Shown here: positions 1 through 64,000 of the stretch, piece by piece | How positions within the stretch are numbered: the stretch's first letter is position 1 | Layout: every line of letters starts with the position of its first letter | DNA from: Candidatus Yanofskybacteria bacterium RIFCSPHIGHO2_01_FULL_41_26 | Lineage (GTDB): Bacteria > Patescibacteriota > Minisyncoccia > 2-02-FULL-40-12 > GWA2-44-9 | Reading direction: 5' to 3' | Length of the DNA stretch: 64,000 bases | NCBI GenBank assembly: GCA_001794055.1 | Contig: MGJB01000006.1 | Coordinates: 90,168-154,167 of the forward strand | The notes under the pieces: generated by a model | What the model was told of the DNA's origin: nothing | What the model saw: the letters and a program-made list of their open reading frames with translations, nothing else | The model's database searches: none | Made by a program: the position numbers and the translations under genes

Positions 1-1273
<1,273 letters not shown>

Positions 1274-1297
<24 letters not shown>

Positions 1298-2464
1298 AAC
1301 CCCTTTAAAATCTTCCTCGATAAACTTGAAAATAGTTTCGACTCTCTTTTGCCAAGTATAATTTTTAACTTCTTCAAAGGCCTTTTTGGTTAATTTTTGG
1401 GATTCGTTTGGATTTTTCAAAACAAATTTAATGCCACCAGCCAAGGCCAAAGCGTCATCCGAGTTTACTGGAACAGAATTTTTTTCATTTAAAATTTCTC
1501 TTAAGGAAGGCAGGTCCGAGGCGACAATAGGCCGTTTAGATGCCATATATTCAAACATTTTTAAAGGCGAGGTGTAAGATCTTGATATTTCTTCTCTGGT
1601 AGAATTGGGCAATACAAGCACATCCGCCGCTTTCAAAAATAATGGTATCTGATTATAACGTTTGTGTTCCAAAATCAAAACATTATTCAATCCTTGTGCT
1701 TTTTGTTTAAAACTTTTTATATCACGCTCCGTCCCTCCTATAAATACAAACAACATTTTGCTGTCAGAAATTGGGAATCGATCATTAGAAATCAACCTTG
1801 CCGTCTGAAGCAAAGTTCCCGTTCCTTTCCACTCAAACAAATGCCCAGTATACATAACGATATTTTTGTCTGACGGCAGGCCCGTTTTAACCCTTGCTTC
1901 CTGTTTCGATATATCAATGTCAAAATCCGATAAATCAACTCCATCAGAAGCTACGAGTATATTTTCCGGCCTAAAACCAATTTTTGTAAAGTTTTCTTTA
2001 AGGTGTTTGGTAATAACCACAACCTTTAAATTTATACTTTTAAATCTTTTGTAAAATAGTTTACGACAACTCGAAAAATTATGAGCTTCATAAATTAAAT
2101 TTTTCCTGAAAAAACTTAACAAAAAAAGGGGCATCTCGTCTCTGGAGAAAACAAGGTCAGTCCGTTGAGATAATGCAGAAAAACTTAAAAAAAACGCTGA
2201 TATAAAACTTTTTATATAAAAAGATATTTTGTCTAATTTGCCCGCAAAATAAAAGTCGGGGGCCCAAATTTTTTTAACTGTAAAATTATTTTTTACAGAG
2301 TAATACGAATATATGTCTTCTCTGATAAACGGATTTCTCCTGTGCGGAAAAATTAGGGTAACGCTAAAACCTAAATTGGCCATTGCTTCGCATGTTTTGG
2401 CGATCTGAATACCATAAGCCTTTTCTGTTGGAAGACGGAGGTTGGCGATATAAGTTAATGTCAT
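1274..2464 (-). CDS. Glycosyltransferase family 4
   Basis: RLPTEKAYGIQI N-terminus; SPLKMFEYMASKRPIVASDLP. Confidence 0.9.
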
Positions 2465-3624
2465 AGAGACTGGAAAAAATTATAAAATTTATTCGCCACA
2501 ACCTTATAACTGAAATTTTCTTCAACGTATCTTTTTCCGGCCTTCCCCAATTTATTTCTTAAGCCTTCATCTTTTCCCAGCCTTAACATGGCCTCAATCA
2601 AACCTTTTATATTCTCTGGTTCAACCAACAAGCCTGTCACTCCATCCAAAACAACCTCCTCAACAGACCCTGTCCGGGTAGAAATTACCGGCACTTCCAT
2701 TAACAATGCCTCGGCCATGGAATATCCGAATTGCTCCTCCCATCCGCCAAAAGAAATACTGGGATATAAAAAAACATGAGAAATAGACAAAAGTTCCCTA
2801 AGTCCAATAGGGTTAAGCCAAGAAATTTTTGTTATGTTGTCTTCTAGACCAAATTCAATTACCAGTTTCGATATTTCGTTTTCATATTCCCCCGTTCCGG
2901 CTATCATTAAATGGACATTCGGTAAAACAGAAAAAACCTGCTTAAAAGCACGGATTATATTGTGTATGCCTTTTCTGTATCCTATCGCTCCGGCAAAAGA
3001 AAAGACCAGCTTATTCTTGAGGCCATGGATTTTTAAAAACTCGTCAGCATCTACTTTGTGAAAAAAGTCTGCATCAACACCACTCATAGGAATAACGGCA
3101 ATTGGCTTCTTGGTCAAATTTTTAAATATTTTTTCAGCCTTGCGATTGCCGCAAATTATACCGTCAGATAATAACAGATTTAACTTTATGATAACTTTCT
3201 TTAATAAAAGATTTGGTCCCTTAAATTTATTCTCGTAAGGAATGTTCTCCCAAGTGAAAATGACATGCTTGAGACCTAAGAATTTAGACCAGAATGCTTG
3301 ATAAAGCGTGGTAATAAGAATAGGTTCGCTCGAACTATAAACAAGGTTAATCTTTTTTTTTCTCTTTAACCGCCACAAAATAAAAGGGAAAATAGGCATC
3401 CATCCCTTAAATAATCCCCCGATGACAGGGTAGTGGGAATGATGAAAATAGGCCTTGGCGCTGAACACATTTGAATCTTTTGACGGATAATAAACTATTT
3501 TGCCATTTTTAACTTTCCATGATTCCGGCAAAAGAAAAAAAATCTTGCCTTGAGCAGGATAGTGCCGCCATGTGTTAAAATAATTTTCTCTAATATAAGG
3601 AAAGCCAGCTATTAAAATATTCAT
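2461..3624 (-). CDS. Glycosyltransferase family 4
   Basis: EQFGYSMAEA E-x7-E motif, PVISTRTG. Confidence 0.9.
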   Translation of the reverse strand: MNILIAGFPYIRENYFNTWRHYPAQGKIFFLLPESWKVKNGKIVYYPSKDSNVFSAKAYFHHSHYPVIGGLFKGWMPIFPFILWRLKRKKKINLVYSSSEPILITTLYQAFWSKFLGLKHVIFTWENIPYENKFKGPNLLLKKVIIKLNLLLSDGIICGNRKAEKIFKNLTKKPIAVIPMSGVDADFFHKVDADEFLKIHGLKNKLVFSFAGAIGYRKGIHNIIRAFKQVFSVLPNVHLMIAGTGEYENEISKLVIEFGLEDNITKISWLNPIGLRELLSISHVFLYPSISFGGWEEQFGYSMAEALLMEVPVISTRTGSVEEVVLDGVTGLLVEPENIKGLIEAMLRLGKDEGLRNKLGKAGKRYVEENFSYKVVANKFYNFFQSL

Positions 3625-4667
3625 GATTCGCGTATGTGTTTTAACAATTCACCCGCTAAAATACTACTGGCAAGCTTCTCGTTGAATAACGTCTTGGCCC
3701 CTTCGCCGATAATACGGCTGCGATCGGAAGAATTCTTCAGAAATCTAATTTTTTCAGCAAGATCTTCGGGGTCGGCCTTACGGCAAAATAATACATTTTC
3801 TCCATCGCTCAAAAGTTCCCTTGCGGCCGGCGTATCGGCAGTTATTACCGGTTTTCCCATCGCTATTGCTTCATAAACCTTATTCGGTATGACCAGATCC
3901 GTTTTTGGACTATCACCGAAGATGCCTAGACAAATATCGGCCATGGCGACATGTTCAGTCAGATCGAAATAGGACATTTTATCAATAAAATTAATATTTT
4001 TAACATCCAGATCAGCTGCTAATTTTCTATTTTTTTCGTATGTTTGACCTCGGCCTATCAAATTAAACATGATATTCTCTTTTTCAAGTAATTTAGCCGC
4101 TCGGATAATATATTCTACTCCTTGTAGGGGTATATAATAACCGTGAAAATGAACTAAGAACTTATCTTCCTTTTTTGCTGATTCTCTCGGATAAAAAACA
4201 TCTTCGTCGGCGCCGACAAATATCCTTTTAAACTTGTCGGGCGGTAATCCAAATTCTTCAACAAAAAAATTAACATGAGCGTTTGTATCTAATAATACAA
4301 GATCGGCCAAACGACAGGAAAATTTATCGATCCAACGATAATATTTGGCTCGCCAACTGGTCTTGTTAAAATATTGCCGGTCTAAAATGTAGCCGCCATA
4401 ATGAGAAGTAAAGGCATCAAATACAATAGGCTTGAATGTTAGTAATCTGGCTAGAAACATTACCTCCTGACCAGGAAAACCTACTATCATTACATCAAAT
4501 TTTCGTCTTAATTTCAAATACTTTAGAATTAGTTTTAAATATTTAAAAAAGGATTTTATTTCCTCACGACATTCTACAATCTCTGTTCCGTTTTGTTTTA
4601 ATCCCTTTATCAATACTCTATTTCGAGAATAATCGGGATTATATACGCCAAAATACAAAATTCTCAT
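3621..4667 (-). CDS. Glycosyltransferase family 4
   Basis: IPNKVYEAIAMGKPVITAD GT-B motif. Confidence 0.88.
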   Translation of the reverse strand: MRILYFGVYNPDYSRNRVLIKGLKQNGTEIVECREEIKSFFKYLKLILKYLKLRRKFDVMIVGFPGQEVMFLARLLTFKPIVFDAFTSHYGGYILDRQYFNKTSWRAKYYRWIDKFSCRLADLVLLDTNAHVNFFVEEFGLPPDKFKRIFVGADEDVFYPRESAKKEDKFLVHFHGYYIPLQGVEYIIRAAKLLEKENIMFNLIGRGQTYEKNRKLAADLDVKNINFIDKMSYFDLTEHVAMADICLGIFGDSPKTDLVIPNKVYEAIAMGKPVITADTPAARELLSDGENVLFCRKADPEDLAEKIRFLKNSSDRSRIIGEGAKTLFNEKLASSILAGELLKHIRES

Positions 4668-4757
4668 TTGTTTTATCTATTAGGCCTGTTGGCTAAATAT
4701 ACAGGCTTCGTGTATTATACTTACATAACATAAAAGTCAGGTCAAATTAAGATAACT

Positions 4758-5576
4758 ATGATTACTTTCAGGAAATTAGGACTCTTAGGGAGGTTTGGCA
4801 ATCAGCTTTTTCAATATGCCGGCGCCAGAATGTACGCGGATATCAATGGATTTAAGAGCGCTTTTCCAGGTTGGGTTGGTAATAAAATTTTCGAAAATAT
4901 CATATCTTATAACAATCGCGAGTATCTGTTGAGCCGGTTTTTGCCAACTCGACAATTAAACGACTTTCTCTCTTATACCCGCACAGACAAAATAAAATAC
5001 ATGCTTCGTCTTCAGAAACAACTGCCCCAAACTATTGCACTGAATAAATTATATGCGCATCCGGAAGATAATATAAACTTTTTAGGATATTTCCAAAATG
5101 AATTGAGTTTAAAAATATTAAAGGAAAGAAAAAATTACGTTTTAGGTTGGTTTGTTTTTAAAAAAGATATCGCTGATGAGTTTAAAAAGGTAACTCAAAA
5201 CTATAAGCCCTGGACAGGAATTCATATTCGAAGAGGCGACTTTGTAAAAAGGGGCCTTTCTCTGCCGGTTTTTCTTTACAAAGATTTTTTAAAAAGTGTC
5301 GACAAAAAAAATATTTATATTTCCTGTGATGACCCGGAAACAATCTCTGAATTTAAAGATTACTCGCTTATAAGACCAGCAAATCCCTTGCCCGAAATAC
5401 CTAATTTTATCTTTGACTTTTGGATGTTAAAAGAGTCAGAGATGGTTTTGGGTTGCGGTTCGACTTTCTCTTGGTGGGCGGCTTATTTAGGTAACCGAAA
5501 CAATTATTTCAGTCCACCGCTGACTCATTTGTGGCCAAAAGGATATAAACCGACATTAGGAAAAATGGATATCTGA
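4758..5576 (+). CDS. Alpha-1,2-fucosyltransferase (GT11)
   Basis: GRFGNQLFQY, HIRRGDF and STFSWWAAYL GT11 motifs. Confidence 0.85.
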   Translation: MITFRKLGLLGRFGNQLFQYAGARMYADINGFKSAFPGWVGNKIFENIISYNNREYLLSRFLPTRQLNDFLSYTRTDKIKYMLRLQKQLPQTIALNKLYAHPEDNINFLGYFQNELSLKILKERKNYVLGWFVFKKDIADEFKKVTQNYKPWTGIHIRRGDFVKRGLSLPVFLYKDFLKSVDKKNIYISCDDPETISEFKDYSLIRPANPLPEIPNFIFDFWMLKESEMVLGCGSTFSWWAAYLGNRNNYFSPPLTHLWPKGYKPTLGKMDI

Positions 5577-5582
5577 ATTTTA

Positions 5583-6584
5583 TCATTTGAACAAATGAAT
5601 TATTTTCATGGCCCTCTGCTTTAAAGTGTGGTCTTTCAACAGACGTTCATGGCCCGCTTTTGCAATAACTTGTCTTTCATTCTCATGTTTGAGATAATAG
5701 TCAACCTTGGATTGCAGGTCGTTTAGATCTCGAAAAATAACTATTTCTTTGCCTGGAATAAAAAGATCTTCCACATCCTTTCGCCAGTCAGAGATCTGAA
5801 AACCTCCGGCCGCGACAATTTCAAACGTCTTAACATTAACGCCGTTTGTTGCCGGTCTTGTATTCATATTTAGACAAATCTTCGCACGTTTATACGCCTT
5901 GACTGATTCGGCTGCATTAAGCGGCCCGAAATATCTGTCAGCCAATTGGGTCTTCTCCCATCCGCTCCAGCCGAATATTTTTATGTCATAATTTTTAAGA
6001 GCCAATAAGGCCTCCGCCCTTTCCGGATATGCCGCCCCAATAAAACAAATGTCGCATTGAAATTTTTCTTTATCTTTTTCGATAATATCGGCGCCAAGTT
6101 CAACCGGATCAGCTCCGAATGGCACATATTTTATCTTATTTGGAAACTCTAACGTCCTTCTTTCCGTGATCGATGAATCAAATGTCAAGAAAAAATCGTA
6201 ATAGGCGTAACGCGATAAAAACCATTTGTCATATGGGGGGCGATAAATATTCTCTGGAAACCAATTTGCGGTTTTTATGCCCATCTCTTTAATCTTGTTT
6301 AACGTGTTGGGCCTGACACTGGTTGCTTTTATAAACAAAACTGCTTGCGGTTTGAAATTAACACAAGCCAAGATTAATTTATTCTCCAAAAGTTTTTTAT
6401 TGAACTGCCTTAAATGCGGAGTCTTTCTCGCTATGTTCCATAATACAGAAATTTTTCCTAAAAATTTAGGAAGAAAATGCGCCATCCGTTCCTCTATATA
6501 AAAAATATCAACGCCGCAAGCAATAAATGCTCTTTTAATTTGATCATTATAATCGGAATGAGGTGCGACAATTATCAGTTTCAT
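5583..6584 (-). CDS. CgeB-like glycosyltransferase (Glyco_trans_1_2)
   Basis: DICFIG, AKICLN, NVKTFEIVAAGGFQISD, ERQVIAKAGHERLLKDHT. Confidence 0.8.
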   Translation of the reverse strand: MKLIIVAPHSDYNDQIKRAFIACGVDIFYIEERMAHFLPKFLGKISVLWNIARKTPHLRQFNKKLLENKLILACVNFKPQAVLFIKATSVRPNTLNKIKEMGIKTANWFPENIYRPPYDKWFLSRYAYYDFFLTFDSSITERRTLEFPNKIKYVPFGADPVELGADIIEKDKEKFQCDICFIGAAYPERAEALLALKNYDIKIFGWSGWEKTQLADRYFGPLNAAESVKAYKRAKICLNMNTRPATNGVNVKTFEIVAAGGFQISDWRKDVEDLFIPGKEIVIFRDLNDLQSKVDYYLKHENERQVIAKAGHERLLKDHTLKQRAMKIIHLFK

Positions 6585-6607
6585 TTTTTAATATTCTCGA
6601 TAGAACT

Positions 6608-7660
6608 TCATGTAAACATACCGCTTATTTTAGATATAATTTTTTTTAGATCATGATGTTTAACAACAGATTCTTCTAAACTTTCGCTCATTTCCTTTAT
6701 TTTTTCAGAAGATAACTTCAGAAAATCCTCTACTTTATCTGCTAAATCTTCCGCATTTCCATATTCAAACAGCAAATACTTTTCGTAACCAGCCAAATAC
6801 GGAACAAAAACAGGATTAGCAACAAAAACCATACATCTCATAGCCATCGCCTCCAGAACCACCTTATCAATTCCGCCCTTAGGCGCAGGATTAATTAAAA
6901 TATCGGCTTTTTTGTAGTATTCAGTGGTCTGACCATAAGGAATAAATCCGATAAATTCCACTTGATTATTTAAATTTAACTCTCCGACTAATTTTTTCAA
7001 ATCTTCAAAATACTTAAAATCTGGAGGCATTACTGGTTGGCCGACTATTTTCAACTTAAAATTCAATCCTCTACTTTTTAAAATTCCCATCGCCTTAATA
7101 AGAGTTTCGAAATTCCTAATTCTAGAAATCCGCCCTATGCTTAAAATCATTAGTTCATGACTCGATGTTCTTGATTCAAGGTTTTTAAATCTATTTATGT
7201 TGATCCCATGGCCAATTTCAACTATTTTTTTGCTTTTTAAATTTAAACTTTCTTTTGCGGCTGTAGCAATTCTGTAAGCAAGTCTCTCGGCTATCTTTAA
7301 TTTTAAAGTTACTGAGCGATGTAAATACCACAAAATTATTTTTTTTCTGTATAAAAAAGTGAGTGGCCAGGAAGCAATAACGAATATCGGCGAGGAGTAT
7401 GCAAAAATGCCGCTGGAGCTTGGTACAAATCGCGCTAGGTGCCAGTAAAAAATAATCGCCTGCGTAAATTTAGACAGACCGCGCTCTTTACCAAGTGAAT
7501 AGATGTGGACCTTTTCTGGCAATGTATATATACCCTTCGAAACAGTTATAATATTAACTTCGCTGAAGTTTTTTGCAAACTCTCTTATCCAGTCAATAAA
7601 AAACCCGCGATGGTTGTCGTTCTCATCAACTTTCTGGGTTATAATTAATAAATTTTTCAT
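6608..7660 (-). CDS. Glycosyltransferase family 4
   Basis: GHGIN, SIGRISR, GGIDKVVLEAMA. Confidence 0.88.
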   Translation of the reverse strand: MKNLLIITQKVDENDNHRGFFIDWIREFAKNFSEVNIITVSKGIYTLPEKVHIYSLGKERGLSKFTQAIIFYWHLARFVPSSSGIFAYSSPIFVIASWPLTFLYRKKIILWYLHRSVTLKLKIAERLAYRIATAAKESLNLKSKKIVEIGHGININRFKNLESRTSSHELMILSIGRISRIRNFETLIKAMGILKSRGLNFKLKIVGQPVMPPDFKYFEDLKKLVGELNLNNQVEFIGFIPYGQTTEYYKKADILINPAPKGGIDKVVLEAMAMRCMVFVANPVFVPYLAGYEKYLLFEYGNAEDLADKVEDFLKLSSEKIKEMSESLEESVVKHHDLKKIISKISGMFT

Positions 7661-8799
7661 TTTAACAAATTTTGAAGTTTTTCAGCGTAATCTTTTATTG
7701 TCGCTTTCTTTTCAAATTGTCCCACTATCTCCAGACCGCCTTGGCTATATTTTTGATACAAATCAGGGCTATTCAGCAGCTCTATTGCCTTGTGGGCTAT
7801 ATAATTAGCCTCCCAAGCCACAATCTCGCCCTCCAAGCCGTTTTTAAGCAAATCAGGCACTATTCCAACTGGGGTTGCCAGAACCGGCACCCCACAGGCC
7901 ATAGCCTCAACCACGACCCGAGGACCACCTTCATTAAAAGACGACATCACAAGAATCTTTGATTGATTAAGCAATTTGGCAACTTCTTGAGAATCCTTGG
8001 CCCAACCATAAAGTAAGACGTTATCTTGCAATTTCCAATTTTCAATTTTCGACTCACAATAATTTTTAAGTGACCCGTCTCCAACTATAAGAATTCTTAA
8101 TTTAAAACCTTGAACTTTGAGTTTTTTTGCCGCTTCTATTAATAGAACGATTCCCTTGTTGGGCTCTAATCGGCCGATGAAAATTAAATCATATTCTTTA
8201 GGCAAATTCATCGGCTTGAACATGTTCAAATCTATATATATTGACGGAATATAAGTAATTTTATTTTCAGGCACTCCGGCTTTCACTAAAAATTCGAGGG
8301 TTTGTTTTTGATTGACGACCCTGACCGCTGTTGCTTTTGAAGCATCAAACTTTATCAACCACCCCATTAAAATCCGATAGACGCTTTCTTTTGGGTTTGC
8401 CGCTTTTGGGTATCCGGAAATGTGGTGGATCTCAAGAACATAAGGAACTTTAGTTTTAAGCCACAATAATCTTGCTCCGATCCCATTATAAAAAGGTGGG
8501 AATTCGTGCACGATCATCAGGTCGAATTTCTGCTCTTTATAGATTTCCATCCCTTTCTTCAGAAACCAAAATGGATGAAGAATCAATGGCCAAGGTGAAA
8601 TGTGAACATAAACATTCCCAAACAGAGGTTCAGCCTTGGGGAGATTTGAGATTGAACCTATGTAAGTTTTAGGTGAAATGATATCAATCCTATCCCAATA
8701 TTTATGGAACTCTTCCAGAGTATTATAAAATGCCCCTTTTTTGCCGGAGGCCAAATCTTTCGCGCTACCTAATCCTGTTATCATCAAGAGTTTTGCCAT
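7657..8799 (-). CDS. Glycosyltransferase family 4
   Basis: FIGRLEPNKG, EGGPRVVVEAMACGVPVLATPVG. Confidence 0.9.
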   Translation of the reverse strand: MAKLLMITGLGSAKDLASGKKGAFYNTLEEFHKYWDRIDIISPKTYIGSISNLPKAEPLFGNVYVHISPWPLILHPFWFLKKGMEIYKEQKFDLMIVHEFPPFYNGIGARLLWLKTKVPYVLEIHHISGYPKAANPKESVYRILMGWLIKFDASKATAVRVVNQKQTLEFLVKAGVPENKITYIPSIYIDLNMFKPMNLPKEYDLIFIGRLEPNKGIVLLIEAAKKLKVQGFKLRILIVGDGSLKNYCESKIENWKLQDNVLLYGWAKDSQEVAKLLNQSKILVMSSFNEGGPRVVVEAMACGVPVLATPVGIVPDLLKNGLEGEIVAWEANYIAHKAIELLNSPDLYQKYSQGGLEIVGQFEKKATIKDYAEKLQNLLK

Positions 8800-8800
8800 A

Positions 8801-9964
8801 TCAATTTATTAACACTCTAATAGTTTCTTCAAACATTTTTTCCGAACTGAAATGCTCTGCCGTTTTTTTTCCTTCTTTCTTGAATTCTTCTCGTAATTCC
8901 AGGTCTTGCCAAAGAGATCTAATGGCCTCAATGAGATTAAACTCATCCTGATATTTAACCATAAAGCCGTTTTCTCCCTGTCTGACAATTTCTTTGTTTC
9001 CTCCCACAGCTGTCGTAATAACAGGCACACCGGCTGTCATAGCTTCCAGTATTTGATGCGAAAAACCTTCATAACCGCTATTGAGAACAAACGTGTCCGC
9101 CGCCGCCAGATAAGTTGCCAGCTCTTCCTGCGATTTTCTACCGACCAGATAAACCTTTCTTTCCAAACCAAGATTTTTGACCATTGATTCCAATATTTTT
9201 TTGTCAGACCCATCACCAACTATAACCAAACGGAAAAGTTGGCTTATATCCGAAAGGCGGGGCATGATCTTAATCAACATGCGAAACCCTTTCCAAGGCA
9301 CCAAACGCCCTGCGGATAATAAAATATCTCCATAAATGCCTACTTTTTTCTTAGCTTCTTCTTGACCGATGTCCGCGCTCTTAAAAGCAACCCCATTGTA
9401 GATGGTTGTAATTTTATCACCCGAAACGCCCCAGCCCCGGACAATTCCGGCCAGATACTTAGAAGGAACAATAATCTCATCGGCACTTTTACAAGCTCGA
9501 ACCTGAACTTTATGCAAAAAGCCTATCCAGCCGGTTTTTTTTGCTTTTTGAAAATCATCTATAAGCAGGTCTGTTTTATTTTTTTCCACTGCCACTTGCC
9601 AGGCATAATCACCGGCTATTCTAAGATAAAACTTCTTTTTAAAAAATCTTGCTCCAATCAAAGATGGAATTGCTCCGCTTAAAGTGCTCAACGAATATAC
9701 GATGTCGCTGTTTTTGCAGGTAAAGAAAACTTTCAAACCAAATGAGGCATGTTTAAAAAACCAAAAATTTTTCTTCCAAACACGTTTCACTTTAAACTGA
9801 TAATTTTTATCTTGCTCATGTTTTCTGACTGATGAGTATGTAATAACTTTAACTTTATAATCTTTTGACAATCTTTGAGCCAAAATTCTGACATACGAAG
9901 CCGGTCCGCCTATATCAGGAGGAAAGATACCTGTCACAATCAAGATGTTTTTTACTTTTTTCAT
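8801..9964 (-). CDS. Glycosyltransferase family 4
   Basis: FPPDIGGPA, GRLVPWKG, EGFSHQILEAMTAGVPV. Confidence 0.9.
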   Translation of the reverse strand: MKKVKNILIVTGIFPPDIGGPASYVRILAQRLSKDYKVKVITYSSVRKHEQDKNYQFKVKRVWKKNFWFFKHASFGLKVFFTCKNSDIVYSLSTLSGAIPSLIGARFFKKKFYLRIAGDYAWQVAVEKNKTDLLIDDFQKAKKTGWIGFLHKVQVRACKSADEIIVPSKYLAGIVRGWGVSGDKITTIYNGVAFKSADIGQEEAKKKVGIYGDILLSAGRLVPWKGFRMLIKIMPRLSDISQLFRLVIVGDGSDKKILESMVKNLGLERKVYLVGRKSQEELATYLAAADTFVLNSGYEGFSHQILEAMTAGVPVITTAVGGNKEIVRQGENGFMVKYQDEFNLIEAIRSLWQDLELREEFKKEGKKTAEHFSSEKMFEETIRVLIN

Positions 9965-10710
9965 TTGATAAACAAATTAAATCTAATTATATGCCAGATT
10001 GCCGCCAATCCATCTTTCCAATTTATCTTTTTACCGTCTTGATAAGTCCTGCCGCTATACGAAATTGGCACTTCAATAACTTTAAAATGTAACTTTCCGA
10101 TCCAAGCAGTTAATTCGGGATCAATACCAAATCTTTTGGATTTAAGATGGGGGTAGATTTGGTTTATTGAGTCCTTGGAAAAAACTTTATAGCAAGTGTA
10201 CATATCGGTTAGTTTAACTCCGCTTAAAATATTGGACATCCAGTTTAATGCCTGGCTGAACAGATAGCCACTTTTGTAAATAATTTTGTTTTTCTGTTCT
10301 GGTTTCATAAAACGCGAGCCATAGACAACATCGGCCTTGTTTTCTATTATGGGTGTTATCAGATTAGGGTATTCTTGCGGATTGTACTCAAGATCGGCAT
10401 CTTGAATTAAAATAATATCCCCCGCTGCCTCCTCGAACCCCCTTTTTGTAGCCGCACCTTTACCCATATTCTTATCTAAAAAAACGACATTATACTCCAC
10501 CTGTGGATAACCGACTTGCGAAGTCGGTATGTGGATAAGTTGATTTAGTATCTCTCTAGAGCCATCGGTTGATCCGTCATCAACTAAAATAATTTCTTTC
10601 TTGAGAGGCAAACTAACTGCCTCAACAGCATTGATTAATTTTCGCAAAGTTCTTTCTTCATTATAAACCGGGATAATGATGCTCAATTTTTTACAATCAA
10701 ATTCGTTCAT
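9961..10710 (-). CDS. Glycosyltransferase family 2 (DPM1-like polyprenol-phosphate glycosyltransferase)
   Basis: SIIIPVYNEE, VDDGSTDGS, QDADLEY, VYGSRF, EVPISY; start chosen at MNEF. Confidence 0.88.
   Translation of the reverse strand: MNEFDCKKLSIIIPVYNEERTLRKLINAVEAVSLPLKKEIILVDDGSTDGSREILNQLIHIPTSQVGYPQVEYNVVFLDKNMGKGAATKRGFEEAAGDIILIQDADLEYNPQEYPNLITPIIENKADVVYGSRFMKPEQKNKIIYKSGYLFSQALNWMSNILSGVKLTDMYTCYKVFSKDSINQIYPHLKSKRFGIDPELTAWIGKLHFKVIEVPISYSGRTYQDGKKINWKDGLAAIWHIIRFNLFIK
10500..10538 (+). repeat. Rearranged intragenic copy of the RAYT REP
   Basis: CCTGTGGATAACCGACTTGCGAAGTCGGTATGTGGATAA; read as LIHIPTSQVGYPQV in the GT2. Confidence 0.9.
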
Positions 10711-11848
10711 AAATTTTAGCAAATTCATTGGCTATAATATTCCAATTGTATTTCTCGGCAACCAATGCTCTGCCATTATTAATAATTTTTTCTCTTAACT
10801 GTTTGTCGCTTAGCAATAATATAATTTTTTCAGCTAAATCTTTAGGGTCGGAAACTTTGCAAAAAAGACCCGTCTGCCCGTTTTTTAAAAAATCAGGGAT
10901 TCCACCTACGGCCGTACCTACTATAGGCAATCCTGCCGCCATTGCCTCCAGAAACGCCGTGCCAAGACCCTCTGAAAGAGAAGGCCTGACAAAAATATCC
11001 GCCATAAATAAATATTTTGGCAATAAATCATTTGAAATGTCCCCCAAAAATTCAATGTGATTTTCCAACTTTAAATTTTTAACTTTTAACTTTAAATTTT
11101 TTTCTAACGGGCCGTCTCCCACTATCATTAGCTTGGCATCAGGAATTTCTCTGATAACCATGGCCACTGCTTCTATCAAATCTCCGATACCATTTTTCTT
11201 AACTAATCTCGAAACCGTAATAATGACTTTTTTGTGATTCATGATTCGTGATTCATGATTAGTGAATTTTTCCAAGTCTACTCCGTTTGGTATCACGCTT
11301 ATCGGTATTTTAGGATTTTGGGATTTAACATATTGTGCAAGATAATTACTGATCGCCGTAACTGAATCTGTTTTTCTAAAAATAAGATATCGGAAAAATC
11401 GCATCAACCACGACTGCTTATTTAAAACTTTCCCTTCCTGTATGGTGACGATGAGCGATGTTTTAGGATATATCCATTTCAGCAACCAACCTCCGCCAGC
11501 CGCCTGAGAAGCCTGAAAAGCATGAATGATATTATACTGGCCATATTTGCGCATCAACTGGTGCGCTTTTAAAAAAATAGCTATTGGGAAAAAATTTTTG
11601 GGCAATAAAAAATTGAGAAGGCTAAAGGAATTACCGACGCGATATATATTCACGTTGCCCATTTGTTCAAATGCAGGGATATTTTTTGATCCGCCTCCGC
11701 CAGTAGGGGCGGATGGCGGACGAGAGGTAATTAAATCAAAATAAATTCCAGGCAATCTGTCTGTTATGTTTTTTATAGCAAGCTCAGAACCGCCCACTTG
11801 AGGCAAATAAGCTGTAGTAAGTATTAGAACTCTGGATTTTTGAGTCAT
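10697..11848 (-). CDS. Glycosyltransferase family 4
   Basis: YLPQVGGSE, EGLGTAFLEAMAAGLPIVGTAVGG; start chosen at MTQK. Confidence 0.9.
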   Translation of the reverse strand: MTQKSRVLILTTAYLPQVGGSELAIKNITDRLPGIYFDLITSRPPSAPTGGGGSKNIPAFEQMGNVNIYRVGNSFSLLNFLLPKNFFPIAIFLKAHQLMRKYGQYNIIHAFQASQAAGGGWLLKWIYPKTSLIVTIQEGKVLNKQSWLMRFFRYLIFRKTDSVTAISNYLAQYVKSQNPKIPISVIPNGVDLEKFTNHESRIMNHKKVIITVSRLVKKNGIGDLIEAVAMVIREIPDAKLMIVGDGPLEKNLKLKVKNLKLENHIEFLGDISNDLLPKYLFMADIFVRPSLSEGLGTAFLEAMAAGLPIVGTAVGGIPDFLKNGQTGLFCKVSDPKDLAEKIILLLSDKQLREKIINNGRALVAEKYNWNIIANEFAKIYERI

Positions 11849-11876
11849 TTTGTGGTAATTTTGGCATAAAATAACA

Positions 11877-13139
11877 ATGAAATCAACCCCGAACAATACT
11901 TATATAAACACGAACGGAGACCTCAAAAAAAGGATTCTATTCGTAATTACACAGTCAGAATTGGGAGGAGCCCAAAAATTCTTGTCTAATCTTATTTCTC
12001 ATTTGGATAGGAATAGATATGAGTTTTTGGTGGCAGTCGGTTCAAGCGGTAATGGCGATTTTTTGAGAGTACTGAAGACTAAAGGCATTTCCTATCAAAC
12101 TCTTAATTTTTTGAAGCGAGACCCGGCAATAAGCGACCTTAGGGCTGTTTTTGAAATCCGCAGTTTGATCAAAAATTATCGTCCCGATGTTTTGTTTTTA
12201 AACAGTTCTAAGGCCGGATTTATCGGCTCTTTGGCCTCCGTATTTCCAACAAGGATAAATGCCGTAAAAGTTATTTACAGAATAGGCGGATGGTCATTTA
12301 ATGACCCGTGGCCGAAGTGGAAAAAACTGCTTTGGATTATCTTGGAATGGTTAAGCGCTAAATGGAAGGATGTTTTAATCGTTAATAATCAGAATGACTT
12401 GGAACAAGCTAAAAAACTAAAGATAAAACCCCGAATGCAGACAGTTTTGATTCACAATGGCATAGAGATTTATAAATTGGACTTTATGCAAAAGGAGGAA
12501 GCGCGAACAAGGTTGTTCGAAAAAACCGCTAAGTATTCCGATGGAGATACTCCCGCCCCAGAAGAACAGGGTTCGCCCCATGAAGTTGGACAACAAACCC
12601 AACATGTCATCGGCACGATCGCCAACTTCTACCCAACTAAAGGTTTGGAATATCTTATTCAAGCTGCCGATTATTTTCACCGAGGTTCGATATCGGTGAG
12701 TGATGCAGATAGTCTTATTTTTTTTATTATTGGAGACGGAGAATTAAGACTCGAACTGGAAAAAATGATACGAGAAAAAAGGTTGGGAGAAAAAGTTTTT
12801 CTTTTAGGCCAAATTCCCGATGCTTATAGGTTTTTGCCAGCTTTTGATGTTTTCGTTCTTCCATCAGTTAAAGAGGGTTTTCCTTGGGCGCTGATTGAAG
12901 CGATGTCGGCCAAATTGCCGGTCATTGCCACTGACGTAGGAGCAGTGTCGGAAATAATTGATAATTATAAAAACGGTTTACTAGTAAAACCAGGGGACCC
13001 AATCAAATTGGCGGAAAAAATCAACGAGGTCTTAAGAAATGACCATCTTAAAAATGAACTTGGCATCCAGGCCCACCAAACCGTGCTTTTCAATTTTGAG
13101 CTTGATAAGATGGTAAAAAAGATTGAGGAACTACTCTAA
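11877..13139 (+). CDS. Glycosyltransferase family 4
   Basis: ITQSELGGAQ, EGFPWALIEAMSAKLPVIATDVG. Confidence 0.9.
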   Translation: MKSTPNNTYINTNGDLKKRILFVITQSELGGAQKFLSNLISHLDRNRYEFLVAVGSSGNGDFLRVLKTKGISYQTLNFLKRDPAISDLRAVFEIRSLIKNYRPDVLFLNSSKAGFIGSLASVFPTRINAVKVIYRIGGWSFNDPWPKWKKLLWIILEWLSAKWKDVLIVNNQNDLEQAKKLKIKPRMQTVLIHNGIEIYKLDFMQKEEARTRLFEKTAKYSDGDTPAPEEQGSPHEVGQQTQHVIGTIANFYPTKGLEYLIQAADYFHRGSISVSDADSLIFFIIGDGELRLELEKMIREKRLGEKVFLLGQIPDAYRFLPAFDVFVLPSVKEGFPWALIEAMSAKLPVIATDVGAVSEIIDNYKNGLLVKPGDPIKLAEKINEVLRNDHLKNELGIQAHQTVLFNFELDKMVKKIEELL

Positions 13140-15385
13140 AAATCTCTACCGAGACTCTTTACAAACACTCTGGCATCAGCCTCAAAAGACGGGTCAACCT
13201 GAACCGCTTTATGAGCCATTTTTACAGCATCATCAATTCTTCCCAAATTAGCGTATGCGGTTGCCAGTGATGCATAATGCTGGGGGTTATTTGGATTAAC
13301 TTGAATCAACATTTCGTAGACCCAAGCAATATGGACAAAATCTTTGGTCTTGATATAAGCATTTACCAATCTTGCAAAATCCTCTTCGCGGGGACTATAC
13401 GGGTTTTTGCTCAATAGGGCCCTTTTTAAATCCTCTGCCCCGCTTAAGTCCCCGTTTTCTATTTTAGCCGCTCCTAAGTATGCATGGGATATGCCAGTAT
13501 CCGGATTTAAATCGACTGCTTTTTGGAAAAATTCAATGGCTTTAGTATAATCTTTTTTATTAAGATATGCTTGGGCTATTTCATAATAAGTTCTGATAAA
13601 CGTCGGCGAAAGTTCCAATGCTTTCATTGAATAGGCCAAAGCACTGTCATTATATGGTGACCCTGGATCTTCTTTACCAAACATGATATTCAATCGAGAA
13701 CCATAGAGATATGGCAGATTATCAATCGAGTTTTCTTTAATGTTTTTATCAACTTCTGTTATCGCATATTTATAAGCATCTTGGACTATTTTTTCTTTAA
13801 TACTCGGACCGCCTCCGCCGACCAGATATTGGGCAAATCTGTGTCTGTATTCATACTTGCCAGGCACATCATAAGACAAAGCTTCTTTATATTTTTCTAA
13901 AGCTCCATTAAAGTCGCTTGCCCACCCTCTTACAATAGCTCTTGTAAGTGTGTAGTTGGCCCTGGAAGGCAAAAAATTGGTTTTATATATCAACACTAGG
14001 ACAGAAACGACTAAAACAATGGTTAAAATGCCGATAAGAAATCTGTTTTTGATAACCGGGAAAGACATTTTTGTTTCTTCCTTTCGTTCACGCCCAAAAT
14101 AGGATACATATCCGGCAAGCGTAAAGAAAACAACAAAATTAGCCGAGGTGTCAAATATGAAAGAGTTGTGGATCATATATGCAACGACCGCTGAAGTAAG
14201 TCCTACACCGTAAACGACAAATTCGTTGTTCTTCATTAGTCTTCGAAGATGGGCGAACAAAGAAACAAAAATATTAACATAGGCCAAAAACCCCACAAGA
14301 CCCATCGTCACCAAAATCTCGATGAACATATTGTGGGCCCTGTCAAAAAGAGTCTCCGAGCCGATTCCCACAAAAAACTTCGGATTAAAATATTTCGAAA
14401 AAGGAATATTAAAATTCTCCGGCCCCCAGCCAAGAAGAATTGTTTTTGGATTTTCACTCCATCCTTTCAGCCCCGCCTGCCAGGCCCAAAAACGCGTCTG
14501 AACAGTAACTGAAGTAAGTGATAAATTGGTTATTCTGCTCAAATACCCGGAGTTTTTTACAAAAGAAGAGTTGTTAAACAATCCGACAAAAATAACGAAT
14601 AAGACAACAAGACCAACTAGAGAGCCGAACACCAACCTTCCGGTATGTGACTTTTTGCGCTCCATCCACAAGAACGCAAAAACCATAAGCCCGACCGCAT
14701 AACCTAAAATTGAACCTCTAACCGCAGTCATCAGAACAACAACAGAAGTTATTACAAAGGCTAGCAAATACAGAGTTCTTCGATTTTGAGTATTCCTGGG
14801 ATTTAAATACATTATCAAAGACAAGAACACGGATAGTAATTCATAGCCGGCAAATAAAGCTGCATTGCCGATGGTGCCGAATATCCTCGCACGTCCTCCT
14901 GATCCAAGGAAAAATTCAATATTTGTTTTCTGGGCAAATCCATAAAACGCCGATAAGACACCAATAAAAATAGTCAGGTCAAGCAATCTTTGCCAATGTT
15001 CTTTTTTTGTAAATACCGAAGTTAAAATTATAAAGAATAAAAAGTAATGCCAAAAAGTCCAAAGACCGCCCATTCTTTCAAGAGTGCCCCAAAAACTTGG
15101 ATATTTCAAAACACTGGTCAAGGTAGCCAAAGTAAACGCTAAAGCAAAAAACAATAAAGCCCAAAATATTCTATCTCGGCGAGGTAGAAAAAAACGGTTT
15201 TTAAAAACCAATACCAAATAAGCCACTCCTAAAACTTCAATTAAACTCCTAAAAATTATAACCTTCCCAAAATGAAAAGGGGAAATGAAATCCTTCCAAA
15301 TAATGAGCGGCACTAACGCCGTCAAATAAATTCCGAACCGGATAAATTTAACTAGACCCGATTCTCGTGATAATTGTTGTTGCAT
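13136..15385 (-). CDS. O-antigen ligase / O-oligosaccharyltransferase family protein with C-terminal TPRs
   Basis: Multi-TM; RIFGTIGN, TRFWAW, LGWGPENF, DRAHN; TPR-like C-terminus. Confidence 0.82.
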   Translation of the reverse strand: MQQQLSRESGLVKFIRFGIYLTALVPLIIWKDFISPFHFGKVIIFRSLIEVLGVAYLVLVFKNRFFLPRRDRIFWALLFFALAFTLATLTSVLKYPSFWGTLERMGGLWTFWHYFLFFIILTSVFTKKEHWQRLLDLTIFIGVLSAFYGFAQKTNIEFFLGSGGRARIFGTIGNAALFAGYELLSVFLSLIMYLNPRNTQNRRTLYLLAFVITSVVVLMTAVRGSILGYAVGLMVFAFLWMERKKSHTGRLVFGSLVGLVVLFVIFVGLFNNSSFVKNSGYLSRITNLSLTSVTVQTRFWAWQAGLKGWSENPKTILLGWGPENFNIPFSKYFNPKFFVGIGSETLFDRAHNMFIEILVTMGLVGFLAYVNIFVSLFAHLRRLMKNNEFVVYGVGLTSAVVAYMIHNSFIFDTSANFVVFFTLAGYVSYFGRERKEETKMSFPVIKNRFLIGILTIVLVVSVLVLIYKTNFLPSRANYTLTRAIVRGWASDFNGALEKYKEALSYDVPGKYEYRHRFAQYLVGGGGPSIKEKIVQDAYKYAITEVDKNIKENSIDNLPYLYGSRLNIMFGKEDPGSPYNDSALAYSMKALELSPTFIRTYYEIAQAYLNKKDYTKAIEFFQKAVDLNPDTGISHAYLGAAKIENGDLSGAEDLKRALLSKNPYSPREEDFARLVNAYIKTKDFVHIAWVYEMLIQVNPNNPQHYASLATAYANLGRIDDAVKMAHKAVQVDPSFEADARVFVKSLGRDF

Positions 15386-15424
15386 AACAAATATAAAATA
15401 CCATAATTTACAAAAATTTCAACC

Positions 15425-16723
15425 TTATTTTAGAGTTACTCTGTAAATTATTCCGGCAGAATCATCTGAAACATAAAGTGCTCCATCAGGCCCGAACTTC
15501 AAATCAACCGGCCGGCCGGATATTTTACCATTATCTCCTAACCATCCTGAAATAAAATCCTCCGGCTTTTGAGACAGAACCTTACCATTAGCATCTAAAT
15601 CATATCTGACAATCTTGTACCCGACGGCAATGCTTCTGTTCCAAGAACCATGAAACGCCACTAAAAGATCCCCCGCCCATTCTTTGGGCCATCCTTTATC
15701 TGTCGGAATAAAAGTCAAGCCCAAAGGAGCCGAGTGAGCTGGAATTTCTATAATGGGCGGTTCTGTCTTGGCGCAATCAGCAGACAGATCAATTCTTTTA
15801 ATTTTTTCCGGATTAAATATTTTATCTTTTATCCGATTACCATAACAAAATGGCCAGCCAAATCGTTTAGCGCCAAATTTATCTTCTGAGCCGGCAACTT
15901 TGATAATATTTATTTCGTCTGGCGGCAAAGAGTCTCCCAAATTATCACGCCCCATTTCTGATGCCCATATTTCTTTTGTCTTGGGGTGAAAAGTAAAAAA
16001 CACGGAATTCCTCAATCCTCCGGCAAACTCTGCAGTATAACTGCCTTCTGGGTCGGACTCTAAAATTGCCGCTCTTTTCCAGGTAGTATCTTCAACACAA
16101 ACATCGCAAGACGAACCGACACTTATATACAACTTGATATCGACAAGGGTGTTATTCCCCTTTTTTCCCGGCAATAGAGGGATTTTCCTAAAATTAGGCC
16201 CAAAAGATATTGTCCTCGTAAAATGTTGGCCATCAGCCGGAAGGTTAGTAATGTTTTTACCAACTCCATCAATTAATTTGCCAGTATTAGCATCGTAGGC
16301 ATACTTCACAATCTGCTGTGTCTCAGCAACATACAAATAAGTAGTTTTCCCGGAACTTACTTGTCTTGAGTCTGTCGAAGGATAAAAATCCAAACCGTGA
16401 GGCAATCTTAAGTTTTCGATTAAAATATGCCCCGATTCAAAATATCCATTTTTGTCTTTATCTTCCAAAACACTAACCCTGCCCGCTTTTGTTTCGCTTA
16501 CCAGCATTCTGTTCTTAGAATCAAAAACCATGACTCGGGGATTATCTAGATTTTTAGCCGCAATAGTAATTTTCAAACTTTCCGGAAGTTTAAGAAAGGA
16601 AAGATCAGTGTTGAAAATTTCCTGTATTGCGGACTCTTGGGGAGATTGAACATAAAACCAATTAAATACAACAAACGCAGCAAATACGACGGCTATTGCT
16701 AAAATTTTATATTTATTGAACAT
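15425..16723 (-). CDS. PQQ-dependent sugar/sorbosone dehydrogenase family
   Basis: LYISVGSSCDVC, GLRN, GRDNLGD..PPDEIN, AHSAPLG, HGSWNR, GRPVD...GPDGALYVSDD. Confidence 0.85.
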   Translation of the reverse strand: MFNKYKILAIAVVFAAFVVFNWFYVQSPQESAIQEIFNTDLSFLKLPESLKITIAAKNLDNPRVMVFDSKNRMLVSETKAGRVSVLEDKDKNGYFESGHILIENLRLPHGLDFYPSTDSRQVSSGKTTYLYVAETQQIVKYAYDANTGKLIDGVGKNITNLPADGQHFTRTISFGPNFRKIPLLPGKKGNNTLVDIKLYISVGSSCDVCVEDTTWKRAAILESDPEGSYTAEFAGGLRNSVFFTFHPKTKEIWASEMGRDNLGDSLPPDEINIIKVAGSEDKFGAKRFGWPFCYGNRIKDKIFNPEKIKRIDLSADCAKTEPPIIEIPAHSAPLGLTFIPTDKGWPKEWAGDLLVAFHGSWNRSIAVGYKIVRYDLDANGKVLSQKPEDFISGWLGDNGKISGRPVDLKFGPDGALYVSDDSAGIIYRVTLK

Positions 16724-16798
16724 ATTTTAAAACATATTAACTTAAAAACAAAAGACCCGCAAATGGGTCTCCTGTTTTTAAAACAAAAATTTAAATTA

Positions 16799-18037
16799 CT
16801 AAATTGCTTTCAAATAGTCGCCATGAACCCAAGCATCTTTGGCCTGGTATTTTATCTTATGCCATGAACCTGACTGGCCCAAACTTTCTAATACTTGTCC
16901 CAGTGGAAGTTTGCCTAAAATAATGCTTGAAGTGCCGGCTGACGTTCTCACGTTGAGTTGGTCGGTGCCAACAACTTTATATTGTTTTTTAACAACCGAA
17001 CTTGGTGTCGGTGTTGAAGACATGGTTTTTCTAGAATAATCAGGTATTTGATTAACGGAAGTATACGCTGTTCCCTGCGGATACCAATTAAATTCTTTTG
17101 TATTGATGCAAAATACTTTTTTGAAAAAGTCAGCATCATCCGCTACGGCTTGTTCACCGGTAGTGTTAACCCAGTGAAGCTTTCCGGTATCTTCGCCGGT
17201 CGTTTCTACTCCATAAACCTTTTTATCATTGGTTTCACAATTTCTGAAAAGGCCGGAAGTTACAAATAGATCCCTTGTCACAGACGTAGTACCTTTAACT
17301 TTGTTAAAACCGCCAAGATGGCCGTAGAATCCAAATATGGCAGGATTTAAGAATAACCTCTTGTAGCCATATGGATTGACTATGTAAACATCCGGGTCGC
17401 TTGAACCAGCCGCGCTGATAACATCGCCATCTTTCAAACTCGCAGCTGACAAACTTACAAATCCTCTTGAGGCCGGAGTTGATTTGCTTACGGAAACAGA
17501 AACCGGGACTGAAACTGGAGTCGGGGTTGCCGAAACCGCCGGACTCACAACTGGCGCGGGAGTTGGGGTTGTAGTAGTTGTAGTAGTTGTAGTTGTTGTA
17601 GTTGTTGTCGTCCCGCCCCCTCCACCACCACCTCCGCCACTAGAACCACCGACGCTGCCAGTAGAGCCGCAAATAGTTGAACTGGGTGTTATTATTACTG
17701 TTGTCGCAGCAGATACAGTCAGATTTAGAGTTGATTTGCTTTCGGCGCAGGAATATGAAAAACCGCCATCGTTTTCTAATAACTTTCGGCCGGCTGATTC
17801 GAGATTAAAACTCTGGCCGGCAGAAATCGTGACCGTTATTTGAGTGCTGCTTACTACCACCGAATCCGCATCGGAACCGCCTACTATGTTAAAGTTTCCC
17901 GAGTCAAGCTCTATGGTAGTATCTTCTGTAAAATAAGCATCGCCGACAGCTTTTGCATGGTTAACTCCGATCAAGAATATTCCACCAAGCAAGATGGCAA
18001 CGAGAACTAAGGAGGATTTGTTTTTTATTTGTTTCAT
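16799..18037 (-). CDS. Secreted surface protein: Gly/Thr linker, domain shared with S-layer N-terminus, C-terminal bacterial SH3
   Basis: Signal peptide; poly-G and poly-T linker; LNVRTSAG...WHKI...WV SH3b pattern. Confidence 0.7.
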   Translation of the reverse strand: MKQIKNKSSLVLVAILLGGIFLIGVNHAKAVGDAYFTEDTTIELDSGNFNIVGGSDADSVVVSSTQITVTISAGQSFNLESAGRKLLENDGGFSYSCAESKSTLNLTVSAATTVIITPSSTICGSTGSVGGSSGGGGGGGGGTTTTTTTTTTTTTTTPTPAPVVSPAVSATPTPVSVPVSVSVSKSTPASRGFVSLSAASLKDGDVISAAGSSDPDVYIVNPYGYKRLFLNPAIFGFYGHLGGFNKVKGTTSVTRDLFVTSGLFRNCETNDKKVYGVETTGEDTGKLHWVNTTGEQAVADDADFFKKVFCINTKEFNWYPQGTAYTSVNQIPDYSRKTMSSTPTPSSVVKKQYKVVGTDQLNVRTSAGTSSIILGKLPLGQVLESLGQSGSWHKIKYQAKDAWVHGDYLKAI

Positions 18038-18038
18038 T

Positions 18039-18452
18039 TTATTTTTTTTGAAGTTGCATACTTCGAATAGTGTTAACAACCGGAGAGTCATCGTTTAGGT
18101 TTTCCCAGAACAATACTTGATCTTGATTTATTGTCATTTTGTCTTTGGGTTTATGAGGTTCAATCGCACCAAGTTTGACAAGTTGGCCAGCTCCATTTTC
18201 GTTAACTTTGACATAATAAACATCCGCCAGAATCAAATAATCAGAGCTAGCATTCTTTAAATGTCCAAAATATATCTGGTCATTTGTTAAAAATACGGCT
18301 TGAAATGTATTTGAATCTATAAAATCATTCCGGTCATAGCGATCATATGTAAGATAGTCCACAAAGAACTGCATCCCAACATAACCAATCGCAATAACCA
18401 GAACCGTCAAACCTACAGCCATGCCAACTAAGACATTCTTGTTTTTAGCCAT
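18039..18452 (-). CDS. Conserved hypothetical membrane-anchored protein
   Basis: N-terminal TM; FQAVFLTNDQIYFGHL and LFWENL motifs. Confidence 0.65.
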   Translation of the reverse strand: MAKNKNVLVGMAVGLTVLVIAIGYVGMQFFVDYLTYDRYDRNDFIDSNTFQAVFLTNDQIYFGHLKNASSDYLILADVYYVKVNENGAGQLVKLGAIEPHKPKDKMTINQDQVLFWENLNDDSPVVNTIRSMQLQKK

Positions 18453-18464
18453 ACTTGAATTATC

Positions 18465-19568
18465 TTACCTGCAAGATACTGTGCTAACAGTTAAAGCCGT
18501 GCCTCCGACATAAACACGAGCATAGACCGGCTTTCCTGCGGTATCTGTAAGTTGAAGACAAGATCCTTTGGTCCCATCAGAACTTCCAAAATACATACTT
18601 GCGGTGCCAGCCTTTACAAATTCAGCAACATATGCGGTGCTGGAACTGGCTACATTAGAACCAACAACAAGATTTCTCGTGATAAAAGCGTTTCCTGCCG
18701 AGGCATAACCAACTACTTCAAAATCAACTGCTACCGAAGCAGTGCCGTCCAAAAATGTCTTGCCATTTACTTCTAAAGCGCCTGTTAAAAGTAAGTCATT
18801 ACTGGCATCGATGTCCGTAGCATGACCAGTAGTAGCAGTTCCAAATCTTGAATATGCCACAGAAGCGGTCGCACCAGATAGACCAGCTACCTGAATTGCG
18901 TTTGGAGTGAAGAAATAAGATGCCGATGCCGTGCCTTGGACTTCAAACTTGGTTGAGGGTGTATCTCCAACGCCAACTCTCCGGTTTGTAGTATCGATGG
19001 TTAAAACGGTTGTAGTTCCAGCCGCATTTTGGAATCTGAAAGCAGTAGTGCTATCGTTATTCATTCCCGGCCTGACTTGACCGTTGGCTAAGAATAATAT
19101 TCCAGATACAGAAGCAACACTACCAAAAGAAGCCGTAGCTCTAACTTCTAAGTCGCCGACAATTAAAAGATCGTTAGTAGTTGTAATATAATTGGCGTGA
19201 TTGGTGGCAGAAGTACCAAATCTGTTATAGGCCACGGAGGCCACTCCGCCTACCTGCAATGTGTTAGCGGTCATTAAGTATGACGCAGAAGCTGTGCCTT
19301 GGACTTCAAAGGTTGTTGAAGGTGCGGCGCCGACACCTATTCGAGCATTTGTACTATCGCCTATAAGATAATTAGTACCGGCAGCATTTTGGAATCTAAC
19401 AGATGTAGTAGAATTAGCCGCTGGATTCACAAGAAAAGTACCCGTCGTACTCATGTTGGTCCCGATAGTGCTTGCAGCAAAAACGCCCAAGGGCGCAAGG
19501 ACAAAAACAGAAACTAAAGTGACTGAAAGAATCGACCAAGAAACCGACTGAAAGTTATATTTTTTCAT
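18465..19568 (-). CDS. Secreted repetitive beta-rich fibre/adhesin-like protein
   Basis: Signal peptide; internal duplication RFQNAAGT...R(I/V)GVG..PST.FEVQGTASASY...ASVAY.RFGT. Confidence 0.6.
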   Translation of the reverse strand: MKKYNFQSVSWSILSVTLVSVFVLAPLGVFAASTIGTNMSTTGTFLVNPAANSTTSVRFQNAAGTNYLIGDSTNARIGVGAAPSTTFEVQGTASASYLMTANTLQVGGVASVAYNRFGTSATNHANYITTTNDLLIVGDLEVRATASFGSVASVSGILFLANGQVRPGMNNDSTTAFRFQNAAGTTTVLTIDTTNRRVGVGDTPSTKFEVQGTASASYFFTPNAIQVAGLSGATASVAYSRFGTATTGHATDIDASNDLLLTGALEVNGKTFLDGTASVAVDFEVVGYASAGNAFITRNLVVGSNVASSSTAYVAEFVKAGTASMYFGSSDGTKGSCLQLTDTAGKPVYARVYVGGTALTVSTVSCR

Positions 19569-19631
19569 ATGTTATTAATTATAATTCAACAGTCTAATAC
19601 CGCACAAGCCCACTTATCAACAACCCTTATT

Positions 19632-21233
19632 TTAAAATTCATACACCAAGAAAGAATACCCTACCCTGTCGATGGGTTGATAAAAAGAAGACCAATCAAG
19701 TCTGTCATCAAGCCGCATTTGGCTTAATTCTTTTAATCTTATAAGAAAATTAATATTTACAGCATACCTTCCCGATAGATTTGAAATAGATGTTTCTGTC
19801 GAAGGTATGATATTTTTAATCCCGTAATATTTCGGATCAAAATATATATTGGCATCCGAATTCACAATTTTCGTATCAGGGTATTTTTTTTGATATTCTG
19901 CAAGACGTTTTAAATCATGTTTCCATTCCAAGTTTGAGTCATCCAAATACTTATGTCCATTGGCGGACCCCCCGATAAATTCATTAAAGTAGGCCAAATA
20001 ATCCGGGTAGATGCTCACGGCAGAAAAAACATACCAAATGGCCAGAACAAAAATTAAAATGGTGCCTGTTTTAATTTTTGTTCTGGAATTTTCAATTTTA
20101 AATTTCCAATTTTCGGTTAACCTTACCAACCCTCCTGCATAAAGAGTCAGGAACGGAAAAACCGGTAATAGATAACGAACACCAAGATTATGGGCTTTTA
20201 AATTTGTGACGAACAAGAAAAAAACAACAGGCATAAATATAAATAGTTTGTCCCGATTACTGATATTTAATTTTTTATGGAAAACCAACGCAAACACCAA
20301 AGCAGCCAGCACAGGAATGGGAGTCTTTATCAAAAATGCTTCCAGAAAATAATACCACCAGCCGTTTTGTGAAAACTGGCCGTTCAAATAGAAACTATAA
20401 TAAATATTCGCATCGGCATAAACCATGTTTATGCCTTTTAAGTAAAACCCCGAGTCCGTCGGCATAAAGTAAGAAAAATACACAACCACAAAAGCAGGAA
20501 TAATCATTATGGCTGTCATTTTGACAAACCCGCTAACCACCGAGTTAAAATCATTTCGTCCTGACTTGGCATAAACAAAAATCAAAAATAAAATTACCGG
20601 CAAAAACACAACAGCCGAAAATTTAGAGCTCAATGCCAAACCAAGAAATAATCCAGAATAAATTAAATGCTTGTTAATATTGGTTTTGACAAATTTCCAC
20701 AAATAATAAAAAGCGACAAACGAGAAGAGGGCCAAAGCTAAATCAGTGGTCACAAATTGAGCATGGGCAATAATGTTAGGCATAAAGGCATAAAGAAATA
20801 AAGATAATAGGCCCGCTTTGGAATTGAACATTTCAAAAGCCCATCGATAAATATAAAACCCCAGCAAAACAGAAAAGAGCATGATCGGCAATCTTCCCCA
20901 AAACAACAACCTGTCCACATTATTGGAAGTCAAAAACTTTTTGCCGAATTTCCATTCATTTTTAAAAGGTCCGACTAAATCGGGGTCTTGACTGTCAAAT
21001 TTCAAATTCATAAACAACAAAGGAAAGGAGGAAATCAATTTTACAAAAGGCGGATGCTGAGGATTTAACGTAATTTGTCCCGTTTTCCAATAAGAATAGC
21101 CGCTTGGAAGATGAGTTATTTCGTCGCTTGCCGGACTGAAGTTTTGAGAGCTGAAAAACGGCAAAAGAAAAGTCACGGCCAATAGGAAAATTATAGCAAC
21201 CTTAACCATCAAACTGTTTGAAAATTGAATCAT
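19632..21233 (-). CDS. GT-C glycosyltransferase (GT39/ArnT/PMT-like)
   Basis: DEITH, QHPPF, PNIIAHAQFVTTD, SKFS, GVRYLLP; multi-TM. Confidence 0.78.
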   Translation of the reverse strand: MIQFSNSLMVKVAIIFLLAVTFLLPFFSSQNFSPASDEITHLPSGYSYWKTGQITLNPQHPPFVKLISSFPLLFMNLKFDSQDPDLVGPFKNEWKFGKKFLTSNNVDRLLFWGRLPIMLFSVLLGFYIYRWAFEMFNSKAGLLSLFLYAFMPNIIAHAQFVTTDLALALFSFVAFYYLWKFVKTNINKHLIYSGLFLGLALSSKFSAVVFLPVILFLIFVYAKSGRNDFNSVVSGFVKMTAIMIIPAFVVVYFSYFMPTDSGFYLKGINMVYADANIYYSFYLNGQFSQNGWWYYFLEAFLIKTPIPVLAALVFALVFHKKLNISNRDKLFIFMPVVFFLFVTNLKAHNLGVRYLLPVFPFLTLYAGGLVRLTENWKFKIENSRTKIKTGTILIFVLAIWYVFSAVSIYPDYLAYFNEFIGGSANGHKYLDDSNLEWKHDLKRLAEYQKKYPDTKIVNSDANIYFDPKYYGIKNIIPSTETSISNLSGRYAVNINFLIRLKELSQMRLDDRLDWSSFYQPIDRVGYSFLVYEF

Positions 21234-21257
21234 TGAAAATTTATTGAAAATTGAAAA

Positions 21258-23072
21258 TTATAAATTGCTTTCGGCTATCTTTATCATCTCCCCTATCTCA
21301 GGAGCTTTGTTTCCGAATGTCTGTGCGTTTTTCAAATAAATTAATGCCTGTTTATATTCTTTTTTAACAAAATATGCGGTACCCACCACCGCGCTTATAT
21401 CAGGATTGTCTAAACTTGATCCAAAATATTTACTCATCATTTCCAATGCTTTGTCCGGTTTATTCAGGGCAATTTGAACATAAGAATACTTTATTATATA
21501 TTCTGCCGTAGCATAAAAATTTATAACTTTAAGAAAATTATCACCCGCCTCCTGAAGCCGTCCTTGTTTTAAATATAACCTTGCCAGGTTTATAGAAGAA
21601 TTTGTTGCATCTGGATTCAATTCTAAAGACTTTTTAAATTTTTCTTCGGCTAAAACATAATTTTTCTCATGATCAGCGACAACTCCCAACAAGTTCTGAA
21701 GATGAGAATTATTTTCGTATATGTTTCTAGCAATTTGAAGCTGTTCTTTAGCTAAATCCCACTCACCAGCTCTTATGTGTACGCCGGCCAATGCTGTTCT
21801 GGTAATTAGGCTATTGGGAGATTCTTTAACTGTTGCATTAAACAATGTCTGACTGTCACGCCAGTCCTTATTTCTTACGATGGTTCTAACACCATAAAAA
21901 ATTAAAACAACAGTCAAAAATCCGTATACCACTTTAGCATCCAATTTTTTATATTCAATAACTTTCTTCAAGATCCAAGCAATAATAATCGTAAAACCAA
22001 AAGATGGAAAATACATTAATCTTTCCCCCATTATTGTTCCCACCGGTTTAATCAAATTAGAAATAATAAGGTAGGGGAACAGGAATAATACTGCACCAAA
22101 AGAGATCTCTTTGTTTACTTTTTTATAAAAAACAATAAGAACAACCAACAAGATGAGGATCAGGATTCCGACCGCAGATTCAAGAGAAACAAAGGGATTG
22201 CTTACTGTTTGTATGGTATTAAAAGAATAATCCGCAGAAAGATGGATCGGCCATACCAATCTTTCGACATACATAAACAAAACCTTAAACGCCGTGAAAA
22301 TTCTTTCTAAAAAAGATGAAAAAATCAAATGATTTTCTACAATAGTTGTCGTAGCAGCTCCAAAGAAATAACTGCCCAAAGCTTTGTATCTTAATATCGC
22401 ATAAAGTCCGAACGGTAAAAAGAAAAAAAGCATATTTCCGATTGATTCCTTTATTTTTTTATGTAAAACAACAAAGTCAATATATAAAATTACCGGCAAC
22501 ACCATTAAGGCCGACTCCTTGCTTAATAGAGCCAATAAAAACGATATAGAACTTAATATCTTATTTTTATTAACAAAAAAATAAATACTGATGATACTGA
22601 ACAAGAACGATAAAAGCTCTGCTCTTCCAACAATAGAAGTTACCGCTTCAGTATGAATAGGATGGGTCAAAAACAACAAAAAAGTTGCGTAGGACAGGAA
22701 CTTATTTTTAAATAAAAAGTAAATCAGCCAAAAAACCAAAAAAGAATTTAGGACATGAATAATAATATTGACGACATGAAAACCAGCCGCTTGTCCCGAG
22801 CTTGTGGAAGAAGAAAGCGAACTATTTATATAATGATTGATGGCATAAGAAGCCATGGCCAAAGGGCGATAAAGTCCTGTTTTGGGCATATTTTGATGAT
22901 AAGGAGAGATAAAGAGATTAAAAAAATTACTTGGGTCTGTTAGATCGCCCCGATTTTGAACTACTGTTACGTCGTCAAACACAAACTCACCTGAAATACC
23001 GTTTCCGAAAACCAAAAAAGACAGAATAATTGCCAAAATAAAAATAATAACAAATTCCCGATTGAAAATCAT
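21258..23072 (-). CDS. TMTC-like protein O-mannosyltransferase (GT-C + TPR)
   Basis: FVFDD, YRPL, HPIHTEAVTSIVGRAELL, SKE, ERLMYFPS, RNKDW; TPRs. Confidence 0.8.
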   Translation of the reverse strand: MIFNREFVIIFILAIILSFLVFGNGISGEFVFDDVTVVQNRGDLTDPSNFFNLFISPYHQNMPKTGLYRPLAMASYAINHYINSSLSSSTSSGQAAGFHVVNIIIHVLNSFLVFWLIYFLFKNKFLSYATFLLFLTHPIHTEAVTSIVGRAELLSFLFSIISIYFFVNKNKILSSISFLLALLSKESALMVLPVILYIDFVVLHKKIKESIGNMLFFFLPFGLYAILRYKALGSYFFGAATTTIVENHLIFSSFLERIFTAFKVLFMYVERLVWPIHLSADYSFNTIQTVSNPFVSLESAVGILILILLVVLIVFYKKVNKEISFGAVLFLFPYLIISNLIKPVGTIMGERLMYFPSFGFTIIIAWILKKVIEYKKLDAKVVYGFLTVVLIFYGVRTIVRNKDWRDSQTLFNATVKESPNSLITRTALAGVHIRAGEWDLAKEQLQIARNIYENNSHLQNLLGVVADHEKNYVLAEEKFKKSLELNPDATNSSINLARLYLKQGRLQEAGDNFLKVINFYATAEYIIKYSYVQIALNKPDKALEMMSKYFGSSLDNPDISAVVGTAYFVKKEYKQALIYLKNAQTFGNKAPEIGEMIKIAESNL

Positions 23073-24928
23073 TTTTGCAATTCTTTGATAAAACTTTTCA
23101 TCAATTCGCCAGTTTGAGGATCTAACTCGGCGTATTTTAACCCTGTTTGTAAATCTTTTAGGGCTTGGTCTTTATTATTAAGCGCGACATAAACCAGCGC
23201 CGAATTGTAATAAACACGAAGATTATTCGGGAGAAGAAGCTTAAGCTTTTCGATATTTTCAACGGCTTTAGTCAGGTTGCCTTGTTGAGCATATATAACC
23301 GACAAATTTTGATAAGGATAATAGAAGTTGGGATTAATTTCTATCGCTTTTTCGTATAACTTGATTGCTCCGTAAATATCCCCCCTAGATTGCAAAATAG
23401 TGCCTAAATTAAAATGAGGTTCGGCAAATATGTCACCTAGAGAGGCAGCGATTTTATAATATTTCTCGGCATTTTCCATGTCTTTTTTATTGTAATAGAT
23501 ATTTCCCACATTATTATTTATCCTGGAACTGTCCGGTTCATATTTTAGGATGTCAAGATAAAAAGCAAGCTGATTACCCCACAGAAGATTGCGCTGAATT
23601 GATTGATAAGCAAAGAAAGAAAAGTAGGCAACTAATACGGTGATCATCAAGATTCGACAGAGTTTCCAAGGGGTGGAAATCCCACTCCGAGAATTTTGGA
23701 TTTTCAAAAAGGTCGAATCTTTAAAATCCAAAAGTTTAACCAAATAAAAAGAAAAAACGAGCCAAAAACCAACCATTGGCAGATAGAGCCAATGCTCATA
23801 CATTAATGCATTTACCGGTGTAATACCGGAAACAGGTCCAAGAGAAATAAAAAACAACGCCACGCCAAAAAACCAGACCTGAAAAATTGCGGGTCGTAGG
23901 TTGTGAGTTGTGAGTTGACGCTTATACAGATGCCTTAGCCAAATCAATAATCCGATAAGGCCCAAAAAAATCGGCCAAACCGGCCACTGAAACAACGAGG
24001 TGTAGACAACAGCGCCTCTCTCCATGTGAAGACCCGTCGGAACTATCAAAAGTTTTAGATATTCCCACAGTATGGGCAGAAAGGTAAATACTCTGACATA
24101 TAGATTTTCAGAATAAATATTAGGTTCAGCGTAAAAATTAAGGGTATTCTGAAAATTTAAAACCGTAAGCCTCAAAATTCCATAAACGACAACTACTGCA
24201 AAATAAGGCCAAATTTTAATTAGGCCATGTTTTACGGATTTCAAAAATCGTTCTTTTGAGATAAAAGAAATATAAAAAGCGACAGCCAAAAACGGGAAAA
24301 TTATCGCAGTTTCCCGACTTAAAAGAGCCAAGACCAGAAAAACTAAGGACAGCACTCTATTCAAGGTTAAACCTTGTATCCTTCCAAGGTTTAACCTTGG
24401 AGTAGTTTCTGATCGATAGAACAAAATCAATGTCGCCAACATGAATGTCGTCACCAAAGCGTCTCCCCTGCCCGATATGTAGGTTATTGCCTCCGTTTGC
24501 AAAGGATGAATCAAAAATATCAAAGAAGTTAAAAATGCCACTGCCAAAGTTCGACCCTTTGAAATCCCAAGGTCAAACTTTTTTAACAATAAGAAAATTA
24601 AAATACCATTGGCCACATGAATCAAATTGCTCAGTAAATGATAGCTTAGCGGTTTAATACCTGAAATTATATAATTTAAAGCAAACGTAAAAAATAAAAA
24701 AGGTCTGTAATAATTACTTTTCAAGCCCACTCCCGCAAGAGTATTATGGGTAAGCCAGAATTTAATATTATCCCAGCTTATTGTGTGGACAAAATTATTT
24801 CTTATTATCCAATCCTCATCATCCCAAAACAACTGGTTATTCAAATTAAATGAGTAAATAAAGCCGCTTATGACGATAAGGACTACGATCGGCAGCCAAA
24901 CTTCTTTTTTTAACAGTAGTTTATTCAT
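23069..24928 (-). CDS. TMTC-like protein O-mannosyltransferase (GT-C + TPR)
   Basis: FWDD, YYRPF, HPLQTEAITYISGRGD, EHWLYLP; TPRs. Confidence 0.8.
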   Translation of the reverse strand: MNKLLLKKEVWLPIVVLIVISGFIYSFNLNNQLFWDDEDWIIRNNFVHTISWDNIKFWLTHNTLAGVGLKSNYYRPFLFFTFALNYIISGIKPLSYHLLSNLIHVANGILIFLLLKKFDLGISKGRTLAVAFLTSLIFLIHPLQTEAITYISGRGDALVTTFMLATLILFYRSETTPRLNLGRIQGLTLNRVLSLVFLVLALLSRETAIIFPFLAVAFYISFISKERFLKSVKHGLIKIWPYFAVVVVYGILRLTVLNFQNTLNFYAEPNIYSENLYVRVFTFLPILWEYLKLLIVPTGLHMERGAVVYTSLFQWPVWPIFLGLIGLLIWLRHLYKRQLTTHNLRPAIFQVWFFGVALFFISLGPVSGITPVNALMYEHWLYLPMVGFWLVFSFYLVKLLDFKDSTFLKIQNSRSGISTPWKLCRILMITVLVAYFSFFAYQSIQRNLLWGNQLAFYLDILKYEPDSSRINNNVGNIYYNKKDMENAEKYYKIAASLGDIFAEPHFNLGTILQSRGDIYGAIKLYEKAIEINPNFYYPYQNLSVIYAQQGNLTKAVENIEKLKLLLPNNLRVYYNSALVYVALNNKDQALKDLQTGLKYAELDPQTGELMKSFIKELQK

Positions 24929-26903
24929 TGAAATATTTACTTAAAAAATCTTTTGCCTGCGTATTGTTTTTATCCAATCTCACAGCTTCTTTGAAAAAGG
25001 CCTGGGCGTTTTCAAGCCGGCTTAAGTTCATATAAACCACTCCCAAAATAAAATAATATTGACTCTCTTTCAAGCCTAAATCAATCGCCATTTTTATATT
25101 TTCCGCCCCCAATTGCTGATTTTGTTTATCCGAGTAAGAAACGTGAATAAATCCTTTGTGGAGATAAGGATATGGATTTTTGGGATCAATTTTTATAACT
25201 TCATCGGCAAAATAAGCCGATGCTTCCAGCCAATCAATTTTAAACAAAACGCGTGACAAAATAAGATTTAGGTCGGCCTTGTTTTTATTTGAGTTTTTTA
25301 TATTAGCAGATATTTTATCTATGGCATTTTTATCAATAATGGAAAATTTAGAAATAACCCCGGTGTTTTTACTATTATTCTTAAGCAGAATGATTGCATC
25401 TTCGTTAATATAAACAATTTTCCAGTCCAGGTTTTTGGCAATATTTCTTAAAAAATTATCGGCCCAAGGCGTAACATCATTATATCCAAAAAATATGAAG
25501 TTGATGCCATATTTCCCTGAAAATTCAAGCCACTTTTTCTTATCCTCTTGCATCGGCTTATATGTCTCGCTAAAAAACTCAACCGAATATGCTTCTGGCC
25601 TGTTGTCAACAAAAACTTTCTCTTGGGGGTACAGCTGCCATATCAAATATCCTCCAATATCAAAATTATTAAACATTGGTCCTTTGATATTGTTTTGTTT
25701 GACAAAATCAACAGCTCTTTCCAGTCCATTCGGAACAGAAAAACCGGATACCCTGGAAACTCCCATATACCTGTAATATGTATTATTTGCCACAAAAAAA
25801 ATAAGCAAAATAATCAACGCGGAAAACAGAACTTTAAAAAAACTGCTCAATCTTTTAACTTGAGGTTTAACTTCAAGTTTATAGAGATTAAACCTCTGTA
25901 GAACATCTGCCAGTAGGATCGCCAATATCGGGAAAGACGCAAGCGCGTACAACGGCAAATTGCGTAACATCCTGAATCCAGCATACACAAAAAATGCCAT
26001 AGTAAGTATTTCAAAGACCCTTTGTTTCGATTTTTTTGCGGTCAGTATCAAAGAAATAACTAAAAGTACCACCGAAAGTTTAAAAATAAAAACCGGCAAA
26101 AGAAAACCTCTAAGGTTGGCCAGAAAAGAAAGGGTTTGATTCTCAACTATGTTGTATCCGTACTCGTTCAGCACTTTAAAGGGCAAAAGTGCACCTTGAA
26201 TTCCGTTCGGATTTATAAGTGTTGCCAAGCTGGTTAGTGATCCAATCAACACTATTCTGATAAGGTCCGACCTTTTAGAAACAAGCCGGTCTATGAGAAA
26301 TGCTAACAACAGAAATGGTCCGATAAAAAAATAAATGTGCAAATTTACCCAAAACAATTCCAAAATCGGCAAAAACCAGAGAAAAAAATAATTTTTTTCA
26401 TATTTTGCCTTTAATATAGCAAACAAGAAAAATGACAAAATGACGAAACTGAATATCTCCGGTCGGACTTCCGTTCGCTGGATAAATATGAACATTGAGA
26501 GAAGGAAAGATACTAAAAGAGACCAGAAACCTGTGGATAACCGACTTCGCAAGTCGGTTATCCACAGGTGTTTTATAGTAAAAAATAGTAACAAAAACGC
26601 AATCAGTACCAAGGCGGTTTTAACAAGAGTTAATCCGATAAATCCAAAGTAACTGAAAATACCAAAAAATATTACCTCGCTTAACCAGTGATGGTTGATA
26701 AAAGGGAAATCCGGCTCGGTAAAAGAAAATAAATTTGTCTTTGGAACCTCTTTTGTCTGCCAAATAATCTCGCCAACCTTAAGATGCCGACCGATATCTT
26801 GGCCGATAGTGTCAAAGTTGTGAATCAAAAAACTCCCCAAAAGTACAAAAATGAGAACAAATAAATAGTTTTTCTTAAGGAAGTACAACAATGGTTTTAC
26901 CAT
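24921..26903 (-). CDS. Polytopic GT-C-like membrane protein with C-terminal TPR
   Basis: DIGRHLKVGE, NHHWLSEV, RPEIFS, WVNLH, GGYLIW, VFVDNRPEAY; start uncertain. Confidence 0.68.
   Translation of the reverse strand: MVKPLLYFLKKNYLFVLIFVLLGSFLIHNFDTIGQDIGRHLKVGEIIWQTKEVPKTNLFSFTEPDFPFINHHWLSEVIFFGIFSYFGFIGLTLVKTALVLIAFLLLFFTIKHLWITDLRSRLSTGFWSLLVSFLLSMFIFIQRTEVRPEIFSFVILSFFLFAILKAKYEKNYFFLWFLPILELFWVNLHIYFFIGPFLLLAFLIDRLVSKRSDLIRIVLIGSLTSLATLINPNGIQGALLPFKVLNEYGYNIVENQTLSFLANLRGFLLPVFIFKLSVVLLVISLILTAKKSKQRVFEILTMAFFVYAGFRMLRNLPLYALASFPILAILLADVLQRFNLYKLEVKPQVKRLSSFFKVLFSALIILLIFFVANNTYYRYMGVSRVSGFSVPNGLERAVDFVKQNNIKGPMFNNFDIGGYLIWQLYPQEKVFVDNRPEAYSVEFFSETYKPMQEDKKKWLEFSGKYGINFIFFGYNDVTPWADNFLRNIAKNLDWKIVYINEDAIILLKNNSKNTGVISKFSIIDKNAIDKISANIKNSNKNKADLNLILSRVLFKIDWLEASAYFADEVIKIDPKNPYPYLHKGFIHVSYSDKQNQQLGAENIKMAIDLGLKESQYYFILGVVYMNLSRLENAQAFFKEAVRLDKNNTQAKDFLSKYFNE
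26530..26568 (-). repeat. Perfect intragenic copy of the RAYT REP
   Basis: Identical to 38548-38586; read as HLWITDLRSRLSTG in the 24921 CDS. Confidence 0.95.
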
Positions 26904-27522
26904 CGCATTGTTTTTCAAAAAGTTTGACATAGCCCCCTTCAGTAACAAAATTTCCCCGTGTATCCACTAGCCGGCCGTATTGGATTTTGGCGGCCATTTC
27001 ATATCGCTTGTACTTGGGGCTATCCGGCAATATCACGCCCAACAAACTTTCTCCGTTGGGAATAGGGATATTGGAAAATATATTCGGTCCGACCGATATG
27101 TCATCCTGGGGAGTTACCGTCCAAAAAACATTTCTTCCCGGATGATCAATCCCTTTGTAGACAAACAGGGCATCCTGATTGTCATAAGTATTATGATCCA
27201 AAAATTTTATTTCGCCTTTCAATTCACAAGAAGCATCAGCCAAGAGCAGCGACCAGGGCACAGTTTCGCCAACAAAAGATGTCTGGCCATTGCCGGTGGG
27301 AAGCGGAACTGGAACCTTAGTTACGTTTGGTCTTACTGCGCCCTCCGTAGCCCCTGGCGAAGGACGGAGAATAGGAGGAGACGAGACTGTCGGAGATACT
27401 GATGGCTCCGGATAATTAACGACATCAGGTGCCTGAAGGATATTAGATGTCCAAATATAAAACCCTACAAAAAATAAGCCTGCCACTAAAATAACCACCA
27501 AAATAATATTGTTTTTAGACAT
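26875..27522 (-). CDS. Hypothetical membrane-anchored protein
   Basis: N-terminal TM, Pro-rich linker; co-directional with neighbours. Confidence 0.6.
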   Translation of the reverse strand: MSKNNIILVVILVAGLFFVGFYIWTSNILQAPDVVNYPEPSVSPTVSSPPILRPSPGATEGAVRPNVTKVPVPLPTGNGQTSFVGETVPWSLLLADASCELKGEIKFLDHNTYDNQDALFVYKGIDHPGRNVFWTVTPQDDISVGPNIFSNIPIPNGESLLGVILPDSPKYKRYEMAAKIQYGRLVDTRGNFVTEGGYVKLFEKQCDGKTIVVLP

Positions 27523-27540
27523 GAGAAGATGTTAACCAAA

Positions 27541-28719
27541 TTAACGTGAAAAGTCAAAATATCCAGAAAAAAGAGCTCTCAAACCACTCACAACAAATGT
27601 CCATGGACTTGACGATTTAACTTGAAACTCAGGAATAGTAAGAGGAATAGAAACAAAATCAGGGTCATGTTCTGATTTGCGATAATGACCATAAATATAG
27701 ACTTTGTATTGCTTTGTGAAGTCCAGCCCAAGGCCATCATAAATAAATGACTTATCTTGATTACCCTCCGTTACTTTCATCTGTTTGGTCCAAAGGGGAA
27801 TTTGAGCATTTTTATCATCAGAAATCATAATCAAATAGTCAGGGGTAGAGTCAACGGGCCAACTGCTAGCTATGCTCCACTTAAAAGTTGGATAGATTCC
27901 TGCTGTTCGCTGGTTATCAGTTGGACTTAAAATATCCACGGGGCTCAAGAACATCAATTTGGTTTCCGATGATGGCCGGGTTTCCTGTCCGTCTTTATCC
28001 GCGCCCACGACATAATAGATGTACTCCCCTTCTGAATAGTTTGCCGCCGGCAAGTATGCAACCGCGTCCCTTCCGCCGGGAGGCACGATTCTCTGAATAG
28101 ACCAGTACCCGCATTGGCCCGCTTCGGTCATCATCCATTCTCCGTCAATATCTATGTCTTCACAACCGGTTGAGGGCATCTCTTCAAAAGTAGCAACTCG
28201 GACAAAATATGCATGACCTGGCTTTTTTTCATACAATCGGAAATTCTCAATTTTGTCCGCCTCTTCATCAGAATATTTAAAAACAATCCTTTGGCCGATA
28301 CGGCCGAAGTTTGAGGTGATATGAGAAATAAGCCAATCAGCTCTTATGTAATCCGGGGCCGGAAATTGAAGATTAACTTTTGCTGGAATGAGCGGAACAG
28401 AAGAAACACTCGGAATTGGAGTCGTTGTGCCCTCCGTAGCCTTTGGCGAAGAGTGGGGCGAGGCCGACTCTAAAACAATTGGTTCTCCTTCTTTAATAGA
28501 TGCTACTTCTTTTTTGGAAACAACTTTTACGCTTTGCCATTTAAAATTACGAAAGTTAAACACTTCAATACTGCTTACCCACTTCTTTGTATTGTTATTG
28601 ATTAAGTAAACCTTAATATCGCCTTTGGCCCTTAACAGTGTTCCGTCCAGATAGCCGGCATTTGCGGCAAAGGAAAACGAGAAGAACAAGACCAAAATTA
28701 AAAACCTAATTTTTGACAT
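27541..28719 (-). CDS. Secreted protein with DGTLLRA-GD-KVY surface repeat and Ig/FN3-like C-terminus
   Basis: Signal peptide; DGTLLRAKGDIKVYLI...FKWQSV module; ILSP...PTFKWS. Confidence 0.62.
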   Translation of the reverse strand: MSKIRFLILVLFFSFSFAANAGYLDGTLLRAKGDIKVYLINNNTKKWVSSIEVFNFRNFKWQSVKVVSKKEVASIKEGEPIVLESASPHSSPKATEGTTTPIPSVSSVPLIPAKVNLQFPAPDYIRADWLISHITSNFGRIGQRIVFKYSDEEADKIENFRLYEKKPGHAYFVRVATFEEMPSTGCEDIDIDGEWMMTEAGQCGYWSIQRIVPPGGRDAVAYLPAANYSEGEYIYYVVGADKDGQETRPSSETKLMFLSPVDILSPTDNQRTAGIYPTFKWSIASSWPVDSTPDYLIMISDDKNAQIPLWTKQMKVTEGNQDKSFIYDGLGLDFTKQYKVYIYGHYRKSEHDPDFVSIPLTIPEFQVKSSSPWTFVVSGLRALFSGYFDFSR

Positions 28720-28753
28720 GTCTTAATGATACCATAAAGTCGGGCCCTGAAGA

Positions 28754-28785
28754 AATCAAAACCCGCCTTTCGGCGGGTTTTGATT
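28754..28785. terminator. Bidirectional intrinsic terminator downstream of the S-layer-like gene
   Basis: AATCAAAACCCGCC-TTTC-GGCGGGTTTTGATT. Confidence 0.85.
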
Positions 28786-28830
28786 CTCTAACAGTTCCTT
28801 AGAAATCAGAACTGTCGGATGTTTACCAGA

Positions 28831-31800
28831 TTACCTCTGGAAGGTCGGACCATACAACGGCAAGCTTCTTATGATACCCGTCGCTGAAGGCGTATCTAAA
28901 GAATTTGTCGTATTGTCATAGTTGCCTACCCAGTTGATCAAGCCAGCCAGATCATCCTGCAAAGTTACTTGGAAGTAATCGGCAGCTCTGCCTGTAGTTC
29001 CAGCATTTGCATAGTGCTGTGTCGGGTTGTTCAATCTGATACTGAAGGTCCTTGTTTCTCCTCCAGCAATTTCTATATCCTGACCGGTAAAGTTGAAGGA
29101 TATGGAAGCGTTCCAGTCCGGTCGGACACCAGAGGAACCATTCCCCATGCTAATGGTCTGACTTGTATCAGCCGCACCGGGAGTGCCAAGGCCTCTAAGA
29201 GCGCTCGGACCGTCAATCACGGTTCCCTGTTCATCCAAGACAGAGAAGGTAGTGCTGGTTGTCGTATTTACATGTGAGTCACCAGAAGCTACCACTTCAA
29301 AGTTGATGGAACCGGATCCGTTATGTTCATTGTCAAATCTCAAGTTGGCAGTGGCAAGACCCATCGCCGTTACCGAGAATTTGAACACAGTCGGAGTGCC
29401 TATCAAGCTGTATGGCGAAGATAGGGCAACCTGCTCAATCTTCGGAAATACTCTATAAACGGTCTGGTTATACGCACCAGACACATCATTAATGTTCGTG
29501 CTGGTACCATCCAGTACGGTGCCCGAACCCTCACCAACTGCTCTGAATCCGTTAGTGAAGCTCCCGTCATACCTGTCAACCAAATCCAACGAGAAGGCGA
29601 CCAGTGTGGTGTCAGCAGTTGTACCTGTAGTTTGGGTAGCTCCTTCATCCTTGGTCTTCATGTCGGCGTTCACGGCAATTTCCAAACTTGCGTCTTTCGG
29701 AACATAAGGTCTGTCTGCATCTGTGGTTGACCAATTGAAGTTCGCGGAAGCCGCATTGCTAAACGACTGGAACTTGGTCATCGTAGCTCCCGATTTAGTC
29801 TTGTAGGTCAAGATAACATTTTTGACATTTTTGGCGCTCGTATCTTCGTCAGAAGAGGAAGCGGCAATCGTCAATTTCTCAATATATTGAGCCTCATCTG
29901 TAGCGGTTAATCTGAACTTGGAGACCGGAGCGTTTACCTGGCCCCAATATAAGGCGCCTTTTACAGGACTTGAAGCGGCAGTGGCCAATGTCATTGAACC
30001 GCTATTCTTCACGGTCAAGACCTGGGTCGGGGTTGTAGTGCCATTAACTGCAGCAGCGCCGGGATTTACGGTGTTGGAATCAGAATCCAACGAGGTAACA
30101 TCTCCTGTTGCGGCGATGTCGAAGGAATAGACGTCACCAGCTGTACCTGAAGCGGTATTGTTGGACAAATCAACCCTTACCAACATTGTCTTTGACGTTC
30201 CTGCTGGAATATTCCAGTCCAAGTTCGAGAAAGTCATCGTACCTGTTCCGGAAGTACCCAACAAATTACTTGAAATCTTGTCTGAACCGGCAATCAAAAC
30301 ACCCGTTCCGGCTTCATATAACTGAACCTTGGCCGTTGCATTAGCAATTGATATTCCCGTATCTGTCGTATCAGTACCTTCGTCCAAAGTTGCGCCTGAA
30401 TCAGCGGCATAACCAGTAATCTTAATAGTAGTTACCTTGAGCGCAGAAGCCTGGCCTGCGGCAAAGGTAATACCAACCGCATCAACATCCTTCATGCCCC
30501 TTATCTTTGTCTGGTCAGTCGGAGAACCGGCTAAGCTCAAAGTCAAAGCGGAAGAAGTAATAGTAATGTTAGAACCGGCAATATCCGAACGGGGAACGAT
30601 ATCCGCGGAAGCAACCGCAGTATTTGTTCCGGCATACTTCATCTTGGATACAGCGGCAGTATCATCGCTGTAATCATCCAATATGACCTTGAATACGCTG
30701 TCAGTATCAAGCAATTGAGTGCCACTGCCAAGCGAAGTGTCTACGTCGCCGGTAACTTTGAAGTTGTAAGTTACGCCGGCAAGCAGATCAAGGGTGTCGG
30801 TAAATTGTTCTTGAGCGCCTGTTGCGTTGTCGGGACAGCTGCCAGAATCATCAGCATGGTCAAATGCCGTGCCGTCTTTAGGACCCATCACAACAGTGTT
30901 GGTATCCTCATTCCAGACCTTGACATCGTTTAGGTCGTCCCAGTCACCTTCGGTTGCGGCATTATCATATGTGCCGTCATTTCCAGAATCAGCACAAATA
31001 GTGAACTCGGTCTGTTTGATCTCTATGTTTGAAGCGGCGGTCATCGAGAATCTCAACAGAGTAACATCAGCTACCTGTGTACCAATCGTAGTGGCATTAG
31101 GACCGTTGTAAACCAAGGTCAATGCTCCACCCATAAGCGTCAAGGTAGTTGCTTCAGCGGCAGTGTCAAGAGCGGCAATACCCTGAGCAGCGGTAGCATT
31201 AGTAGTATCCATACCTTGGCCATATTGGTCGCCCACTGCCCAAACATCCGGAGCGGTCTCAAAGTAAAGGTCAACTGTCTCGTCTTTCTTTCCACCCACA
31301 TCTCCGTAAACCTTGAAGGTGGCATTGCCTCCTTTAGAGATAGTATATCCAGAACCAAGATCAAAAACGAGATAGTTGGTGCTTGTAACTGAACCCGCCC
31401 ACTCCATTGCTCCGGTCTTTAGCTTAACATTAGTCAAATCAGCCGGCTTTAATGTGCCGTCGTTCAACATTGTCAAGCGCTTTACTGAAGCGGCTTCGGT
31501 ATTTGCCGTAAGCTTAAATTCGGAAAGCTGGGCTTGCTTCTGTCCAACCGTCGGGTCGGAAAGTGAACCAACTTTAGCGACATCCAGTCGGCCAGACGAA
31601 GCGCCGGAGATGGCAAAGTTGTTGCCGCTCAAAGGCGCTCCGGATACTACTGAACCTCCCGCTGCGGTTACACCCAGCAACTGAAAGTAGTTAACATTAC
31701 CGGCTCCTCCAGTAAGTATGTCGCCAACAAATGAGAGGTCTTTTGAACCGTCCACAGCAATATTCAATAAGAATGATGCCTCACCCGATGCAGACGAAAA

Positions 31801-32583
31801 TGTCTTACCTGAAGTCAATCTTTTTGCTCCATCGTAGACATATACATTACCAAAGTCATCAGTGGTACCAGGGCCTAATCTCTTAAGAGTCACGGTGTTG
31901 ACTGTACCCGAACCACTTACTCTAACTCTTAACATCTCAACTCCGGTGGCATTGTTGGTAATAGTCTGGGCTGACGGATTTCCAGGCGCCAACATAACCG
32001 ACAACGGTCCTGAAACTACTGGAGCCGGGGCAGCAACTGAACCGCCTCTTGCATAAGCAGGAACTTGATTTACTGAAGAGTAATTAGAACCTACAGAATA
32101 CAGAGCAAATTCAGCCGCATTGATGACGAAAACCTTCTTGAAGAAATTCGGATCATCGGCAACCGCCTGTGCACCAGAGGTATTAACCCAGTGCAACACG
32201 GCTACATCTTCTCCGGTTGTTTCTATTCCATAAACTTTCTCATCTCCGTCAACTCGGAATAAACCGGAAGTTACAAATGCATCTCTGGCAGCAGCAGATA
32301 CATTCTTAACACTGGCAAATCCTCCGAGGTGTCCGTAAAGATTAAAGATTTGCGGATTCAAGAATAATCTCTTGTATCCCCAATCGTTGACGATATAGAC
32401 ATCCGGGTCATCAGAACCGGCTGCGCTAATCGTGTTGCCTTCTTTCAAACCATAGTCTGAAGGAGCAACTGCGAAAGCTGTAAGAGACAGCACTCCCGAA
32501 AGGGATAGTACCGTCGAAACAGCTGTAAGGATCGCGGCGGTTTTTATCAAACCGACACGATTGCCTTTTAATAAATTCGACAT
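28831..32583 (-). CDS. S-layer-like major surface protein (1250 aa)
   Basis: Signal peptide, Ala/Thr/Gly/Ser-rich beta-strand repeats, own promoter and terminator, GC-richer codons than neighbours. Confidence 0.72.
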   Translation of the reverse strand: MSNLLKGNRVGLIKTAAILTAVSTVLSLSGVLSLTAFAVAPSDYGLKEGNTISAAGSDDPDVYIVNDWGYKRLFLNPQIFNLYGHLGGFASVKNVSAAARDAFVTSGLFRVDGDEKVYGIETTGEDVAVLHWVNTSGAQAVADDPNFFKKVFVINAAEFALYSVGSNYSSVNQVPAYARGGSVAAPAPVVSGPLSVMLAPGNPSAQTITNNATGVEMLRVRVSGSGTVNTVTLKRLGPGTTDDFGNVYVYDGAKRLTSGKTFSSASGEASFLLNIAVDGSKDLSFVGDILTGGAGNVNYFQLLGVTAAGGSVVSGAPLSGNNFAISGASSGRLDVAKVGSLSDPTVGQKQAQLSEFKLTANTEAASVKRLTMLNDGTLKPADLTNVKLKTGAMEWAGSVTSTNYLVFDLGSGYTISKGGNATFKVYGDVGGKKDETVDLYFETAPDVWAVGDQYGQGMDTTNATAAQGIAALDTAAEATTLTLMGGALTLVYNGPNATTIGTQVADVTLLRFSMTAASNIEIKQTEFTICADSGNDGTYDNAATEGDWDDLNDVKVWNEDTNTVVMGPKDGTAFDHADDSGSCPDNATGAQEQFTDTLDLLAGVTYNFKVTGDVDTSLGSGTQLLDTDSVFKVILDDYSDDTAAVSKMKYAGTNTAVASADIVPRSDIAGSNITITSSALTLSLAGSPTDQTKIRGMKDVDAVGITFAAGQASALKVTTIKITGYAADSGATLDEGTDTTDTGISIANATAKVQLYEAGTGVLIAGSDKISSNLLGTSGTGTMTFSNLDWNIPAGTSKTMLVRVDLSNNTASGTAGDVYSFDIAATGDVTSLDSDSNTVNPGAAAVNGTTTPTQVLTVKNSGSMTLATAASSPVKGALYWGQVNAPVSKFRLTATDEAQYIEKLTIAASSSDEDTSAKNVKNVILTYKTKSGATMTKFQSFSNAASANFNWSTTDADRPYVPKDASLEIAVNADMKTKDEGATQTTGTTADTTLVAFSLDLVDRYDGSFTNGFRAVGEGSGTVLDGTSTNINDVSGAYNQTVYRVFPKIEQVALSSPYSLIGTPTVFKFSVTAMGLATANLRFDNEHNGSGSINFEVVASGDSHVNTTTSTTFSVLDEQGTVIDGPSALRGLGTPGAADTSQTISMGNGSSGVRPDWNASISFNFTGQDIEIAGGETRTFSIRLNNPTQHYANAGTTGRAADYFQVTLQDDLAGLINWVGNYDNTTNSLDTPSATGIIRSLPLYGPTFQR

Positions 32584-33025
32584 TTTAATTTTTTAATAAC
32601 TGAACTGGTGCCGTCGCTCTGACATATCTATATTTTTAAATTTCGATATGTCGAGTCAACCAACGCCAGAACAGGTTTTTAATAACACTAATTAACTGAA
32701 CTGACCGACCACAATATTTCTAAAGTCCACCTATTTCGACCTGGCAAATTTTAGAAGTGGTTTACAACTTTAAAACTTAATTTCATTTCTAATCTAAGCA
32801 TCAATTTTTTCTTGCTGTCCTGATTGTCAATGTCCTTTCATTGGACTGCCTGCCTCTATAGATATTTCGATATGTCTATCTACGATGTCAATATTTCGAA
32901 ATATCACTAAAGGCAGAAAGTCCGATATCTACTCAAAAAACGACCTGAAATTAGATCGATTACGAATCTTTTAATTCTTTAATTCTTCATATTTAATGCC
33001 GTTTAACGGCCAGTATTGTCCGCCA

Positions 33026-33054
33026 ATACTACACAAAATACATTTGACAGTCAA
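33026..33054 (-). promoter_or_regulatory. Sigma70 promoter for the S-layer-like gene
   Basis: Minus strand TTGACT-17 nt-TAGTAT. Confidence 0.6.
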
Positions 33055-33160
33055 TGGTGACAAACCATGACTTCATAATAAGTATAAAGGTTATAATAAG
33101 GCCTGCAAGGGGTCAAGTGTGGATAAATCAGGCCATATTTTGGCGTAAAATCAAGGTTTA

Positions 33161-36100
33161 TTATTTGATACTCATTACCTTGCTGCCATACCCCCAAATA
33201 ACCCTATTTTCACTTAAAACCGGGGATATAACCGAGCTTACTCCCGTTGAAATGTGCCATCTCTCATTGCCGTCCTTATCAACGCCATAAACATCTCCCG
33301 ACTGGGTAGAGAAATAGGCACCGCCGTCTTTGTCTACTGCTATCTGTTGGTTTATTTTACCTTCGGCCTGGAATGACCAACTAACCGTAAGGTCAGATTT
33401 ATTAAGCGAGAAAAGTTTTGAACCGGAAGCAGGATTTGACCAGCTGTAATCTAAACCGACAAGAAGATTGGTCGGGGTAATTGAAACCATTGTTGCCCCC
33501 GAACCATTGCTGGCCGGTTCAATAACAGTCGTATTCAAAACAGAACCGTCAGGTGGAATGACGAACATTCTAAACCCGAAAGAAGAACCCCCATCATAAC
33601 CGATAGCCGAATAAGTCTTGCCTGTTGATTTGTCATGTGACGGATTCGACTGCATACTGCCATTGGCGCCGGTATAAGCCAAATCCCAAATTTTTGAGCC
33701 ATCAGACAAATATTTTGTAAAAAATTGATTACCGCTTATCCGTCTTGCCACAACACTATCGCCATTTTCAAGAACAATCGGAACAAAACCACTCAGGCCA
33801 GGATTACTGGCTTGGGTCTTTGTTGAGCCGCCTGTATTTAACACGACAAGCTTGTCGTTGCCGCTTGAATAGGTAAAATATGGTTCACCTTTTTCGGATA
33901 CAGTAAAAGCTTTGATCGTACTTGCATCATCATAATCCCATTTCTTGGTTCCGTCGGAATTAAGAGCCGTAAAAGCCAAAACTCCGCCAGCTCCGATACG
34001 GCCAAAATACACCACACCATCAGATAAGATTGCCGGGGTGCCAATACTGACATTGGTGGCGTATTCCCATTTTTGTACGCCATTTTTATCAAGTTTTATT
34101 AATTTTCCGGAACCGTTGGCCGAGCCGAAATAAATACCTCCGTCAGCTGAAACAACCGGCTGACCTACAGTATTTCCGGCTCCGGCATCAAATTCCCAGC
34201 TTATTGTTGCCCCAACACCCGGCCCCGCCAAACTAGCCGCAAAAGACGTGTGATATTGGTCTTTACCGAGCATAGACCAAGCCCCGTCGTCTATCGCGGA
34301 TGGGAAACTCACCTCGGCTATATTAGAAATATCTGAACACTTATCCACAGTTTCCCCATTACCGACTTCGCAAGTCGGTATGTTGATAACTTTTGTTTTC
34401 AGGGCAAAATAAAGTGTCTGGCCATAGTCATGGGCAATATCGGGAGTTACGATTTGCGATTCTCCCTCATTTCCGACGCTAGGCAAACTAGAGCTGGCTA
34501 CTTTTATTGCTAAATCCCAACTGGCGGAAGAAGGGAAACCGGTGAGCGAATATCGCAAATCGTAACTCAAACTGGCCGGACTGTAACCGCCTGGGTCGGG
34601 CGCCGACCATGAAATGGTAAGCGGTGAGTTGATGGTGGCCAATAAGTTGGTAACGGCTGATGGAGCTTGAGTTATAACATCAGCGCTATTCTGGGATTTA
34701 GGAGTTGATGTGGCGGTAATCCATCCGCCATCCATCCGTTGGGCAGTTTTTTTAGTGTCATTGTTGCCAATAATTTCGTCATTGCCGTTTATTTTCCACG
34801 CATTTGAACCATCAACTTGGTCAATTACAGTTCCGGAAATGTCTTTCAAAACTAAATTTTCTCCCGTATTGCCTAAAGCGCCGGTGTATATTTGGTCGGC
34901 ATCAATATCAGGCAACGTTTGATCATCGGTCCTTTCTAAGACATAAAAGCCAAACGGACTTATATTGCCAATCAGTGTTATGTCTGGCGTACCGTCTTTT
35001 GACTTAAGATTCCAATTGTTAAGATTTATGGTTTTGTTGGTGATGTTACGAAGTTCTATCCACTCATCGTTCGATAATGACGCTGAGGTTCCCATCCAAG
35101 CAATTTCGTTTAGGACAATGTCACCAAGATTGGCAGTGTCACCATCGGGTTCTGGTGACGGGATGGGTGACGGTGACGGCGATTGTGACGGAGTGGGAGT
35201 AGGAGTTGCTTGCGGTGAGCTTGTCGAATCCGGTGTCGAAGATGACCCGCCTCCTCCGCCGCCATATGAAACAATAACCTGAACCGCTGTGCTGTTTTTG
35301 GCTTTAGGCGTTCCGTTTATCAACCCGCCGGTTGCATCTTTATTTGTTGATGTCCCGGAAAAACTTTTCCAATTTGAGGCGCTATTACCGGCTTTCATCG
35401 AATCTATTCTCTCCATTGAATTCTTTGATGTTGAGTCACCGAAATACCATGCTTCACCCGTGCCACCAACCACATCTACCACAATGCCAATGCTATCAAA
35501 CAGTCTGATCATTTCGCCTGCATTGTTAAGGCCTCCTTGGCCAAAACCTGCAGCCAAATCAGCTGTTATATCGCTTACGGTATTATCATCTGTCCTCTCA
35601 ATTAAAAAATAGGAATTCGCTTGAATAATTGTCCCTTCCGAGAAAATAATATCAGGGGAATCATCGCTTGAAACCAACCGCCAACTGGATATGTCTATTG
35701 GGTTGTTTTCGGTGTTATAAAGCTCAATCCATTCATCTGTTGCAGAGGCATCCGTCCCCGCCCAGGCAATCTCGTTTATGACCACTGTGCCGAATTTCTT
35801 TGCTGTGGATAATTTTGGGATAGGAGATGGGGTTGGGGTAGTTGACAGCTTCGGTGTCGGTGCTGGTGTTTTTGATGGTGACAGAATAGGTGACACAAGA
35901 GGTGACACTATTGTGACACTGGTGACAGGTGTCTTTGTCACCAGTGGTGACGGTGACACTACTTGATTTGTCACCTTCGGTGTTGGTGTCACCATGTTGT
36001 CACCATCATTTGAGTTATCCACAATGTCATTATCGGTGCTAATTCCTATTAACCCCAGCAATCTTGCAAACCAGTTTTTCTCTAGCGGTTTATTGGCATA

Positions 36101-37075
36101 TTCTTGTTTTGCTTTCTCCGCTTCTGTTAAAAACAAGTTCAACGCCCCAGAGCCGTTAAGAACTACCTCTCTTGATAATCGGTCCCAATAGCCATCGAGG
36201 ATATCCTCACTCGATATTGTTAGTTCACCAGTTTTAATGATATTTTTAACTAATACATAATTACCACTCTTGTCTTTTTTATACCCTACTAAATCCTCCT
36301 CTCCTTTTTGATTTTTCTTATAAATCCAAAAATCTATTGTTGGGTTTGCATAGTTACTATCATTAATCGTATCTTTACTAAAAAAATTCCCATTTGAATA
36401 CTTGGCTATTTTATCAAAATATTCGCCCAGATTAGCAAGAATCACGGGCTTCAATCCTTCTTTTTTAAATTTAGAAGCAACATTAAAGTTATCAGGACTC
36501 CATTTCGCCATTTCATGTTCATACGGACTGCCGAATGTTCCTACCGGCGGATGGGGATCATTTCGAGTGTGGTCGGGAACTCCCATATCTTCCAATAAGT
36601 GCAGAAGGTGACCAAATGCAAGCATGGCTCTTTGTCTGTCTCCTTGAGCATAATCATTCATTGCTCGTTCATAAGAAAAGTCATCTGGACTTTTAATTAC
36701 CCCCGCTGATTGAGCAATACTATTGTTGGACATGGCAAGATTTGATTGAGCGCCAGAACTCATCGCCCACTGTTTGGATGTAGGGAATCCGGCCATACCA
36801 ATATTGTGAACTGGGTCATAGAAATGATTCATCGGCCTCATACCTTGGTCTTCATCCATGGAACCCTGAATTATCCAAGTTTTATCTTGATTATTTAACT
36901 TTTGAGAAAAGTTAAGATTATAAAAATCAACAATCTCGTCGGTTAACGCCGGGTGAGTATGCGGCTGGTCGTAAGCCGATGCTTTGGTAATGAAAAAGGC
37001 GCCAATAAGCGCCCCTCCTACTATTAAGTTTTTGATTCGTTTATGCCTCATAACTGGCTGATTTTCCATATCCAT
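33161..37075 (-). CDS. Secreted multidomain protein: Zn-phospholipase C/P1-nuclease-like domain, two lamin-tail domains, PQQ-type beta-propeller
   Basis: THPALT..DED..NHFYDP..GHLLHLLEDMGVPDH; two (I/L)NEIAW.GT...DEWIEL.N repeats; (K/R)WEY/WDY/WSF propeller blades. Confidence 0.75.
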   Translation of the reverse strand: MDMENQPVMRHKRIKNLIVGGALIGAFFITKASAYDQPHTHPALTDEIVDFYNLNFSQKLNNQDKTWIIQGSMDEDQGMRPMNHFYDPVHNIGMAGFPTSKQWAMSSGAQSNLAMSNNSIAQSAGVIKSPDDFSYERAMNDYAQGDRQRAMLAFGHLLHLLEDMGVPDHTRNDPHPPVGTFGSPYEHEMAKWSPDNFNVASKFKKEGLKPVILANLGEYFDKIAKYSNGNFFSKDTINDSNYANPTIDFWIYKKNQKGEEDLVGYKKDKSGNYVLVKNIIKTGELTISSEDILDGYWDRLSREVVLNGSGALNLFLTEAEKAKQEYANKPLEKNWFARLLGLIGISTDNDIVDNSNDGDNMVTPTPKVTNQVVSPSPLVTKTPVTSVTIVSPLVSPILSPSKTPAPTPKLSTTPTPSPIPKLSTAKKFGTVVINEIAWAGTDASATDEWIELYNTENNPIDISSWRLVSSDDSPDIIFSEGTIIQANSYFLIERTDDNTVSDITADLAAGFGQGGLNNAGEMIRLFDSIGIVVDVVGGTGEAWYFGDSTSKNSMERIDSMKAGNSASNWKSFSGTSTNKDATGGLINGTPKAKNSTAVQVIVSYGGGGGGSSSTPDSTSSPQATPTPTPSQSPSPSPIPSPEPDGDTANLGDIVLNEIAWMGTSASLSNDEWIELRNITNKTINLNNWNLKSKDGTPDITLIGNISPFGFYVLERTDDQTLPDIDADQIYTGALGNTGENLVLKDISGTVIDQVDGSNAWKINGNDEIIGNNDTKKTAQRMDGGWITATSTPKSQNSADVITQAPSAVTNLLATINSPLTISWSAPDPGGYSPASLSYDLRYSLTGFPSSASWDLAIKVASSSLPSVGNEGESQIVTPDIAHDYGQTLYFALKTKVINIPTCEVGNGETVDKCSDISNIAEVSFPSAIDDGAWSMLGKDQYHTSFAASLAGPGVGATISWEFDAGAGNTVGQPVVSADGGIYFGSANGSGKLIKLDKNGVQKWEYATNVSIGTPAILSDGVVYFGRIGAGGVLAFTALNSDGTKKWDYDDASTIKAFTVSEKGEPYFTYSSGNDKLVVLNTGGSTKTQASNPGLSGFVPIVLENGDSVVARRISGNQFFTKYLSDGSKIWDLAYTGANGSMQSNPSHDKSTGKTYSAIGYDGGSSFGFRMFVIPPDGSVLNTTVIEPASNGSGATMVSITPTNLLVGLDYSWSNPASGSKLFSLNKSDLTVSWSFQAEGKINQQIAVDKDGGAYFSTQSGDVYGVDKDGNERWHISTGVSSVISPVLSENRVIWGYGSKVMSIK
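34341..34389 (-). repeat. Degenerate intragenic copy of the RAYT REP
   Basis: TTATCCACAG...TACCGACTTCGCAAGTCGGTA-TGTTGATAA; read as INIPTCEVGNGETVDK. Confidence 0.85.
35877..36004. repeat. Array of ~11 GGTGACA/TGTCACC heptamers inside the 1304-aa CDS
   Basis: Direct and inverted copies counted by eye. Confidence 0.8.
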
Positions 37076-37614
37076 ATATTAGTCATCGTATTCTTAGAAA
37101 AAATAGTTTCTGCATTAAATCTACCTGCTGGAAGTGTGATTTTTTGGGTTTTTCCACCCGAAACAGGAAGTTCCGTTGTTGAAGGAGTTTCTCTTGTGTA
37201 TGAATATGTATATCTCACTTCCTCATCGTTACGATTTTGAGGAGTCCAAAATTTTCTGTTTTGTTCTAGTTCACCAATGAGATTTACCAATAAATTTTGA
37301 GATTGATATTCTTGAAATGTTTTTAGCCAGTTATCTTGTTTGCCCACCACAAAATACTTACTCGCCAAAGTCGTATCTCCCTTGCGCAAGGCGTCCAAGA
37401 ACATATCATAAGTTTCCTCTGGGGTTTTACCGCCATATTTGTCTTCACGGTAGGGTTTTTCCCATTGGGCCTGGAGTCGTTTGGCTTCCCAATTTGCCCG
37501 AAGATTATTGACATACGGCATGCCATTAAGGACAAACCACAAGACACCACCAGCCAGCAAAACCAAAAAGAGCACCCCGTACCAGCTCTTTAAGTTAATC
37601 CACAATTTATTCAT
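37048..37614 (-). CDS. Conserved hypothetical membrane-anchored protein (NTF2-like?)
   Basis: N-terminal TM; YGGKTPEETYDMFLDALRKGD...ASKYF; overlaps start of the downstream gene. Confidence 0.65.
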   Translation of the reverse strand: MNKLWINLKSWYGVLFLVLLAGGVLWFVLNGMPYVNNLRANWEAKRLQAQWEKPYREDKYGGKTPEETYDMFLDALRKGDTTLASKYFVVGKQDNWLKTFQEYQSQNLLVNLIGELEQNRKFWTPQNRNDEEVRYTYSYTRETPSTTELPVSGGKTQKITLPAGRFNAETIFSKNTMTNIWIWKISQL

Positions 37615-37798
37615 TAGTAAATCCTTTTGAACTGCCGCGAAATTAGAAGGTCCGCTAAATTAAGGAGGGATTTATAATCTATCGCACCCAATTCGCGCAG
37701 CAGATCAAAAAAATCTACTCTTCAAAAAATTTACTCTTTTTTCTTACACTTTTATTTATCAAAACAACTTCTCACTGTCAACCCAACCAATCCACCAC

Positions 37799-37837
37799 CC
37801 TGTGGATAACCGACTTGCGAAGTCGGTTATCCACAGG
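37799..37837 (+). repeat. 39-bp REP palindrome, left flank of RAYT
   Basis: CCTGTGGATAACCGACTT-GCG-AAGTCGGTTATCCACAGG, perfect 18-bp arms. Confidence 0.95.
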
Positions 37838-37861
37838 TACACTTTGGCAATCCAACAAACT

Positions 37862-38536
37862 ATGGCAACTGAACAAAATTTTTACCACACGCTAAATAGG
37901 GGTGTCGAAAAACGTAATATATTCCTAGATAAGCAGGACCATTTTCGTTTTATTCACAATTTATATGAACTCAATAATGAAGATAGGGTTGATACCACCT
38001 TTCATTCTTTTAAAGAAGATCCGAATCTTACCGACTTCGCAAATCGGAAACAAAGAAAAATATTGGTAGACATTCTTGCGTTTTGTTTAATGCCAAATCA
38101 TTATCACCTGCTTCTTTCACCAAAAATAGAGGGTGGGGTTCCTAAGTTTATGAATAAGATAAACATTGGCTACGCAAAATATTTTAATAAAAAATATAAG
38201 AGAGTTGGAGCGTTGTTTCAAGGAAGATATAAAAAAATATTAATAGCAGATAATACTCACTTTCTCCACCTTCCTTTTTATATCCATTTCAATCCGCTTG
38301 ATTTAAAATATCCTGAATGGAGAGAAAATAGAATATTAAATGCTGAAAAAGCTTTAGGGTTTTTAAAATCCTATCGTTGGAGCAGCCATTTAGACTATTT
38401 GGGTGTTAAAAATTTTCCGTCGATTATAAATAATGGCTTACTTACAGAAATTTTTGACGGAAGTAAGGGTTACGAAAAACTGATTAATAATTACCTAAAA
38501 GATATTCAAATAGATCCAGAGGTTGCGTTAGAATAA
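37862..38536 (+). mobile_element. REP-associated tyrosine transposase (RAYT, HUH Y1, IS200-like)
   Basis: YHTLNRG, FCLMPNHYHLLL (HUH), YFNKKYKRVGALFQGRYK, YIHFNP, YRWSS; flanked by inverted REPs. Confidence 0.9.
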
Positions 38537-38547
38537 AGAATGGTAAC

Positions 38548-38586
38548 CCTGTGGATAACCGACTTCGCAAGTCGGTTATCCACAGG
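38548..38586 (-). repeat. 39-bp REP palindrome, right flank of RAYT (inverted loop)
   Basis: CCTGTGGATAACCGACTT-CGC-AAGTCGGTTATCCACAGG. Confidence 0.95.
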
Positions 38587-38590
38587 TGGT

Positions 38591-39316
38591 TTATTTTTGT
38601 TTGCGGACAAGAATATTGGCGAGGTGAAGTGAATCAAAAGTTCCAGCATCAACCCAATATTTTTTGGCCTTGACATAATCCATTGCGCCTTCCCTGATAT
38701 AAAAATTATTCACATCAGTTATCTCGTATTCTCCTCGGTTGGATAGTTTAAGGTTTTTGATAACATCAAACACCCTATTGTCGTAAAGATAAAATCCCGT
38801 TACAGCCCAGTTGGTCGCAGGTTTTTTGGGTTTTTCGACAATATTTTTAATCGTTCCGTCTTTACGAAAAGAGGCCACGCCAAATCTTTGCGGATCAGAA
38901 ACTTTTTTTAAAACTATCAGGCCTCCCCTTTCTTTTTTAGAAAATTTCTTTACAGCGACGGAAAGATTGTCTCCGAAAATATTATCGCCTAAAACAAGGG
39001 CGACCGAATTGTTTTCGGCGAAAGACCTGGCTAAACCTAAACCATGAGCGATTCCCAATGGATCAACCTGAATTGTATAATATAAGTTGACACCCAGTTC
39101 ACTGCCGGAACCAAGAAGTTTCACATATTGGTCTGTATGTTCCTGCCCGCAAACTATCAATATATCCTTAATGCCGGCATTTTTAAGGGTAAGAATGGGA
39201 TAGTGGATTATCGTTTTATTTCCCACAGGCAAAAAGTGCTTTCCGACAACTTTTGTAACCGGCCAAAGGCGCGTGCCTTTACCGCCCGCCAAAATAACAC
39301 CTTTGATCATGTACAT
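38591..39316 (-). CDS. rmlA: Glucose-1-phosphate thymidylyltransferase (RmlA/SpsI-like)
   Basis: GVILAGGKGTRLWP, LGDN, RFGV, VEKP, RGEYEITD, WVDAGT. Confidence 0.85.
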   Translation of the reverse strand: MYMIKGVILAGGKGTRLWPVTKVVGKHFLPVGNKTIIHYPILTLKNAGIKDILIVCGQEHTDQYVKLLGSGSELGVNLYYTIQVDPLGIAHGLGLARSFAENNSVALVLGDNIFGDNLSVAVKKFSKKERGGLIVLKKVSDPQRFGVASFRKDGTIKNIVEKPKKPATNWAVTGFYLYDNRVFDVIKNLKLSNRGEYEITDVNNFYIREGAMDYVKAKKYWVDAGTFDSLHLANILVRKQK

Positions 39317-39325
39317 TAATTACCA

Positions 39326-39922
39326 CTAAACGATCGAATAGTAAACGGCGTTGTCCTTGGCCCATTTACGGATCAAGCCTTCGGCAGCTAATTCTTTTAA
39401 GTTCCTTTTTACAGTCCTCTCGGATAATATATTGAATTCTTCAATAATTTCTTTGGTGCGAGAATTGGGAGATCGTTTGATAAAATTAAAGATCCTATCT
39501 TTGTTTGAACTCTCCTTTAAATTTTTAAAGTGAGAATTTTTAGGAACAGAAGCAGGTGGCTTATTCTCTTTCAGTTTCGGGGTTAATTGGATTAGCTGAC
39601 CAGACGACTTGATCAGATCGAGTTTGAAACTTAGAAGATTTTTGCGGGTGTAAAGAAGGGGAGTGATTAATGTGGATTTAGAATGTTCCAGATAATCTAG
39701 AAGTTCTAATAAATCATCAGTTGCATTTCTGAATTCAAGAAAATTAATATTATGCGACACTACATCCTCTCCTCCTAAAGTAAGCAATTTAATGTAGCCG
39801 GCAACAAATTCGGATATTTTATCGTATAATTTCTGAGCTAGAAACTTGTCTTTCAATCCAGAAAAAAGTTTCACCAAAAATATTATAGAATTTATGAAAT
39901 TTTTTAAACCATCTTCTTCCAT
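39326..39922 (-). CDS. Helical N-terminal domain + DeoR-type winged HTH
   Basis: C-terminal LSERTVKRNLKELAAEGLI. Confidence 0.65.
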   Translation of the reverse strand: MEEDGLKNFINSIIFLVKLFSGLKDKFLAQKLYDKISEFVAGYIKLLTLGGEDVVSHNINFLEFRNATDDLLELLDYLEHSKSTLITPLLYTRKNLLSFKLDLIKSSGQLIQLTPKLKENKPPASVPKNSHFKNLKESSNKDRIFNFIKRSPNSRTKEIIEEFNILSERTVKRNLKELAAEGLIRKWAKDNAVYYSIV

Positions 39923-39940
39923 GGCTCGGATACTAACACA

Positions 39941-40954
39941 TCAAAAAAAATTATTGAAGAGTCCTTTCGCTTTATCCCAAAATTCCGGATGGCCGTTTTG
40001 TTTCATCCAATACCACCATTCGGCGCCCCAAAGATAAAAAGTATCAAACCCGGTCTTTGAAGAGAAGCTTATCATCTCACCAAACTTGTCTATTCCCATT
40101 CTCTGTAACTGGATATCAATGGGCGTATCGATTATTGGCTGAAGCAACCATGGTTCGGCAGAAAGCTCGATAACCATTGATGGTTTTGTTCCATAAATCA
40201 AACGAGTTAAAGAGTGTTTAATTCTGAAAAAAGCTGGCGTTATCGGATACCGAAGAGGACCGATGGCATTTCTCCACCACACATAAAGATATATGCTAGT
40301 CCCAAACACATCGCCTTTTCTATATGCTTGATACCAAGTTCCAAATTCACCACTATCAGTAAGTATCACTGGATGAACGGGGTCCAACCGATGAACCAAA
40401 GCAATTTCTTCATCCAAAATTTCTGAAGCTTTCTCATTATGCTGTTCGCAAGAAGACCGGCTGAAAAATCTTAGAAAAATCTCGTTTTCAACTTGCCAAT
40501 ACCGCAAAGCTGGCGAATTTTTATACCTATTTACAACCTTTTCAATATATTTTACGAGCTCTTGTTTGTGTTGATCATGAGACAAAGGAACAACCCAATC
40601 TGGAGTATGGCACTCCGGCCAGCCGGGAAGCCGATGGCCAACAGCAATTATTACCGAAGCATTCCTCTTTTCAGCCTCTTGCACCTGAAAATCAAGTTCA
40701 GAAAAATTGTAAATACCCTCTTTCGGTTCAGTAAGAGGCCAATGGGCAACGAGTCGCAGATTTCTTACTTTTAAATCATCGAGAACAGCCAAATATGTTT
40801 TCTTCCAGTCAAGTTTTAACTCATTAGAATGAAAAACACTAAAAGAGACCCCGTATACAAAATTTTTTTCAGGAGACATGTCCCATGATAAAATCCAAAG
40901 AAAACTTAAAGCAGCAATAAAAACCCAAAGAATTATATTTTTTTTGTTGATCAT
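39941..40954 (-). CDS. Membrane-anchored GH-A clan glycoside hydrolase (GH42/GH5-like)
   Basis: W..TEPKEG.YNF, PGWPECH.P, WQVENE, IELSAEPW. Confidence 0.68.
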   Translation of the reverse strand: MINKKNIILWVFIAALSFLWILSWDMSPEKNFVYGVSFSVFHSNELKLDWKKTYLAVLDDLKVRNLRLVAHWPLTEPKEGIYNFSELDFQVQEAEKRNASVIIAVGHRLPGWPECHTPDWVVPLSHDQHKQELVKYIEKVVNRYKNSPALRYWQVENEIFLRFFSRSSCEQHNEKASEILDEEIALVHRLDPVHPVILTDSGEFGTWYQAYRKGDVFGTSIYLYVWWRNAIGPLRYPITPAFFRIKHSLTRLIYGTKPSMVIELSAEPWLLQPIIDTPIDIQLQRMGIDKFGEMISFSSKTGFDTFYLWGAEWWYWMKQNGHPEFWDKAKGLFNNFF

Positions 40955-41820
40955 CTGAATAACATCAAAAAACCAACGCCAATGAAAGATATTCCAAGAA
41001 GCTTTTTGATGAGTATTTTTCTGGTAATATTTTCGGCCACATCAGGAAATATCTTTCCGAAAATAAGGGCCAGAATAAATACAAAAGAAAACTGTACGCC
41101 CAAAAGAGCATTCACCAATGAAACATTGCCGAGTTGAATAGCGTAGTAAAGGGTCAAGAAACCAACCCCCGCGATAATCTTATTTAAAATAAACAGAAAA
41201 AGGGAGGACTGTGGAGCATTTTTCAAGGAATTTGAAATTTCCCCCCTTGCTCGCGGAAAAACAAGCATAAACAGAGACGAACCGACAAAACCTATCCGTG
41301 TCCAAAAAATACCATTAACAAAATCGGAATAATTAAACGTCCACTTGAGAAGAACCAACGAAAGGCCGAAAAATAAACCTGCCAAAATTGAATATCTGAA
41401 AATGTCCCGCCTGATCATGCCAAGAAACAAGATTCCTAAAACCAAAAACACAAAAGCCAATCCATTATTTGTTCCTAGTTTTTCTTTTAAAATAAAGACT
41501 GATAAAACATAAGTAAAAATCGCGCTTAAAGTAGCAACATTGATAGATGCCACCGACACATCGCTTAATTTTATAGATTTATAAAGAAAGAAAAGAGCAA
41601 TAAAAAAAGCTGTTCCCGATACGAACGAAATAAAAAAATATTGAACACCAAGCCAGGCCACTCCAAATGGAATTAAAACCACGGCAAGAATGCTCAAGAT
41701 AGAAACTCCGAATGCATAAGCAAACGGACGAGGGAGAGAAGAGGAGAGGAGATGCTTGTCGATTACGAAAGCAATTGCATTTACAAAATAAGCTGTTAAG
41801 GCGAGATAAATCCAAAGCAT
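40951..41820 (-). CDS. DMT/EamA family transporter
   Basis: About 10 TM helices in two repeats; LKEKL, GNVSLVNAL. Confidence 0.75.
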   Translation of the reverse strand: MLWIYLALTAYFVNAIAFVIDKHLLSSSLPRPFAYAFGVSILSILAVVLIPFGVAWLGVQYFFISFVSGTAFFIALFFLYKSIKLSDVSVASINVATLSAIFTYVLSVFILKEKLGTNNGLAFVFLVLGILFLGMIRRDIFRYSILAGLFFGLSLVLLKWTFNYSDFVNGIFWTRIGFVGSSLFMLVFPRARGEISNSLKNAPQSSLFLFILNKIIAGVGFLTLYYAIQLGNVSLVNALLGVQFSFVFILALIFGKIFPDVAENITRKILIKKLLGISFIGVGFLMLFR

Positions 41821-41860
41821 GAAAATATTACTAATCTAAAATTATTAATTTATTATCTTG

Positions 41861-42129
41861 GAGCTAACGCTATGGATATTTCTCAGTCGCGATACCGGCA
41901 AATTGCGAGTGGCACAAGAAGCAACAACGAAGGTGTACTCATTGTACTCCGAGGAGGAGCGACGCAGTGTCCACTCGCAATTTGCCTTATCCCTCCTGGT
42001 TCTAGCTATTTTGTCCTATCGCTGCGTTACTTCTCGTCGCTGTAGTACCAACTACAACTTCCTTGAAGTGCCTGGCGCTAAGACAAAATAGCTAAGAACG
42101 CGACTGAGAAATATCCATAGCATTAGCTC
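41861..42129. mobile_element. MITE/REPIN-like structured element with 31-bp terminal inverted repeats
   Basis: 41861-41891 vs 42099-42129 inverted with 1 mismatch; two internal ~16-bp stems. Confidence 0.65.
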
Positions 42130-43315
42130 TACATATTTTAGCATATTCAAAAGCCGAAGGACGAATTTTTCTGGCAAATGTCGCATAATCAATCTCAACT
42201 AATCCGAAACGCGGTCTAAAACCATATGCCCACTCGAAATTATCCAAAAGCGACCAGTATAAGTACCCTCGGATATCAACGCCGTCATGAATGGCCTGCC
42301 AAACCCATTTTAGATGTTCTTTTATAAATTTTCCACGCCGTTCGTCCTTGCTATCAGCAACTCCATTCTCGGTGATAAAAATAGGTTTTTTATACTTTTT
42401 AAGCTCCATGAGACGATGGTAAATACCTTTGGGATAGACGTCCCAATTCATTTCTGAGACAAAATCGACCCGCCGCAGTTCACGGGTGCCCGGCAAGCGC
42501 ACGGTCGTATAGTAATTTAAACCTATAAAATCCTGGTAGGGAAGAGTCTTATTCCAAAAGTATAAATTTACGAACTGATCCAAAAACTTTACTATTCCCT
42601 TGAACACCGGATGACTCATAATGTGTAAATTATTTTCAACTCCCCCAACGAGTGGTTCTATATTGTGCGACGTTGAATCATACAATCCTTGGTTTTTCGG
42701 TGAAACATCATAAACCCTCTTTATTTCCTGATAGGCGAGTGTATGCGACCGAACTATATTATTCCGAACCTTGATTGCTTTGAAAATATTATGTTTTTGC
42801 GGCGGCCATTGTCCTTTTAAATATGAGCCTCCGGCGTATATCCAAGGCTCATTAAAAGTTATCCACAGCCCTACTCTATCTTTTAAATTATCCACAACAT
42901 ACTTTACATATCTTGTAAATATTGTCGGACTATCAATGTTTAGGAATCCTCCTTTTTCGGCGAACCAGACGGGGTTAGTGAAATGCCAGAGAGTTATCAT
43001 CGGCTCAATCCCCCTCTCCTTCAAGGCCTTGACGACATTGACATAGTGATGCATAGCTTCATGGTCAAATATCCCCTCCTTCGGTTCTATGCGGGACCAC
43101 TCAATAGAGAAGCGGTGAATATTTTGATTTAAACTCTTAGCAATATCAAAATCTTCCTCGTAACGGTTGTAACTATCGCAGGCCTTTCCTGAACGAAATT
43201 CGGGCGGACGAGATTTCTCCCATTCGGACCAGTCATTGTAATTGTCTCCTTCTATCTGGTGGGCCGATGTGGTGCTCCCCCACTTGAATCCTTCAGGGAA
43301 TTGCATGTAAGACAT
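42092..43315 (-). CDS. Beta-glucosidase, glycoside hydrolase family 1
   Basis: FPEGFKWG, AHQIEG, RFSIEWSRI, TFNEP, ITENG, WSLLDNFEW. Confidence 0.92.
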   Translation of the reverse strand: MSYMQFPEGFKWGSTTSAHQIEGDNYNDWSEWEKSRPPEFRSGKACDSYNRYEEDFDIAKSLNQNIHRFSIEWSRIEPKEGIFDHEAMHHYVNVVKALKERGIEPMITLWHFTNPVWFAEKGGFLNIDSPTIFTRYVKYVVDNLKDRVGLWITFNEPWIYAGGSYLKGQWPPQKHNIFKAIKVRNNIVRSHTLAYQEIKRVYDVSPKNQGLYDSTSHNIEPLVGGVENNLHIMSHPVFKGIVKFLDQFVNLYFWNKTLPYQDFIGLNYYTTVRLPGTRELRRVDFVSEMNWDVYPKGIYHRLMELKKYKKPIFITENGVADSKDERRGKFIKEHLKWVWQAIHDGVDIRGYLYWSLLDNFEWAYGFRPRFGLVEIDYATFARKIRPSAFEYAKICRANAMDISQSRS

Positions 43316-43413
43316 GCTTTAATTCTAACCTTAAAAAACCCTTCGGCAAAGCACTTCGGCTGTGAGCTCAGTGTCGAACAGCTCAAGGTAAACAAAAAAC
43401 GGGTATTGCCCCG

Positions 43414-43980
43414 TTAATTTACTTTCACAACAGCAAGCCTGACCCTTCTTTCATTCTTATCCCAAACTAATCTTTTTATTACCGAAGAAAGCTCTTCTAC
43501 GCTCGAAAACTTTAAAACAAAAATGTCAGTTTCAATATCCCTTATCAGGCCCCCCGTCCTAATAAAAGAATGGGTGTCAGAATTTGGATTATCCAAATGG
43601 CCTAAAACATAATGCCCAAGCTCGTGAGCCAAATATGCGCGCTTTTGCCTATTATCAAAACTGATAATATTTGGCGGAAGAAAAAGTTGAAGAGTTTTAC
43701 CGTTGTCCTTATACTTTATCCCTGTATCAGAATATTCTGACAGCCTTATGTTTAACTCTATTAACGGCAACTTTCTACCATACTCCTTCTCTATGTCCAC
43801 GACTAGCTGTTCAGAAACCATCTTAACTTGCACAAAATCTTTCTGATAAAACTCCTCGATTGCTTCTTTGAGCCCCAAAAATGAAAGTGATAAGTAGATA
43901 TTAAAAGTAAAAGATCCGGCTAGAAATAATCCGACAACAAAGTAAGGAATTTTGACCATTCTCTTCGTCAAATTTCTCAA
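43414..43980 (-). CDS. Zinc metallopeptidase (M48-like)
   Basis: AYLAHELGH HExxH motif with downstream E..D; N-terminal TM. Confidence 0.6.
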   Translation of the reverse strand: MRNLTKRMVKIPYFVVGLFLAGSFTFNIYLSLSFLGLKEAIEEFYQKDFVQVKMVSEQLVVDIEKEYGRKLPLIELNIRLSEYSDTGIKYKDNGKTLQLFLPPNIISFDNRQKRAYLAHELGHYVLGHLDNPNSDTHSFIRTGGLIRDIETDIFVLKFSSVEELSSVIKRLVWDKNERRVRLAVVKVN

Positions 43981-44044
43981 TTGAGATCCCTTCCTTGTAA
44001 ATCAAAATCTACCCCAATAATAAGCCTTTTCACAAAAATAGCAA

Positions 44045-44578
44045 TCACCTGCTAGATGCTTGAACGGCTAAGAGCTCCACTTCAAAAACAAGAGTTGAAT
44101 TTGGAGGAATTAATCCGTTGCCCACATTTTGAGAGCCATAGCCAAGCGAAGGAGGGACTATCAGTTTTCTATTGCCTCCAATTTTCATACCGGGAATACC
44201 AATATCCCAGCCCTTGATTAACTGGCCAACTCCGATTTGAAAGGTCGCCGGTCCGCCGTGTTTTGCAGATGCATCAAAGACGGTACCATTTTCCAAAGAA
44301 CCGATATAATTCACGGTTATGGTATCCCCCGCCTTGGCCTCAGAACCGGTACCAACTTTCAAATCTTGAATTTGTAATCCATTTTCCATTTGTATAATTT
44401 TATTGTTTTCAGGTGGTATTGGTGTCGGAGTCGGCGACGGACTGACGCTTGTTATAGGGCTTGGACTAGCCGTAGTGTTTTGATCAACCTGAATGTTATT
44501 TATTTTTCTATAAAAAATGAATGCAACAATACCGAACAAGATGACAACAATCGTGATAGCAAAAATAGATTTGGTCAT
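44045..44578 (-). CDS. FKBP-type peptidyl-prolyl isomerase, membrane anchored
   Basis: VNYIG.L.NGTVFD, LIKGWD.G, RKLIVPPSLGYG, IPPNSTLVFEVELL. Confidence 0.93.
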   Translation of the reverse strand: MTKSIFAITIVVILFGIVAFIFYRKINNIQVDQNTTASPSPITSVSPSPTPTPIPPENNKIIQMENGLQIQDLKVGTGSEAKAGDTITVNYIGSLENGTVFDASAKHGGPATFQIGVGQLIKGWDIGIPGMKIGGNRKLIVPPSLGYGSQNVGNGLIPPNSTLVFEVELLAVQASSR

Positions 44579-44590
44579 TAACAAATGATA

Positions 44591-45556
44591 TCAAAGTGGC
44601 CTGGGTTTTTCAATTTTGAGTAAATCCGGATCGATGGTGCGCTGAAAACACGTCCTTTCAGCATTATATTTCCAGGTTTGCATCTCGCCCCCCGAATACG
44701 GATACATCATAGGGACGGCTTTTGGGCTGGCAGTATTTATATCCGAACTTGATGTTTCAAATGTCGCGCAAAGTTCAAATTTCAAACTACCCAGAGTTTT
44801 GTATTCATAAGCCACACCCGTTTTGGGATCTCTCGGAATCACTATGCCCAAAATATCATTGGCCATCTCATCTAAATTCTTGGGCAATTCATTTTTCTTC
44901 TGCCAATAATTAACAATCTGGCCTTGCAAAGAAGAAAGGTCCTGGACCCGTCTTTCGTCAAACCTTACTGTTCTTTGATTCTGGGGCGAACCGGCCACAA
45001 AGAAACCAAACACTATCGCAAGCACAACAATAGCAACTACAATCCATGTATAAATCTTCATTCCATCAAATCTTTTCTTAGGTTTGGTTTTTAATTCACG
45101 CAGTTCAAAATAATAATGAGAAAACACAGAACCAGCTACGAAGAAAATGGTCAAGACCTTAAGAACAAATCTAGCCGTCAACTCACCTTCCAAAAAAGTA
45201 TTGATCAAGGCAACCAAGTCCCCTATTATCACCAAGGCGGCCGCAAAAACCGTCAAATACAAAAGCCATCTTCTTATCTTCAATTCGCGCTTTTCCGGAT
45301 TTTCCTCAATATCTTTTTTCAAAAACCTTGAAACCCAGATATATAAGGGGAAAATAACTATCAAGGTTGCTAAAGATTGCCGAATTGATCCGTAATAGTT
45401 TGATGGCGAAAAGTAATAGTCATTTAAAAGATCGGGAAAATAGACATTAATGTACTGAAAAACTAATATCCCAAAACTGATAGCACTGGCTATCAAAGTA
45501 ATTATTGACAACAGATACAGAAAGACGTCGCGAGGCAAATTTTTGTTTATATCCAT
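44591..45556 (-). CDS. DUF5671-like membrane protein
   Basis: PRDVFLYLL, IRRWLLYLT, GSP..QR...DERRVQDL, DPKTG..YEY..FELCATF. Confidence 0.65.
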   Translation of the reverse strand: MDINKNLPRDVFLYLLSIITLIASAISFGILVFQYINVYFPDLLNDYYFSPSNYYGSIRQSLATLIVIFPLYIWVSRFLKKDIEENPEKRELKIRRWLLYLTVFAAALVIIGDLVALINTFLEGELTARFVLKVLTIFFVAGSVFSHYYFELRELKTKPKKRFDGMKIYTWIVVAIVVLAIVFGFFVAGSPQNQRTVRFDERRVQDLSSLQGQIVNYWQKKNELPKNLDEMANDILGIVIPRDPKTGVAYEYKTLGSLKFELCATFETSSSDINTASPKAVPMMYPYSGGEMQTWKYNAERTCFQRTIDPDLLKIEKPRPL

Positions 45557-45565
45557 AATATAATT

Positions 45566-45907
45566 TTATCTTAATTCTGTGCCAAGAGCAACCTCTTTTT
45601 CGGGTATAATTAAGATTGGGCCAGTTTTACTGTTAGCGGCCAGAACCATGCCTTGACTTTCCAGACCCATCAAAGATCGGGGTTCAAGGTTGGCAACAAT
45701 AACAATTTGTTTGCCGATTAAATCTTCAGGATTATAGGCCTTTCCGATTCCGGCAATTACCTGCCTGCCGGCAGGTAGGTTTGCCTTTTCTTCTGGACCT
45801 AAGTCGAGTATTAATCTGAGTAACTTTTCCGAACCATCAACACTCTCGGCTGAAACAACTTTTGCCACTTTCAACTCAACTTTTTTGAATTCATCAATAG
45901 TTATCAT
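45566..45907 (-). CDS. tRNA-binding OB domain (MetG C-terminal/Trbp111-like)
   Basis: ITIDEFKKVELKV, GSEKLL, VANLEPR.LMGLESQGMVLAA. Confidence 0.88.
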   Translation of the reverse strand: MITIDEFKKVELKVAKVVSAESVDGSEKLLRLILDLGPEEKANLPAGRQVIAGIGKAYNPEDLIGKQIVIVANLEPRSLMGLESQGMVLAANSKTGPILIIPEKEVALGTELR

Positions 45908-46001
45908 ACTTTATGGTAGTTTACAAAAAGTGATGATTGTGGCTAAGAAGAACGTTCGGAGGCTACCCCGGGCCGAGATAGAGCAAAAACCCAGCAGAGT
46001 T

Positions 46002-46505
46002 TTATGTGTTCTTCGCGACACGATCATCACTTTTTGTAAGTCCTGCTTTTTTGAATTCTGTTAATTTAACTCCAGTCTTTTTGGACAAAGTAAGGACGGC
46101 TTTAGATGCCTCATAGCGAGACATATAAAAATTACCGTAAACAACCTCTTTTATTCCTGCATTGACCATCACTTTAAAACAATCATAGCAAGGTGAAATA
46201 GTCAGATAAATTGAGGCGCCTTCAATAGGAGTTCCATTCTTGGCCGCTTGGGCTATAGCATTAGCTTCAGCGTGAGCCGTTCTGATGCAATGTCCGTCAA
46301 TAATTTCATGGCCGATATCATCACAGTGGGCCAAACCTCGGGGGGCACCATTATATCCGGTCGACAAAATTACTTTATTCTTAGCAATCACAGCTCCGAC
46401 ATGAGCGCGGTCGCAAGTTGAACGCTTCGCAACCACTTTTGCTATTTCAAGAAAATACTCATCCCAAGACGGTCTTTTGTTGAGTTTCGATTTCGGCTTT
46501 GGCAT
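46002..46505 (-). CDS. dCMP deaminase (ComEB-like)
   Basis: RPSWDEYF, RSTC, TGYNG, HAEANA, PCYDC. Confidence 0.9.
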   Translation of the reverse strand: MPKPKSKLNKRPSWDEYFLEIAKVVAKRSTCDRAHVGAVIAKNKVILSTGYNGAPRGLAHCDDIGHEIIDGHCIRTAHAEANAIAQAAKNGTPIEGASIYLTISPCYDCFKVMVNAGIKEVVYGNFYMSRYEASKAVLTLSKKTGVKLTEFKKAGLTKSDDRVAKNT

Positions 46506-46532
46506 GTTTTTAGATTAACAAATATTTTTTAT

Positions 46533-46568
46533 TAAAACAAAGAGCCGAGTCTCACTCAAGCTCGGCTC
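46533..46568 (-). terminator. Intrinsic terminator ending the 48.1-46.5 kb transcript
   Basis: GAGCCGAG/CTCGGCTC stem followed by UUUGUUUUA on the minus strand. Confidence 0.7.
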
Positions 46569-46603
46569 GAATTCTTCATTTCCTCTCCTTTTAAGTCTGA
46601 AGT

Positions 46604-46680
46604 TGGCGGGCCATGAAGGATTTTTACCTTCACCTTTCGGTTTTGGAGACCGATCGCTCTGTCTTTTAAGCTACTGACCC
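46604..46680 (-). tRNA. tRNA-Trp(CCA), atypical/degenerate
   Basis: Cloverleaf with TCGGT-CT-CCA-AA-ACCGA anticodon arm, G73, encoded CCA; T-loop TAAAAAT, D-loop lacks GG. Confidence 0.7.
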
Positions 46681-46855
46681 AAAATTGTGAAAAAACGAGG
46701 GAGGGAATCCGTGGGCGCTCCGCACACCTCCGGGGAGCATGCCCCAAAGGTGCGTATTACTCTCGGATTTTCCACAATTCCCTCCCACCAAAATCCTGAG
46801 CTTAGTCTAAGGACTTTTGTGGGAGACCGAGCACATTGTGCTCGGTCGGATGACG

Positions 46856-47176
46856 CTACAGGTAGCGCTTGAAGGCCTGGCGGGCGGCCATGGTTCGCTC
46901 GGCGCGGCGCCGTTCCATCTCGACTACCGTTTGCGGGTAGCGATAGAAACGGAGACCGGCCTTGCGACCCAGAGCTGCGCACCGACCACAGTGGATGTGA
47001 TCGGCCAGATCCTTGGCCATGGAAGGCCAGCGACCGGCCATCCTGCGTATGGCGGCCAGCGTCGGCACCCAGGCCTCGGCCTGCGTCAGCTTCGCCGTGC
47101 ACGGCTTGCCCGGATAGGGCTCGCCATGACACACAAAGGGCTTCGCCGGCACAACAATGGAAACTTGCTCTGTCAT
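46856..47176 (-). CDS. Small basic Cys/His-containing hypothetical protein
   Basis: AGGAGGT SD before ATG; CHGEPYPGKPC...HIHCGRC. Confidence 0.6.
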   Translation of the reverse strand: MTEQVSIVVPAKPFVCHGEPYPGKPCTAKLTQAEAWVPTLAAIRRMAGRWPSMAKDLADHIHCGRCAALGRKAGLRFYRYPQTVVEMERRRAERTMAARQAFKRYL

Positions 47177-47333
47177 CTGACCTCCTAAAAAGAACTGGTT
47201 AAACTACTCCCATCAAAATGTTCAAAATCGAGCTTTTAACATTTTGATGGGATGGGGAGAATTGCCTGTTCTACTCTCCCCCTTTGCCTGTTTATTTTTC
47301 GTCGGACACAGCAGGCTCCGACTAGGGTACCCG

Positions 47334-47591
47334 CTAGTTCAAATGAATCAAACTAGCGAACCACTGCGGTCCTAATACCCTAATGCCGTTTTCCCTTGCA
47401 AGCTCTCGTAGAGCCGCAAGTTCATCGACATAAGGAGTAAGAACTTCACCCCCATTCATCCGTTCCACCTTTCGGAAGAACTTTTGAATAGAAGCGCAGT
47501 AGTTAAATAACTCCAGCGCAGGTCTTACCTGACCATCTGGAGCTGGTACCCAGCTGAAAGTGGGCTTCCGCCCACCCTTCGGCTTGTACAT
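47334..47591 (-). CDS. Hypothetical protein (85 aa)
   Basis: Open frame within the transcription unit; no clear SD. Confidence 0.35.
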   Translation of the reverse strand: MYKPKGGRKPTFSWVPAPDGQVRPALELFNYCASIQKFFRKVERMNGGEVLTPYVDELAALRELARENGIRVLGPQWFASLIHLN

Positions 47592-47639
47592 ATCATGAAA
47601 AGAACTCTTCGACTCACTCTGTTCGCTCAGAGCAAGCCC

Positions 47640-48000
47640 GGGAGGGATGGTGGTGGGCGCTGGACCGTAGCTCGCAAGCAGCGAGCTTCAGGCATTCGCG
47701 ATCCATTTGGGTTCACCTGATACCAAGCCGTCGCCGTCACGGAAGGCCTAGCCCCCGCGGCATACGATCGGTCTCTTGGCTAGGTTCCGCACAACGCTCG
47801 CTTGCTAAACGAGGGTCCCCAATGCGGTATTCCTGCCACGCCATTCACCACATCCCCCTACTTAAACTGATTCTGCCACCAATGCAATGAACATGCACCT
47901 CGACAGAGAGTTTTACCGGCTAAAGCACGGTACACTCCGAGACAAGAATAATCAGCTTAAGCAGGAGGACGTGATGGTCATCAAACCACTGCCCCCTCCT
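47640..48000 (-). ncRNA. Candidate structured ncRNA, family not recognised
   Basis: 27-bp helix 47846-47872/47950-47976 with five G-U pairs only on the minus strand; multiple internal stems. Confidence 0.6.
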
Positions 48001-48121
48001 ACTCTACCTACTTTTATAAAGTTTGGCTAAAGAGCTCAGAACCGATTTGAGGGTCCGGTATATTTGTTTAACGGTTGCCTCTCAATTTGATCGTTTCCTC
48101 TTTCTTTAACCTTACGGCAAG

Positions 48122-48150
48122 ATACTATCACAAAACAAAAATCTTGTCAA
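48122..48150 (-). promoter_or_regulatory. Sigma70 promoter
   Basis: Minus strand TTGACA-17 nt-TAGTAT. Confidence 0.75.
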
Positions 48151-48302
48151 GTCCTTTTGACATTTTAAAACTAAAAAACATCAAAAACTGGCTTAGAATA
48201 TAGATTATTTTACTACTATATTTTGTCAGTAAAAACTGAATTTATACTCAAGATCAGACCTCAAATAAATTTCCCGAGGACCGTCCTCGGTGTCAACAAA
48301 GC

Positions 48303-48331
48303 TTGACAAAATAAATAAAGTAGAATATAAT
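48303..48331 (+). promoter_or_regulatory. Perfect consensus sigma70 promoter
   Basis: TTGACA-17 nt-TATAAT. Confidence 0.85.
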
Positions 48332-48472
48332 AGTAGACGATGGCAGGACAGGAGTTCTGCCTTCAGGAAAGGAGGATTCATCGTGGGAGCTCTATAAAGA
48401 CCTTATTTATAGACCTACGAAAATAAAGTAGTAAAAAATGGTCGTCCTAAAATCCACTTTCAGACACGAGAG

Positions 48473-48496
48473 GGCCCCGCTACGGGGCCATTTTTT
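48473..48496 (+). terminator. Intrinsic terminator
   Basis: GGCCCCG-CTA-CGGGGCC-ATTTTTT. Confidence 0.75.
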
Positions 48497-48538
48497 AAAA
48501 TCATTGTCCAATCAAATTATTTCTAATACAATTAATAT

Positions 48539-49282
48539 ATGTTTGAAAAGTTACGACATCTAGGACTTTCTGAAAACGAAGCCAAAATATATATGGCCAT
48601 GTTGGAGTTGGGCCCTTCAATAGTAGTTGAAATTGCAAGAAAATCCCAAATCAACAGACCGACTTCTTATGTTCAGATTGAATCCCTCAAGAAAAAAGGG
48701 CTTGTCAGCACTCAAATAAAAGGCAAAAAACAATACTTCATGGCCGAATCTCCCGATAAATTAGAACTCCTGATAGATAGTGAGTTCAAAACACTTGAAA
48801 ACAAAAAAAGTGAACTAAATACTTTTTTGCCGGAATTACTGAATCTTTTTAATAGTTCTGATCAGAGACCGCATGTTAAATTCTTTGAAGGCAAAGAAGG
48901 TGTTTTGGCTTTGCAAAAAGAATTTTTAAAAACAGATGATACTCCTATACTTGGAATCACATCTCTAGATAACGTATTTGAAGTATTCCCTGAATTTGAA
49001 AATACTTACATAAAGAAAAGAGTCCAAAAGAAAATATCTTCCCGAACGATTTATACTTCCAAGAAAGGCCCCATATTAAAAGAATCGGACGAGACAAGCT
49101 TACGAGAATCCAAATACGTTGAGCCGAATCAATTGCCTCTCGGAATTGATATCACTGTTTTCAAAAACAAGGTTGCCATTGCAGCCCTTAAGGGTAAAAT
49201 ATCCGGAACCCTAATCGAACACGAAGAAGTTGCCGATTCTTTCAGGGCAATTTTTGAACTTGTTTGGAGTAAAATAGATTAA
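48539..49282 (+). CDS. TrmB family transcriptional regulator
   Basis: LGLSENEAKIY..LLELG, RPTSY...L.KKGLV, PHVKFFEGKEG. Confidence 0.85.
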   Translation: MFEKLRHLGLSENEAKIYMAMLELGPSIVVEIARKSQINRPTSYVQIESLKKKGLVSTQIKGKKQYFMAESPDKLELLIDSEFKTLENKKSELNTFLPELLNLFNSSDQRPHVKFFEGKEGVLALQKEFLKTDDTPILGITSLDNVFEVFPEFENTYIKKRVQKKISSRTIYTSKKGPILKESDETSLRESKYVEPNQLPLGIDITVFKNKVAIAALKGKISGTLIEHEEVADSFRAIFELVWSKID

Positions 49283-49291
49283 AAATCAAAC

Positions 49292-49552
49292 TTACAGTCC
49301 TTGTAGGTCTTTGTCTATCGCATCAAATTCTGAATTTAAATCTCCTACATCAACACTGTTTATATCCTGATTAATGGCGGCAGCCTCGACATCAGGCGTA
49401 GGACTAACCTGAACTTGTGGAGGAACTGACACTTCTCTCATCCACCACACCAAAGCAAGTAATACCACTACTCCGGCTACAACAGTAATTAAAACTGTTT
49501 TTTTGTTACCATCCGAAGAATAATCTGCCATGTTATTTTGTGTATTTTCCAT
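49292..49552 (-). CDS. Small membrane-anchored acidic protein
   Basis: One TM; C-terminal DLNSEFDAIDKDLQGL. Confidence 0.6.
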   Translation of the reverse strand: MENTQNNMADYSSDGNKKTVLITVVAGVVVLLALVWWMREVSVPPQVQVSPTPDVEAAAINQDINSVDVGDLNSEFDAIDKDLQGL

Positions 49553-49571
49553 GTTTGTTTAGTTGGTTATT

Positions 49572-50438
49572 TTATTGAACTGGAGTCGCTTGCGGTGAGC
49601 TTGTCGAAGCCGGACTCGGAGAAATTGAAGGTGATGTTGTTGGCGTTGGCGAAATTTTGGGCTTAACAACAAGCTGAGCCAGTGCTACGGCCGCATCTTT
49701 AACAGCTGAATGAGCAGCCTTGACTGCGTCTCTTACTTCGACTAAATCGGCGCCAAGAGATTGGCGAGCTTTGCCGACATCAACCTTCAAAGCGCTTTCA
49801 CTGGTAACTTTGATTGTATATGTCTTTCCAGACTGAGTTTCTACAGCTGTGCGGGCCAATGCAATAGCAGTGATAGCCTTTTCTGCCGCCAAACGAACCT
49901 CTGAAACATCAAGCCCTCTTTCTGTAGAAACCCTATCGGCTCTCTTACTGACTCTAACCATCATTTCCTCAAGCTTGTCCAACACATTAGAAAAATGCTG
50001 TACCATTTTTTCATTTAATGCATCCATTCGCTGGTCTATTCGCTCCACAGTTTCTTTCTTGCGTACATCTTTAATTTTTTCAAGACGTGTTTTAAGTTCT
50101 TCTCTTTTAGTCTTGATTTCATCTTTCAATGCTTCTCTTTTTGTTTTGACTGTTTCCTTAAATTCTTCTCTGCGTTTTTGGATATCTTCCCTTACCGCTT
50201 CTGTTGTGTTTTTAAGTTCAGCTTTTGCATCCTTAATCTCAACCCTCACTTTAGTTTTAGCATCTTTGATATTCTTCTGAAGTTGATCTTTCTGCTCTCG
50301 CATTTTGACTTTAACTGCTGGAGAAGCAGACACATTCGTGGGAAGAATAGACACATTCTTATTCGAATCTTCAGCCAAAGCTAAATAACTCACTGACAAA
50401 ACACCGACCAAAACCGAAGAAATAATATATTTATTCAT
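49572..50438 (-). CDS. Secreted coiled-coil protein
   Basis: Signal peptide; K/E/R heptads; S/P/T tail. Confidence 0.7.
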   Translation of the reverse strand: MNKYIISSVLVGVLSVSYLALAEDSNKNVSILPTNVSASPAVKVKMREQKDQLQKNIKDAKTKVRVEIKDAKAELKNTTEAVREDIQKRREEFKETVKTKREALKDEIKTKREELKTRLEKIKDVRKKETVERIDQRMDALNEKMVQHFSNVLDKLEEMMVRVSKRADRVSTERGLDVSEVRLAAEKAITAIALARTAVETQSGKTYTIKVTSESALKVDVGKARQSLGADLVEVRDAVKAAHSAVKDAAVALAQLVVKPKISPTPTTSPSISPSPASTSSPQATPVQ

Positions 50439-50472
50439 TTTGTTTATATTGTTTGTTAATTTTAAATTATTT

Positions 50473-50730
50473 TTAATTTAAATCCAATTCATCCAACAAT
50501 TTACCCAGCTCATTAAGTTCCTGATCAACCGATGCGTTTTCTCTCAAGTCTCTTTCCTGGCTTCGGACAACTGAATATATTGAGGCGTTCAGGATTTCAA
50601 ATTCTGTATTAGCTTGGTGAAATTGCAAGCTTAAAGAAATTGCCACGCCAAAAATAGCAATCAAGGCCAAAACCAAATGAAAATCAAGCTGTTTTTCCAA
50701 TAAATTCATGAAATTCCTCATTGACTTCAT
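50473..50730 (-). CDS. Small membrane protein
   Basis: One TM; acidic tail VDQELNELGKLLDELDL. Confidence 0.55.
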   Translation of the reverse strand: MKSMRNFMNLLEKQLDFHLVLALIAIFGVAISLSLQFHQANTEFEILNASIYSVVRSQERDLRENASVDQELNELGKLLDELDLN

Positions 50731-50825
50731 TTTAATAGAAAACCAAAGAAATACAAAACGAATTTGTTTATAACTAATTTGTGTGATTTAATTACGGCAA
50801 CTGTTATTTAAAAACGGCTTTCGCA

Positions 50826-51563
50826 ATGGAAATATGGGCACATCAGGGCAAAATAAGCCCAAATTACCCGGGGAATACTTTAGCTGACTTTAATCAGGCT
50901 CATGAAATAGGCGTCAAGGGAATTGAAACCGATGTTTGTTTTACTGCTCCGGACAAAAATGGAAAACAAAGGCCTGTAATTCATCATCCCAACAAAGACG
51001 GTGCTCCGCCAAACGAAAGTCTTCCAAGCCTAGATTCGTTTTTGGAATTACTTAAAAGCTTACCTAAGCTTTCATGTTGTCTTGAACTAAAAGAAGATAA
51101 TGAAAAACTGGTAAGCGCAGTAGTTGATAAAATTACTGAATACGGACTAGAGGGTAGGATTTATCTCACCGTTTGCCAAACAAGGGTCCCATTTCTGCAA
51201 CTTGAAGCTTCAGCAAAACTTATTTTTAAAGCCAGAGTCCAAAATCCCAAAATTAAAACCCACATCATCGCGACATTTCCATTCAACCTGCCTGCTTTAG
51301 CCCGCAAATACAGTCCCGATATCATATCCCTCGGTTGGCTGCCTGAATCAAAATTAAGTGAATGGTTTTTTAAAACGTTTTTGATGAAACTTGTAAATTT
51401 GAGGCACCAAATAAAACTGGTTCAGGATGCGGGCACAAAAATTATCGGAGGAATTGTAAATGAAGAAAAAGATTTTGAATATTTTGTCCATCTTAACGTA
51501 GATGGAATTATGACCGATAACTCTATCACCGCCATGAAATTCATAGAAACAAAATCCCCTTAA
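50826..51563 (+). CDS. Glycerophosphodiester phosphodiesterase family
   Basis: AHQG, PGNTLADF, GIETDV, LELK, VDGIMTD. Confidence 0.8.
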   Translation: MEIWAHQGKISPNYPGNTLADFNQAHEIGVKGIETDVCFTAPDKNGKQRPVIHHPNKDGAPPNESLPSLDSFLELLKSLPKLSCCLELKEDNEKLVSAVVDKITEYGLEGRIYLTVCQTRVPFLQLEASAKLIFKARVQNPKIKTHIIATFPFNLPALARKYSPDIISLGWLPESKLSEWFFKTFLMKLVNLRHQIKLVQDAGTKIIGGIVNEEKDFEYFVHLNVDGIMTDNSITAMKFIETKSP

Positions 51564-51572
51564 CGGGGATTT
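51552..51572. terminator. Hairpin between convergent genes
   Basis: AAATCCCC-TTAAC-GGGGATTT. Confidence 0.6.
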
Positions 51573-51609
51573 ATTACGTAGGATAAAGATTGTGTAAACT
51601 GTTAAAATT

Positions 51610-53610
51610 TTACAAAAACCTTGCTATAAGCAGCGCCACAATGTTGGCCACCTTAATCATTGGATTGATGGCTGGGCCGGCGGTATCTTTGTAAGGGTCG
51701 CCTACCGTATCTCCTGTTACAGCCGCCTTGTGAGCATCGGATCCTTTTCCACCATAGTTTCCGTCTTCAATATATTTTTTGGCGTTGTCCCAAGCCGCAC
51801 CACCCGATGTCATTGAAATCGCAACAAACAATCCAGTAACAATCACGCCGACGAGCAATCCCCCAAGCGCCTCAGGGCCAAGAATAAATCCAACAAGCAC
51901 AGGAATAAGTATCGGTATTAAAGCCGGCAATATCATCTCCCTCAATGCGGCCTTGGTCACAATATCAACCGCAGTCGAATAATCAGGTTTTGCTGTTCCT
52001 TGCATAATTCCAGCTATCTCCCTGAACTGTCTTCGTACCTCATCAACAACTGCTCCCGCTGCTTTTCCAACAGATTGCATGGCAAGCGAACCAAACAAGT
52101 AAGGCATCATTCCTCCGATAAATAATCCAATGAGCACTCTGATGTCGGAAAGTTCAAAAACTACAATTCTTCCAAATTCAGAAAGTTCCTGCGTGTATGC
52201 CGCAAACAAAACCATTGCCGCGAGTCCCGCCGAAGCAATAGCATATCCTTTTGTGACAGCTTTAGTTGTATTTCCAACAGCATCAAGTGTGTCAGTGTGT
52301 TCACGAACTTCCTTCGGTAATCCCGCCATCTCGGCGATACCGCCGGCGTTGTCGGTAATCGGACCAAACGAGTCAATCGCCAAAATAAGACCGGTTAAAG
52401 AAAGCATGCTCATCGTTGCTAATGCAATTCCATATAATCCCGTCAATGAATAAGCGAGGAACATTGCCCCGGCAATTACAATTACAGGTAACGTGGTTGA
52501 TTCCATTGAGACGGCTAGTCCAGCAATAATGTTTGTGCCGTGTCCGGTCGTTGAGGCCTTGGCAATCTTTTTAACAGGGCTGAATTTTTTAGAAGTATAA
52601 TAATCCGTCACTAAAACCATAAGAGCCGTAACCGCGATACCAATTAATAAGGACGAAAACAATCCTCCATTGCTAATTCCACTTACGACAGTATTTCTGG
52701 TGACCCAATAAAATAATCCGACAAGAATAATTGCAGTAGCGCCAAGGCCCTTATAAAGAGCATTCATAATGCCACCAGCTTGCCCTGAGGAATTCGAAGG
52801 AGTGAGACGCACAAACAAAGAACCGATAATTGATGCAAAAACTCCTAGTGCTCCGATGAATAATGGAAATTCAACCACAGAGGTTGAACCTCCGTAAAGT
52901 AAACTACCGAGCAGCATTACCGATAAAGCCGAAACAACATAAGTTTCAAAAACATCGGCCGCCATGCCAGCACAATCGCTGACATTATCCCCCACCTGAT
53001 CGGCAATAACTGCTGGATTCCTGGGATCATCTTCGGGAATTCCGGCTTCAACTTTTCCGACAAGGTCGGCTCCGACATCAGCGCCTTTGGTAAATATTCC
53101 ACCTCCGAGACGAGCAAATACAGAAATTAAAGAAGCGCCAAAACCCAAACCAATAAGTGACTTCACATCACCACTCCACCAATAAAAAACTGTGAGCGAC
53201 AACAGAGCCAAACCAACAACAAAAAATCCGGTAACAGCACCGCCCTTAAAACCCATATCAAAAGCTCGAGCCAAACCATGTTTAGCTTCTTCAGCCACAC
53301 GGCCATTAGCCCTGACCGCAATCATCATTCCGATATATCCAGCTAAAGCAGATGAAACTGCACCAACAATAAATCCCGCTGCGAGTGTAAAACCAAGCCA
53401 TTTCCATAGTATTAAAACAGCAACCACTCCGACAAAAAAGACTGTTCTGTTTTGTCTTTTTAAATAAGCTGAAGCCCCTTCCTGAATGGCTTTTTGGATG
53501 GAGACCATTTTTTCATCCCCAGCCGACTTCTTGAGCACTCCCCAAATCAAAAACGCGCCATATCCCAGCGACGCCACCGACGCTAACAATGAAAGTAGTA
53601 ATGTATTCAT
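51610..53610 (-). CDS. hppA: Membrane-bound ion-translocating pyrophosphatase
   Basis: [53 protein letters not shown]. Confidence 0.95.
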
Positions 53611-53656
53611 CCCGCTAAAATACCAAATTCTCCGAAAAATTTCAAATCGTTTCTAA

Positions 53657-53706
53657 AATACAATGGGGGTCTTTGTATAAATGTATACAAAGACCCCCAT
53701 TGTATT
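53657..53706. repeat. Perfect 23-bp-arm palindrome
   Basis: AATACAATGGGGGTCTTTGTATA-AATG-TATACAAAGACCCCCATTGTATT. Confidence 0.9.
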
Positions 53707-53800
53707 AGCACACCACCTCCGCCGGTTGATTAGGTTGATAGATGTAAATTGGCAATAATTTGTCAAACTAAAAGCCGAGATAAATCCCGGCCTTAAAAAA

Positions 53801-54181
53801 CTATTCCAATTCTGCCAGCCTTTTCTGTAAATTCTCTATTTCTCTTAATGTACTTTCCGTTCCTTGCCATCTAGCCCTACCGGCAACAATCGTGAGCTCA
53901 TCTATTCTGGCCTTAAGAATCTTTTTCTCGTTACGACCACATTGCAAACCAAAACAAAAAGCTTTGGCCAAATTAGATGGAGTAAAAGGATCTTTGGTAA
54001 AAGATAAAAGATGTTCGATATTTTGAGAATACTCTTCGTTAGCCTTAAATGTTTCTAATATTTCCCAATAGTAATTGAAGCTGTCCCTACTTCCATTGGC
54101 TTGCCATAAATCTTCAAAGCTTCTATACAAACCACAACGAATATCGTTAGAAATCTTACTTTTCAATACAATAAATAACAT
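53801..54181 (-). CDS. Orphan hypothetical protein
   Basis: Strong GAGGAGGAG SD, own promoter and downstream hairpin. Confidence 0.6.
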   Translation of the reverse strand: MLFIVLKSKISNDIRCGLYRSFEDLWQANGSRDSFNYYWEILETFKANEEYSQNIEHLLSFTKDPFTPSNLAKAFCFGLQCGRNEKKILKARIDELTIVAGRARWQGTESTLREIENLQKRLAELE

Positions 54182-54388
54182 AGTCCTCTCCTCCTCTCCC
54201 GATTGTTAAAGTACCCCAGACAAAAAACCACCTTGGCTTGTCTGGCCAAGACGTTCTTGAGAAAAGATAATCTTGAAGAGGGTTAACTAATCAAAACCGC
54301 CGTGGCCAAAAAGCCAAAATAGGCGTATTTCTTATAGCCACGGTTATTAACTGCCAAATTGTGGTTCTGGTTAAACTTCATTGAGAGA

Positions 54389-54417
54389 ATTTTAACAAAA
54401 TTTACCGATCTTGTCAA
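54389..54417 (-). promoter_or_regulatory. Sigma70 promoter
   Basis: Minus strand TTGACA-17 nt-TAAAAT. Confidence 0.72.
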
Positions 54418-54459
54418 ACCCCGCCTCATCAAATGACAAAAATAATGGGGGGCGGAGCG

Positions 54460-55485
54460 CTACACTCTCGGAGCGTCTATTTTTTCTACATCGTCTCGTT
54501 CCCCTATCTCAACTACATTCTTGACCCTGTCGGCCATAAGTGAGAGGCGTTTTTCGGAAGCATCGTATGCGGATTTAGTATTATCAATATGTTTTCCAAG
54601 GCGCTGGAAATCTTCGGCGAGTTTGTTGCTATCGGTGTAAATGCGTTCAAGGCGTTTCATGACTTCTTTGGTCTGCTTGTTAAATTCCACATCTTTAAAC
54701 CAGTGACGGATAGCTGATATTGAAAGAGCAAATGTGTTTGGTGAAACGAGAAAAACTCTTTTTGAACGGGCATAGCTCGGAATATCTACATCTTTAATGT
54801 TGTTAATAACTTCGTAATAAACCGTCTCGGCCGGCACATACATCAATGCCAAATCTGTTGTCCCCTCCGACGGCAAGAGATACTTGGATGCAATCTCATC
54901 TATTTTCTTTTTCACATCGGAATAAAATGATTTGCGATGAATATCTTTTTGAATGTCATTATCGGCGTTGACCATTTTTTCAAAATTTTCCCAATTGAAT
55001 TTAGAATCGATCGGCAAAATAAGTCTGTTTGGCAGATTCAACACAGCATCAACCGCTTCGCCCGATTTAAAATAATGCTGGAGCTCATACATGTCTTTGG
55101 AGAAATACTGATTGAGCGCCGCCTCAAGCGAAGCTTCACCCCAAATACCGCGAAGCTTCGGCGATTTAAAAATATCCTGAAATGAAGAAACGCTTTTCAC
55201 AGACGCGTGCATCTGTTTCATATTTTCCTGAATCTGGGTCATGTTCTGGGTAAAACTCTGAACCTGTCGACTTACGGTCAGTGTCGCTCGTTCGCCTGCT
55301 TGTCTGTTCTTTTCAAGTTGGTCATTCATCAGAGCCGAAAGAGCATCAAAGCGCTGATGGAGCACCAGATACTTCTCATCGGGTTCTTGTTTCTTCGGCC
55401 TCATCATCAAATAGACATTGATACCCAATAAAATCAGAGTTGCCGAAGAAACAACAAGAATTAATATAAATAATTGATTGGCCAT
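54460..55485 (-). CDS. rmuC: DNA recombination protein RmuC
   Basis: PKLRGIWGE, PIDSKF, IASKYL.P..TTDLALMYVPAE, VSPNT. Confidence 0.88.
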   Translation of the reverse strand: MANQLFILILVVSSATLILLGINVYLMMRPKKQEPDEKYLVLHQRFDALSALMNDQLEKNRQAGERATLTVSRQVQSFTQNMTQIQENMKQMHASVKSVSSFQDIFKSPKLRGIWGEASLEAALNQYFSKDMYELQHYFKSGEAVDAVLNLPNRLILPIDSKFNWENFEKMVNADNDIQKDIHRKSFYSDVKKKIDEIASKYLLPSEGTTDLALMYVPAETVYYEVINNIKDVDIPSYARSKRVFLVSPNTFALSISAIRHWFKDVEFNKQTKEVMKRLERIYTDSNKLAEDFQRLGKHIDNTKSAYDASEKRLSLMADRVKNVVEIGERDDVEKIDAPRV

Positions 55486-55553
55486 TGTGGTCAGATATTT
55501 AATCCATTTTATCATATAAAAAAACCTCTCGCAATGAGAGATTGAATATACAA

Positions 55554-56576
55554 CTAAGGAATCCACTGATATAAAAATCCGGGCGGAGGCAAAGCATTCT
55601 CAACAATTTTTTCCGCCTTCCCAGAATTTACACGCGAAACACTTTCAATGAAAGCATCAAAAAAACCAATTTCTTTCTGATAAATTACTAGCCGCGGATT
55701 AGTAACCCCGGTTAATTCTTTAGCCACTTCAATGGCTTTTTTTATATAGCCAACCTCGTCTACAAGACCGAGAAGCTTGGCGTCCTGAGCCGTCCAAACT
55801 TCGCCTGTAGCTAATACATCCATCTCTGAACTACCTAATTTCCTGCCCGCCCTCACGATCGCAACAAATCTTCCATACAAAGTATCGACAATCCTTTGAA
55901 GAACCCTTCTCTCTCTTTCAGACATTTTCCTGAAAGGAGAGCCGATATCTTTCATCTCGCTTGATTTAATAGTCTCTATTTTTAGTCCAATCTTTCCGGC
56001 CAAACCTTCAAAATTATACAATTCCATAATAACGCCGATACTTCCGACTATGGATGTCGGCGAGGCGACAATTTTGTCCGAGTTTGCGGTAATATAGTAA
56101 GCGCCCGAAGCAGACATGGAATTTACAAAAGCCACAGTCTTAATCCCATAAGTTTTAAGTTTTAACACCTCGTTGAACAGCTTATCGCAAGCCGTTACTT
56201 CACCGCCCGGACTGTCAATATAAAAAATGACCGCCTTAGTGGAAAAATTTTTCTGAGCCGCAATGAAAAGCTGGTCAAATAAATTTTGATAAGAATCTCC
56301 GTCCGCAATTGCTCCGTTTATCGGAATTATCACAAAATCGCCTGTTGTCGGTTTCTGATTCTCAACAATCTGGGATTGTATTGATATTTTATCCGAGAAC
56401 TGCCGATCTCTTATAGCTTCTTCAATAAATAATTTTTCTGTATAGTTTTTATAGACTTTTGAACTTCCACTAGAATTAAAAAACAAGTAATAACCGCCAA
56501 ACCAGACAACAAAGCCTATTGTTGCAGGTATAATGGATCTTATAAAAGCATTGGCCAAGACTCTTTTTATTTTCAC
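55554..56576 (-). CDS. sppA: Signal peptide peptidase SppA (S49)
   Basis: IDSPGG, SASGAYYI, GSIGVI, KDIGSPFR, GEVWTA..A..LGLVD; GTG start after AAGGA. Confidence 0.88.
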   Translation of the reverse strand: MKIKRVLANAFIRSIIPATIGFVVWFGGYYLFFNSSGSSKVYKNYTEKLFIEEAIRDRQFSDKISIQSQIVENQKPTTGDFVIIPINGAIADGDSYQNLFDQLFIAAQKNFSTKAVIFYIDSPGGEVTACDKLFNEVLKLKTYGIKTVAFVNSMSASGAYYITANSDKIVASPTSIVGSIGVIMELYNFEGLAGKIGLKIETIKSSEMKDIGSPFRKMSERERRVLQRIVDTLYGRFVAIVRAGRKLGSSEMDVLATGEVWTAQDAKLLGLVDEVGYIKKAIEVAKELTGVTNPRLVIYQKEIGFFDAFIESVSRVNSGKAEKIVENALPPPGFLYQWIP

Positions 56577-56648
56577 TTGATTCCTTTTTAAAGGTGCCCC
56601 GAAGAATAGATAACAAAAAACAGCAACCATGTCCAATCGCATCAAATT

Positions 56649-56724
56649 TGGTGGACCGGAGGGGGCTTGAACCCCTAACCTCCCGCGTGCAAGGCGGGTG
56701 CTCTACCAATTGAGCTACCGGCCC
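56649..56724 (-). tRNA. tRNA-Ala(UGC)
   Basis: Canonical cloverleaf, G3-U70, anticodon TGC, encoded CCA. Confidence 0.95.
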
Positions 56725-56789
56725 CTTACATTTTCAATAAATTATGCTATACTATAACACAGTTTATTGACACTTAAAAGGAATTCCGA

Positions 56790-57134
56790 ATGGTTACAAT
56801 AACACCTGATGCTGCCACTAAATTAAAAGAGTTGATCGCTCAAGAAAATAAAGACGCCCAAATTCCAGAAACCGCTGGTTTAAGATTGTTTGTCCAGGGC
56901 GGGGGTTGTTCAGGATTCCAATATGGGTTATCCATAGAAAAATCCCCGGCGGCAAACGACAGTGTTTTTGAATCTAATGGAATTAAGATTTTTGTTGATC
57001 CCATCAGTATCAGCTACTTGGCCGGAGCAGAAATAAGTTTTGAGGACAAAGACTTAATGGGCGGCGGATTTAAGATTAACAATCCTAATGCCAAAGGGAC
57101 CTGCGGCTGCGGCCAGTCGTTCGATCCCAAATAA
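56790..57134 (+). CDS. A-type Fe-S carrier (IscA/ErpA/HesB)
   Basis: LRLFVQGGGCSGFQY, NPNAKGTCGCGQSF. Confidence 0.93.
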   Translation: MVTITPDAATKLKELIAQENKDAQIPETAGLRLFVQGGGCSGFQYGLSIEKSPAANDSVFESNGIKIFVDPISISYLAGAEISFEDKDLMGGGFKINNPNAKGTCGCGQSFDPK

Positions 57135-57155
57135 CCCGTTTACAACGGGCTTTTT
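57135..57155 (+). terminator. Intrinsic terminator after the iscA-like gene
   Basis: CCCGTT-TAC-AACGGG-CTTTTT. Confidence 0.6.
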
Positions 57156-57187
57156 ATTTGGTAATCTTTTTATGTTTTTTATAATTT

Positions 57188-57259
57188 GCGGGCGTAGTTC
57201 AGTGGTAGAACGCTGTCCTGATAAGACAGAGGCCCTTGGTCCGATTCCAAGCGCCCGCA
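57188..57259 (+). tRNA. tRNA-Ile(GAU)
   Basis: Cloverleaf GCGGGCG/CGCCCGC, CTGTC-CT-GAT-AA-GACAG, A73; CCA not encoded. Confidence 0.88.
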
Positions 57260-57290
57260 CAAAAAAATAAGAAGTTTTCTAATGACATAT

Positions 57291-57881
57291 TTACAATGCC
57301 TGCAACTCTTTTAATGTTTTTCTGTAGAGGCCAACCGCTCTTTTGGCTTCAGTGTAGCGGAGAAAATAATTAGTGTCATGAACTAATCGGTTTCTTATCT
57401 TATGGGCTTCCCAAAGATTTTGAAGAGTTGTTAATTGGCCGGGTTGGATATTCATAAGCCGATCTCCCATCGTATCTCCGAGAAATCCGGCGCTTTTCAA
57501 CAACTCGTCAACCAGTTTGTCGGCTTCAATGACAGCAAATTTCCATTCTGCTTCGCGGGTGGAGTTAATGTGTTTTTCAATTTCTTCCCAGCGAACATTC
57601 AATCCTGATATAGCCGGTTGAGGAGGTAAGAATTCTTTGACTAAATTTACTTTTACCCCAATCAGTCTTTTTGTTTTTATTATAACTATTGCAATTAAAA
57701 TGCTGAGAAGAATACTGATTGCTATGAGAATTAATTTCACAATATTCCAGTTTTGGTCCTGTCCGAATCCCGGTAAATATTCCAAGGCTTGTGCAACTGT
57801 AAAATTTCCAATCTTAAAATCAGAAACATGATATAAATTTTCGGCAGTGTTTTGTATTAAGTTGTTATAGTAAACAGGCAT
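57291..57881 (-). CDS. Conserved hypothetical membrane protein
   Basis: One TM; WKFAVIEADKL, GDTMGDRL, WEAHKIRNRLVH. Confidence 0.7.
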   Translation of the reverse strand: MPVYYNNLIQNTAENLYHVSDFKIGNFTVAQALEYLPGFGQDQNWNIVKLILIAISILLSILIAIVIIKTKRLIGVKVNLVKEFLPPQPAISGLNVRWEEIEKHINSTREAEWKFAVIEADKLVDELLKSAGFLGDTMGDRLMNIQPGQLTTLQNLWEAHKIRNRLVHDTNYFLRYTEAKRAVGLYRKTLKELQAL

Positions 57882-59308
57882 TATTTTAGCACTTGTTCAA
57901 GCTGATAGGATACATTTAAAATTATTTCTTCGTCAAATGGCCGGCCTATAACCTGAAATCCAATTGGCATTTTGCTTTCTCTGCCCAAACCACAAGGAAT
58001 GGATATCCCCGGAAGGCCGGCAAGATTTAACGGAACAGTATAGATGTCTTCTAGGTACAGAGCCAAGGGATCGGACGTTTTCTCCCCCAACTTAAACGCC
58101 GTATGAGGCGCAGTTGGACCGACAATGACATCAACTCCGCCGGCTGACGGATTGAAAGCATCATCAAAATCTTTTTTAATTAAAGCCCTAACTTTTTGAG
58201 CTTTCAAATAATAAGCATCATAATAGCCGGATGATAATGCATAAGTGCCCAGCATAATACGGCGTTTAGGTTCAGGACCAAATCCTTCCGATCGAGATTC
58301 ACAATAAGAATCAAGCAAGGTTTTTGCGTCAGTTGATGAATAACCATAGCGAACACCATCGAAACGGGCAAGATTTGCTGAAACTTCGCATGGCACCGCT
58401 ATATAATATGCAGCCAAAGCATATTCAAAATTAGGCAGAGAAATATCGATAATATTACAACCAAGATTTTCTAATTTTTTGATAGTTGCTCTTATTTTTT
58501 CTTCAACTTCAGCCGAAAGTCCGGCACGAAAGAATTCTTTTGGCACACCAACCCTTAATCCTTTGATTGGTTTTTCAAGATTAGCAGTAAAATCGGGAAC
58601 TTCCCGGCTGACTGTGGTTGAGTCAAATATGTCATGGCCACAAATAACATTTAACACCAGAGCAGCATCATATACGTTTTTTGTAAGCGGACCAATTTGA
58701 TCAAATGATGAAGCCATGGCAATCAGACCATGCCTTGAGACCCGGCCATAAGTTGGTTTTAATCCGACAATTCCACACATGCTCGCAGGTTGGCGCACTG
58801 AACCGCCAGTATCAGAACCGAGAGCAAAAACAGCAAGGTCTGCGGCGACAGCCGCAGCAGAACCACCGGAAGAACCGCCGGGAACGCGAGTCAAATCATG
58901 AGGATTTTTAGTAGGTCCGAAAGCTGAATTTTCTGTTGAAGTCCCCATGGCGAATTCGTCAAGATTGGTTTTTCCAAGAAAGAATGTGCCGGCTTTTTTG
59001 AGTTTTTTAACAACTGTTGCATCATAAGAGGCGATATAATTTTTAAGTATTTTTGATCCGGCAGTAGCAATGGTTCCCTCAATAAGCATATTGTCCTTTA
59101 TTGCCGCAGGCACTCCAAACAAAGGTGTCCTTTGTTCCTCAAAATTTGTGGTATAATAATGTTGATCGAAAGTTGACAGATAGGCGTTTAGTTTTTTATT
59201 CTCCTTTTTAATTTTGTCAGAGTACTTTTTAAAAATTTCTTCTGCCTTAAAATGACCTTTTTGAAGGCCGTCTTTGATATCTTTAATTGTGAATCCTAAT
59301 GAGTTCAT
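57881..59308 (-). CDS. gatA: Asp/Glu-tRNA amidotransferase subunit A
   Basis: [50 protein letters not shown]. Confidence 0.95.
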
Positions 59309-59369
59309 AATGTTATAAAGTTCGTAAAGTTCATCAAGGGCTTTATAAACTTTAAAAACTTTTAACTTT

Positions 59370-59675
59370 CTACTTGCGCGAAAAAACACTTTTTATTTTA
59401 ATAAAACGTTTTTCGCTAGCTGGCGCTTGGCCGATAAGTTTTTTGTTTAATTCCTCATCCATTTCGAAATCCTTCCTATACTTATCTTCCCTGAAGGAAT
59501 CAACCAACCCTGTTGTCTGGTACAGAGGTTCAACCTTTGTAGTATCAACTTCGTTCAGTTTTTCTATATACTCCAAAATCGAAGAAAGATCTTTTTTAAG
59601 ACCTTTTTCTTCTTTCTCGCTTGTTTTTATTCTCGCCAGTTCGGCGATGTGTCTGACTTCTTTATCGGTTAGCAT
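59370..59675 (-). CDS. gatC: Asp/Glu-tRNA amidotransferase subunit C
   Basis: [31 protein letters not shown]. Confidence 0.88.
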
Positions 59676-59847
59676 AAGAATGGAGTGGGTGGACAGCGTT
59701 TTCATTCTGTCAAGGTGAGCAATCCTGCGCCTTTTCTCAGCCACACCCACAGATAAAATATACCACGAATCAATTGGCATTATCACTATTGACCTACACA
59801 AGTTTTTATGATAATATAATAATATCTTTCGCTTTGGGTGGGACGAG

Positions 59848-61887
<2,040 letters not shown>

Positions 61888-61904
61888 TTAAACGGCTAAC
61901 AATA

Positions 61905-62273
61905 TTAATATTCCTGCACAATAAATGATCGCGAAACCCCTCTATAAGTTCCGACGACTCGATGATTAAGCGGTATTTCTGCAGAAGCGCATGTTGCCAC
62001 CGTATTTGCAGATCCAGGAAAGTATACGGCAAAAGTTGCACCGTTAGCCATGACTGGCTGTCCCGTAGCCGGCAACTTGCCTCTTTGAGTATACAGACAC
62101 CACTCCAAAGCACTGTCTGCCGCGTATTCCGCTACTGCTGAATTTATGGCGTTGCCGGCTGTTTTAAGTCTTGGCAATAATATATTACCCAAAGCTAAAG
62201 TGGTGGAAAGAATAACCCCCAGTATTAAAACGGAATAGATTAAAATTGAACCTTTTTGGGTTTTGTGTTTCAT
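61905..62273 (-). CDS. PilX-like minor pilin
   Basis: QKG/SILIYSV prepilin-like site without E5; AEYAADSALE. Confidence 0.7.
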   Translation of the reverse strand: MKHKTQKGSILIYSVLILGVILSTTLALGNILLPRLKTAGNAINSAVAEYAADSALEWCLYTQRGKLPATGQPVMANGATFAVYFPGSANTVATCASAEIPLNHRVVGTYRGVSRSFIVQEY

Positions 62274-62274
62274 G

Positions 62275-62838
62275 TTATGGATATGAAAATTCGTCAATCA
62301 CATCTCTGGAAGAAACTGATGTTTGAAGATTTATTTGAATAATTTCTTTACCAGTCCGGTTTTCTACTGTAGTAAGTATCGCCACTCGAGGCGTTTGTTT
62401 ATCGTTTGCCAGCGAACCTTTTACGCAAAAATTCATTCTTGCAAAATTTACGCTTGGCGTACTGACAGCCAAAAAGGCTCCCCCGTTCTCATTTTTTTCC
62501 ACGGATCCGTTATTTACCCTATAAACAACCGCTCCTTTACTGGGATGGGTTATCGTAAGTGTTGTTAGGTCGCAATTTGGAGATTCTTGATTGGCAATTC
62601 TACTTACCCTAATATCTCTAGACATCACCTCAAGGACAAACAATGAATTGTCCTGTATTTTTTGCGTTGCCAGCGTTCTTCTTTGAAGACTGACTATTTG
62701 AACAAAAATAGCGCTTACCGACATCCCTATAATGGAAAATATCAGAGAAGTAATCAAAACTTCAACTATGGTGAAACCTCTTTCTTGATTCTTGAACCCT
62801 GAATCTTGAGTCGGTTTTCTTAAGGTTTTATGTTTCAT
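62275..62838 (-). CDS. Type IV minor pilin (PilW-like)
   Basis: RG/FTIVEVL prepilin motif; EVMSRDIR. Confidence 0.8.
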   Translation of the reverse strand: MKHKTLRKPTQDSGFKNQERGFTIVEVLITSLIFSIIGMSVSAIFVQIVSLQRRTLATQKIQDNSLFVLEVMSRDIRVSRIANQESPNCDLTTLTITHPSKGAVVYRVNNGSVEKNENGGAFLAVSTPSVNFARMNFCVKGSLANDKQTPRVAILTTVENRTGKEIIQINLQTSVSSRDVIDEFSYP

Positions 62839-62856
62839 GATTTATATTGTATGATC

Positions 62857-63345
62857 TTATTTCCAATTGAATAAATGGGATTCCACATTGACATCTCTGG
62901 CCCTGTTACCTTTTTCAGTCCAAATAACATTGCTTACAATTTTTAGTTCAGCTGCGTTAATTTTAGTCAAAGTTATTGTCCTTTTAAAAATAGTATCGGT
63001 TCCGTTTGTATAATTGTACAAACCATTATTTATTTTTAGAGGTGGGTTCGAGCCCAGAGATATCAAAGAATCGGAATCCCATTCGATCCTATAAATACCT
63101 TCGGAAAGACCGCTATCAAAAACAACACCATTGAACCAGTTAGTATCTCTTAATGCCCTGACTACCTCAACGCCTTCTTGAGCCAAATTAGCGCCGATAA
63201 GATTGTTTTTGACAACAGAGGCAGTTGCGGAAAAATTGCTTGCAAGAATAAGCGCCGGCCCCAAAGCAATAGTTAAAATAACCAAAGCCACCAAGGCCTC
63301 AATCAGAGTAAATCCCCTATTCAATTGTTCCCGATGTTGATACAT
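62857..63345 (-). CDS. Type IV minor pilin (PilV-like)
   Basis: RG/FTLIEAL; ANLAQEGVEVVR. Confidence 0.8.
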   Translation of the reverse strand: MYQHREQLNRGFTLIEALVALVILTIALGPALILASNFSATASVVKNNLIGANLAQEGVEVVRALRDTNWFNGVVFDSGLSEGIYRIEWDSDSLISLGSNPPLKINNGLYNYTNGTDTIFKRTITLTKINAAELKIVSNVIWTEKGNRARDVNVESHLFNWK

Positions 63346-63874
63346 TTATTGTTTTGCAGTCCTGAGGGCATGTACCCCCTATCTTGCCGATGGTGATAGA
63401 TATTGAAGCACTCGCAGAAGAATTATTTATAAAAGTTGTCGGATTAGGCGGTTCAAAAAATATATCGCTAAAAGAAGATTTAAATTCGACTTTTGGATCA
63501 TATAAAGTTTTGATGGGTAGAATTTTGAAATCATTGCCGTTAAAATTTCGATCCTCGGAAACGCAGTTAACGACGGAAGCATTAGGTCCCGCATAAACAG
63601 AATAGGATGTATTGTTTTCATAATGGATGCCGTATCCACAGCGAATGGCCAATCCTGCGCCTCCTCCGTCATCAAGCCTGACACTTCCGTTAGCTTTTTC
63701 TTGGGTGGCTCTAACTTGGCCGATAAAATCACTCGCGCTTTCGCTCAAATCCAAGCGGGTTCTTTGAAAACTAATAAGCATGAAAGTTGTTATAATTCCA
63801 GTTATAGATGCCACCACAAGTAATTCTACTAATGTGAACCCTGCGTTTTTAAAAAAAATAGTCAGTAATTTCAT
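63317..63874 (-). CDS. Type IV minor pilin (FimU/GspH-like)
   Basis: AG/FTLVELLVV; IFFEPP. Confidence 0.8.
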   Translation of the reverse strand: MKLLTIFFKNAGFTLVELLVVASITGIITTFMLISFQRTRLDLSESASDFIGQVRATQEKANGSVRLDDGGGAGLAIRCGYGIHYENNTSYSVYAGPNASVVNCVSEDRNFNGNDFKILPIKTLYDPKVEFKSSFSDIFFEPPNPTTFINNSSASASISITIGKIGGTCPQDCKTINVSTSGTIE

Positions 63875-64000
63875 TTTGAAAAATAATTACTAGAATTGAG
63901 ACGCCGGACAAAAAGGAGCCAAAAGGTAAAGCAGTTTTTCGATTGGCCTTCCCCAAAATTATCAATCCAATTCCCACCAAGGCCGCTATCCAAACAGAAA

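Follow-up and report, generated by a model that had tools for sequence, protein, structure and literature searches.

The locus analyzed here raises the question whether a RAYT and its REP hairpins can write short peptides into unrelated proteins, as was proposed in a reading made from the sequence alone. The host is a tiny groundwater bacterium of the Patescibacteria with a genome (G000) of ~800 kb. To our knowledge, work on REP/RAYT systems has been confined almost entirely to Proteobacteria and to extragenic DNA. The window (the whole stretch of DNA analyzed, 64,000 nt) contains the following features:

9961-10728, minus strand: GT2 host gene, encoding a family-2 glycosyltransferase of 255 aa (Pfam Glycos_transf_2, 114 bits; orthologs found)
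10500-10538, no strand assigned: REP variant in the GT2 gene (box, core, box, in direct orientation), read as IHIPTSQVGYPQV
24921-26948, minus strand: membrane/TPR host gene, encoding a 675-aa polytopic membrane protein with C-terminal TPR (Pfam), conserved on both sides of the REP
26530-26568, no strand assigned: perfect REP in the membrane/TPR gene, read as LWITDLRSRLST
33161-37075, minus strand: LTD host gene, encoding a 1304-aa secreted protein with two lamin-tail domains and a beta-propeller (Pfam)
34341-34389, no strand assigned: REP variant in the LTD/beta-propeller gene (TTATCCACAG, 10 nt, core, TGTTGATAA), read as NIPTCEVGN
37799-37837, no strand assigned: upstream REP, a perfect 39-bp palindrome with loop GCG, 24 nt before the RAYT start codon
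37862-38536, plus strand: gene of a RAYT-type Y1/HUH tyrosine transposase of 224 aa, with HUH motif NHYHLL and the tyrosine in GRYK
38030-38048, plus strand: decayed core (17/19 positions), in frame within the RAYT gene, read as LTDFANRK
38548-38586, no strand assigned: downstream REP, a perfect 39-bp palindrome with loop CGC, 11 nt past the RAYT stop codon and followed by a T-rich tail

A pattern search found exactly three perfect 39-mers in the window (26530-26568, 37799-37837 and 38548-38586), against none in 100 shuffles of it. The copies at 26530 and downstream of the RAYT gene agree in every letter, and the upstream copy is the reverse complement of both, which bears out the inverted pair around the transposase gene and the identical copy within the membrane protein gene, both described in the sequence-only reading. 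The 19-nt hairpin core, ACCGACTT-SSS-AAGTCGGT, occurs without mismatch five times in the window (at 10510, 26540, 34361, 37809 and 38558; chance expectation 0.00). In the copies of the GT2 and LTD genes this core is perfect and the TGTGGATAA/TTATCCACA arms stand in other orientations or spacings, in keeping with the rearrangement that had been reported for them. The decayed core, with 2 mismatches, is a sixth site; the RAYT gene of genome G001 carries the same decayed core in the same place. Dispersal was confirmed genome-wide, with more copies than the five of the window: 12 cores were found in G000 and 0 for a reversed control. The core is perfect in all 12 and constitutes the invariant part of the repeat, while the box is not invariant. 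As single-stranded DNA, the 39-mer is predicted to form a hairpin of -20.1 kcal/mol (z = -11 to -12), in which a stem of 18 bp closes a 3-nt loop. In length (39 bp), copy number and hairpin structure the family therefore agrees with REPs, which are short (20–40 bp) multi-copy palindromes, but it departs from their extragenic location, 7 of the 12 copies lying within long conserved ORFs. Neither the GTAG nor the CGTC tag of the Di Nocera classes adjoins the stem, the ends of which read CCTGTGGATAA...TTATCCACAGG. No Rfam family was found in 9000-40000.

The identification of the bracketed gene as a RAYT was upheld as regards its type. Its product scores 39.7 bits against Pfam Y1_Tnp (cut-off 23) and 42.7 bits against the NCBIfam equivalog model of REP_Tyr_transpos (NF047646), the cut-off of which, 80, is not reached; this places it among the distant members of the Y1 family and outside the curated NF047646 equivalog. 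The gene is intact in 12 of the 12 genomes aligned. H80, H82 and Y123 are invariant in the 12-ortholog alignment, and N79-H80-Y81-H82 with Y123 (in GRYK), invariant or nearly so, would by analogy be the catalytic residues. An AlphaFold model of the protein (12 orthologs; pLDDT 66.9, pTM 0.70; core residues 7–135 well predicted) gave top Foldseek matches in the PDB that were all Y1 transposases (2xm3, 2a6o, 4er8 and 2vjv; E 8e-5 to 2e-4), the best being 2xm3 and 2a6o (ISDra2/IS608 TnpA), with the E. coli RAYT (4er8) also matched. A sequence search of PDB chains yielded only a match to ISDra2 TnpA at E ~0.3, and a promoter scan around the gene gave matches no more frequent than in shuffles. The gene is present once in G000; a second Y1 gene is a paralog (38% identical) with different flanking palindromes, which belong to a family of its own found mostly at gene borders. 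All five same-genus genomes possess an ortholog or homolog of the RAYT, which adjoins the LTD gene in G000, G002, G003 and G005. One copy per lineage and vertical inheritance are as in RAYTs and unlike an IS, and there is no set of several identical copies of a whole element such as IS200/IS605 would form.

The seven intragenic copies lie in frame in long conserved genes, namely two GT2 genes (GT2a and GT2b), TGT, MnmA, a Wzy-like gene, the membrane/TPR gene and the LTD gene, and all seven are free of stop codons. The host ORFs carry full Pfam domains. The three ORFs in the window run uninterrupted through the copies, so that the stop-free reading and the peptides quoted in the sequence-only reading hold in each. 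Its naming of a PLC/LTD protein holds for the LTD part (with a beta-propeller) but not for the other, no phospholipase C family being listed by Pfam for the 1304-aa protein at E<=0.01. Judged from the open frames, the intragenic REPs are likely translated as short extra loops. The frames used are not arbitrary: the perfect 39-mer is open in 4 of its 6 frames, and the three intragenic copies with both arms intact all use open frames, whereas the four copies read in the frame containing a TAA stop all lack the TGTGGATAA arm upstream, their arms being altered and the stop gone. In a compact genome most landing places would be genes, and the survivors may be only those copies that keep the frame, are stop-free and sit in tolerant loops. 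Such survival would explain why perfect copies are confined to two open frames and why those in the third have rebuilt arms; selection would here be seen sculpting a selfish repeat, with the stop-bearing arm rebuilt in one frame.

Same-genus orthologs without the segment were found at five of the seven intragenic sites (4/5 for GT2a, 3/4 for the membrane gene, 3/5 for TGT, 2 clearly empty of 5 for MnmA and 3/5 for Wzy), and orthologs are 54–80% identical on both sides of the copies. The gaps expected by the sequence-only reading thus exist, but instead of a clean 13 aa the net length differences are about 6–17 codons. No clean 39-nt insertion boundary could be defined, because the flanks beside the repeat have diverged, and simple cut-and-paste of a fixed 39-nt unit does not appear to be supported by these boundaries. 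The Wzy site of both G000 and G004 holds a near-perfect palindrome (34/39 identical, 3 of the 5 differences being a flipped loop) amid flanks that are 159/200 and 159/206 identical (~78%). The perfection of a palindrome is therefore, as far as these alignments tell, maintained and not only a sign of youth, and to take the perfect copy at 26530 as a recent insertion, as had been suggested, is unsafe. Loop flips from CGC to GCG, with stems unchanged, recur at orthologous sites of the two genomes, and the stems are better conserved between them than the flanking coding DNA.

The membrane-gene site was surveyed more widely. When metagenomes were scanned with residues 1–300 of the protein, 80 loci were obtained, the best of them 74–79% identical and none from a close strain; 27 were aligned (25 with at least 55% identity, and the fragments L129 and L130). 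The REP is present in 6 of 32 orthologs. A tree keeping the REP-bearing orthologs together was rejected (lnL difference 114.8, AU p = 1.6e-14), a value obtained from a quick tree with few well-supported branches, with the REP group defined after the first tree had been seen and with L115 and L125 classed as non-empty from their DNA. In three orthologs, the site holds a probable relative of an in-frame double-hairpin insert.

Each RAYT ortholog is flanked by a hairpin type of its own, and the inverted layout, with such own hairpins, recurs in G001, G016, G002, G005, G003 and G009. The type that flanks the RAYT also fills the dispersed sites of the same genome (17 copies in G002, 7 in G005). Types of other genomes occupy sites orthologous to those of G000 in GT2a, TGT, MnmA, GT2b and LTD, and at the intergenic position C8:20133; at several of the intragenic sites, other members of the genus bear a different hairpin, which is the one flanking their RAYT ortholog. 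The box, too, changes with the RAYT lineage, and it was not seen beside the more distant RAYT orthologs of G036 and G030.

We consider it probable that the locus is a REP-RAYT unit, consisting of a Y1/HUH gene with inverted 39-bp palindromes, 7 of the 12 copies of which lie in frame in genes and are predicted to be translated into ~6–17 residues. In such a unit, the RAYT would bind the hairpin extruded on single-stranded DNA and would cut near the conserved TGTGGATAA/TTATCCACA box, like IS200/IS605 TnpA and the E. coli RAYT; through binding and cutting, hairpins may be copied, excised or overwritten. The hairpin would co-evolve with its RAYT, and the alignment of hairpins at old sites to the current type of a genome would amount to concerted evolution. 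Against this stand the missing GTAG head of characterized RAYT substrates, the score below the NF047646 cut-off, and the prospect that gene conversion independent of the RAYT could yield shared sites with genome-specific hairpins. Moreover, no filled/empty polymorphism was seen among the contig joints listed, and the metagenome relatives are distant: in four public runs checked over 24000-39000, none of them flagged as a possible origin of this DNA, no REP-skipping joint occurred among the joints listed, which come from short Logan contigs that break at repeats. The proposal of an active pair writing peptides into proteins is thus sound as to in-frame copies in real genes but overstated as to "active," the activity of the RAYT being inferred.

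The same observations invite other explanations, one of which regards the repeats as relics, with a domesticated or inactive RAYT and with hairpins spread and homogenized by template switching and gene conversion without RAYT catalysis. Template switching at hairpins can yield loop flips, as is known from work on chloroplast minute inversions, and the CGC/GCG flips between G000 and G004 would fit it. Relics would also suit the absence of polymorphism among the joints listed and a RAYT that throughout the genus keeps its synteny and occurs once per lineage, unlike a jumping IS. An inactive enzyme sits poorly with RAYT orthologs that, in all 12 genomes aligned, are intact and keep the catalytic residues unchanged, and with a hairpin type that co-varies with RAYT lineage; gene conversion is inefficient between scattered tracts of 19–39 nt, and on the tree the membrane-site REP has a patchy distribution. 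We regard this explanation as decidedly unlikely. Selection could instead have kept the palindromes as protein-binding sites (DnaA boxes or parS-like), the link to the RAYT being secondary. The arms TGTGGATAA/TTATCCACA match the DnaA-box consensus; each perfect copy holds the exact 9-mer TTATCCACA twice, no fewer than 20 of the genome's 37 exact 9-mers adjoin a hairpin core, stems outlast the flanking coding DNA between G000 and G004, and parS sites can lie inside genes. A DnaA site, however, would be independent of lineage, and the box changes with the RAYT. In addition, dnaA lies on contig C17 with no box cluster nearby (clusters of at least four boxes occur only at the RAYT and upstream of mraZ), the part conserved throughout is the core and not the box, and many orthologs have no site at all, all of which makes binding sites a very improbable answer.

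That the intragenic hairpins go untranslated, through ribosomal bypassing or excision from the mRNA, has precedents in T4 gene 60 and the mitochondrial "byp" elements. The hairpin is strong (-20 kcal/mol as DNA), and the copies in GT2a and at C8:20133 are flanked by direct box repeats, conceivable take-off and landing sites. Yet every intragenic copy is in frame and without a stop, and the four copies read in the TAA frame, and no others, are the ones without the arm that gives this stop, a constraint expected only if the inserts are read; the lack of an Rfam family around the locus likewise speaks against bypass, which we find scarcely credible.

A bolder form of the REP-RAYT reading has the RAYT repeatedly excising and re-inserting, or overwriting, hairpins at fixed TTATCCACA-box landing pads, including those within TGT and MnmA, so that proteins are rewritten in concert. 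IS200/IS605 elements act on hairpins of single-stranded DNA, strand-specifically, with seamless excision and target-specific insertion, a chemistry in line with sites being used more than once. They share the catalytic fold of the RAYT (2xm3 and 2a6o, its best matches); here, in contrast, the gene is single-copy and only the hairpins are repeated, and no tnpB was seen beside it. We hold this form unlikely, if conceivable. If true, it would represent a natural, site-reusing system of in-frame peptide insertion in ultra-small bacteria, with a recognition box that coincides with the DnaA box and with some of its pads in genes that are essential, TGT and MnmA among them.

The locus is of use beyond these questions. 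It offers a natural experiment on which protein positions tolerate 6–17 added residues, including positions beside conserved parts of TGT and MnmA, and orthologous sites at which the hairpin changes with the RAYT from one sister genome to another make the copying and homogenization of REPs directly testable. For annotation it carries a caution as well: repeats can be the origin of small, lineage-specific inserts in CPR proteins.

The novelty implied by the sequence-only reading, in which REPs are called classically extragenic, is not supported, since intragenic translated REPs were already published (Di Nocera 2013, PMC3733652; Rickettsia RPEs). The excerpted text of that article describes REPs inside ORFs, among them RAYT-associated GTAG REPs, as well as in-frame Rickettsia RPEs; palindromic repeats of Opitutus terrae, Thauera and others that sit wholly inside the ORFs of known proteins, where the extra residues are thought to be tolerated in loops; and Rickettsia CGTC repeats and RPEs without a dedicated transposase (PMC3733652). 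The family studied here likewise lies within ORFs of known proteins, and shares in-frame insertion with RPEs as a functional analogy only, with no sequence relation implied. It differs in being the intragenic majority of a very small family, whereas the repeats of Opitutus and Thauera and the RPEs stand, in that excerpt, beside an intergenic majority, and in having a cognate, co-varying RAYT next to it, which the excerpt denies to the Rickettsia repeats. The locus is thus a new case and not a new principle, in-frame genic hairpins having been described in Rickettsia and a few other bacteria. A literature search, with subscription-only papers outside its scope, found no description of this Patescibacteria system. 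It resembles the proteobacterial REP/RAYT units ("REPtrons"; E. coli 4er8, Pseudomonas and Stenotrophomonas orthogroups) in its one Y1/HUH gene with inverted REPs and dispersed hairpins, and in a RAYT fold that matches 4er8. Syntenic RAYT orthologs flanked by different REP classes, as in this genus, are reported for related strains in the excerpted text of PMC3686654. The differences from REPtrons comprise (i) the lack of a GTAG/CGTC head, the conserved flank being TGTGGATAA/TTATCCACA, (ii) a 224-aa protein that has a long C-terminal extension and does not reach the NCBIfam RAYT cut-off, (iii) a host with a 0.8-Mb Patescibacteria genome, and (iv) a tiny copy number (12, 7 of them inside genes), with single hairpins in place of REPIN doublets. 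None of the 12 copies in G000 forms the inverted pair with spacer, folding into a larger hairpin, that defines a REPIN. One close hairpin pair was observed in G002 (C1:62410/62445).

The genome studied (G000; 799,807 bp in 18 contigs, 40% G+C) carries in the window, which spans C6:90168-154167, three perfect 39-bp palindromes (CCTGTGGATAACCGACTT-SSS-AAGTCGGTTATCCACAGG; starts 26530, 37799 and 38548), a pattern found 0 times in shuffled sequences. Two of them bracket, in inverted orientation, a 224-aa ORF (RAYT; loop GCG upstream, CGC downstream), as the sequence-only reading had described. As single-stranded DNA the 39-mer (REP) is predicted to form an 18-bp stem with a 3-nt loop (-20.1 kcal/mol). 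Its 19-nt core is perfect at 5 window sites, and a sixth, decayed core-like site (17/19 positions) lies within the RAYT ORF itself, as it also does in the same-genus genome G001. The exact 35-mer matched only one other genome of the GTDB species set, a Patescibacteria group MAG.

Sequence and structural modeling indicate that the ORF encodes a predicted RAYT-type Y1 transposase. It matches Pfam Y1_Tnp (39.7 bits, cut-off 23), but the NCBIfam RAYT equivalog at only 42.7 bits (cut-off 80) and PDB chains, by sequence, weakly. The N-H-Y-H residues and the GRY tyrosine are invariant across 12 aligned orthologs (53-76% identical), and the top PDB matches of a model built from these (pLDDT 66.9, pTM 0.70) are all Y1 transposases: ISDra2, IS608 and the E. 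coli RAYT-REP complex 4er8. Homologs were found in 22 of the 41 related genomes searched. Since the ortholog adjoins the same lamin-tail/beta-propeller (LTD) gene in G000, G002, G003 and G005, the RAYT is resident and vertically inherited, as RAYTs are. In G002 (L016) and G005 (L017) the hairpin 5' of the gene sits between TTGACT and TATATT hexamers spaced 17 nt apart, only a few bases from the ATG. The arrangement resembles a promoter whose spacer holds the REP, with a leaderless start, and hints at autoregulation. This layout is absent upstream of the G000 RAYT.

A genome-wide search, proposed in the earlier reading for the 39-mer and made here with the core, returned 12 perfect copies (reversed control, 0). 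Two border the RAYT, three occupy intergenic DNA or ORF starts, and seven lie within long ORFs, counted as such when the frame spans 150 aa or more and stays open for 90 nt or more to each side of the copy.

REP copies in G000, with the segment missing from orthologs in codon alignments against five same-genus genomes (G001-G005), and shared sites carrying each genome's own hairpin type
Window 37799 and 38548: flanking RAYT (37862-38536, + strand)
C8:20133: intergenic or at ORF start; own-type hairpins at the same site in G004 (C29:5734) and G005 (C7:18487)
C11:9842: directly upstream of mraZ
C1:57839: intergenic or at ORF start
Window 10500: in GT2 gene GT2a (9961-10728, - strand); 10-11 aa missing in G001, G003, G004, G005; own type, G000 vs G002
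Window 26530: in membrane/TPR gene (24921-26948, - strand); net about 10 aa missing in G001, G003, G005
Window 34341: in LTD gene (33161-37075, - strand); no ortholog without the segment, occupied in 4/4 found; own type
C1:33961: in Wzy_C protein gene (Wzy); 17 aa missing in G002, G003, G005
C9:23327: in TGT gene; 6-7 aa missing in G001, G003, G005; own type, G000 vs G002, in another codon phase
C18:9351: in second GT2 gene, GT2b; no ortholog without the segment, occupied in 4/5, G001 with non-hairpin sequence of similar length; own type, five genomes
C18:46176: in MnmA gene; missing in G004 and G001, G002 without evident hairpin there; own type in G000, G005 and G003, one type each

All seven host ORFs, including the three in the window, have full domain matches, which bears out the claim of copies dispersed within protein genes. 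By the same rule, intragenic copies number 7/17 in G002, 5/10 in G004, 3/7 in G005, 2/3 in G003 and 0/2 in G001; in the relative G016 they number 0/2, two of its four copies being considered. The clean 13-aa gap predicted in orthologs was roughly right, with blurred boundaries and sizes of 6-17 aa. The TGT insert lies within a 30-residue stretch aligning to only about 2 residues of a solved chain, and that of MnmA falls just N-terminal of a conserved Cys, in gaps totalling 15 residues relative to a solved structure.

Other in-frame inserts, short, GC-rich and in part palindromic, are confined to single genomes (L012, L011 in G000 GT2b, L051, L032, L049), e.g., NPPSRGFGEAR in G000 MnmA (L012) and PARGGSASGG in G005 Wzy; PSAGSGQG occurs in GT2b of G004, G003 and G002. 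The G004 TGT gene (L040/L096, C83:10749-11430) is interrupted precisely where its REP lies: its alignment to the G000 protein skips from residue 135 to residue 261, and there is a TAG in the first part. Either a REP-associated deletion or misassembly at the repeat would account for this.

Four of the six frames of the perfect palindrome are open, and the third frame of either strand reads CG*PT(S/C)(Q/E)VG. Three intragenic copies have kept both arms (membrane, Wzy, TGT), and all three use open frames, and the four read as ...PTSQVG/PTCEVG (GT2a, LTD, MnmA, GT2b) all have an altered left arm without TAA. Selection on translated inserts would predict this pattern, which argues against the hairpins being bypassed or removed from the RNA.

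Every RAYT ortholog in the genomes compared has its own flanking hairpin: (i) ACCGACTT..AAGTCGGT in G000 and G001, also the type of the G004 dispersed copies, (ii) ATCGACTT..AAGTCGAT in G016, (iii) AACGACATT.AATGTCGTT in G002, (iv) AACGACCTT.AAGGTCGTT in G005, and (v) ..CGACACGG(C/G)GTGTCG.. in G003 and the relative G009; a conserved TGTGGATAAC/GTTATCCACAG box adjoins them. Dispersed copies are mostly of the RAYT-flanking type (17 in G002, 7 in G005; 9 of G000 type in G004). At orthologous sites the flanks are homologous and the hairpin is of the genome's own type, except for a G005-like hairpin in G003 GT2b and a decayed G000-like one in G005 LTD. At the Wzy and TGT sites G000 and G004 share unchanged stems but differ by a flipped loop. 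The Wzy palindrome is 34/39 identical between them despite diverged flanks (159/200 and 159/206); perfect copies are thus long maintained, and reading perfection as recent insertion is unsafe. Orthologous RAYTs flanked by different REP classes are already described for Pseudomonas and Stenotrophomonas (PMC3686654).

The survey of the membrane-gene site covered G000, four other members of the genus and 27 of the 80 metagenome loci, 32 orthologs in all. Of these, 21 have an empty site, 6 carry a REP (of four sequence variants), 3 (G002 = L031, L130, L117) have a 75-nt double-hairpin element and 2 a third insert. The ortholog closest to G000 (L130; 94% identical over 136 kept columns) has the double-hairpin element and no REP. 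In a quick tree in which only 4 branches have strong support, forcing the six REP-bearing rows together (a group chosen once a first tree had been seen) cost 114.8 lnL units (AU p = 1.6e-14); the best tree requires 5 changes. Gain or loss has therefore recurred at this one loop, a pattern compatible with target preference as well as with survival of inserts where few places tolerate them. The 75-nt element is GC-rich, lies exactly in the loop of the G000 REP and reads ..LEVRPA.(G/E/K)AWSADDPSKR(G/S)VLPLT..; the third insert (L102, L104) is unrelated.

The observations of the earlier reading thus held, and its interpretation was supported in part. A REP-RAYT system whose hairpins persist inside genes as predicted translated inserts is the best explanation, and probably the right one; RAYT catalysis, insert translation and current activity are inferred. 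Compared with published intragenic REPs and RPEs, the host is an ultra-small Patescibacteria genome, the REP is non-GTAG with arms equal to the DnaA-box 9-mer, the family is tiny and mostly intragenic, a decayed copy lies within the RAYT gene itself (G000, G001), and hairpins are clearly replaced site by site in step with the RAYT. The principle is not new, because PMC3733652 reports REPs within ORFs of known proteins and in-frame Rickettsia RPEs, and already argues for a loop location.

A second Y1/RAYT paralog (C11:1120-1743, 38% identical to the first) is flanked by its own palindrome, with 7 genomic copies (searched with a 16-mer from the arms), mostly at gene borders and at most 1/7 in a long open frame; one lies at about 53658-53705 of the window (C6:143825-143872). 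This family is a useful internal contrast to the mostly genic REP.

The arms TGTGGATAA/TTATCCACA are identical to the DnaA-box consensus (window 37801-37809, 37827-37835, 26532-26540, 26558-26566, 38550-38558 and 38576-38584). At least 20 of the 37 exact 9-mers in the genome adjoin a hairpin core, and no cluster of them was found near dnaA (C17:96729-97211). Two exact TTATCCACA boxes lie in direct orientation 29 nt apart (window 42859 and 42888; C6:133026 and 133055), with no hairpin core nearby. The REP copy directly upstream of mraZ (C11:9744-9872) has extra boxes, 4 within 130 nt. A small perfect-palindrome family, CCTGCCTGCC|GGCAGGCAGG, occurs at window 45758-45777 (C6:135925-135944), C6:163590, C16:2181 and C18:13976. 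Perfect hairpins with stems of at least 8 bp number 580 in the genome vs 119 in shuffled sequence.

Follow-up and report, generated by a model that had tools for sequence, protein, structure and literature searches.

REP/RAYT REPtrons, such as that of E. coli TnpA-REP (4ER8), couple a single resident HUH enzyme with a Y---NP core to the inverted hairpins between which its gene lies and to dispersed, enzyme-specific copies of these hairpins. Tn5 is a DDE transposon. Its IS50 outside end is described as carrying a DnaA site, a host DNA-binding site in the end of a mobile element (PMC3347997), and the IHF-binding E. coli REPs, or RIBs, are similarly described as repeats with a host-protein site (PMC3479197; PMC3733652). 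Palindromes that lie in frame within working genes are known from Rickettsia palindromic elements and intragenic GTAG/CGTC REPs (PMC3733652). The TnpA-Y1 subclass 2.1 or TIRYT enzymes (10.1101/279083; PMC3733652) are longer proteins with a conserved serine motif after the catalytic tyrosine, flanked by inverted repeats without a canonical foot; their authors report no REP-like sequences nearby and repeats unlike DnaA boxes. A search mostly at the level of titles and opening lines of abstracts, with few subscription journals, found no literature on DnaA boxes in Patescibacteria RAYT repeats.

The locus compared here with these systems belongs to Candidatus Yanofskybacteria RIFCSPHIGHO2_01_FULL_41_26 (GCA_001794055.1), an ultra-small groundwater bacterium of the Patescibacteriota whose genome is labelled G000, its congeners and relatives being G001 onward. 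All coordinates refer to the analysed window of 64,000 nt (MGJB01000006.1, positions 90,168-154,167, forward strand). A Y1-HUH gene, hereafter the RAYT, is flanked by inverted palindromes:

37862..38536, + strand: Y1-HUH transposase-like gene (RAYT/TnpA-REP-like, 224 aa), identified by Pfam Y1_Tnp (E 6e-10), alignment and an AlphaFold model
37799..37837, + strand: upstream 39-nt palindrome, comprising inward box 37801-37809, core 37810-37826 and box 37827-37835
38548..38586, - strand: downstream palindrome in the opposite orientation to the upstream one, also terminator-like on the + strand
38031..38047, - strand: degenerate core with 1 mismatch and without a box, the sixth core, in frame inside the RAYT gene
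37815..37843, + strand: predicted sigma-70 RAYT promoter, -35 TTGCGA, 17-nt spacer, -10 TACACT

The RAYT catalytic motifs H80-x-H82 and Y140-x-H-x-N-P (N144, P145) are invariant in 30 aligned sequences and the top Foldseek match of the AlphaFold model is 4ER8 (E 2e-5); a sequence search of solved structures gave nothing better than E 0.3. As in the REPtrons, an HUH and Y---NP core is combined with a single resident gene between inverted hairpins and with dispersed copies of the 17-nt core that are specific for the enzyme of their own genome. The genome holds two Y1 genes, 38% alike, and the RAYT is a low-copy resident gene found at the same locus in 5/5 congeners. An IS200/IS605 insertion sequence was considered and set aside, such elements being mobile, multi-copy units and the RAYT a single fixed copy. 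We regard it as very probable that the hairpin repeat is partnered with this resident RAYT. Unlike the REPtrons, the protein scores below the cut-off of NCBIfam NF047646 (42.7 bits against 80), there is no clear GTAG foot, 7/10 dispersed copies sit in frame within ORFs of at least 150 aa, making the repeat not mainly extragenic, and the hairpin overlaps a predicted promoter and has DnaA-type boxes in its arms. The longer protein, the conserved serine motif and inverted repeats without the canonical foot are shared with TIRYT, a likeness that carries no formal subclass assignment; in contrast to subclass 2.1.2, no C-terminal Bac_DnaA_C or HTH tail was found in the RAYT, for which Pfam gives Y1_Tnp only. 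The degenerate core at 38031-38047 encodes a variable, low-confidence loop of the protein (residues 45-61).

Fourteen perfect TTATCCACA boxes lie in the window, with starts at 10502, 10530, 26532, 26558, 33118, 34341, 35804, 36015, 37801, 37827, 38550, 38576, 42859 and 42888, against 0.49 expected and a largest count of 3 among 100 shuffles. The original prediction, made from the letters of the window, had located these same 14 boxes, estimated about one by chance, and placed a one-mismatch box at 34381 and the RAYT start 24 nt past the upstream palindrome; all of this was confirmed, the 34381 box reading TGTTGATAA and the ATG lying at 37862. Only nine belong to the repeat, sitting in five copies of the 17-nt hairpin core flanking or around the Y1-HUH gene. 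The other five, at 33118, 35804, 36015, 42859 and 42888, have no core nearby in G000 and rule out that all 14 are REP parts. Besides the flanking palindromes, the copies are:

10502..10538, strand unassigned: dispersed copy with inward-0 and outward-2 arms, in frame within a gene for a GT2 glycosyltransferase (9961-10728, - strand)
26530..26568, strand unassigned: dispersed full palindrome, in frame in a TPR-containing gene (24921-26948, - strand)
34341..34389, strand unassigned: dispersed copy with an outward-12 perfect box and an outward-2 TGTTGATAA box, in frame in a lamin-tail-domain gene (33161-37075)

A perfect box lies no more than 30 nt from each of the 12 exact cores in the genome, compared with 0.3% of random windows and 0/28 copies of eight other palindrome families, which rules out that hairpins in general draw boxes. 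Across 10 genomes 68/74 cores carry a box of at most one mismatch at a few fixed offsets; among the 148 arms the box faces inward at 0 nt (n=62) or 11 nt (n=6), or outward at 2 nt (n=11) or 11-12 nt (n=22), counts that are not independent because the genomes are related and include orthologous arms. Copies lacking full symmetry had been taken for rearranged ones that retain their boxes. The boxes are indeed retained, but these are arm types that recur across the 148 arms and not products of decay. In the outward-12 arms the 9-mer is unpaired and perfect in 13/13, next to 13 distinct spacers with 0.39 mismatches per spacer site. Compared with Tn5, the enzyme is fixed, the repeat spans 35-50 nt and the site recurs at set distances from a core that can be exchanged. 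Clustering of copies around the RAYT is weak (3/10 within 30 kb, P 0.03), and contigs of four DNA runs over 25500-43500 yielded no clean excision or inversion joints separable from other organisms' repeats.

The five boxes without a core fall at four places:

33088..33126, - strand: solo box 33118-33126, lying 1 nt upstream of a predicted promoter (TTGACC-17-TAACCT); not a repeat copy in G000
36015..36023, + strand: solo coding box, in the linker of gene 33161-37075
35804..35812, - strand: solo coding box, absent from aligned congeners
42859..42896, + strand: pair of direct boxes offset by 29 nt, outside the repeat and within a gene for a GH1 glycosidase (VVDN...LWITFNEP)

The promoter at 33088..33126 faces a 1250-aa gene (28831-32583), and its box is kept in 4/4 aligned congeners, with hairpin-like inserts adjoining it in G002 and G003. 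Box 36015 is kept in G002 and G005, each with an adjacent core, has one mismatch in G001 and is absent in G003; it is likely the remnant of, or a target for, an element, and box 35804 is likely due to chance. The GH1 pair is conserved at synonymous positions in a gene where no promoter was called. Genome-wide, solo boxes number 12 in intergenic DNA (0.82 expected) and 4 in coding DNA (7.9 expected). A -10-like hexamer follows 28-33 nt downstream of 15/61 solo boxes, against about 1-7 in off-peak windows of the same size, and all 61 genomes searched hold 6-42 boxes each, the reversed pattern occurring 0-10 times. Sequence conservation thus marks TTATCCACA as a lineage-wide host motif across the order, near promoters, including in genomes where the RAYT was not found.

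The sole Bac_DnaA_C (PF08299) match in the genome is dnaA, and reading of the box by the RAYT or another paralogue through a DnaA-type domain is ruled out, no such domain having been found. In domain IV the host DnaA has SFPEIG...RDHSTVIHA where PDB 8BTG, the top structural match, has SLPKIG...RDHTTVIHA. The dnaA region holds degenerate boxes compatible with the 9-mer; that no perfect box occurs in the dnaA-dnaN region of the five genomes examined weighs against a role of DnaA at the perfect ones. As dnaA lies on another contig, the window is ruled out as the replication origin. It also weighs against DnaA that boxes vary at position 6 (17/111), whereas position 5, which the E. coli consensus leaves free, never varies; in its favour, the DnaA boxes of T. 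tengcongensis are given as TTATCNACA, which fits the position varying here (PMC1888806). The 9-mer is also conserved independently of coding or pairing, as in the GH1 pair, the outward arms and the intergenic enrichment. The domain IV signature, the compatible boxes of the dnaA region and conservation without pairing give good indirect support to the claim that these 9-mers are DnaA-type sites, and DnaA probably binds them.

The upstream hairpin folds with -20.7 kcal/mol (z -11), and the predicted promoter has its -35 in the hairpin loop, with box 2 in the spacer and box 1 ending 5 nt before the -35. The G000 promoter is missing from a standard promoter scan because it matches just 8/12 consensus positions; most close orthologues match 9-10/12. 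An overlap of the upstream hairpin with a promoter directed towards the RAYT occurs at 19/33 loci, and at 12/14 in the close clade, compared with 2/33 for promoters facing away and 1/35 in each direction at downstream hairpins. Because of this overlap, regulation of the RAYT fits best among the three roles first proposed for the boxes, the DnaA effect itself being predicted. Perfect boxes in a repeat that overlaps a predicted promoter suggest that DnaA control of the RAYT and spread of the sites are both likely, and the original prediction is partly upheld. On balance we lean towards a model in which one Patescibacteria clade has built DnaA 9-mers into a RAYT hairpin repeat, where they would control the RAYT promoter and likely spread with the repeat; that DnaA acts on RAYT transcription we put at an even chance.

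The single Y1-HUH gene is fixed between two inverted hairpins, and dispersed copies share its 17-nt core. The -35 is predicted to lie within the loop or immediately ahead of the core, with one box 4-5 nt upstream of it and, in the G000 sub-lineage, a second between the -35 and the -10. At this hairpin promoter DnaA would adjust transcription of the RAYT, and the RAYT would bind its own core as operator. Cleavage and strand transfer by the RAYT on single-stranded hairpins may insert the cassette at tolerant places, mostly in-frame protein loops, and the RAYT may refill or rewrite old sites with the current core of the genome, which would explain the mix-and-match arms.

The box could instead be a by-product of REP anatomy, in which a CT cleavage site, a GTGG guide and the base of the stem together spell TGTGGATAA and the RAYT, not DnaA, reads it as part of a 'double-foot' REP. 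CT precedes GTGG in 45/48 inward arms, as in a REP cleavage site plus guide, and the tetranucleotide varies in its third base, reading GTTG or, in the two arms of locus L007, GTAG. REP feet are described as GT[AG]G, with double-foot REPs existing (10.1101/279083), and REP cleavage as tetranucleotide-guided at C|T (PMC8266576); by the latter account, however, a GTGG guide predicts cleavage at CA or CC, not CT. Inward boxes do contain GTGG, the sequence of a 5' GT[AG]G foot, but inside the extended stem, and such a foot is missing from outward arms and from most of the distant loci. Against the by-product reading, the outward arms carry GTGG 3' of the hairpin, with all nine bases unpaired and 13/13 perfect, genomes in which this RAYT was not found also show an enriched, promoter-linked 9-mer, and distant family members have hairpins without it. 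This reading appears improbable to us.

Slightly less doubtful, though still unlikely, is that DnaA serves as a host cofactor of mobility, opening the duplex or extruding the hairpin so that the RAYT obtains a single-stranded substrate and events are linked to the cell cycle, an idea modelled on host factors at some transposon ends and compatible with the preferred promoter model. The offsets are fixed and about one helical turn apart (inward 0/11; outward 2/11-12), boxes accompany coding-region copies with no evident promoter role, empty sites are box-free and Tn5 ends have a DnaA site. In Tn5, however, DnaA is described as competing with the transposase (PMC3347997), homologous RAYTs with flanking hairpins lack boxes, and the core shows no strand bias (by a hand count from the skew table, the inferred leading strand bears the GCG loop in 8/13). 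The copies might also act as dispersed sinks titrating DnaA off a low-affinity origin, as the original prediction had proposed by analogy with datA. The datA locus is a cluster of several boxes with an IHF site and stimulates DnaA-ATP hydrolysis. All 37 perfect boxes of the genome, about 20 of them element-borne, lie outside the dnaA region, itself with degenerate boxes only, and the GH1 pair is conserved in a gene without a called promoter. Against this, no copy holds more than two boxes, short of a box cluster, and exact cores number 12 in G000 and 2 in G001, while G002, G016 and G032 show some 17-22 pattern matches. Such a variable core load, together with many relatives without a RAYT match, argues against dosed control, and we consider titration very unlikely.

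At the orthologous RAYT locus of five congeners the core differs between genomes and the box stays, and most dispersed cores match the RAYT of their own genome. At shared sites, many of them chosen for already holding a core, 15/20 cores are nearer the RAYT core of their own genome than that of G000, and 5/20 do not favour the local RAYT. The GT2 loop at 10502..10538 holds the own core of each genome in G002 and G016 and is empty and box-free in G004 and G005; site 26530..26568 has neither core nor box in G002, G003, G005 and G009 and is filled in G016; and site 34341..34389 is occupied in G001, G002, G003 and G005 by cores that all differ. Unlike the Rickettsia elements, the same loops are filled across species with species-specific cores, each copy with a DnaA-type box. 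Orthologous core-free sites hold a box in 0/14 cases, which argues against boxes as pre-existing targets at coding sites; as boxes persist without a core at 33118 and 36015, both orders, box first and element first, may occur. Related REPs retain the boxes at 14/14 loci of at least 59% identity but at only 3/28 more distant ones. Distant RAYTs thus have hairpins mostly without boxes, so the boxes are clade-specific and DnaA is no general requirement.

A bolder possibility, to which we attach little likelihood, is that a domesticated HUH nuclease keeps long-lived DnaA-marked sites and rewrites their 17-nt cores to the current 'address', with DnaA and RAYT co-occupying a network of promoter and in-gene sites. 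RAYT expression would then read out DnaA levels, and the repeat would be a replication-coupled, self-updating form of DNA tagging, not a selfish repeat. These observations bear on the host role of RAYTs and on how REPs spread. The locus offers short, defined substrates in the form of natural core variants together with the enzymes that belong to them, sites in both filled and empty states, and a promoter where DnaA box and hairpin overlap. This makes it directly testable how specific the RAYTs are, whether DnaA is a broad regulator acting upstream of promoters in these bacteria and whether one repeat type replaces another at a fixed site. A metagenome scan for the bare core returned mostly chance matches in GC-rich contigs, and the 10/82 matches with an adjacent box lay nearly all in low-GC contigs.

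The window contains 14 perfect copies of the 9-mer DnaA-box motif TTATCCACA against 0.49 expected, each at the position that the original prediction had assigned by eye. Nine of these boxes sit within five copies of a 17-nt hairpin centre, the core CCGACTTGCGAAGTCGG, and the remaining five have no core nearby. The source genome, an 800 kb assembly in 18 contigs, holds 37 perfect boxes against 7–10 expected from Markov models. A perfect box lies no more than 30 nt from each of its 12 exact cores, one further degenerate core lies within the RAYT gene, and copies of eight other palindrome families carry no box (0/28). Across ten genomes, 68 of 74 cores are accompanied by a box that is perfect or off by a single base, the 74 comprising all 12 from the source genome and, from the others, the part of the matches for which loci were returned. 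Box offsets from the core are few, namely inward 0 (62), inward 11 (6), outward 2 (11) and outward 11–12 (22), so the copies initially described as rearranged are instead combinations of recurring arm types. The association of box, repeat and RAYT is real, and is arranged as follows.

37048–37614: gene faced by a divergent promoter
37753–37781: the divergent promoter, TTGACA-17-TAAATA, 19 nt from the upstream box
37799–37837: upstream hairpin
37801–37809: box 1
37810–37826: core
37827–37835: box 2
37862–38536, forward strand: RAYT, a Y1-HUH transposase-like gene between two inverted hairpins

The RAYT product matches Pfam Y1_Tnp, H80-x-H82 and Y140-x-H-x-N-P are kept in 30/30 aligned sequences, and its predicted structure (pLDDT 84.7) has TnpA-REP 4ER8 as nearest match. 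No DnaA-type DNA-binding tail was found on RAYT, and dnaA is the sole PF08299 match in the genome. RAYT occupies an identical locus in 5/5 congeners, and relatives of the gene occur in Candidatus Yanofskybacteria and other Patescibacteria records. Gene and repeat together work like a REPtron but differ from one in family score (42.7 bits with the NCBIfam RAYT model, under the cut-off of 80) and in extragenic location, as 7/10 copies away from RAYT lie in frame within genes, including tgt and mnmA. A candidate REP foot, GTGG, is present in inward boxes, where it falls inside the extended stem, but is missing from outward arms and most distant loci. In-frame REPs (PMC3733652) and host-factor sites within REPs (PMC3479197) are already known. 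A survey of the superfamily detected nothing REP-like at subclass 2.1 and saw no resemblance between that subclass's repeats and DnaA boxes (10.1101/279083). No published report of DnaA-box-bearing RAYT repeats in Patescibacteria was found in the literature searched. Many RAYT homologues (loci L017, L018, L230 and L232) carry their own flanking hairpin copied in frame, in a loop before the HUH motif.

The source genome, four relatives (G002, G003, G005, G016) and others carry different cores at the orthologous RAYT locus, yet each retains a box in the flanks. The majority of dispersed cores in each genome match that genome's own RAYT core. Of the ten dispersed sites in the source genome, nine are filled in one or more of nine relatives, the tenth having no relative's locus in the comparison. 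In genomes whose RAYT core is unlike that of the source genome, shared-site cores are nearer the local core in 15/20 cases, with 2 ties and 3 nearer the source core; this count excludes two rows mis-picked by pattern, and many loci were chosen because a core was present. Old sites therefore appear to be refilled or rewritten. Core-free orthologous sites have no box (0/14) which, with cores tracking the local RAYT, argues that at coding sites boxes arrive with the element. The 9-mer itself is conserved: outward-12 arms, in which it cannot pair, are perfect in 13/13 cases and their 13 spacers are all distinct (0.39 mismatches per site), some of these arms being orthologous to each other. In other relatives, unrelated inserts occupy the same GT2, MnmA and TPR-gene protein loops (L172, L321, L322, and L182 at the 26532 site), so these loops are general landing places for in-frame repeats. 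The source genome contains at least eight more families of small palindromes (for example C1:6459, C2:28778, C6:163595 and C2:16470), none with boxes, and some resemble hairpins beside other RAYT homologues in relatives.

A RAYT promoter is predicted over the upstream hairpin, with TTGCGA at 37815–37820, a 17-nt spacer, TACACT at 37838–37843 and 18 nt to the ATG. It matches 8/12 consensus positions and is overlooked by a standard promoter scan; RAYT orthologues have TATAAT or TATACT at the TACACT position. In a second sub-lineage TTGACT lies 4 nt after the box, and the core forms the spacer between it and TATATT. In a survey of 42 distinct loci, 19/33 upstream hairpins (one a run of N) overlap a gene-facing promoter and 2/33 one facing away, against 1/35 in each direction for downstream hairpins of mostly the same sequence. 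Retention of boxes by related RAYT repeats was a check proposed in the original prediction: a perfect box is present at 14/14 loci of the clade at ≥59% identity, where 12/14 have a predicted promoter, and a box at 3/28 loci beyond it. Overlap of the hairpin with a predicted promoter is thus shared by the family, and the box was added within the clade. As the divergent promoter is so near, box 1 might act on RAYT and the divergent gene alike.

The 9-mers are probably DnaA-binding sites, judging from sequence. The host DnaA is full and its domain IV signature is near that of PDB 8BTG. The dnaA region contains TTTTCCACA, TTATCAACA, TCATCCACA and TTATACACA, and no perfect box. Element-arm boxes vary at position 6 (17/111) and never at position 5, a pattern at odds with TT[AT]TNCACA, the consensus in E. 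coli (10.1101/279083), but fitting the T. tengcongensis boxes TTATCNACA (PMC1888806). DnaA would then control RAYT transcription, RAYT would bind its own core, and repeats would spread and rewrite sites by single-strand cleavage and strand transfer, activities demonstrated for E. coli TnpA-REP (PMC8266576). The box could alternatively be CT plus the GTGG foot of a REP; CT-GTGG is present in 45/48 inward arms, but this reading leaves outward arms and solo boxes, those lacking a core, unexplained. DnaA might also be a cofactor of mobility, with precedent at Tn5 ends (PMC3347997), and datA-like titration by dispersed copies is a weak candidate.

The motif also recurs apart from the element. Once element copies are masked, intergenic boxes in the source genome number 12 (0.82 expected) and coding boxes 4 (7.9 expected). 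All 61 genomes searched hold 6–42 boxes, against 0–10 for a reversed pattern whose dinucleotides differ, and the excess includes genomes without a match to this RAYT. The source genome and five of its relatives supplied 61 solo boxes lying clear of long ORFs; 15 of these are followed by a −10-like hexamer 28–33 nt downstream, and 8 are in the opposite orientation. Solo box 33118 is one such promoter-linked box: it lies 1 nt before a predicted promoter, TTGACC-17-TAACCT, and is retained in 4/4 congeners aligned; solo box 35804 is not conserved. Between the box-linked promoter and a 1250-aa gene are ~500 nt (32584–33087) with an inverted repeat at 32840–32926, possibly a structured leader.

The box pair 42859/42888 (42859–42896) lies within a GH1 gene. 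Its silent sites are kept as ATA, ACT and TTT in 12/12 orthologues, GTT in 10/11, GTG in 9/11 and GAT in 9/9, against 0.53–0.63 for the same residues across the whole gene (0.53–0.59 for ATA/ACT/TTT), and windows at the 3′ end are equally highly conserved. This silent-site conservation spans several genera. An element also lies amid GTGG repeats directly upstream of a gene that we take to be mraZ (contig C11:9800–9890; loci L076 and L261), and these repeats presumably resemble MraZ sites. A sister family (L369–L380) has conserved intergenic box pairs spaced 22 or 55–56 nt apart, and the DNA between the two boxes shows no evident repeat core.

Follow-up and report, generated by a model that had tools for sequence, protein, structure and literature searches.

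A variable operon punctuated by RNA elements in a Yanofskybacteria genome, mixing small protein genes with folded RNA modules

Arrays of small variable genes separated by RNA elements have been described in phages. In prophages, long transcripts carry variable genes between recurring hammerhead ribozymes, and the hammerhead-flanked transcripts were cut in vitro (part of Perreault et al. 2011, PMC3088659). In T4-type phages, the PeSL cassettes place repeated stem-loops between ORFans and are shuffled as modules, each unit carrying a promoter and terminating (part of Arbiol et al. 2010, PMC2839356). In the rrn leader of bacteria, boxA serves Nus antitermination, and NusB has been reported to bind divergent boxA in Bacillus (part of PMC13753749). 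By sequence comparison with its relatives, the locus analysed here appears to be one representative of a cassette operon that varies among Paceibacteria-type CPR bacteria, with a fixed regulatory head followed by interchangeable modules that are either small protein genes or folded RNAs.

The host is a CPR bacterium (Yanofskybacteria) with a genome of 0.8 Mb, and the window is the whole stretch of 64,000 nucleotides that was analysed. The minus-strand unit at 46533-48150 is an operon in which two small protein genes stand among several pieces of folded RNA (Table 1). A sequence-only reading had listed a promoter, a boxA-like motif, recurring motifs, hairpins, a tRNA, a 7-codon ORF and a terminator, all of which were found in place, and had described the unit as GC-richer than its surroundings, which is confirmed by a GC content of 0.43-0.62 across the unit and about 0.35-0.43 in the flanks (400-nt windows). 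Nearly the whole transcript is predicted to fold. The folding z of the region 47600-48040 is -6.97, with 0/100 shuffles folding as well; on the minus strand z ranges from -2.7 to -8.4 in 8/9 segments, both coding regions among them, and is -0.1 and 0.7 in flanking control genes (n=2). The lower folding energy was found on the minus strand in 8 of the 9 segments. Three inverted repeats have their arms at 47208-47226/47234-47252, 46825-46835/46837-46847 and 46699-46708/46777-46786. A likeness to TIGR arrays (part of PMC12045711) was considered and dropped, no regular repeat period being found at the locus.

Table 1. Features of the locus, in the order in which the minus strand is read. Positions are those of the window; coordinates without a tool printout were read by eye off the sequence ruler, with an error of up to 1-2 nt (z, folding z; SD, SD motif).
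Feature	Position	Strand	Remarks
TrmB-type HTH regulator gene, locus anchor	48539..49282	+	Pfam TrmB E 1e-14
Divergent short transcript: folded RNA, SD and 4-codon minigene (48383-48397)	48303..48495	+	z -4.9
Terminator of divergent transcript	48473-48495	+	
Divergent sigma-70 promoter, perfect	48303-48331	+	heads the short transcript 48303..48495
Inverted-repeat operator candidate over divergent -35, 5-nt arms, 8-nt spacer	48291..48308	.	8/13 loci
Operator candidate over main -35, same inverted repeat	48145..48162	.	13/13 loci
Main sigma-70-type promoter, extended -10	48122..48150	-	consensus 10/12; kept in relatives
Genus-specific leader element	48043..48093	-	module map; z -0.8, no better than shuffles
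Long G.U-rich hairpin (47978-47841) upstream of module B	47841..47999	-	z -6.5 minus, -3.8 plus
Module B, the core RNA: pseudoknotted multi-helix junction of about 218 nt	47641..47858	-	covariation; no Rfam match
U-rich boxA-like heptamer	47599..47605	-	second copy 47195-47189; variant 48035-48029
ORF1, 85-aa conserved protein of unknown function, without SD	47334..47591	-	z -8.4, mRNA strongly folded
Module C+D: small H-type pseudoknot, then hairpin with conserved purine-rich loop	47254..47324	-	compensatory changes, both stems
Spacer hairpin 1, punctuation family	47208..47252	-	
ORF2, 106-aa conserved protein	46856..47176	-	three invariant Cys, fourth site Cys/His
Double hairpin: small hairpin and spacer hairpin 2	46782..46847	-	
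Module E, branched hairpin domain	46699..46786	-	z -4.7; one homolog, in G004
tRNA-Trp, second, atypical	46604..46680	-	47.3 bits vs 71-72 for the window's two other tRNAs
SD, 7-codon ORF (46579-46556) and intrinsic terminator	46533..46589	-	read by eye

Searches against Rfam 15, which the sequence-only reading had proposed as a check, matched only the tRNA at the gathering score and assigned no family to modules B, C and E; GOLLD was not found by its covariance model, and relaxed searches gave no credible match at E up to 10 or up to 0.5, riboswitches and ribozymes included. The second proposed check, for homologs and covariation, revealed compensatory changes in both module B and module C.

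The regulatory head of these loci is fixed. A TrmB-type homolog adjoins the array in related loci (including L094, L102 and L103), and in relatives the same promoter pair comes after this gene, with a GC-rich stretch of 0.7-4.3 kb behind the promoters. The TrmB-type protein is the presumed repressor. The divergent promoter, together with a short ORF (3-8 codons) behind an SD, is present in 14/15 loci, with a Met-Gly start in 12/14, as counted without a chance control. Operator candidates were scored in those 13 of 16 loci in which a script could place the main promoter, and the spacer of the candidate at this promoter is 8 nt long in 10 loci and 9 nt in three. Three such sites occur in the genome, two at this locus and the third inside a gene; because other spacer lengths also give 0-4 sites each, the evidence for the operator candidate lies in its position and not in its number. 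With a promoter attached, the pattern was found in 8/62 family genomes and gave 0 in the control. Judged from proximity only, the TrmB-type protein may bind at these palindromes. One palindrome arm coincides with the main -35 itself. Downstream of the main promoter, the leader slot is occupied by a different leader in other genera (module map), and a search for internal promoters of the PeSL type gave no minus-strand promoter match within 48121-46533.

Behind this head, the content and order of the modules differ among 13 mapped arrays, of which 8 contain module B and 12 contain ORF2. ORF1 precedes ORF2 in three of them and follows it in two (it also follows in L063), and many other small ORF families come and go. 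It should be noted that array counts overstate independence because the arrays are related. The modules are punctuated by a family of spacer hairpins, one of which lies 3' of ORF2 in 12/12 arrays. In the arms of 31 copies, 240 Watson-Crick, 35 G.U and 4 A.C pairs were counted; therefore, the hairpins favour folding on the sense strand. The spacer hairpin is not a genome-wide repeat in this genome. A strict hairpin pattern was detected in 13/301 class genomes (reversed control, 3), and a TrmB-type gene lay nearby in 4/11 of the loci fetched, one of them only partial.

The small ORFs of the sequence-only reading are present, but they are protein genes of 85 and 106 aa rather than mini-ORFs and take up about 36% of the unit. 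ORF1 and ORF2 are real protein genes. An alignment of 8 sequences places ORF1 at 33-65% identity to its 7 homologs, and ORF2 homologs were recovered in 46/48 candidates, in 12/105 genomes of the order and, by profile, in 108 clusters. Compared with 7 relatives, ORF2 shows 19-32 third-position differences and 5-14 at first or second positions, with a third-position excess in 7/7. Its three cysteines are invariant across 30 aligned sequences. The protein is probably a zinc finger plus a long helix (structure model pLDDT 86.6; 85.9 for ORF1) and would be expected to bind metal. Pfam, NCBIfam and PHROGs returned nothing significant for either ORF. Fold searches gave no clear match for ORF1 (best Z 4.1, rmsd 3.3, 74 aligned) or ORF2 (best Z 4.0, rmsd 3.3, 68 aligned), with B-box and other zinc fingers recurring among the weak rows for ORF2, and Foldseek found no match for either at E 0.001, which does not make the folds new. 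Among the cargo proteins of relatives, only a deaminase could be named with the same three databases, none of the cargo proteins of the arrays had a known function, and Atlas searches at this locus yielded no usable family. As to the 7-codon ORF, its start and end resemble a basic gene of about 50 aa (by eye, 4 loci) that is the last gene in 8/13 mapped arrays; it is probably a deletion remnant of this gene, which closes related arrays.

The boxA-like heptamer is strictly strand-specific. Across 16 arrays (35,710 nt), it occurs 31 times in sense and 0 times in antisense orientation, compared with a shuffle mean of 1.6 and a maximum of 6, and it stands directly before ORF2 in 10/12 arrays. It resembles the boxA sequences of E. 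coli and Bacillus quoted in PMC13753749, and genes for NusB and RNase III are present side by side in the genome. The earlier comparison with an rRNA operon is borne out in this respect, namely the strand-specific motif and the encoded NusB. A role as an entry site for a nuclease, or as an enhancer of translation, would suit the heptamer just as well. By eye, it was not seen in the genome's own 23S leader; the bacterial 16S gene was not located by probe. In the two closest relatives, the boxA-like site at 48035 was seen by eye to be changed.

Module B is the main folded RNA of the unit. It was compared in 11 distinct copies, 7 in family genomes, 3 of metagenome origin and 1 in a further Minisyncoccia genome, with 3 of 6 metagenome matches left out as duplicates or interrupted. 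The helix named P7-like is paired in 66/70 cells and shows double-sided changes at four positions (10 copies), and the first three pairs of the P6-like helix are paired in 30/30 cells with one double-sided change. The P4-like helix is nearly invariant (10 copies, anchored on invariant motifs), and this invariance is partly built in because most of the extra copies were found with these motifs. In 9 copies, RNAalifold predicted 43 pairs, 17 of them with a double-sided change. A pseudoknot of four pairs joins the strand after the outer helix (47837-47834) to a strand in the P7-like domain (47694-47691); it is paired in 41/44 cells with 7 sequence combinations, two copies pairing only 2 and 3 of the 4. 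This was reached by 0/20,000 row shuffles, in a comparison for which the 5' strand was placed by eye and which ignores kinship. The pseudoknotted core has invariant unpaired linkers, and the peripheral stems are freely variable.

A covariance model restricted to the 5' 81 positions of module B detected it in 7/105 genomes of the order, one copy each and all within this family (7/62); three weak matches of 19-23 bits in 149 other class genomes were taken as chance, and an exact pattern found 5 loci among all species genomes. A likeness of module B to the c-di-AMP riboswitch or group II domain V was dropped as neither had an Rfam signal, and the complementarity of module B to the tRNA over 11 nt was within chance. 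Just upstream, the 3' strand of the long hairpin doubles as the 5' strand of the closing helix of module B; since one strand is common to both, the two structures are mutually exclusive. The same arrangement was seen by eye in other copies of module B. In addition, the long hairpin carries at 47943-47898 an inserted dispersed repeat, further copies of which occur in this genome and in related ones; the L032 version of the hairpin lacks it. The favoured view is that module B is a functional RNA cargo of the array system.

Module C was found in 8/401 class genomes from 6 families, and a script pattern for it gave 7 true and 2 spurious rows. Each of its stems has one flipped pair, that of stem 2 in two families and that of stem 1 in another. 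In the hairpin that follows module C, the loop is kept and the stem changes, as seen by eye. The atypical tRNA-Trp has a cloverleaf, a Trp anticodon and an encoded CCA, with largely kept stems; the canonical elbow bases are absent, the D-loop GG and the T-loop consensus being replaced by A-runs. The other Trp tRNA of the host, on contig C9, likewise departs from consensus. Only ordinary Trp tRNAs matched it among the 105 genomes of the order, and no sense-strand tRNA was found within related arrays in the 16 loci scanned; Rfam did not confirm the tRNAs that ARAGORN called in relatives at a low threshold. The atypical tRNA is best read as a recently captured cassette, possibly decaying or repurposed.

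A link to hammerhead-based systems is provided by the related array L111, which contains module B and in which type III hammerheads were matched four times, at 37-42 bits, a range that falls short of the gathering score. Three of the four are directly followed by the heptamer or a one-base variant of it. No hammerheads were found in the window or in 7 close Yanofskybacteria arrays.

These observations can be accommodated by a polycistron under repression and antitermination whose transcript is divided into units, the cutting being done here by RNase III and elsewhere by hammerheads, a scheme regarded as reasonably likely. It is favoured because of the adjacency of the NusB and RNase III genes, the likeness of the heptamer to boxA, the hammerheads of L111 and the in vitro cleavage of hammerhead-flanked genes. 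The TrmB-type protein would repress both promoters until induced, after which the repeated heptamers would load NusB-S10 and allow polymerase to read through the hairpin-dense transcript. Cleavage of the transcript, in other lineages by hammerheads and here probably by RNase III acting on long duplexes, would then yield units that are each stable by themselves. The long upstream hairpin may mask the closing helix of the core RNA, so that cutting would release the folded 218-nt RNA. Modules may be gained, lost and reordered by ordinary recombination among common non-coding pieces.

Another explanation is that module B, possibly together with C+D, is itself catalytic, as a ribozyme of a new class that would take the place of hammerheads in cutting or splicing the polycistron. 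In a group I core, the order is a pseudoknot strand, P4, P6, the 5' strand of P7, the pseudoknot partner, the P8 hairpin and the 3' strand of P7. Module B has the same helix order (P4-, P6-, P7- and P8-like), with a connectivity of the P3-P7 type, in a comparison that maps its helices onto group I names. The pseudoknotted core with invariant linkers and variable peripheral stems fits a ribozyme as well, as do the lack of hammerheads in the window and the 7 Yanofskybacteria arrays and the co-occurrence with four hammerheads in L111, where the downstream heptamer is common to both. Several ribozyme classes were first found as unexplained motifs in hammerhead-rich contexts, and the array with module B is such a context. 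However, the guanosine pocket with its bulged base is absent, the P7-like helix being continuous in 10 copies, and Rfam gave no ribozyme or intron match for module B. Moreover, module B is single-copy in each genome, whereas punctuation elements recur, and no precise, intron-like absence was seen in relatives, the form in L039 being internally reduced (by eye). A catalytic role is thus considered unlikely. The fuller version of this idea is likewise improbable: a new ribozyme class with a group-I-like core lacking the guanosine pocket, which the upstream hairpin would hold inactive and processing would activate, and which would be exchanged among CPR genomes as a cassette, other members using hammerheads.

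The RNAs might also be cis-acting regulators of the next gene, either riboswitches or protein-binding attenuators, with the hairpin and the closing helix forming a switch. The mutual exclusion of these two structures would suit such a role, a U-rich tract follows the closing helix of module B, and the size and topology of module C are as in small ligand-binding pseudoknots. On the other hand, the gene behind module B differs between arrays, module B sits mid-array in L034, module C comes after ORF1 and not before it, and no riboswitch family matched at E up to 10. Such regulators are accordingly a doubtful explanation of the RNAs.

A poorer account still is given by a mobile island, derived from a phage or resembling an integron, whose hairpins would be sites of DNA recombination and whose RNA structure would be incidental. 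The shuffling is cassette-like, imperfect palindromes lie between ORFans, and PeSL cassettes act in this way in T4-type phages (part of PMC2839356). Ends of shared blocks are also weakly enriched at hairpins (27/202 inside hairpins versus a hairpin coverage of 8.9%, p 0.02, the ends not being independent), but because they exceed chance only slightly, the hairpins are not established as recombination sites. No recombinase or integrase is present at the locus, the single tyrosine recombinase match (PF00589) being on another contig, C2. Viral searches yielded no real match for module B, module C, the spacer hairpin or the tRNA: 27 hits to a two-motif pattern all proved to be unrelated sequence, and another three viral scans returned 0; phage and plasmid collections matched the tRNA part only. 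Both the bias towards G.U pairs and the covariation in the pseudoknots speak for RNA. A mobile island of this kind is therefore very improbable.

An operon of stable housekeeping RNAs, such as a 6S or SRP RNA that has diverged and is accompanied by a tRNA, is scarcely credible in spite of the strong promoter, the boxA-like sites, the tRNA and the failure to find 6S and small SRP RNA in this genome, since module B, in only 7/62 family genomes and 7/105 of the order, is patchy and not near-universal, which largely refutes this explanation, and since RNase P and tmRNA are encoded elsewhere, the tRNA occurs in no other array examined and the unit contains two protein genes. The same facts bear on the sequence-only reading, which had taken the unit for an undescribed, rRNA-like operon of stable RNAs. 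It was right about a single, strongly promoted and highly structured unit that includes a structured RNA which is undescribed, shows compensatory changes and matches no Rfam family; the rRNA-like operon itself does not survive, as over a third of the unit is protein-coding, content and order vary among close relatives, the core RNA is patchy and the tRNA is absent from every related array examined.

With the cut polycistron as the preferred scheme, the broader meaning of the locus is that minimal CPR genomes keep a repressor-headed, fast-evolving operon, with a transcript folded almost end to end and a cargo of both RNAs and proteins. Its retention in such genomes suggests an inducible programme that has so far gone unrecognised, and a means by which one promoter can serve the expression of many small units. 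In addition, modules B and C+D are two RNA candidates that are directly testable.

Compared with the systems described so far, the locus shares with the clustered-hammerhead prophage transcripts a long transcript with variable genes between recurring RNA elements, and its relative L111 even has hammerhead matches of its own; unlike in those transcripts (PMC3088659), no hammerhead occurs in the window or the 7 close arrays, the array occupies a chromosomal slot by the TrmB-type gene without an integrase, and large RNAs are themselves cargo. PeSL cassettes (part of PMC2839356) are similar in their repeated stem-loops between ORFans and modular shuffling, whereas here one promoter heads the array, the hairpins have no U-tails, and the setting is bacterial and not phage. 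With the rrn leader (part of PMC13753749), the locus has in common a strong promoter, boxA-like motifs directly after helices and the presence of NusB, but the motif repeats after most modules, there is no rRNA, protein genes are included and NusB binding is putative.

The group I intron core (Rfam Intron_gpI) differs from module B, apart from the bulged G-binding site, in linker lengths; in addition, the ends of module B are closed on each other, and it has neither a host exon nor an Rfam match. GOLLD, ROOL, OLE and the raiA motif are likewise GC-rich, multi-helix, pseudoknotted RNAs, with a tRNA nearby in this one genome; module B is smaller than GOLLD, ROOL and OLE, has no Rfam match to any of the four, and is a swappable cassette whose tRNA link is not conserved. 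Integron cassette arrays resemble the locus in having one promoter, interchangeable ORFan cassettes and imperfect palindromes between them, whereas here no integrase is adjacent, the palindromes favour the sense strand as RNA and crossovers are not clearly at palindromes. No description of this locus type or RNA was found in the main text of the open-access literature, and the system is rated as an RNA-punctuated variable operon, a known kind, with at least two undescribed RNA families.

In 10 of the 13 arrays, the position held by the window's own leader is occupied by a different conserved leader RNA with invariant motifs, termed module A, which lies just 3' of the promoter and had no match in Rfam in the arrays scanned. 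On the opposite side, a divergent transcript carrying a strong Shine-Dalgarno sequence and a minigene of 3-8 codons is conserved in 14 of 15 loci; the minigene encodes Met-Gly-x-x in most of them, and the transcript and the TrmB-type gene are convergent in most relatives. Two relatives are interrupted by insertion sequences, in the promoter region or in the core RNA (module B).

In the window, near-identical palindromic sequences flank both ends of one ORF, which, by likeness, we take to be a candidate REP-associated tyrosine transposase. A short palindromic repeat also lies in frame within the tRNA-binding-domain gene, most homologs of which have the same aligned length and lower identity.

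With regard to genomic context, a second array of this kind or extra promoter-palindrome units occur in some genomes (G005, contigs C12 and C22; G002, contig C15), and the genes for RNase III and NusB are side by side in the window's own genome (G000). The sole 16S-like sequence found in this genome is located on a 5.7-kb contig, C4, and no bacterial 16S was located by probe. Since the 5' end of this sequence appears archaeal, contig C4 may be a contaminant or misbinned.

In another Minisyncoccia genome (locus L111), an array of small ORFs is punctuated by four type III hammerhead matches, and a conserved family of 22-24 codon genes was observed inside arrays. Most arrays end with a member of a basic protein family of 46-53 amino acids, the 3' end of whose gene overlaps the terminator. 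No match to this family was found in Pfam or NCBIfam; it is reminiscent of ArfA-type ribosome rescue factors.

Locations of the features described (L, related loci compared with the window array; G000, the window's own genome)
Feature	Location	Remark
Module A	L034, L035, L036, L037, L038, L039, L040, L041, L060, L107	directly after promoter
Divergent transcript	window 48303-48495 (+)	
Insertion sequences	L037, reversed ~2650-3660; L062, reversed from ~540	
Candidate transposase ORF	window 37802-38536 (+)	
In-frame palindromic repeat	window 45757-45780	
RNase III and NusB genes	G000:C6:171068-171971	
16S-like sequence	G000 contig C4, ~2620-3090 (-)	from reversed contig start
Array with hammerhead matches	L111, reversed ~3990-5955	
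22-24 codon gene	L063:785-856 (-); L107:2187-2255 (+); L105:3845-3940 (+)	
Basic 46-53 aa protein	L032:3687-3824 (-); L038:1698-1850 (-)	also others

Follow-up and report, generated by a model that had tools for sequence, protein, structure and literature searches.

A candidate doubly pseudoknotted RNA with a built-in rival fold in an optional gene island of Candidatus Yanofskybacteria

Introduction

Ornate RNAs with two pseudoknots are seldom met in bacteria, and several of them have proved to be ribozymes, riboswitches or abundant scaffolds. The group I core arranges its helices in the order P3, inserted domain, P7, P3', P8, P7', while HDV-like ribozymes place a P3/L3 hairpin between the crossing helices and use P1.1 and a catalytic C in J4/2. 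Among regulatory leaders, the trp-type four-segment attenuator works with successive strand pairings that are mutually exclusive, and the early mRNA of phage T7 carries RNase III processing stems with 5' stabilisers. Such stems are not known to hand one of their strands to a 215-nt double-pseudoknot domain.

Three published sources add to this picture: the lariat-capping ribozyme (LCrz) folds in an inactive form during transcription and is switched on later (PMC5393178), both pseudoknots of raiA RNA use a single P5-P6 linker (PMC12968392), and RNase III of Bacillus subtilis cuts long intramolecular duplexes in mRNAs (PMC11780869).

Here we analyse an element found in what we call the window, i.e. 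the whole 64-kb stretch of DNA under study, which lies on contig C6 of a genome of about 800 kb. On comparative sequence grounds the element is best described as a narrowly distributed family of RNAs with two pseudoknots that is missing from the catalogues, in kind an orphan ornate bacterial RNA. It offers a model backed by covariation, a built-in rival fold and natural deletion variants from which a minimal core can be read; it also suggests that an optional island of small genes is controlled at the RNA level, in ultra-small bacteria whose regulation has hardly been studied. The narrow range limits the reach of the finding. No description of the element was found in the literature searched, most subscription journals being outside reach; the main texts of PMC11109978 and PMC5737381 hold no Patescibacteria or Parcubacteria terms, and their supplements may hold unnamed motifs.

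Results

The local G+C around the element is 0.54 vs about 0.38. The element is flanked on one side by a divergent TrmB-family gene and on the other by two small unnamed ORFs, a tRNA-Trp and a dCMP deaminase gene, and no ORF longer than 47 aa overlaps 47640-48000. A promoter on the minus strand at 48150 is directed into the element, and the core domain lies 313 nt behind it (Table 1). Promoter-like sites occur upstream of the core on the same strand in G001, G002, G030, G036, L067 and G063; in G064 the promoter-like site is 1.5 kb upstream and the core is without a promoter of its own.

Table 1. Features of the element and its surroundings (window positions).
Feature	Position	Strand	Remark
Inter-gene stem, 16 bp	46781-46826	minus	
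106-aa Cys/His-rich ORF, no family, island marker	46856-47176	minus	
Inter-gene stem, 19 bp	47208-47252	minus	
85-aa ORF, no family	47334-47591	minus	homologues in the islands of G001, G063, L067
3' tail: self-complementary hexamer, REP-like insert (about 47606-47637), U-rich GUUCUUU tract	47598-47642	minus	
3' strands of P7, P1b and P1a	47642-47667	minus	strand 4 is 47642-47655
P3 3' strand, invariant UGA, P8 hairpin (47669-47687)	47669-47694	minus	P8 loop kisses L5
P7 5' strand	47699-47705	minus	partner 47661-47667
J6/7, nearly invariant single strand	47706-47715	minus	
P6	47716-47784	minus	base conserved, arm freely varying
J3/4, invariant P4 (47822-47827 with 47787-47792), internal loop, P5, L5 (47801-47809)	47787-47831	minus	
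P3 5' strand	47834-47837	minus	partner 47691-47694; crosses P7
P1b 5' strand	47838-47842	minus	partner 47656-47660; junction pair always Y-G
P1a 5' strand (strand 3)	47846-47858	minus	common to P0 and P1a
P0, strand 2 (47950-47976) with strand 3 (47846-47872)	47846-47976	minus	closes a variable apical region
Small dispersed double-hairpin	47901-47942	minus	inserted in the P0 apex
Strand 1, purine-rich, SD-like	47985-48001	minus	partner strand 2 or strand 4
5' leader hairpin, 14-15 nt A/U-rich loop	48040-48092	minus	separate module; fold and alignment of 11 loci
Sigma-70-type promoter, TTGACA-17-TAGTAT, extended -10	48122-48150	minus	
TrmB-family regulator gene, divergent, part of the optional island	48539-49282	plus	Pfam PF01978

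An earlier note on this DNA had proposed a structured RNA read from the minus strand, with two arms pairing over 27 contiguous bp and all five non-Watson-Crick positions being A-C on plus, hence G-U on minus. Our recount agrees: this helix, P0 (47846-47872 with 47950-47976), has 22 Watson-Crick and 5 G-U pairs on the minus strand with no other mismatch, and a duplex energy of -42.6 kcal/mol. Its 27 bp compare with 17-19 bp for the longest comparable helix in each of 10 block-shuffled 64-kb windows. The fold of 47640-48000 beats all shuffled controls (0/100 as good on either strand), more strongly on minus (z = -5.19) than on plus (z = -3.19). A structured RNA on the minus strand is supported. 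For the 3' domain alone z is -3.01 with 200 shuffles and -1.7 with 25, and nine homologous domains range from -2.9 to -6.8 in the 25-shuffle run.

P0 is the entrance to the element; the core lies elsewhere, in a domain of about 215 nt (47642-47858, minus strand) closed by P1. The P0 apex, like P6 and P8, varies freely and tolerates insertions. The double-hairpin of about 42 nt in this apex (47901-47942) is missing in G002 and has many copies elsewhere in G001-G007, and a related copy sits inside P8 of G001; the peripheral arms of the RNA have been invaded in two genomes. A resemblance of this small insert to HEARO was considered; the HEARO model (RF02033) has no match in the genome, but as it has none in 14 controls either, this search carries no weight.

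The core was compared over ten distinct full-length sequences, 55-83% identical to the window. Compensatory changes among these ten homologues are found in P1b, P3, P6, P7, P8 and a loop-loop kiss. Segments were fixed by anchors for the covariation counts, and the homologues are close kin, so that the permutation p values overstate the case. Thus read, P1b is paired in 39/40 cells against a permuted mean of 32.2, P3 in 42/50 against 35.8 (p 0.001 without kinship correction, the start of P3 being placed by eye in each sequence), and P7 in 66/70 against 57.3, with two-sided changes in four of its seven pairs. Taking P7 and P8 together in 9 sequences—three with long P8 inserts being left out—96.7% of 122 cells are paired and 9/14 pairs show two-sided changes; none of 500 shuffles scored as high, and controls slid along the sequence gave 18-38%. 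The first five pairs of P4 never vary and are therefore without covariation support. Since P3 and P7 cross, they form a pseudoknot, the main feature of the element, which folding programs miss and which was absent from the earlier note; the comparison of homologues reveals it.

The second tertiary contact had been suspected as a possible kissing of AGCA with UGCU. Both loops are present and supported by the homologues: a Watson-Crick partner of 4-5 nt for L5 lies in the unpaired part of P8 in 9/10 by script, that of G064 being found by eye only. The contact is AGCA/UGCU in four homologues, another four have UAGC/GCUA types, and GUGAG/CUCAC stands in G001, where the two loops have changed together. 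The domain of about 215 nt had also been described as containing a CCUAGCC/GGCUAGG pair; the domain stands, but among the ten homologues only the window has the 7-bp pair (1/10), which competes with the covarying P6 base. We likewise dropped a pairing of the J4/5 GGAC with the 3' strand of P7, which by reading of the alignment is not kept across homologues. Across the ten rows 43 of 249 alignment columns are invariant, many of them unpaired. The covarying tertiary contacts together with the invariant junctions indicate that selection acts on the folded RNA.

Each arm of P0 had been given an alternative partner, and both pairings exist, with bulges: 47958-47980 with 47983-48002 (-25.1 kcal/mol) and 47839-47858 with 47640-47662 (-26.7 kcal/mol). 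The first of them (proposed as 47962-47978 with 47985-48000) corresponds to a hairpin of strands 1 and 2 which, by eye, is found mainly in the clade of the window. In 10/10 homologues, 5-10 nt of P1a also belong to an upstream stem of 10-29 contiguous pairs. Nested ensemble energies favour this stem in 7/10, by 3.2-11.4 kcal/mol (3.9 in the window), and P1a in the three others, G001, G036 and L064. In the P0 state P4 persists in 8/10 and P7 in 6/10, so it is mainly the outer closing helix that is exchanged. The mutually exclusive folds are supported, but the switch is narrower than had been claimed, as what it exchanges is the partner of the P1a 5' strand. A conserved leader peptide in strands 1-2 was also considered and dropped, frames and lengths differing among homologues.

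In L064 the stretch at about 200-400 (reverse strand) contains two copies of the P1a 5' strand, one on either side of a long hairpin that has been inserted. The insertion separates P1a from the ancestral P0 and weakens the overlap, which counts against a strict need for a switch.

Two reduced variants retain P1 and the kiss and lose most invariant bases; they may be decayed copies. The variant of G025 (z = -4.16) has a P1 of 15 contiguous pairs and still shows P3, P7 and P8, the UGAAG junction and a loop complement of 6 bp, but its inserted domain is unrelated and the P4 and J6/7 motifs are missing. In that of G065 (z = -3.56), read by eye, P1 remains, along with a hairpin whose loop carries the L5 sequence and an arm resembling P8 that contains the partner sequence, but P3 and P7 are missing. 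In G025 the P1 5' strand is at the same time the 3' arm of the recurring inter-gene hairpin of the island. As the overlap there involves a different long stem, the kept feature appears to be a long double strand and not one sequence.

Among 61 relatives, BLAST matched the core in G001, G002, G030 and G036, and a pattern search added G063. Model R1 matches 7/105 genomes of the order, all of family f1 (6/61 besides the genome of the window, adding G064), with a single core in 7/7 and no second copy in the genome of the window. Model R2, whose training set included G025, matches 8/105, adding G025. For each model the genome of the window is the sole match among 151 genomes of the class; a lone weak match in the phylum, G309 (17.5 bits, E 0.0075, in 150-151 genomes), was treated as chance. 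Of five loci from metagenomes, three (L064, L066, L067) are full and distinct; L068 is a repeat of L067, and L065 covers only a part. Records carrying the same RNA are assigned to Candidatus Yanofskybacteria (L054, L059), and three others are labelled uncultured Saccharibacteria.

An exact-pattern scan of GTDB returned 21 matches, of which 5 are true homologues and 16 are without the other motifs; the matches allowed two mismatches in G098 and G053 are also without them and were read as coding DNA. A structural descriptor, which we use as a lead tool only, recovers 8/10 full homologues and G025 among the loci given, misses L066 and L067, and has 3 other matches scoring at least 26 in the genome of the window. 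Four scans of viral contigs gave 1, 4, 0 and 0 matches, none homologous on reading, and BLAST against phage and plasmid records gave no match. The range is narrow and patchy, a few tiny groundwater bacteria within one Yanofskybacteria family; the core was not found in complete close relatives such as G003. The genome sets being samples searched with strict filters, "not found" is meant and not "absent".

The element is without a match to a known family in Rfam. Over the whole window Rfam 15 returned 3 tRNAs only at the gathering score; a search of 46600-48400 at E up to 10 gave no match over 47640-48000, and nine homologous loci searched at E up to 5 gave 9 weak matches, all below the gathering score. 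The signatures of RNase P, tmRNA, SRP and group II introns, which the earlier note had not seen, are indeed missing from motif and Rfam searches. For RNase P, the CR-I/CR-V motifs are found in 0/10 cores and the true gene is on contig C15 (RF00010, 130.8 bits); for tmRNA, RF00023 has no match over the element and the true gene is on C17 (132.8 bits). The SRP RNA model RF01854 has no match, its S-domain motif is found in 0/10, and no SRP54 exceeds the cut-off in the genome; the group II domain V motif is found in 0/10 cores, with no Rfam match in the region. The 6S RNA model RF00013 has no match in the genome, and the fold of the element is multi-branched and knotted, where 6S RNA is a rod with a central bubble. 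The bulge motif of T-box leaders is found in 0/10. The flanks of P4 were likened to J11/12-J12/13 of RNase P and to the c-di-AMP riboswitch; both likenesses were rejected, Rfam supporting neither and the RNase P gene of the genome having no counterpart.

The island around the element is optional. G004 has an empty site where both the TrmB gene and the operon are missing, and G005 has another insert there. For the 106-aa protein 46 of 48 candidates are homologues, and there is a group of more distant paralogues; the protein is found in 12/105 genomes of the order. It has no Pfam family, its NCBIfam match is sub-threshold, and atlas searches with it and with the 85-aa protein gave no usable family. 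The first gene downstream of the core differs among homologues, and in G064 the core stands in mid-operon. Long stems are dense in the islands, with 3 in 1.9 kb in the window and 11 in 3.8 kb in G064, against 0-1 per 1.9-kb stretch in seven background stretches. The genome encodes RNase III, RNase J, RNase Y and NusB.

The inter-gene hairpins of such islands recur (16-21 bp), also in L096 at 4900-7600 (reverse strand), and are often followed by a U-rich tract and a SD. The gene content between the recurring hairpins varies among relatives, as in a cassette array. Elsewhere in the window, the longest helix has 31 bp and closes a branched hairpin of about 270 nt between two genes (41861-42129, minus).

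The 5' leader hairpin is a second uncatalogued motif directly behind the island promoter, and is more widespread than the core. Its loci include L004, L032, L089, L090, L091, L092, L095 and L009, and in several relatives a long helix follows. It occurs in islands without a core, namely those of G061 and G062 and the second island of G064; in G064 it also sits 1.4 kb from the core. On the other side of the element, the REP-like insert of the 3' tail has further copies at G000 C9 and behind the homologue of G030. The hexamer just 3' of P1 (47637-47642) is self-complementary in most homologues, and both symmetric positions change between clades. It is a possible dimer site, the changes corresponding to one or two independent events only.

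Discussion

We tentatively favour, with rather less than even confidence, a reading in which P0 is cut by RNase III, whereupon P1a closes and the RNA is shielded from decay by its knotted fold. P0 would fold first in the nascent transcript, forming an extended duplex comparable to the other inter-gene stems of the island. RNase III would then cleave P0 and the upstream piece would depart; P1a would close over the new 5' end, and the compact knot would shield that end from RNase J. Protection would extend either to the message of the small genes downstream or to the domain itself once released, the two folds being precursor and product rather than two ligand-controlled states. The element resembles known RNase III processing stems in having a long intramolecular inter-gene duplex in a genome that encodes the enzyme. 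The overlap of P0 and P1a in 10/10, the dense stems of the islands and the presence of RNases III, J and Y all count for this reading, and the varied first downstream genes, with the mid-operon place in G064, fit a portable element. On the other side, the 43 invariant positions exceed what a mere stabiliser would need and fit a binding or catalytic site, and the P1a-closed form is already the better fold, uncut, in G001, G036 and L064. Above all, processing and protection leave the invariant unpaired bases unexplained.

Alternatively, the core may sense a ligand or a protein, whose binding would stabilise P1a and hide the pyrimidine-rich strand 4, or alter the U-rich tract, thereby shifting downstream expression. 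We consider such a switch unlikely. It is consistent with the four-strand relay, whose states are near-equal in energy (+3.9 kcal/mol in the window; +3.2, +3.4 and -2.4 in its clade), with the invariant unpaired bases, with the U-rich tract 3' of the domain and the encoded NusB, and with the SD that G002 and L066 have 36-49 nt into the stretch downstream. As in a four-segment attenuator, pairings 1:2, 2:3 and 3:4 exclude each other and precede a U-rich tract; unlike in the attenuator, the 3:4 pairing encloses a domain of 200 nt and stops 4-5 nt short of that tract, and there is no conserved leader peptide. The 4-5 G/C bases between P1a and the U tract are also unlike a terminator, and the competing helix lies upstream, not downstream. 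Moreover most homologues retain P7 or P4 when P0 is formed, and a SD script finds none downstream in 6/10 (one cut by a contig end), a distant one only in two more and a close one in 2/10. The variety of downstream genes argues against a classic metabolite riboswitch.

Less likely still, in our judgement, is a stand-alone RNA acting in trans, i.e. a scaffold like raiA that would be co-transcribed with the island and then released. The single copy in 7/7 genomes and the self-complementary hexamer in most homologues point that way, as does a likeness in kind to raiA—size, paired ends, two pseudoknots—as given in PMC10861870 and PMC12968392. The element differs from raiA in its long-range P3/P7 crossing and loop-loop kiss, and has no Rfam match; raiA spans two phyla (Bacillota and Actinomycetota), the element one CPR family. 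The narrow, patchy range, with complete close relatives such as G003 in which it was not found, and the G064 core without its own promoter speak against a stand-alone RNA.

We doubt even more that the element is a new ribozyme class, inactive while P0 forms during transcription and cutting or capping the transcript once P1a closes. The covarying P3, P7 and P8, in the same order as in the group I core and the lariat-capping ribozyme and with an inserted domain, would suit it, and so would the invariant junctions and the constant Y-G pair at the P1b junction. According to PMC5393178, LCrz sets the precedent of an inactive co-transcriptional fold followed by activation, and it too lies 5' of a reading frame. 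By contrast, R-like and S-like group I motifs are found in 3/10 and 1/10 cores, neither forming P7; the P7 of the element runs straight into P1b, with one nt between P8 and P7 and no P9. An HDV-like fold is also at odds with the P7-P3 linker, of 2-4 nt in 10/10, which leaves no room for P3/L3. No Rfam ribozyme matches even at E up to 10 and 5, and the G025 variant is without the P4 and J6/7 motifs. That a ribozyme with a group I-like P3/P7/P8 knot of unrelated sequence, activated by strand exchange, would cut or cap polycistronic RNA in CPR bacteria is a long shot, of the same low standing.

The least probable reading is a structured passenger or mobile element that does nothing for the host, comparable to the hairpin repeats dispersed in these genomes: the optional island with its empty site in G004, the varying position within islands and the small mobile hairpins inserted into the element would fit it, but the single copy per genome, the strand tied to the promoter, the selection on the folded RNA suggested by its covarying tertiary contacts and invariant junctions, and the searches of phage and plasmid records and viral contigs, which returned no homologue, count against it.

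Three observations concern the genomes rather than the element. With the queries used, the whole genome G000 gives no match for 6S RNA, large SRP RNA or SRP54. The neighbouring tRNA-Trp (CCA anticodon, 46607-46680, minus) scores only 47 bits and has an unusual T loop. Finally, the best Rfam match of L114 (1454-3071, on contig C4 of G000) is the archaeal 16S rRNA model, with 1379 bits, in a bacterial genome; this contig is possibly mis-binned.
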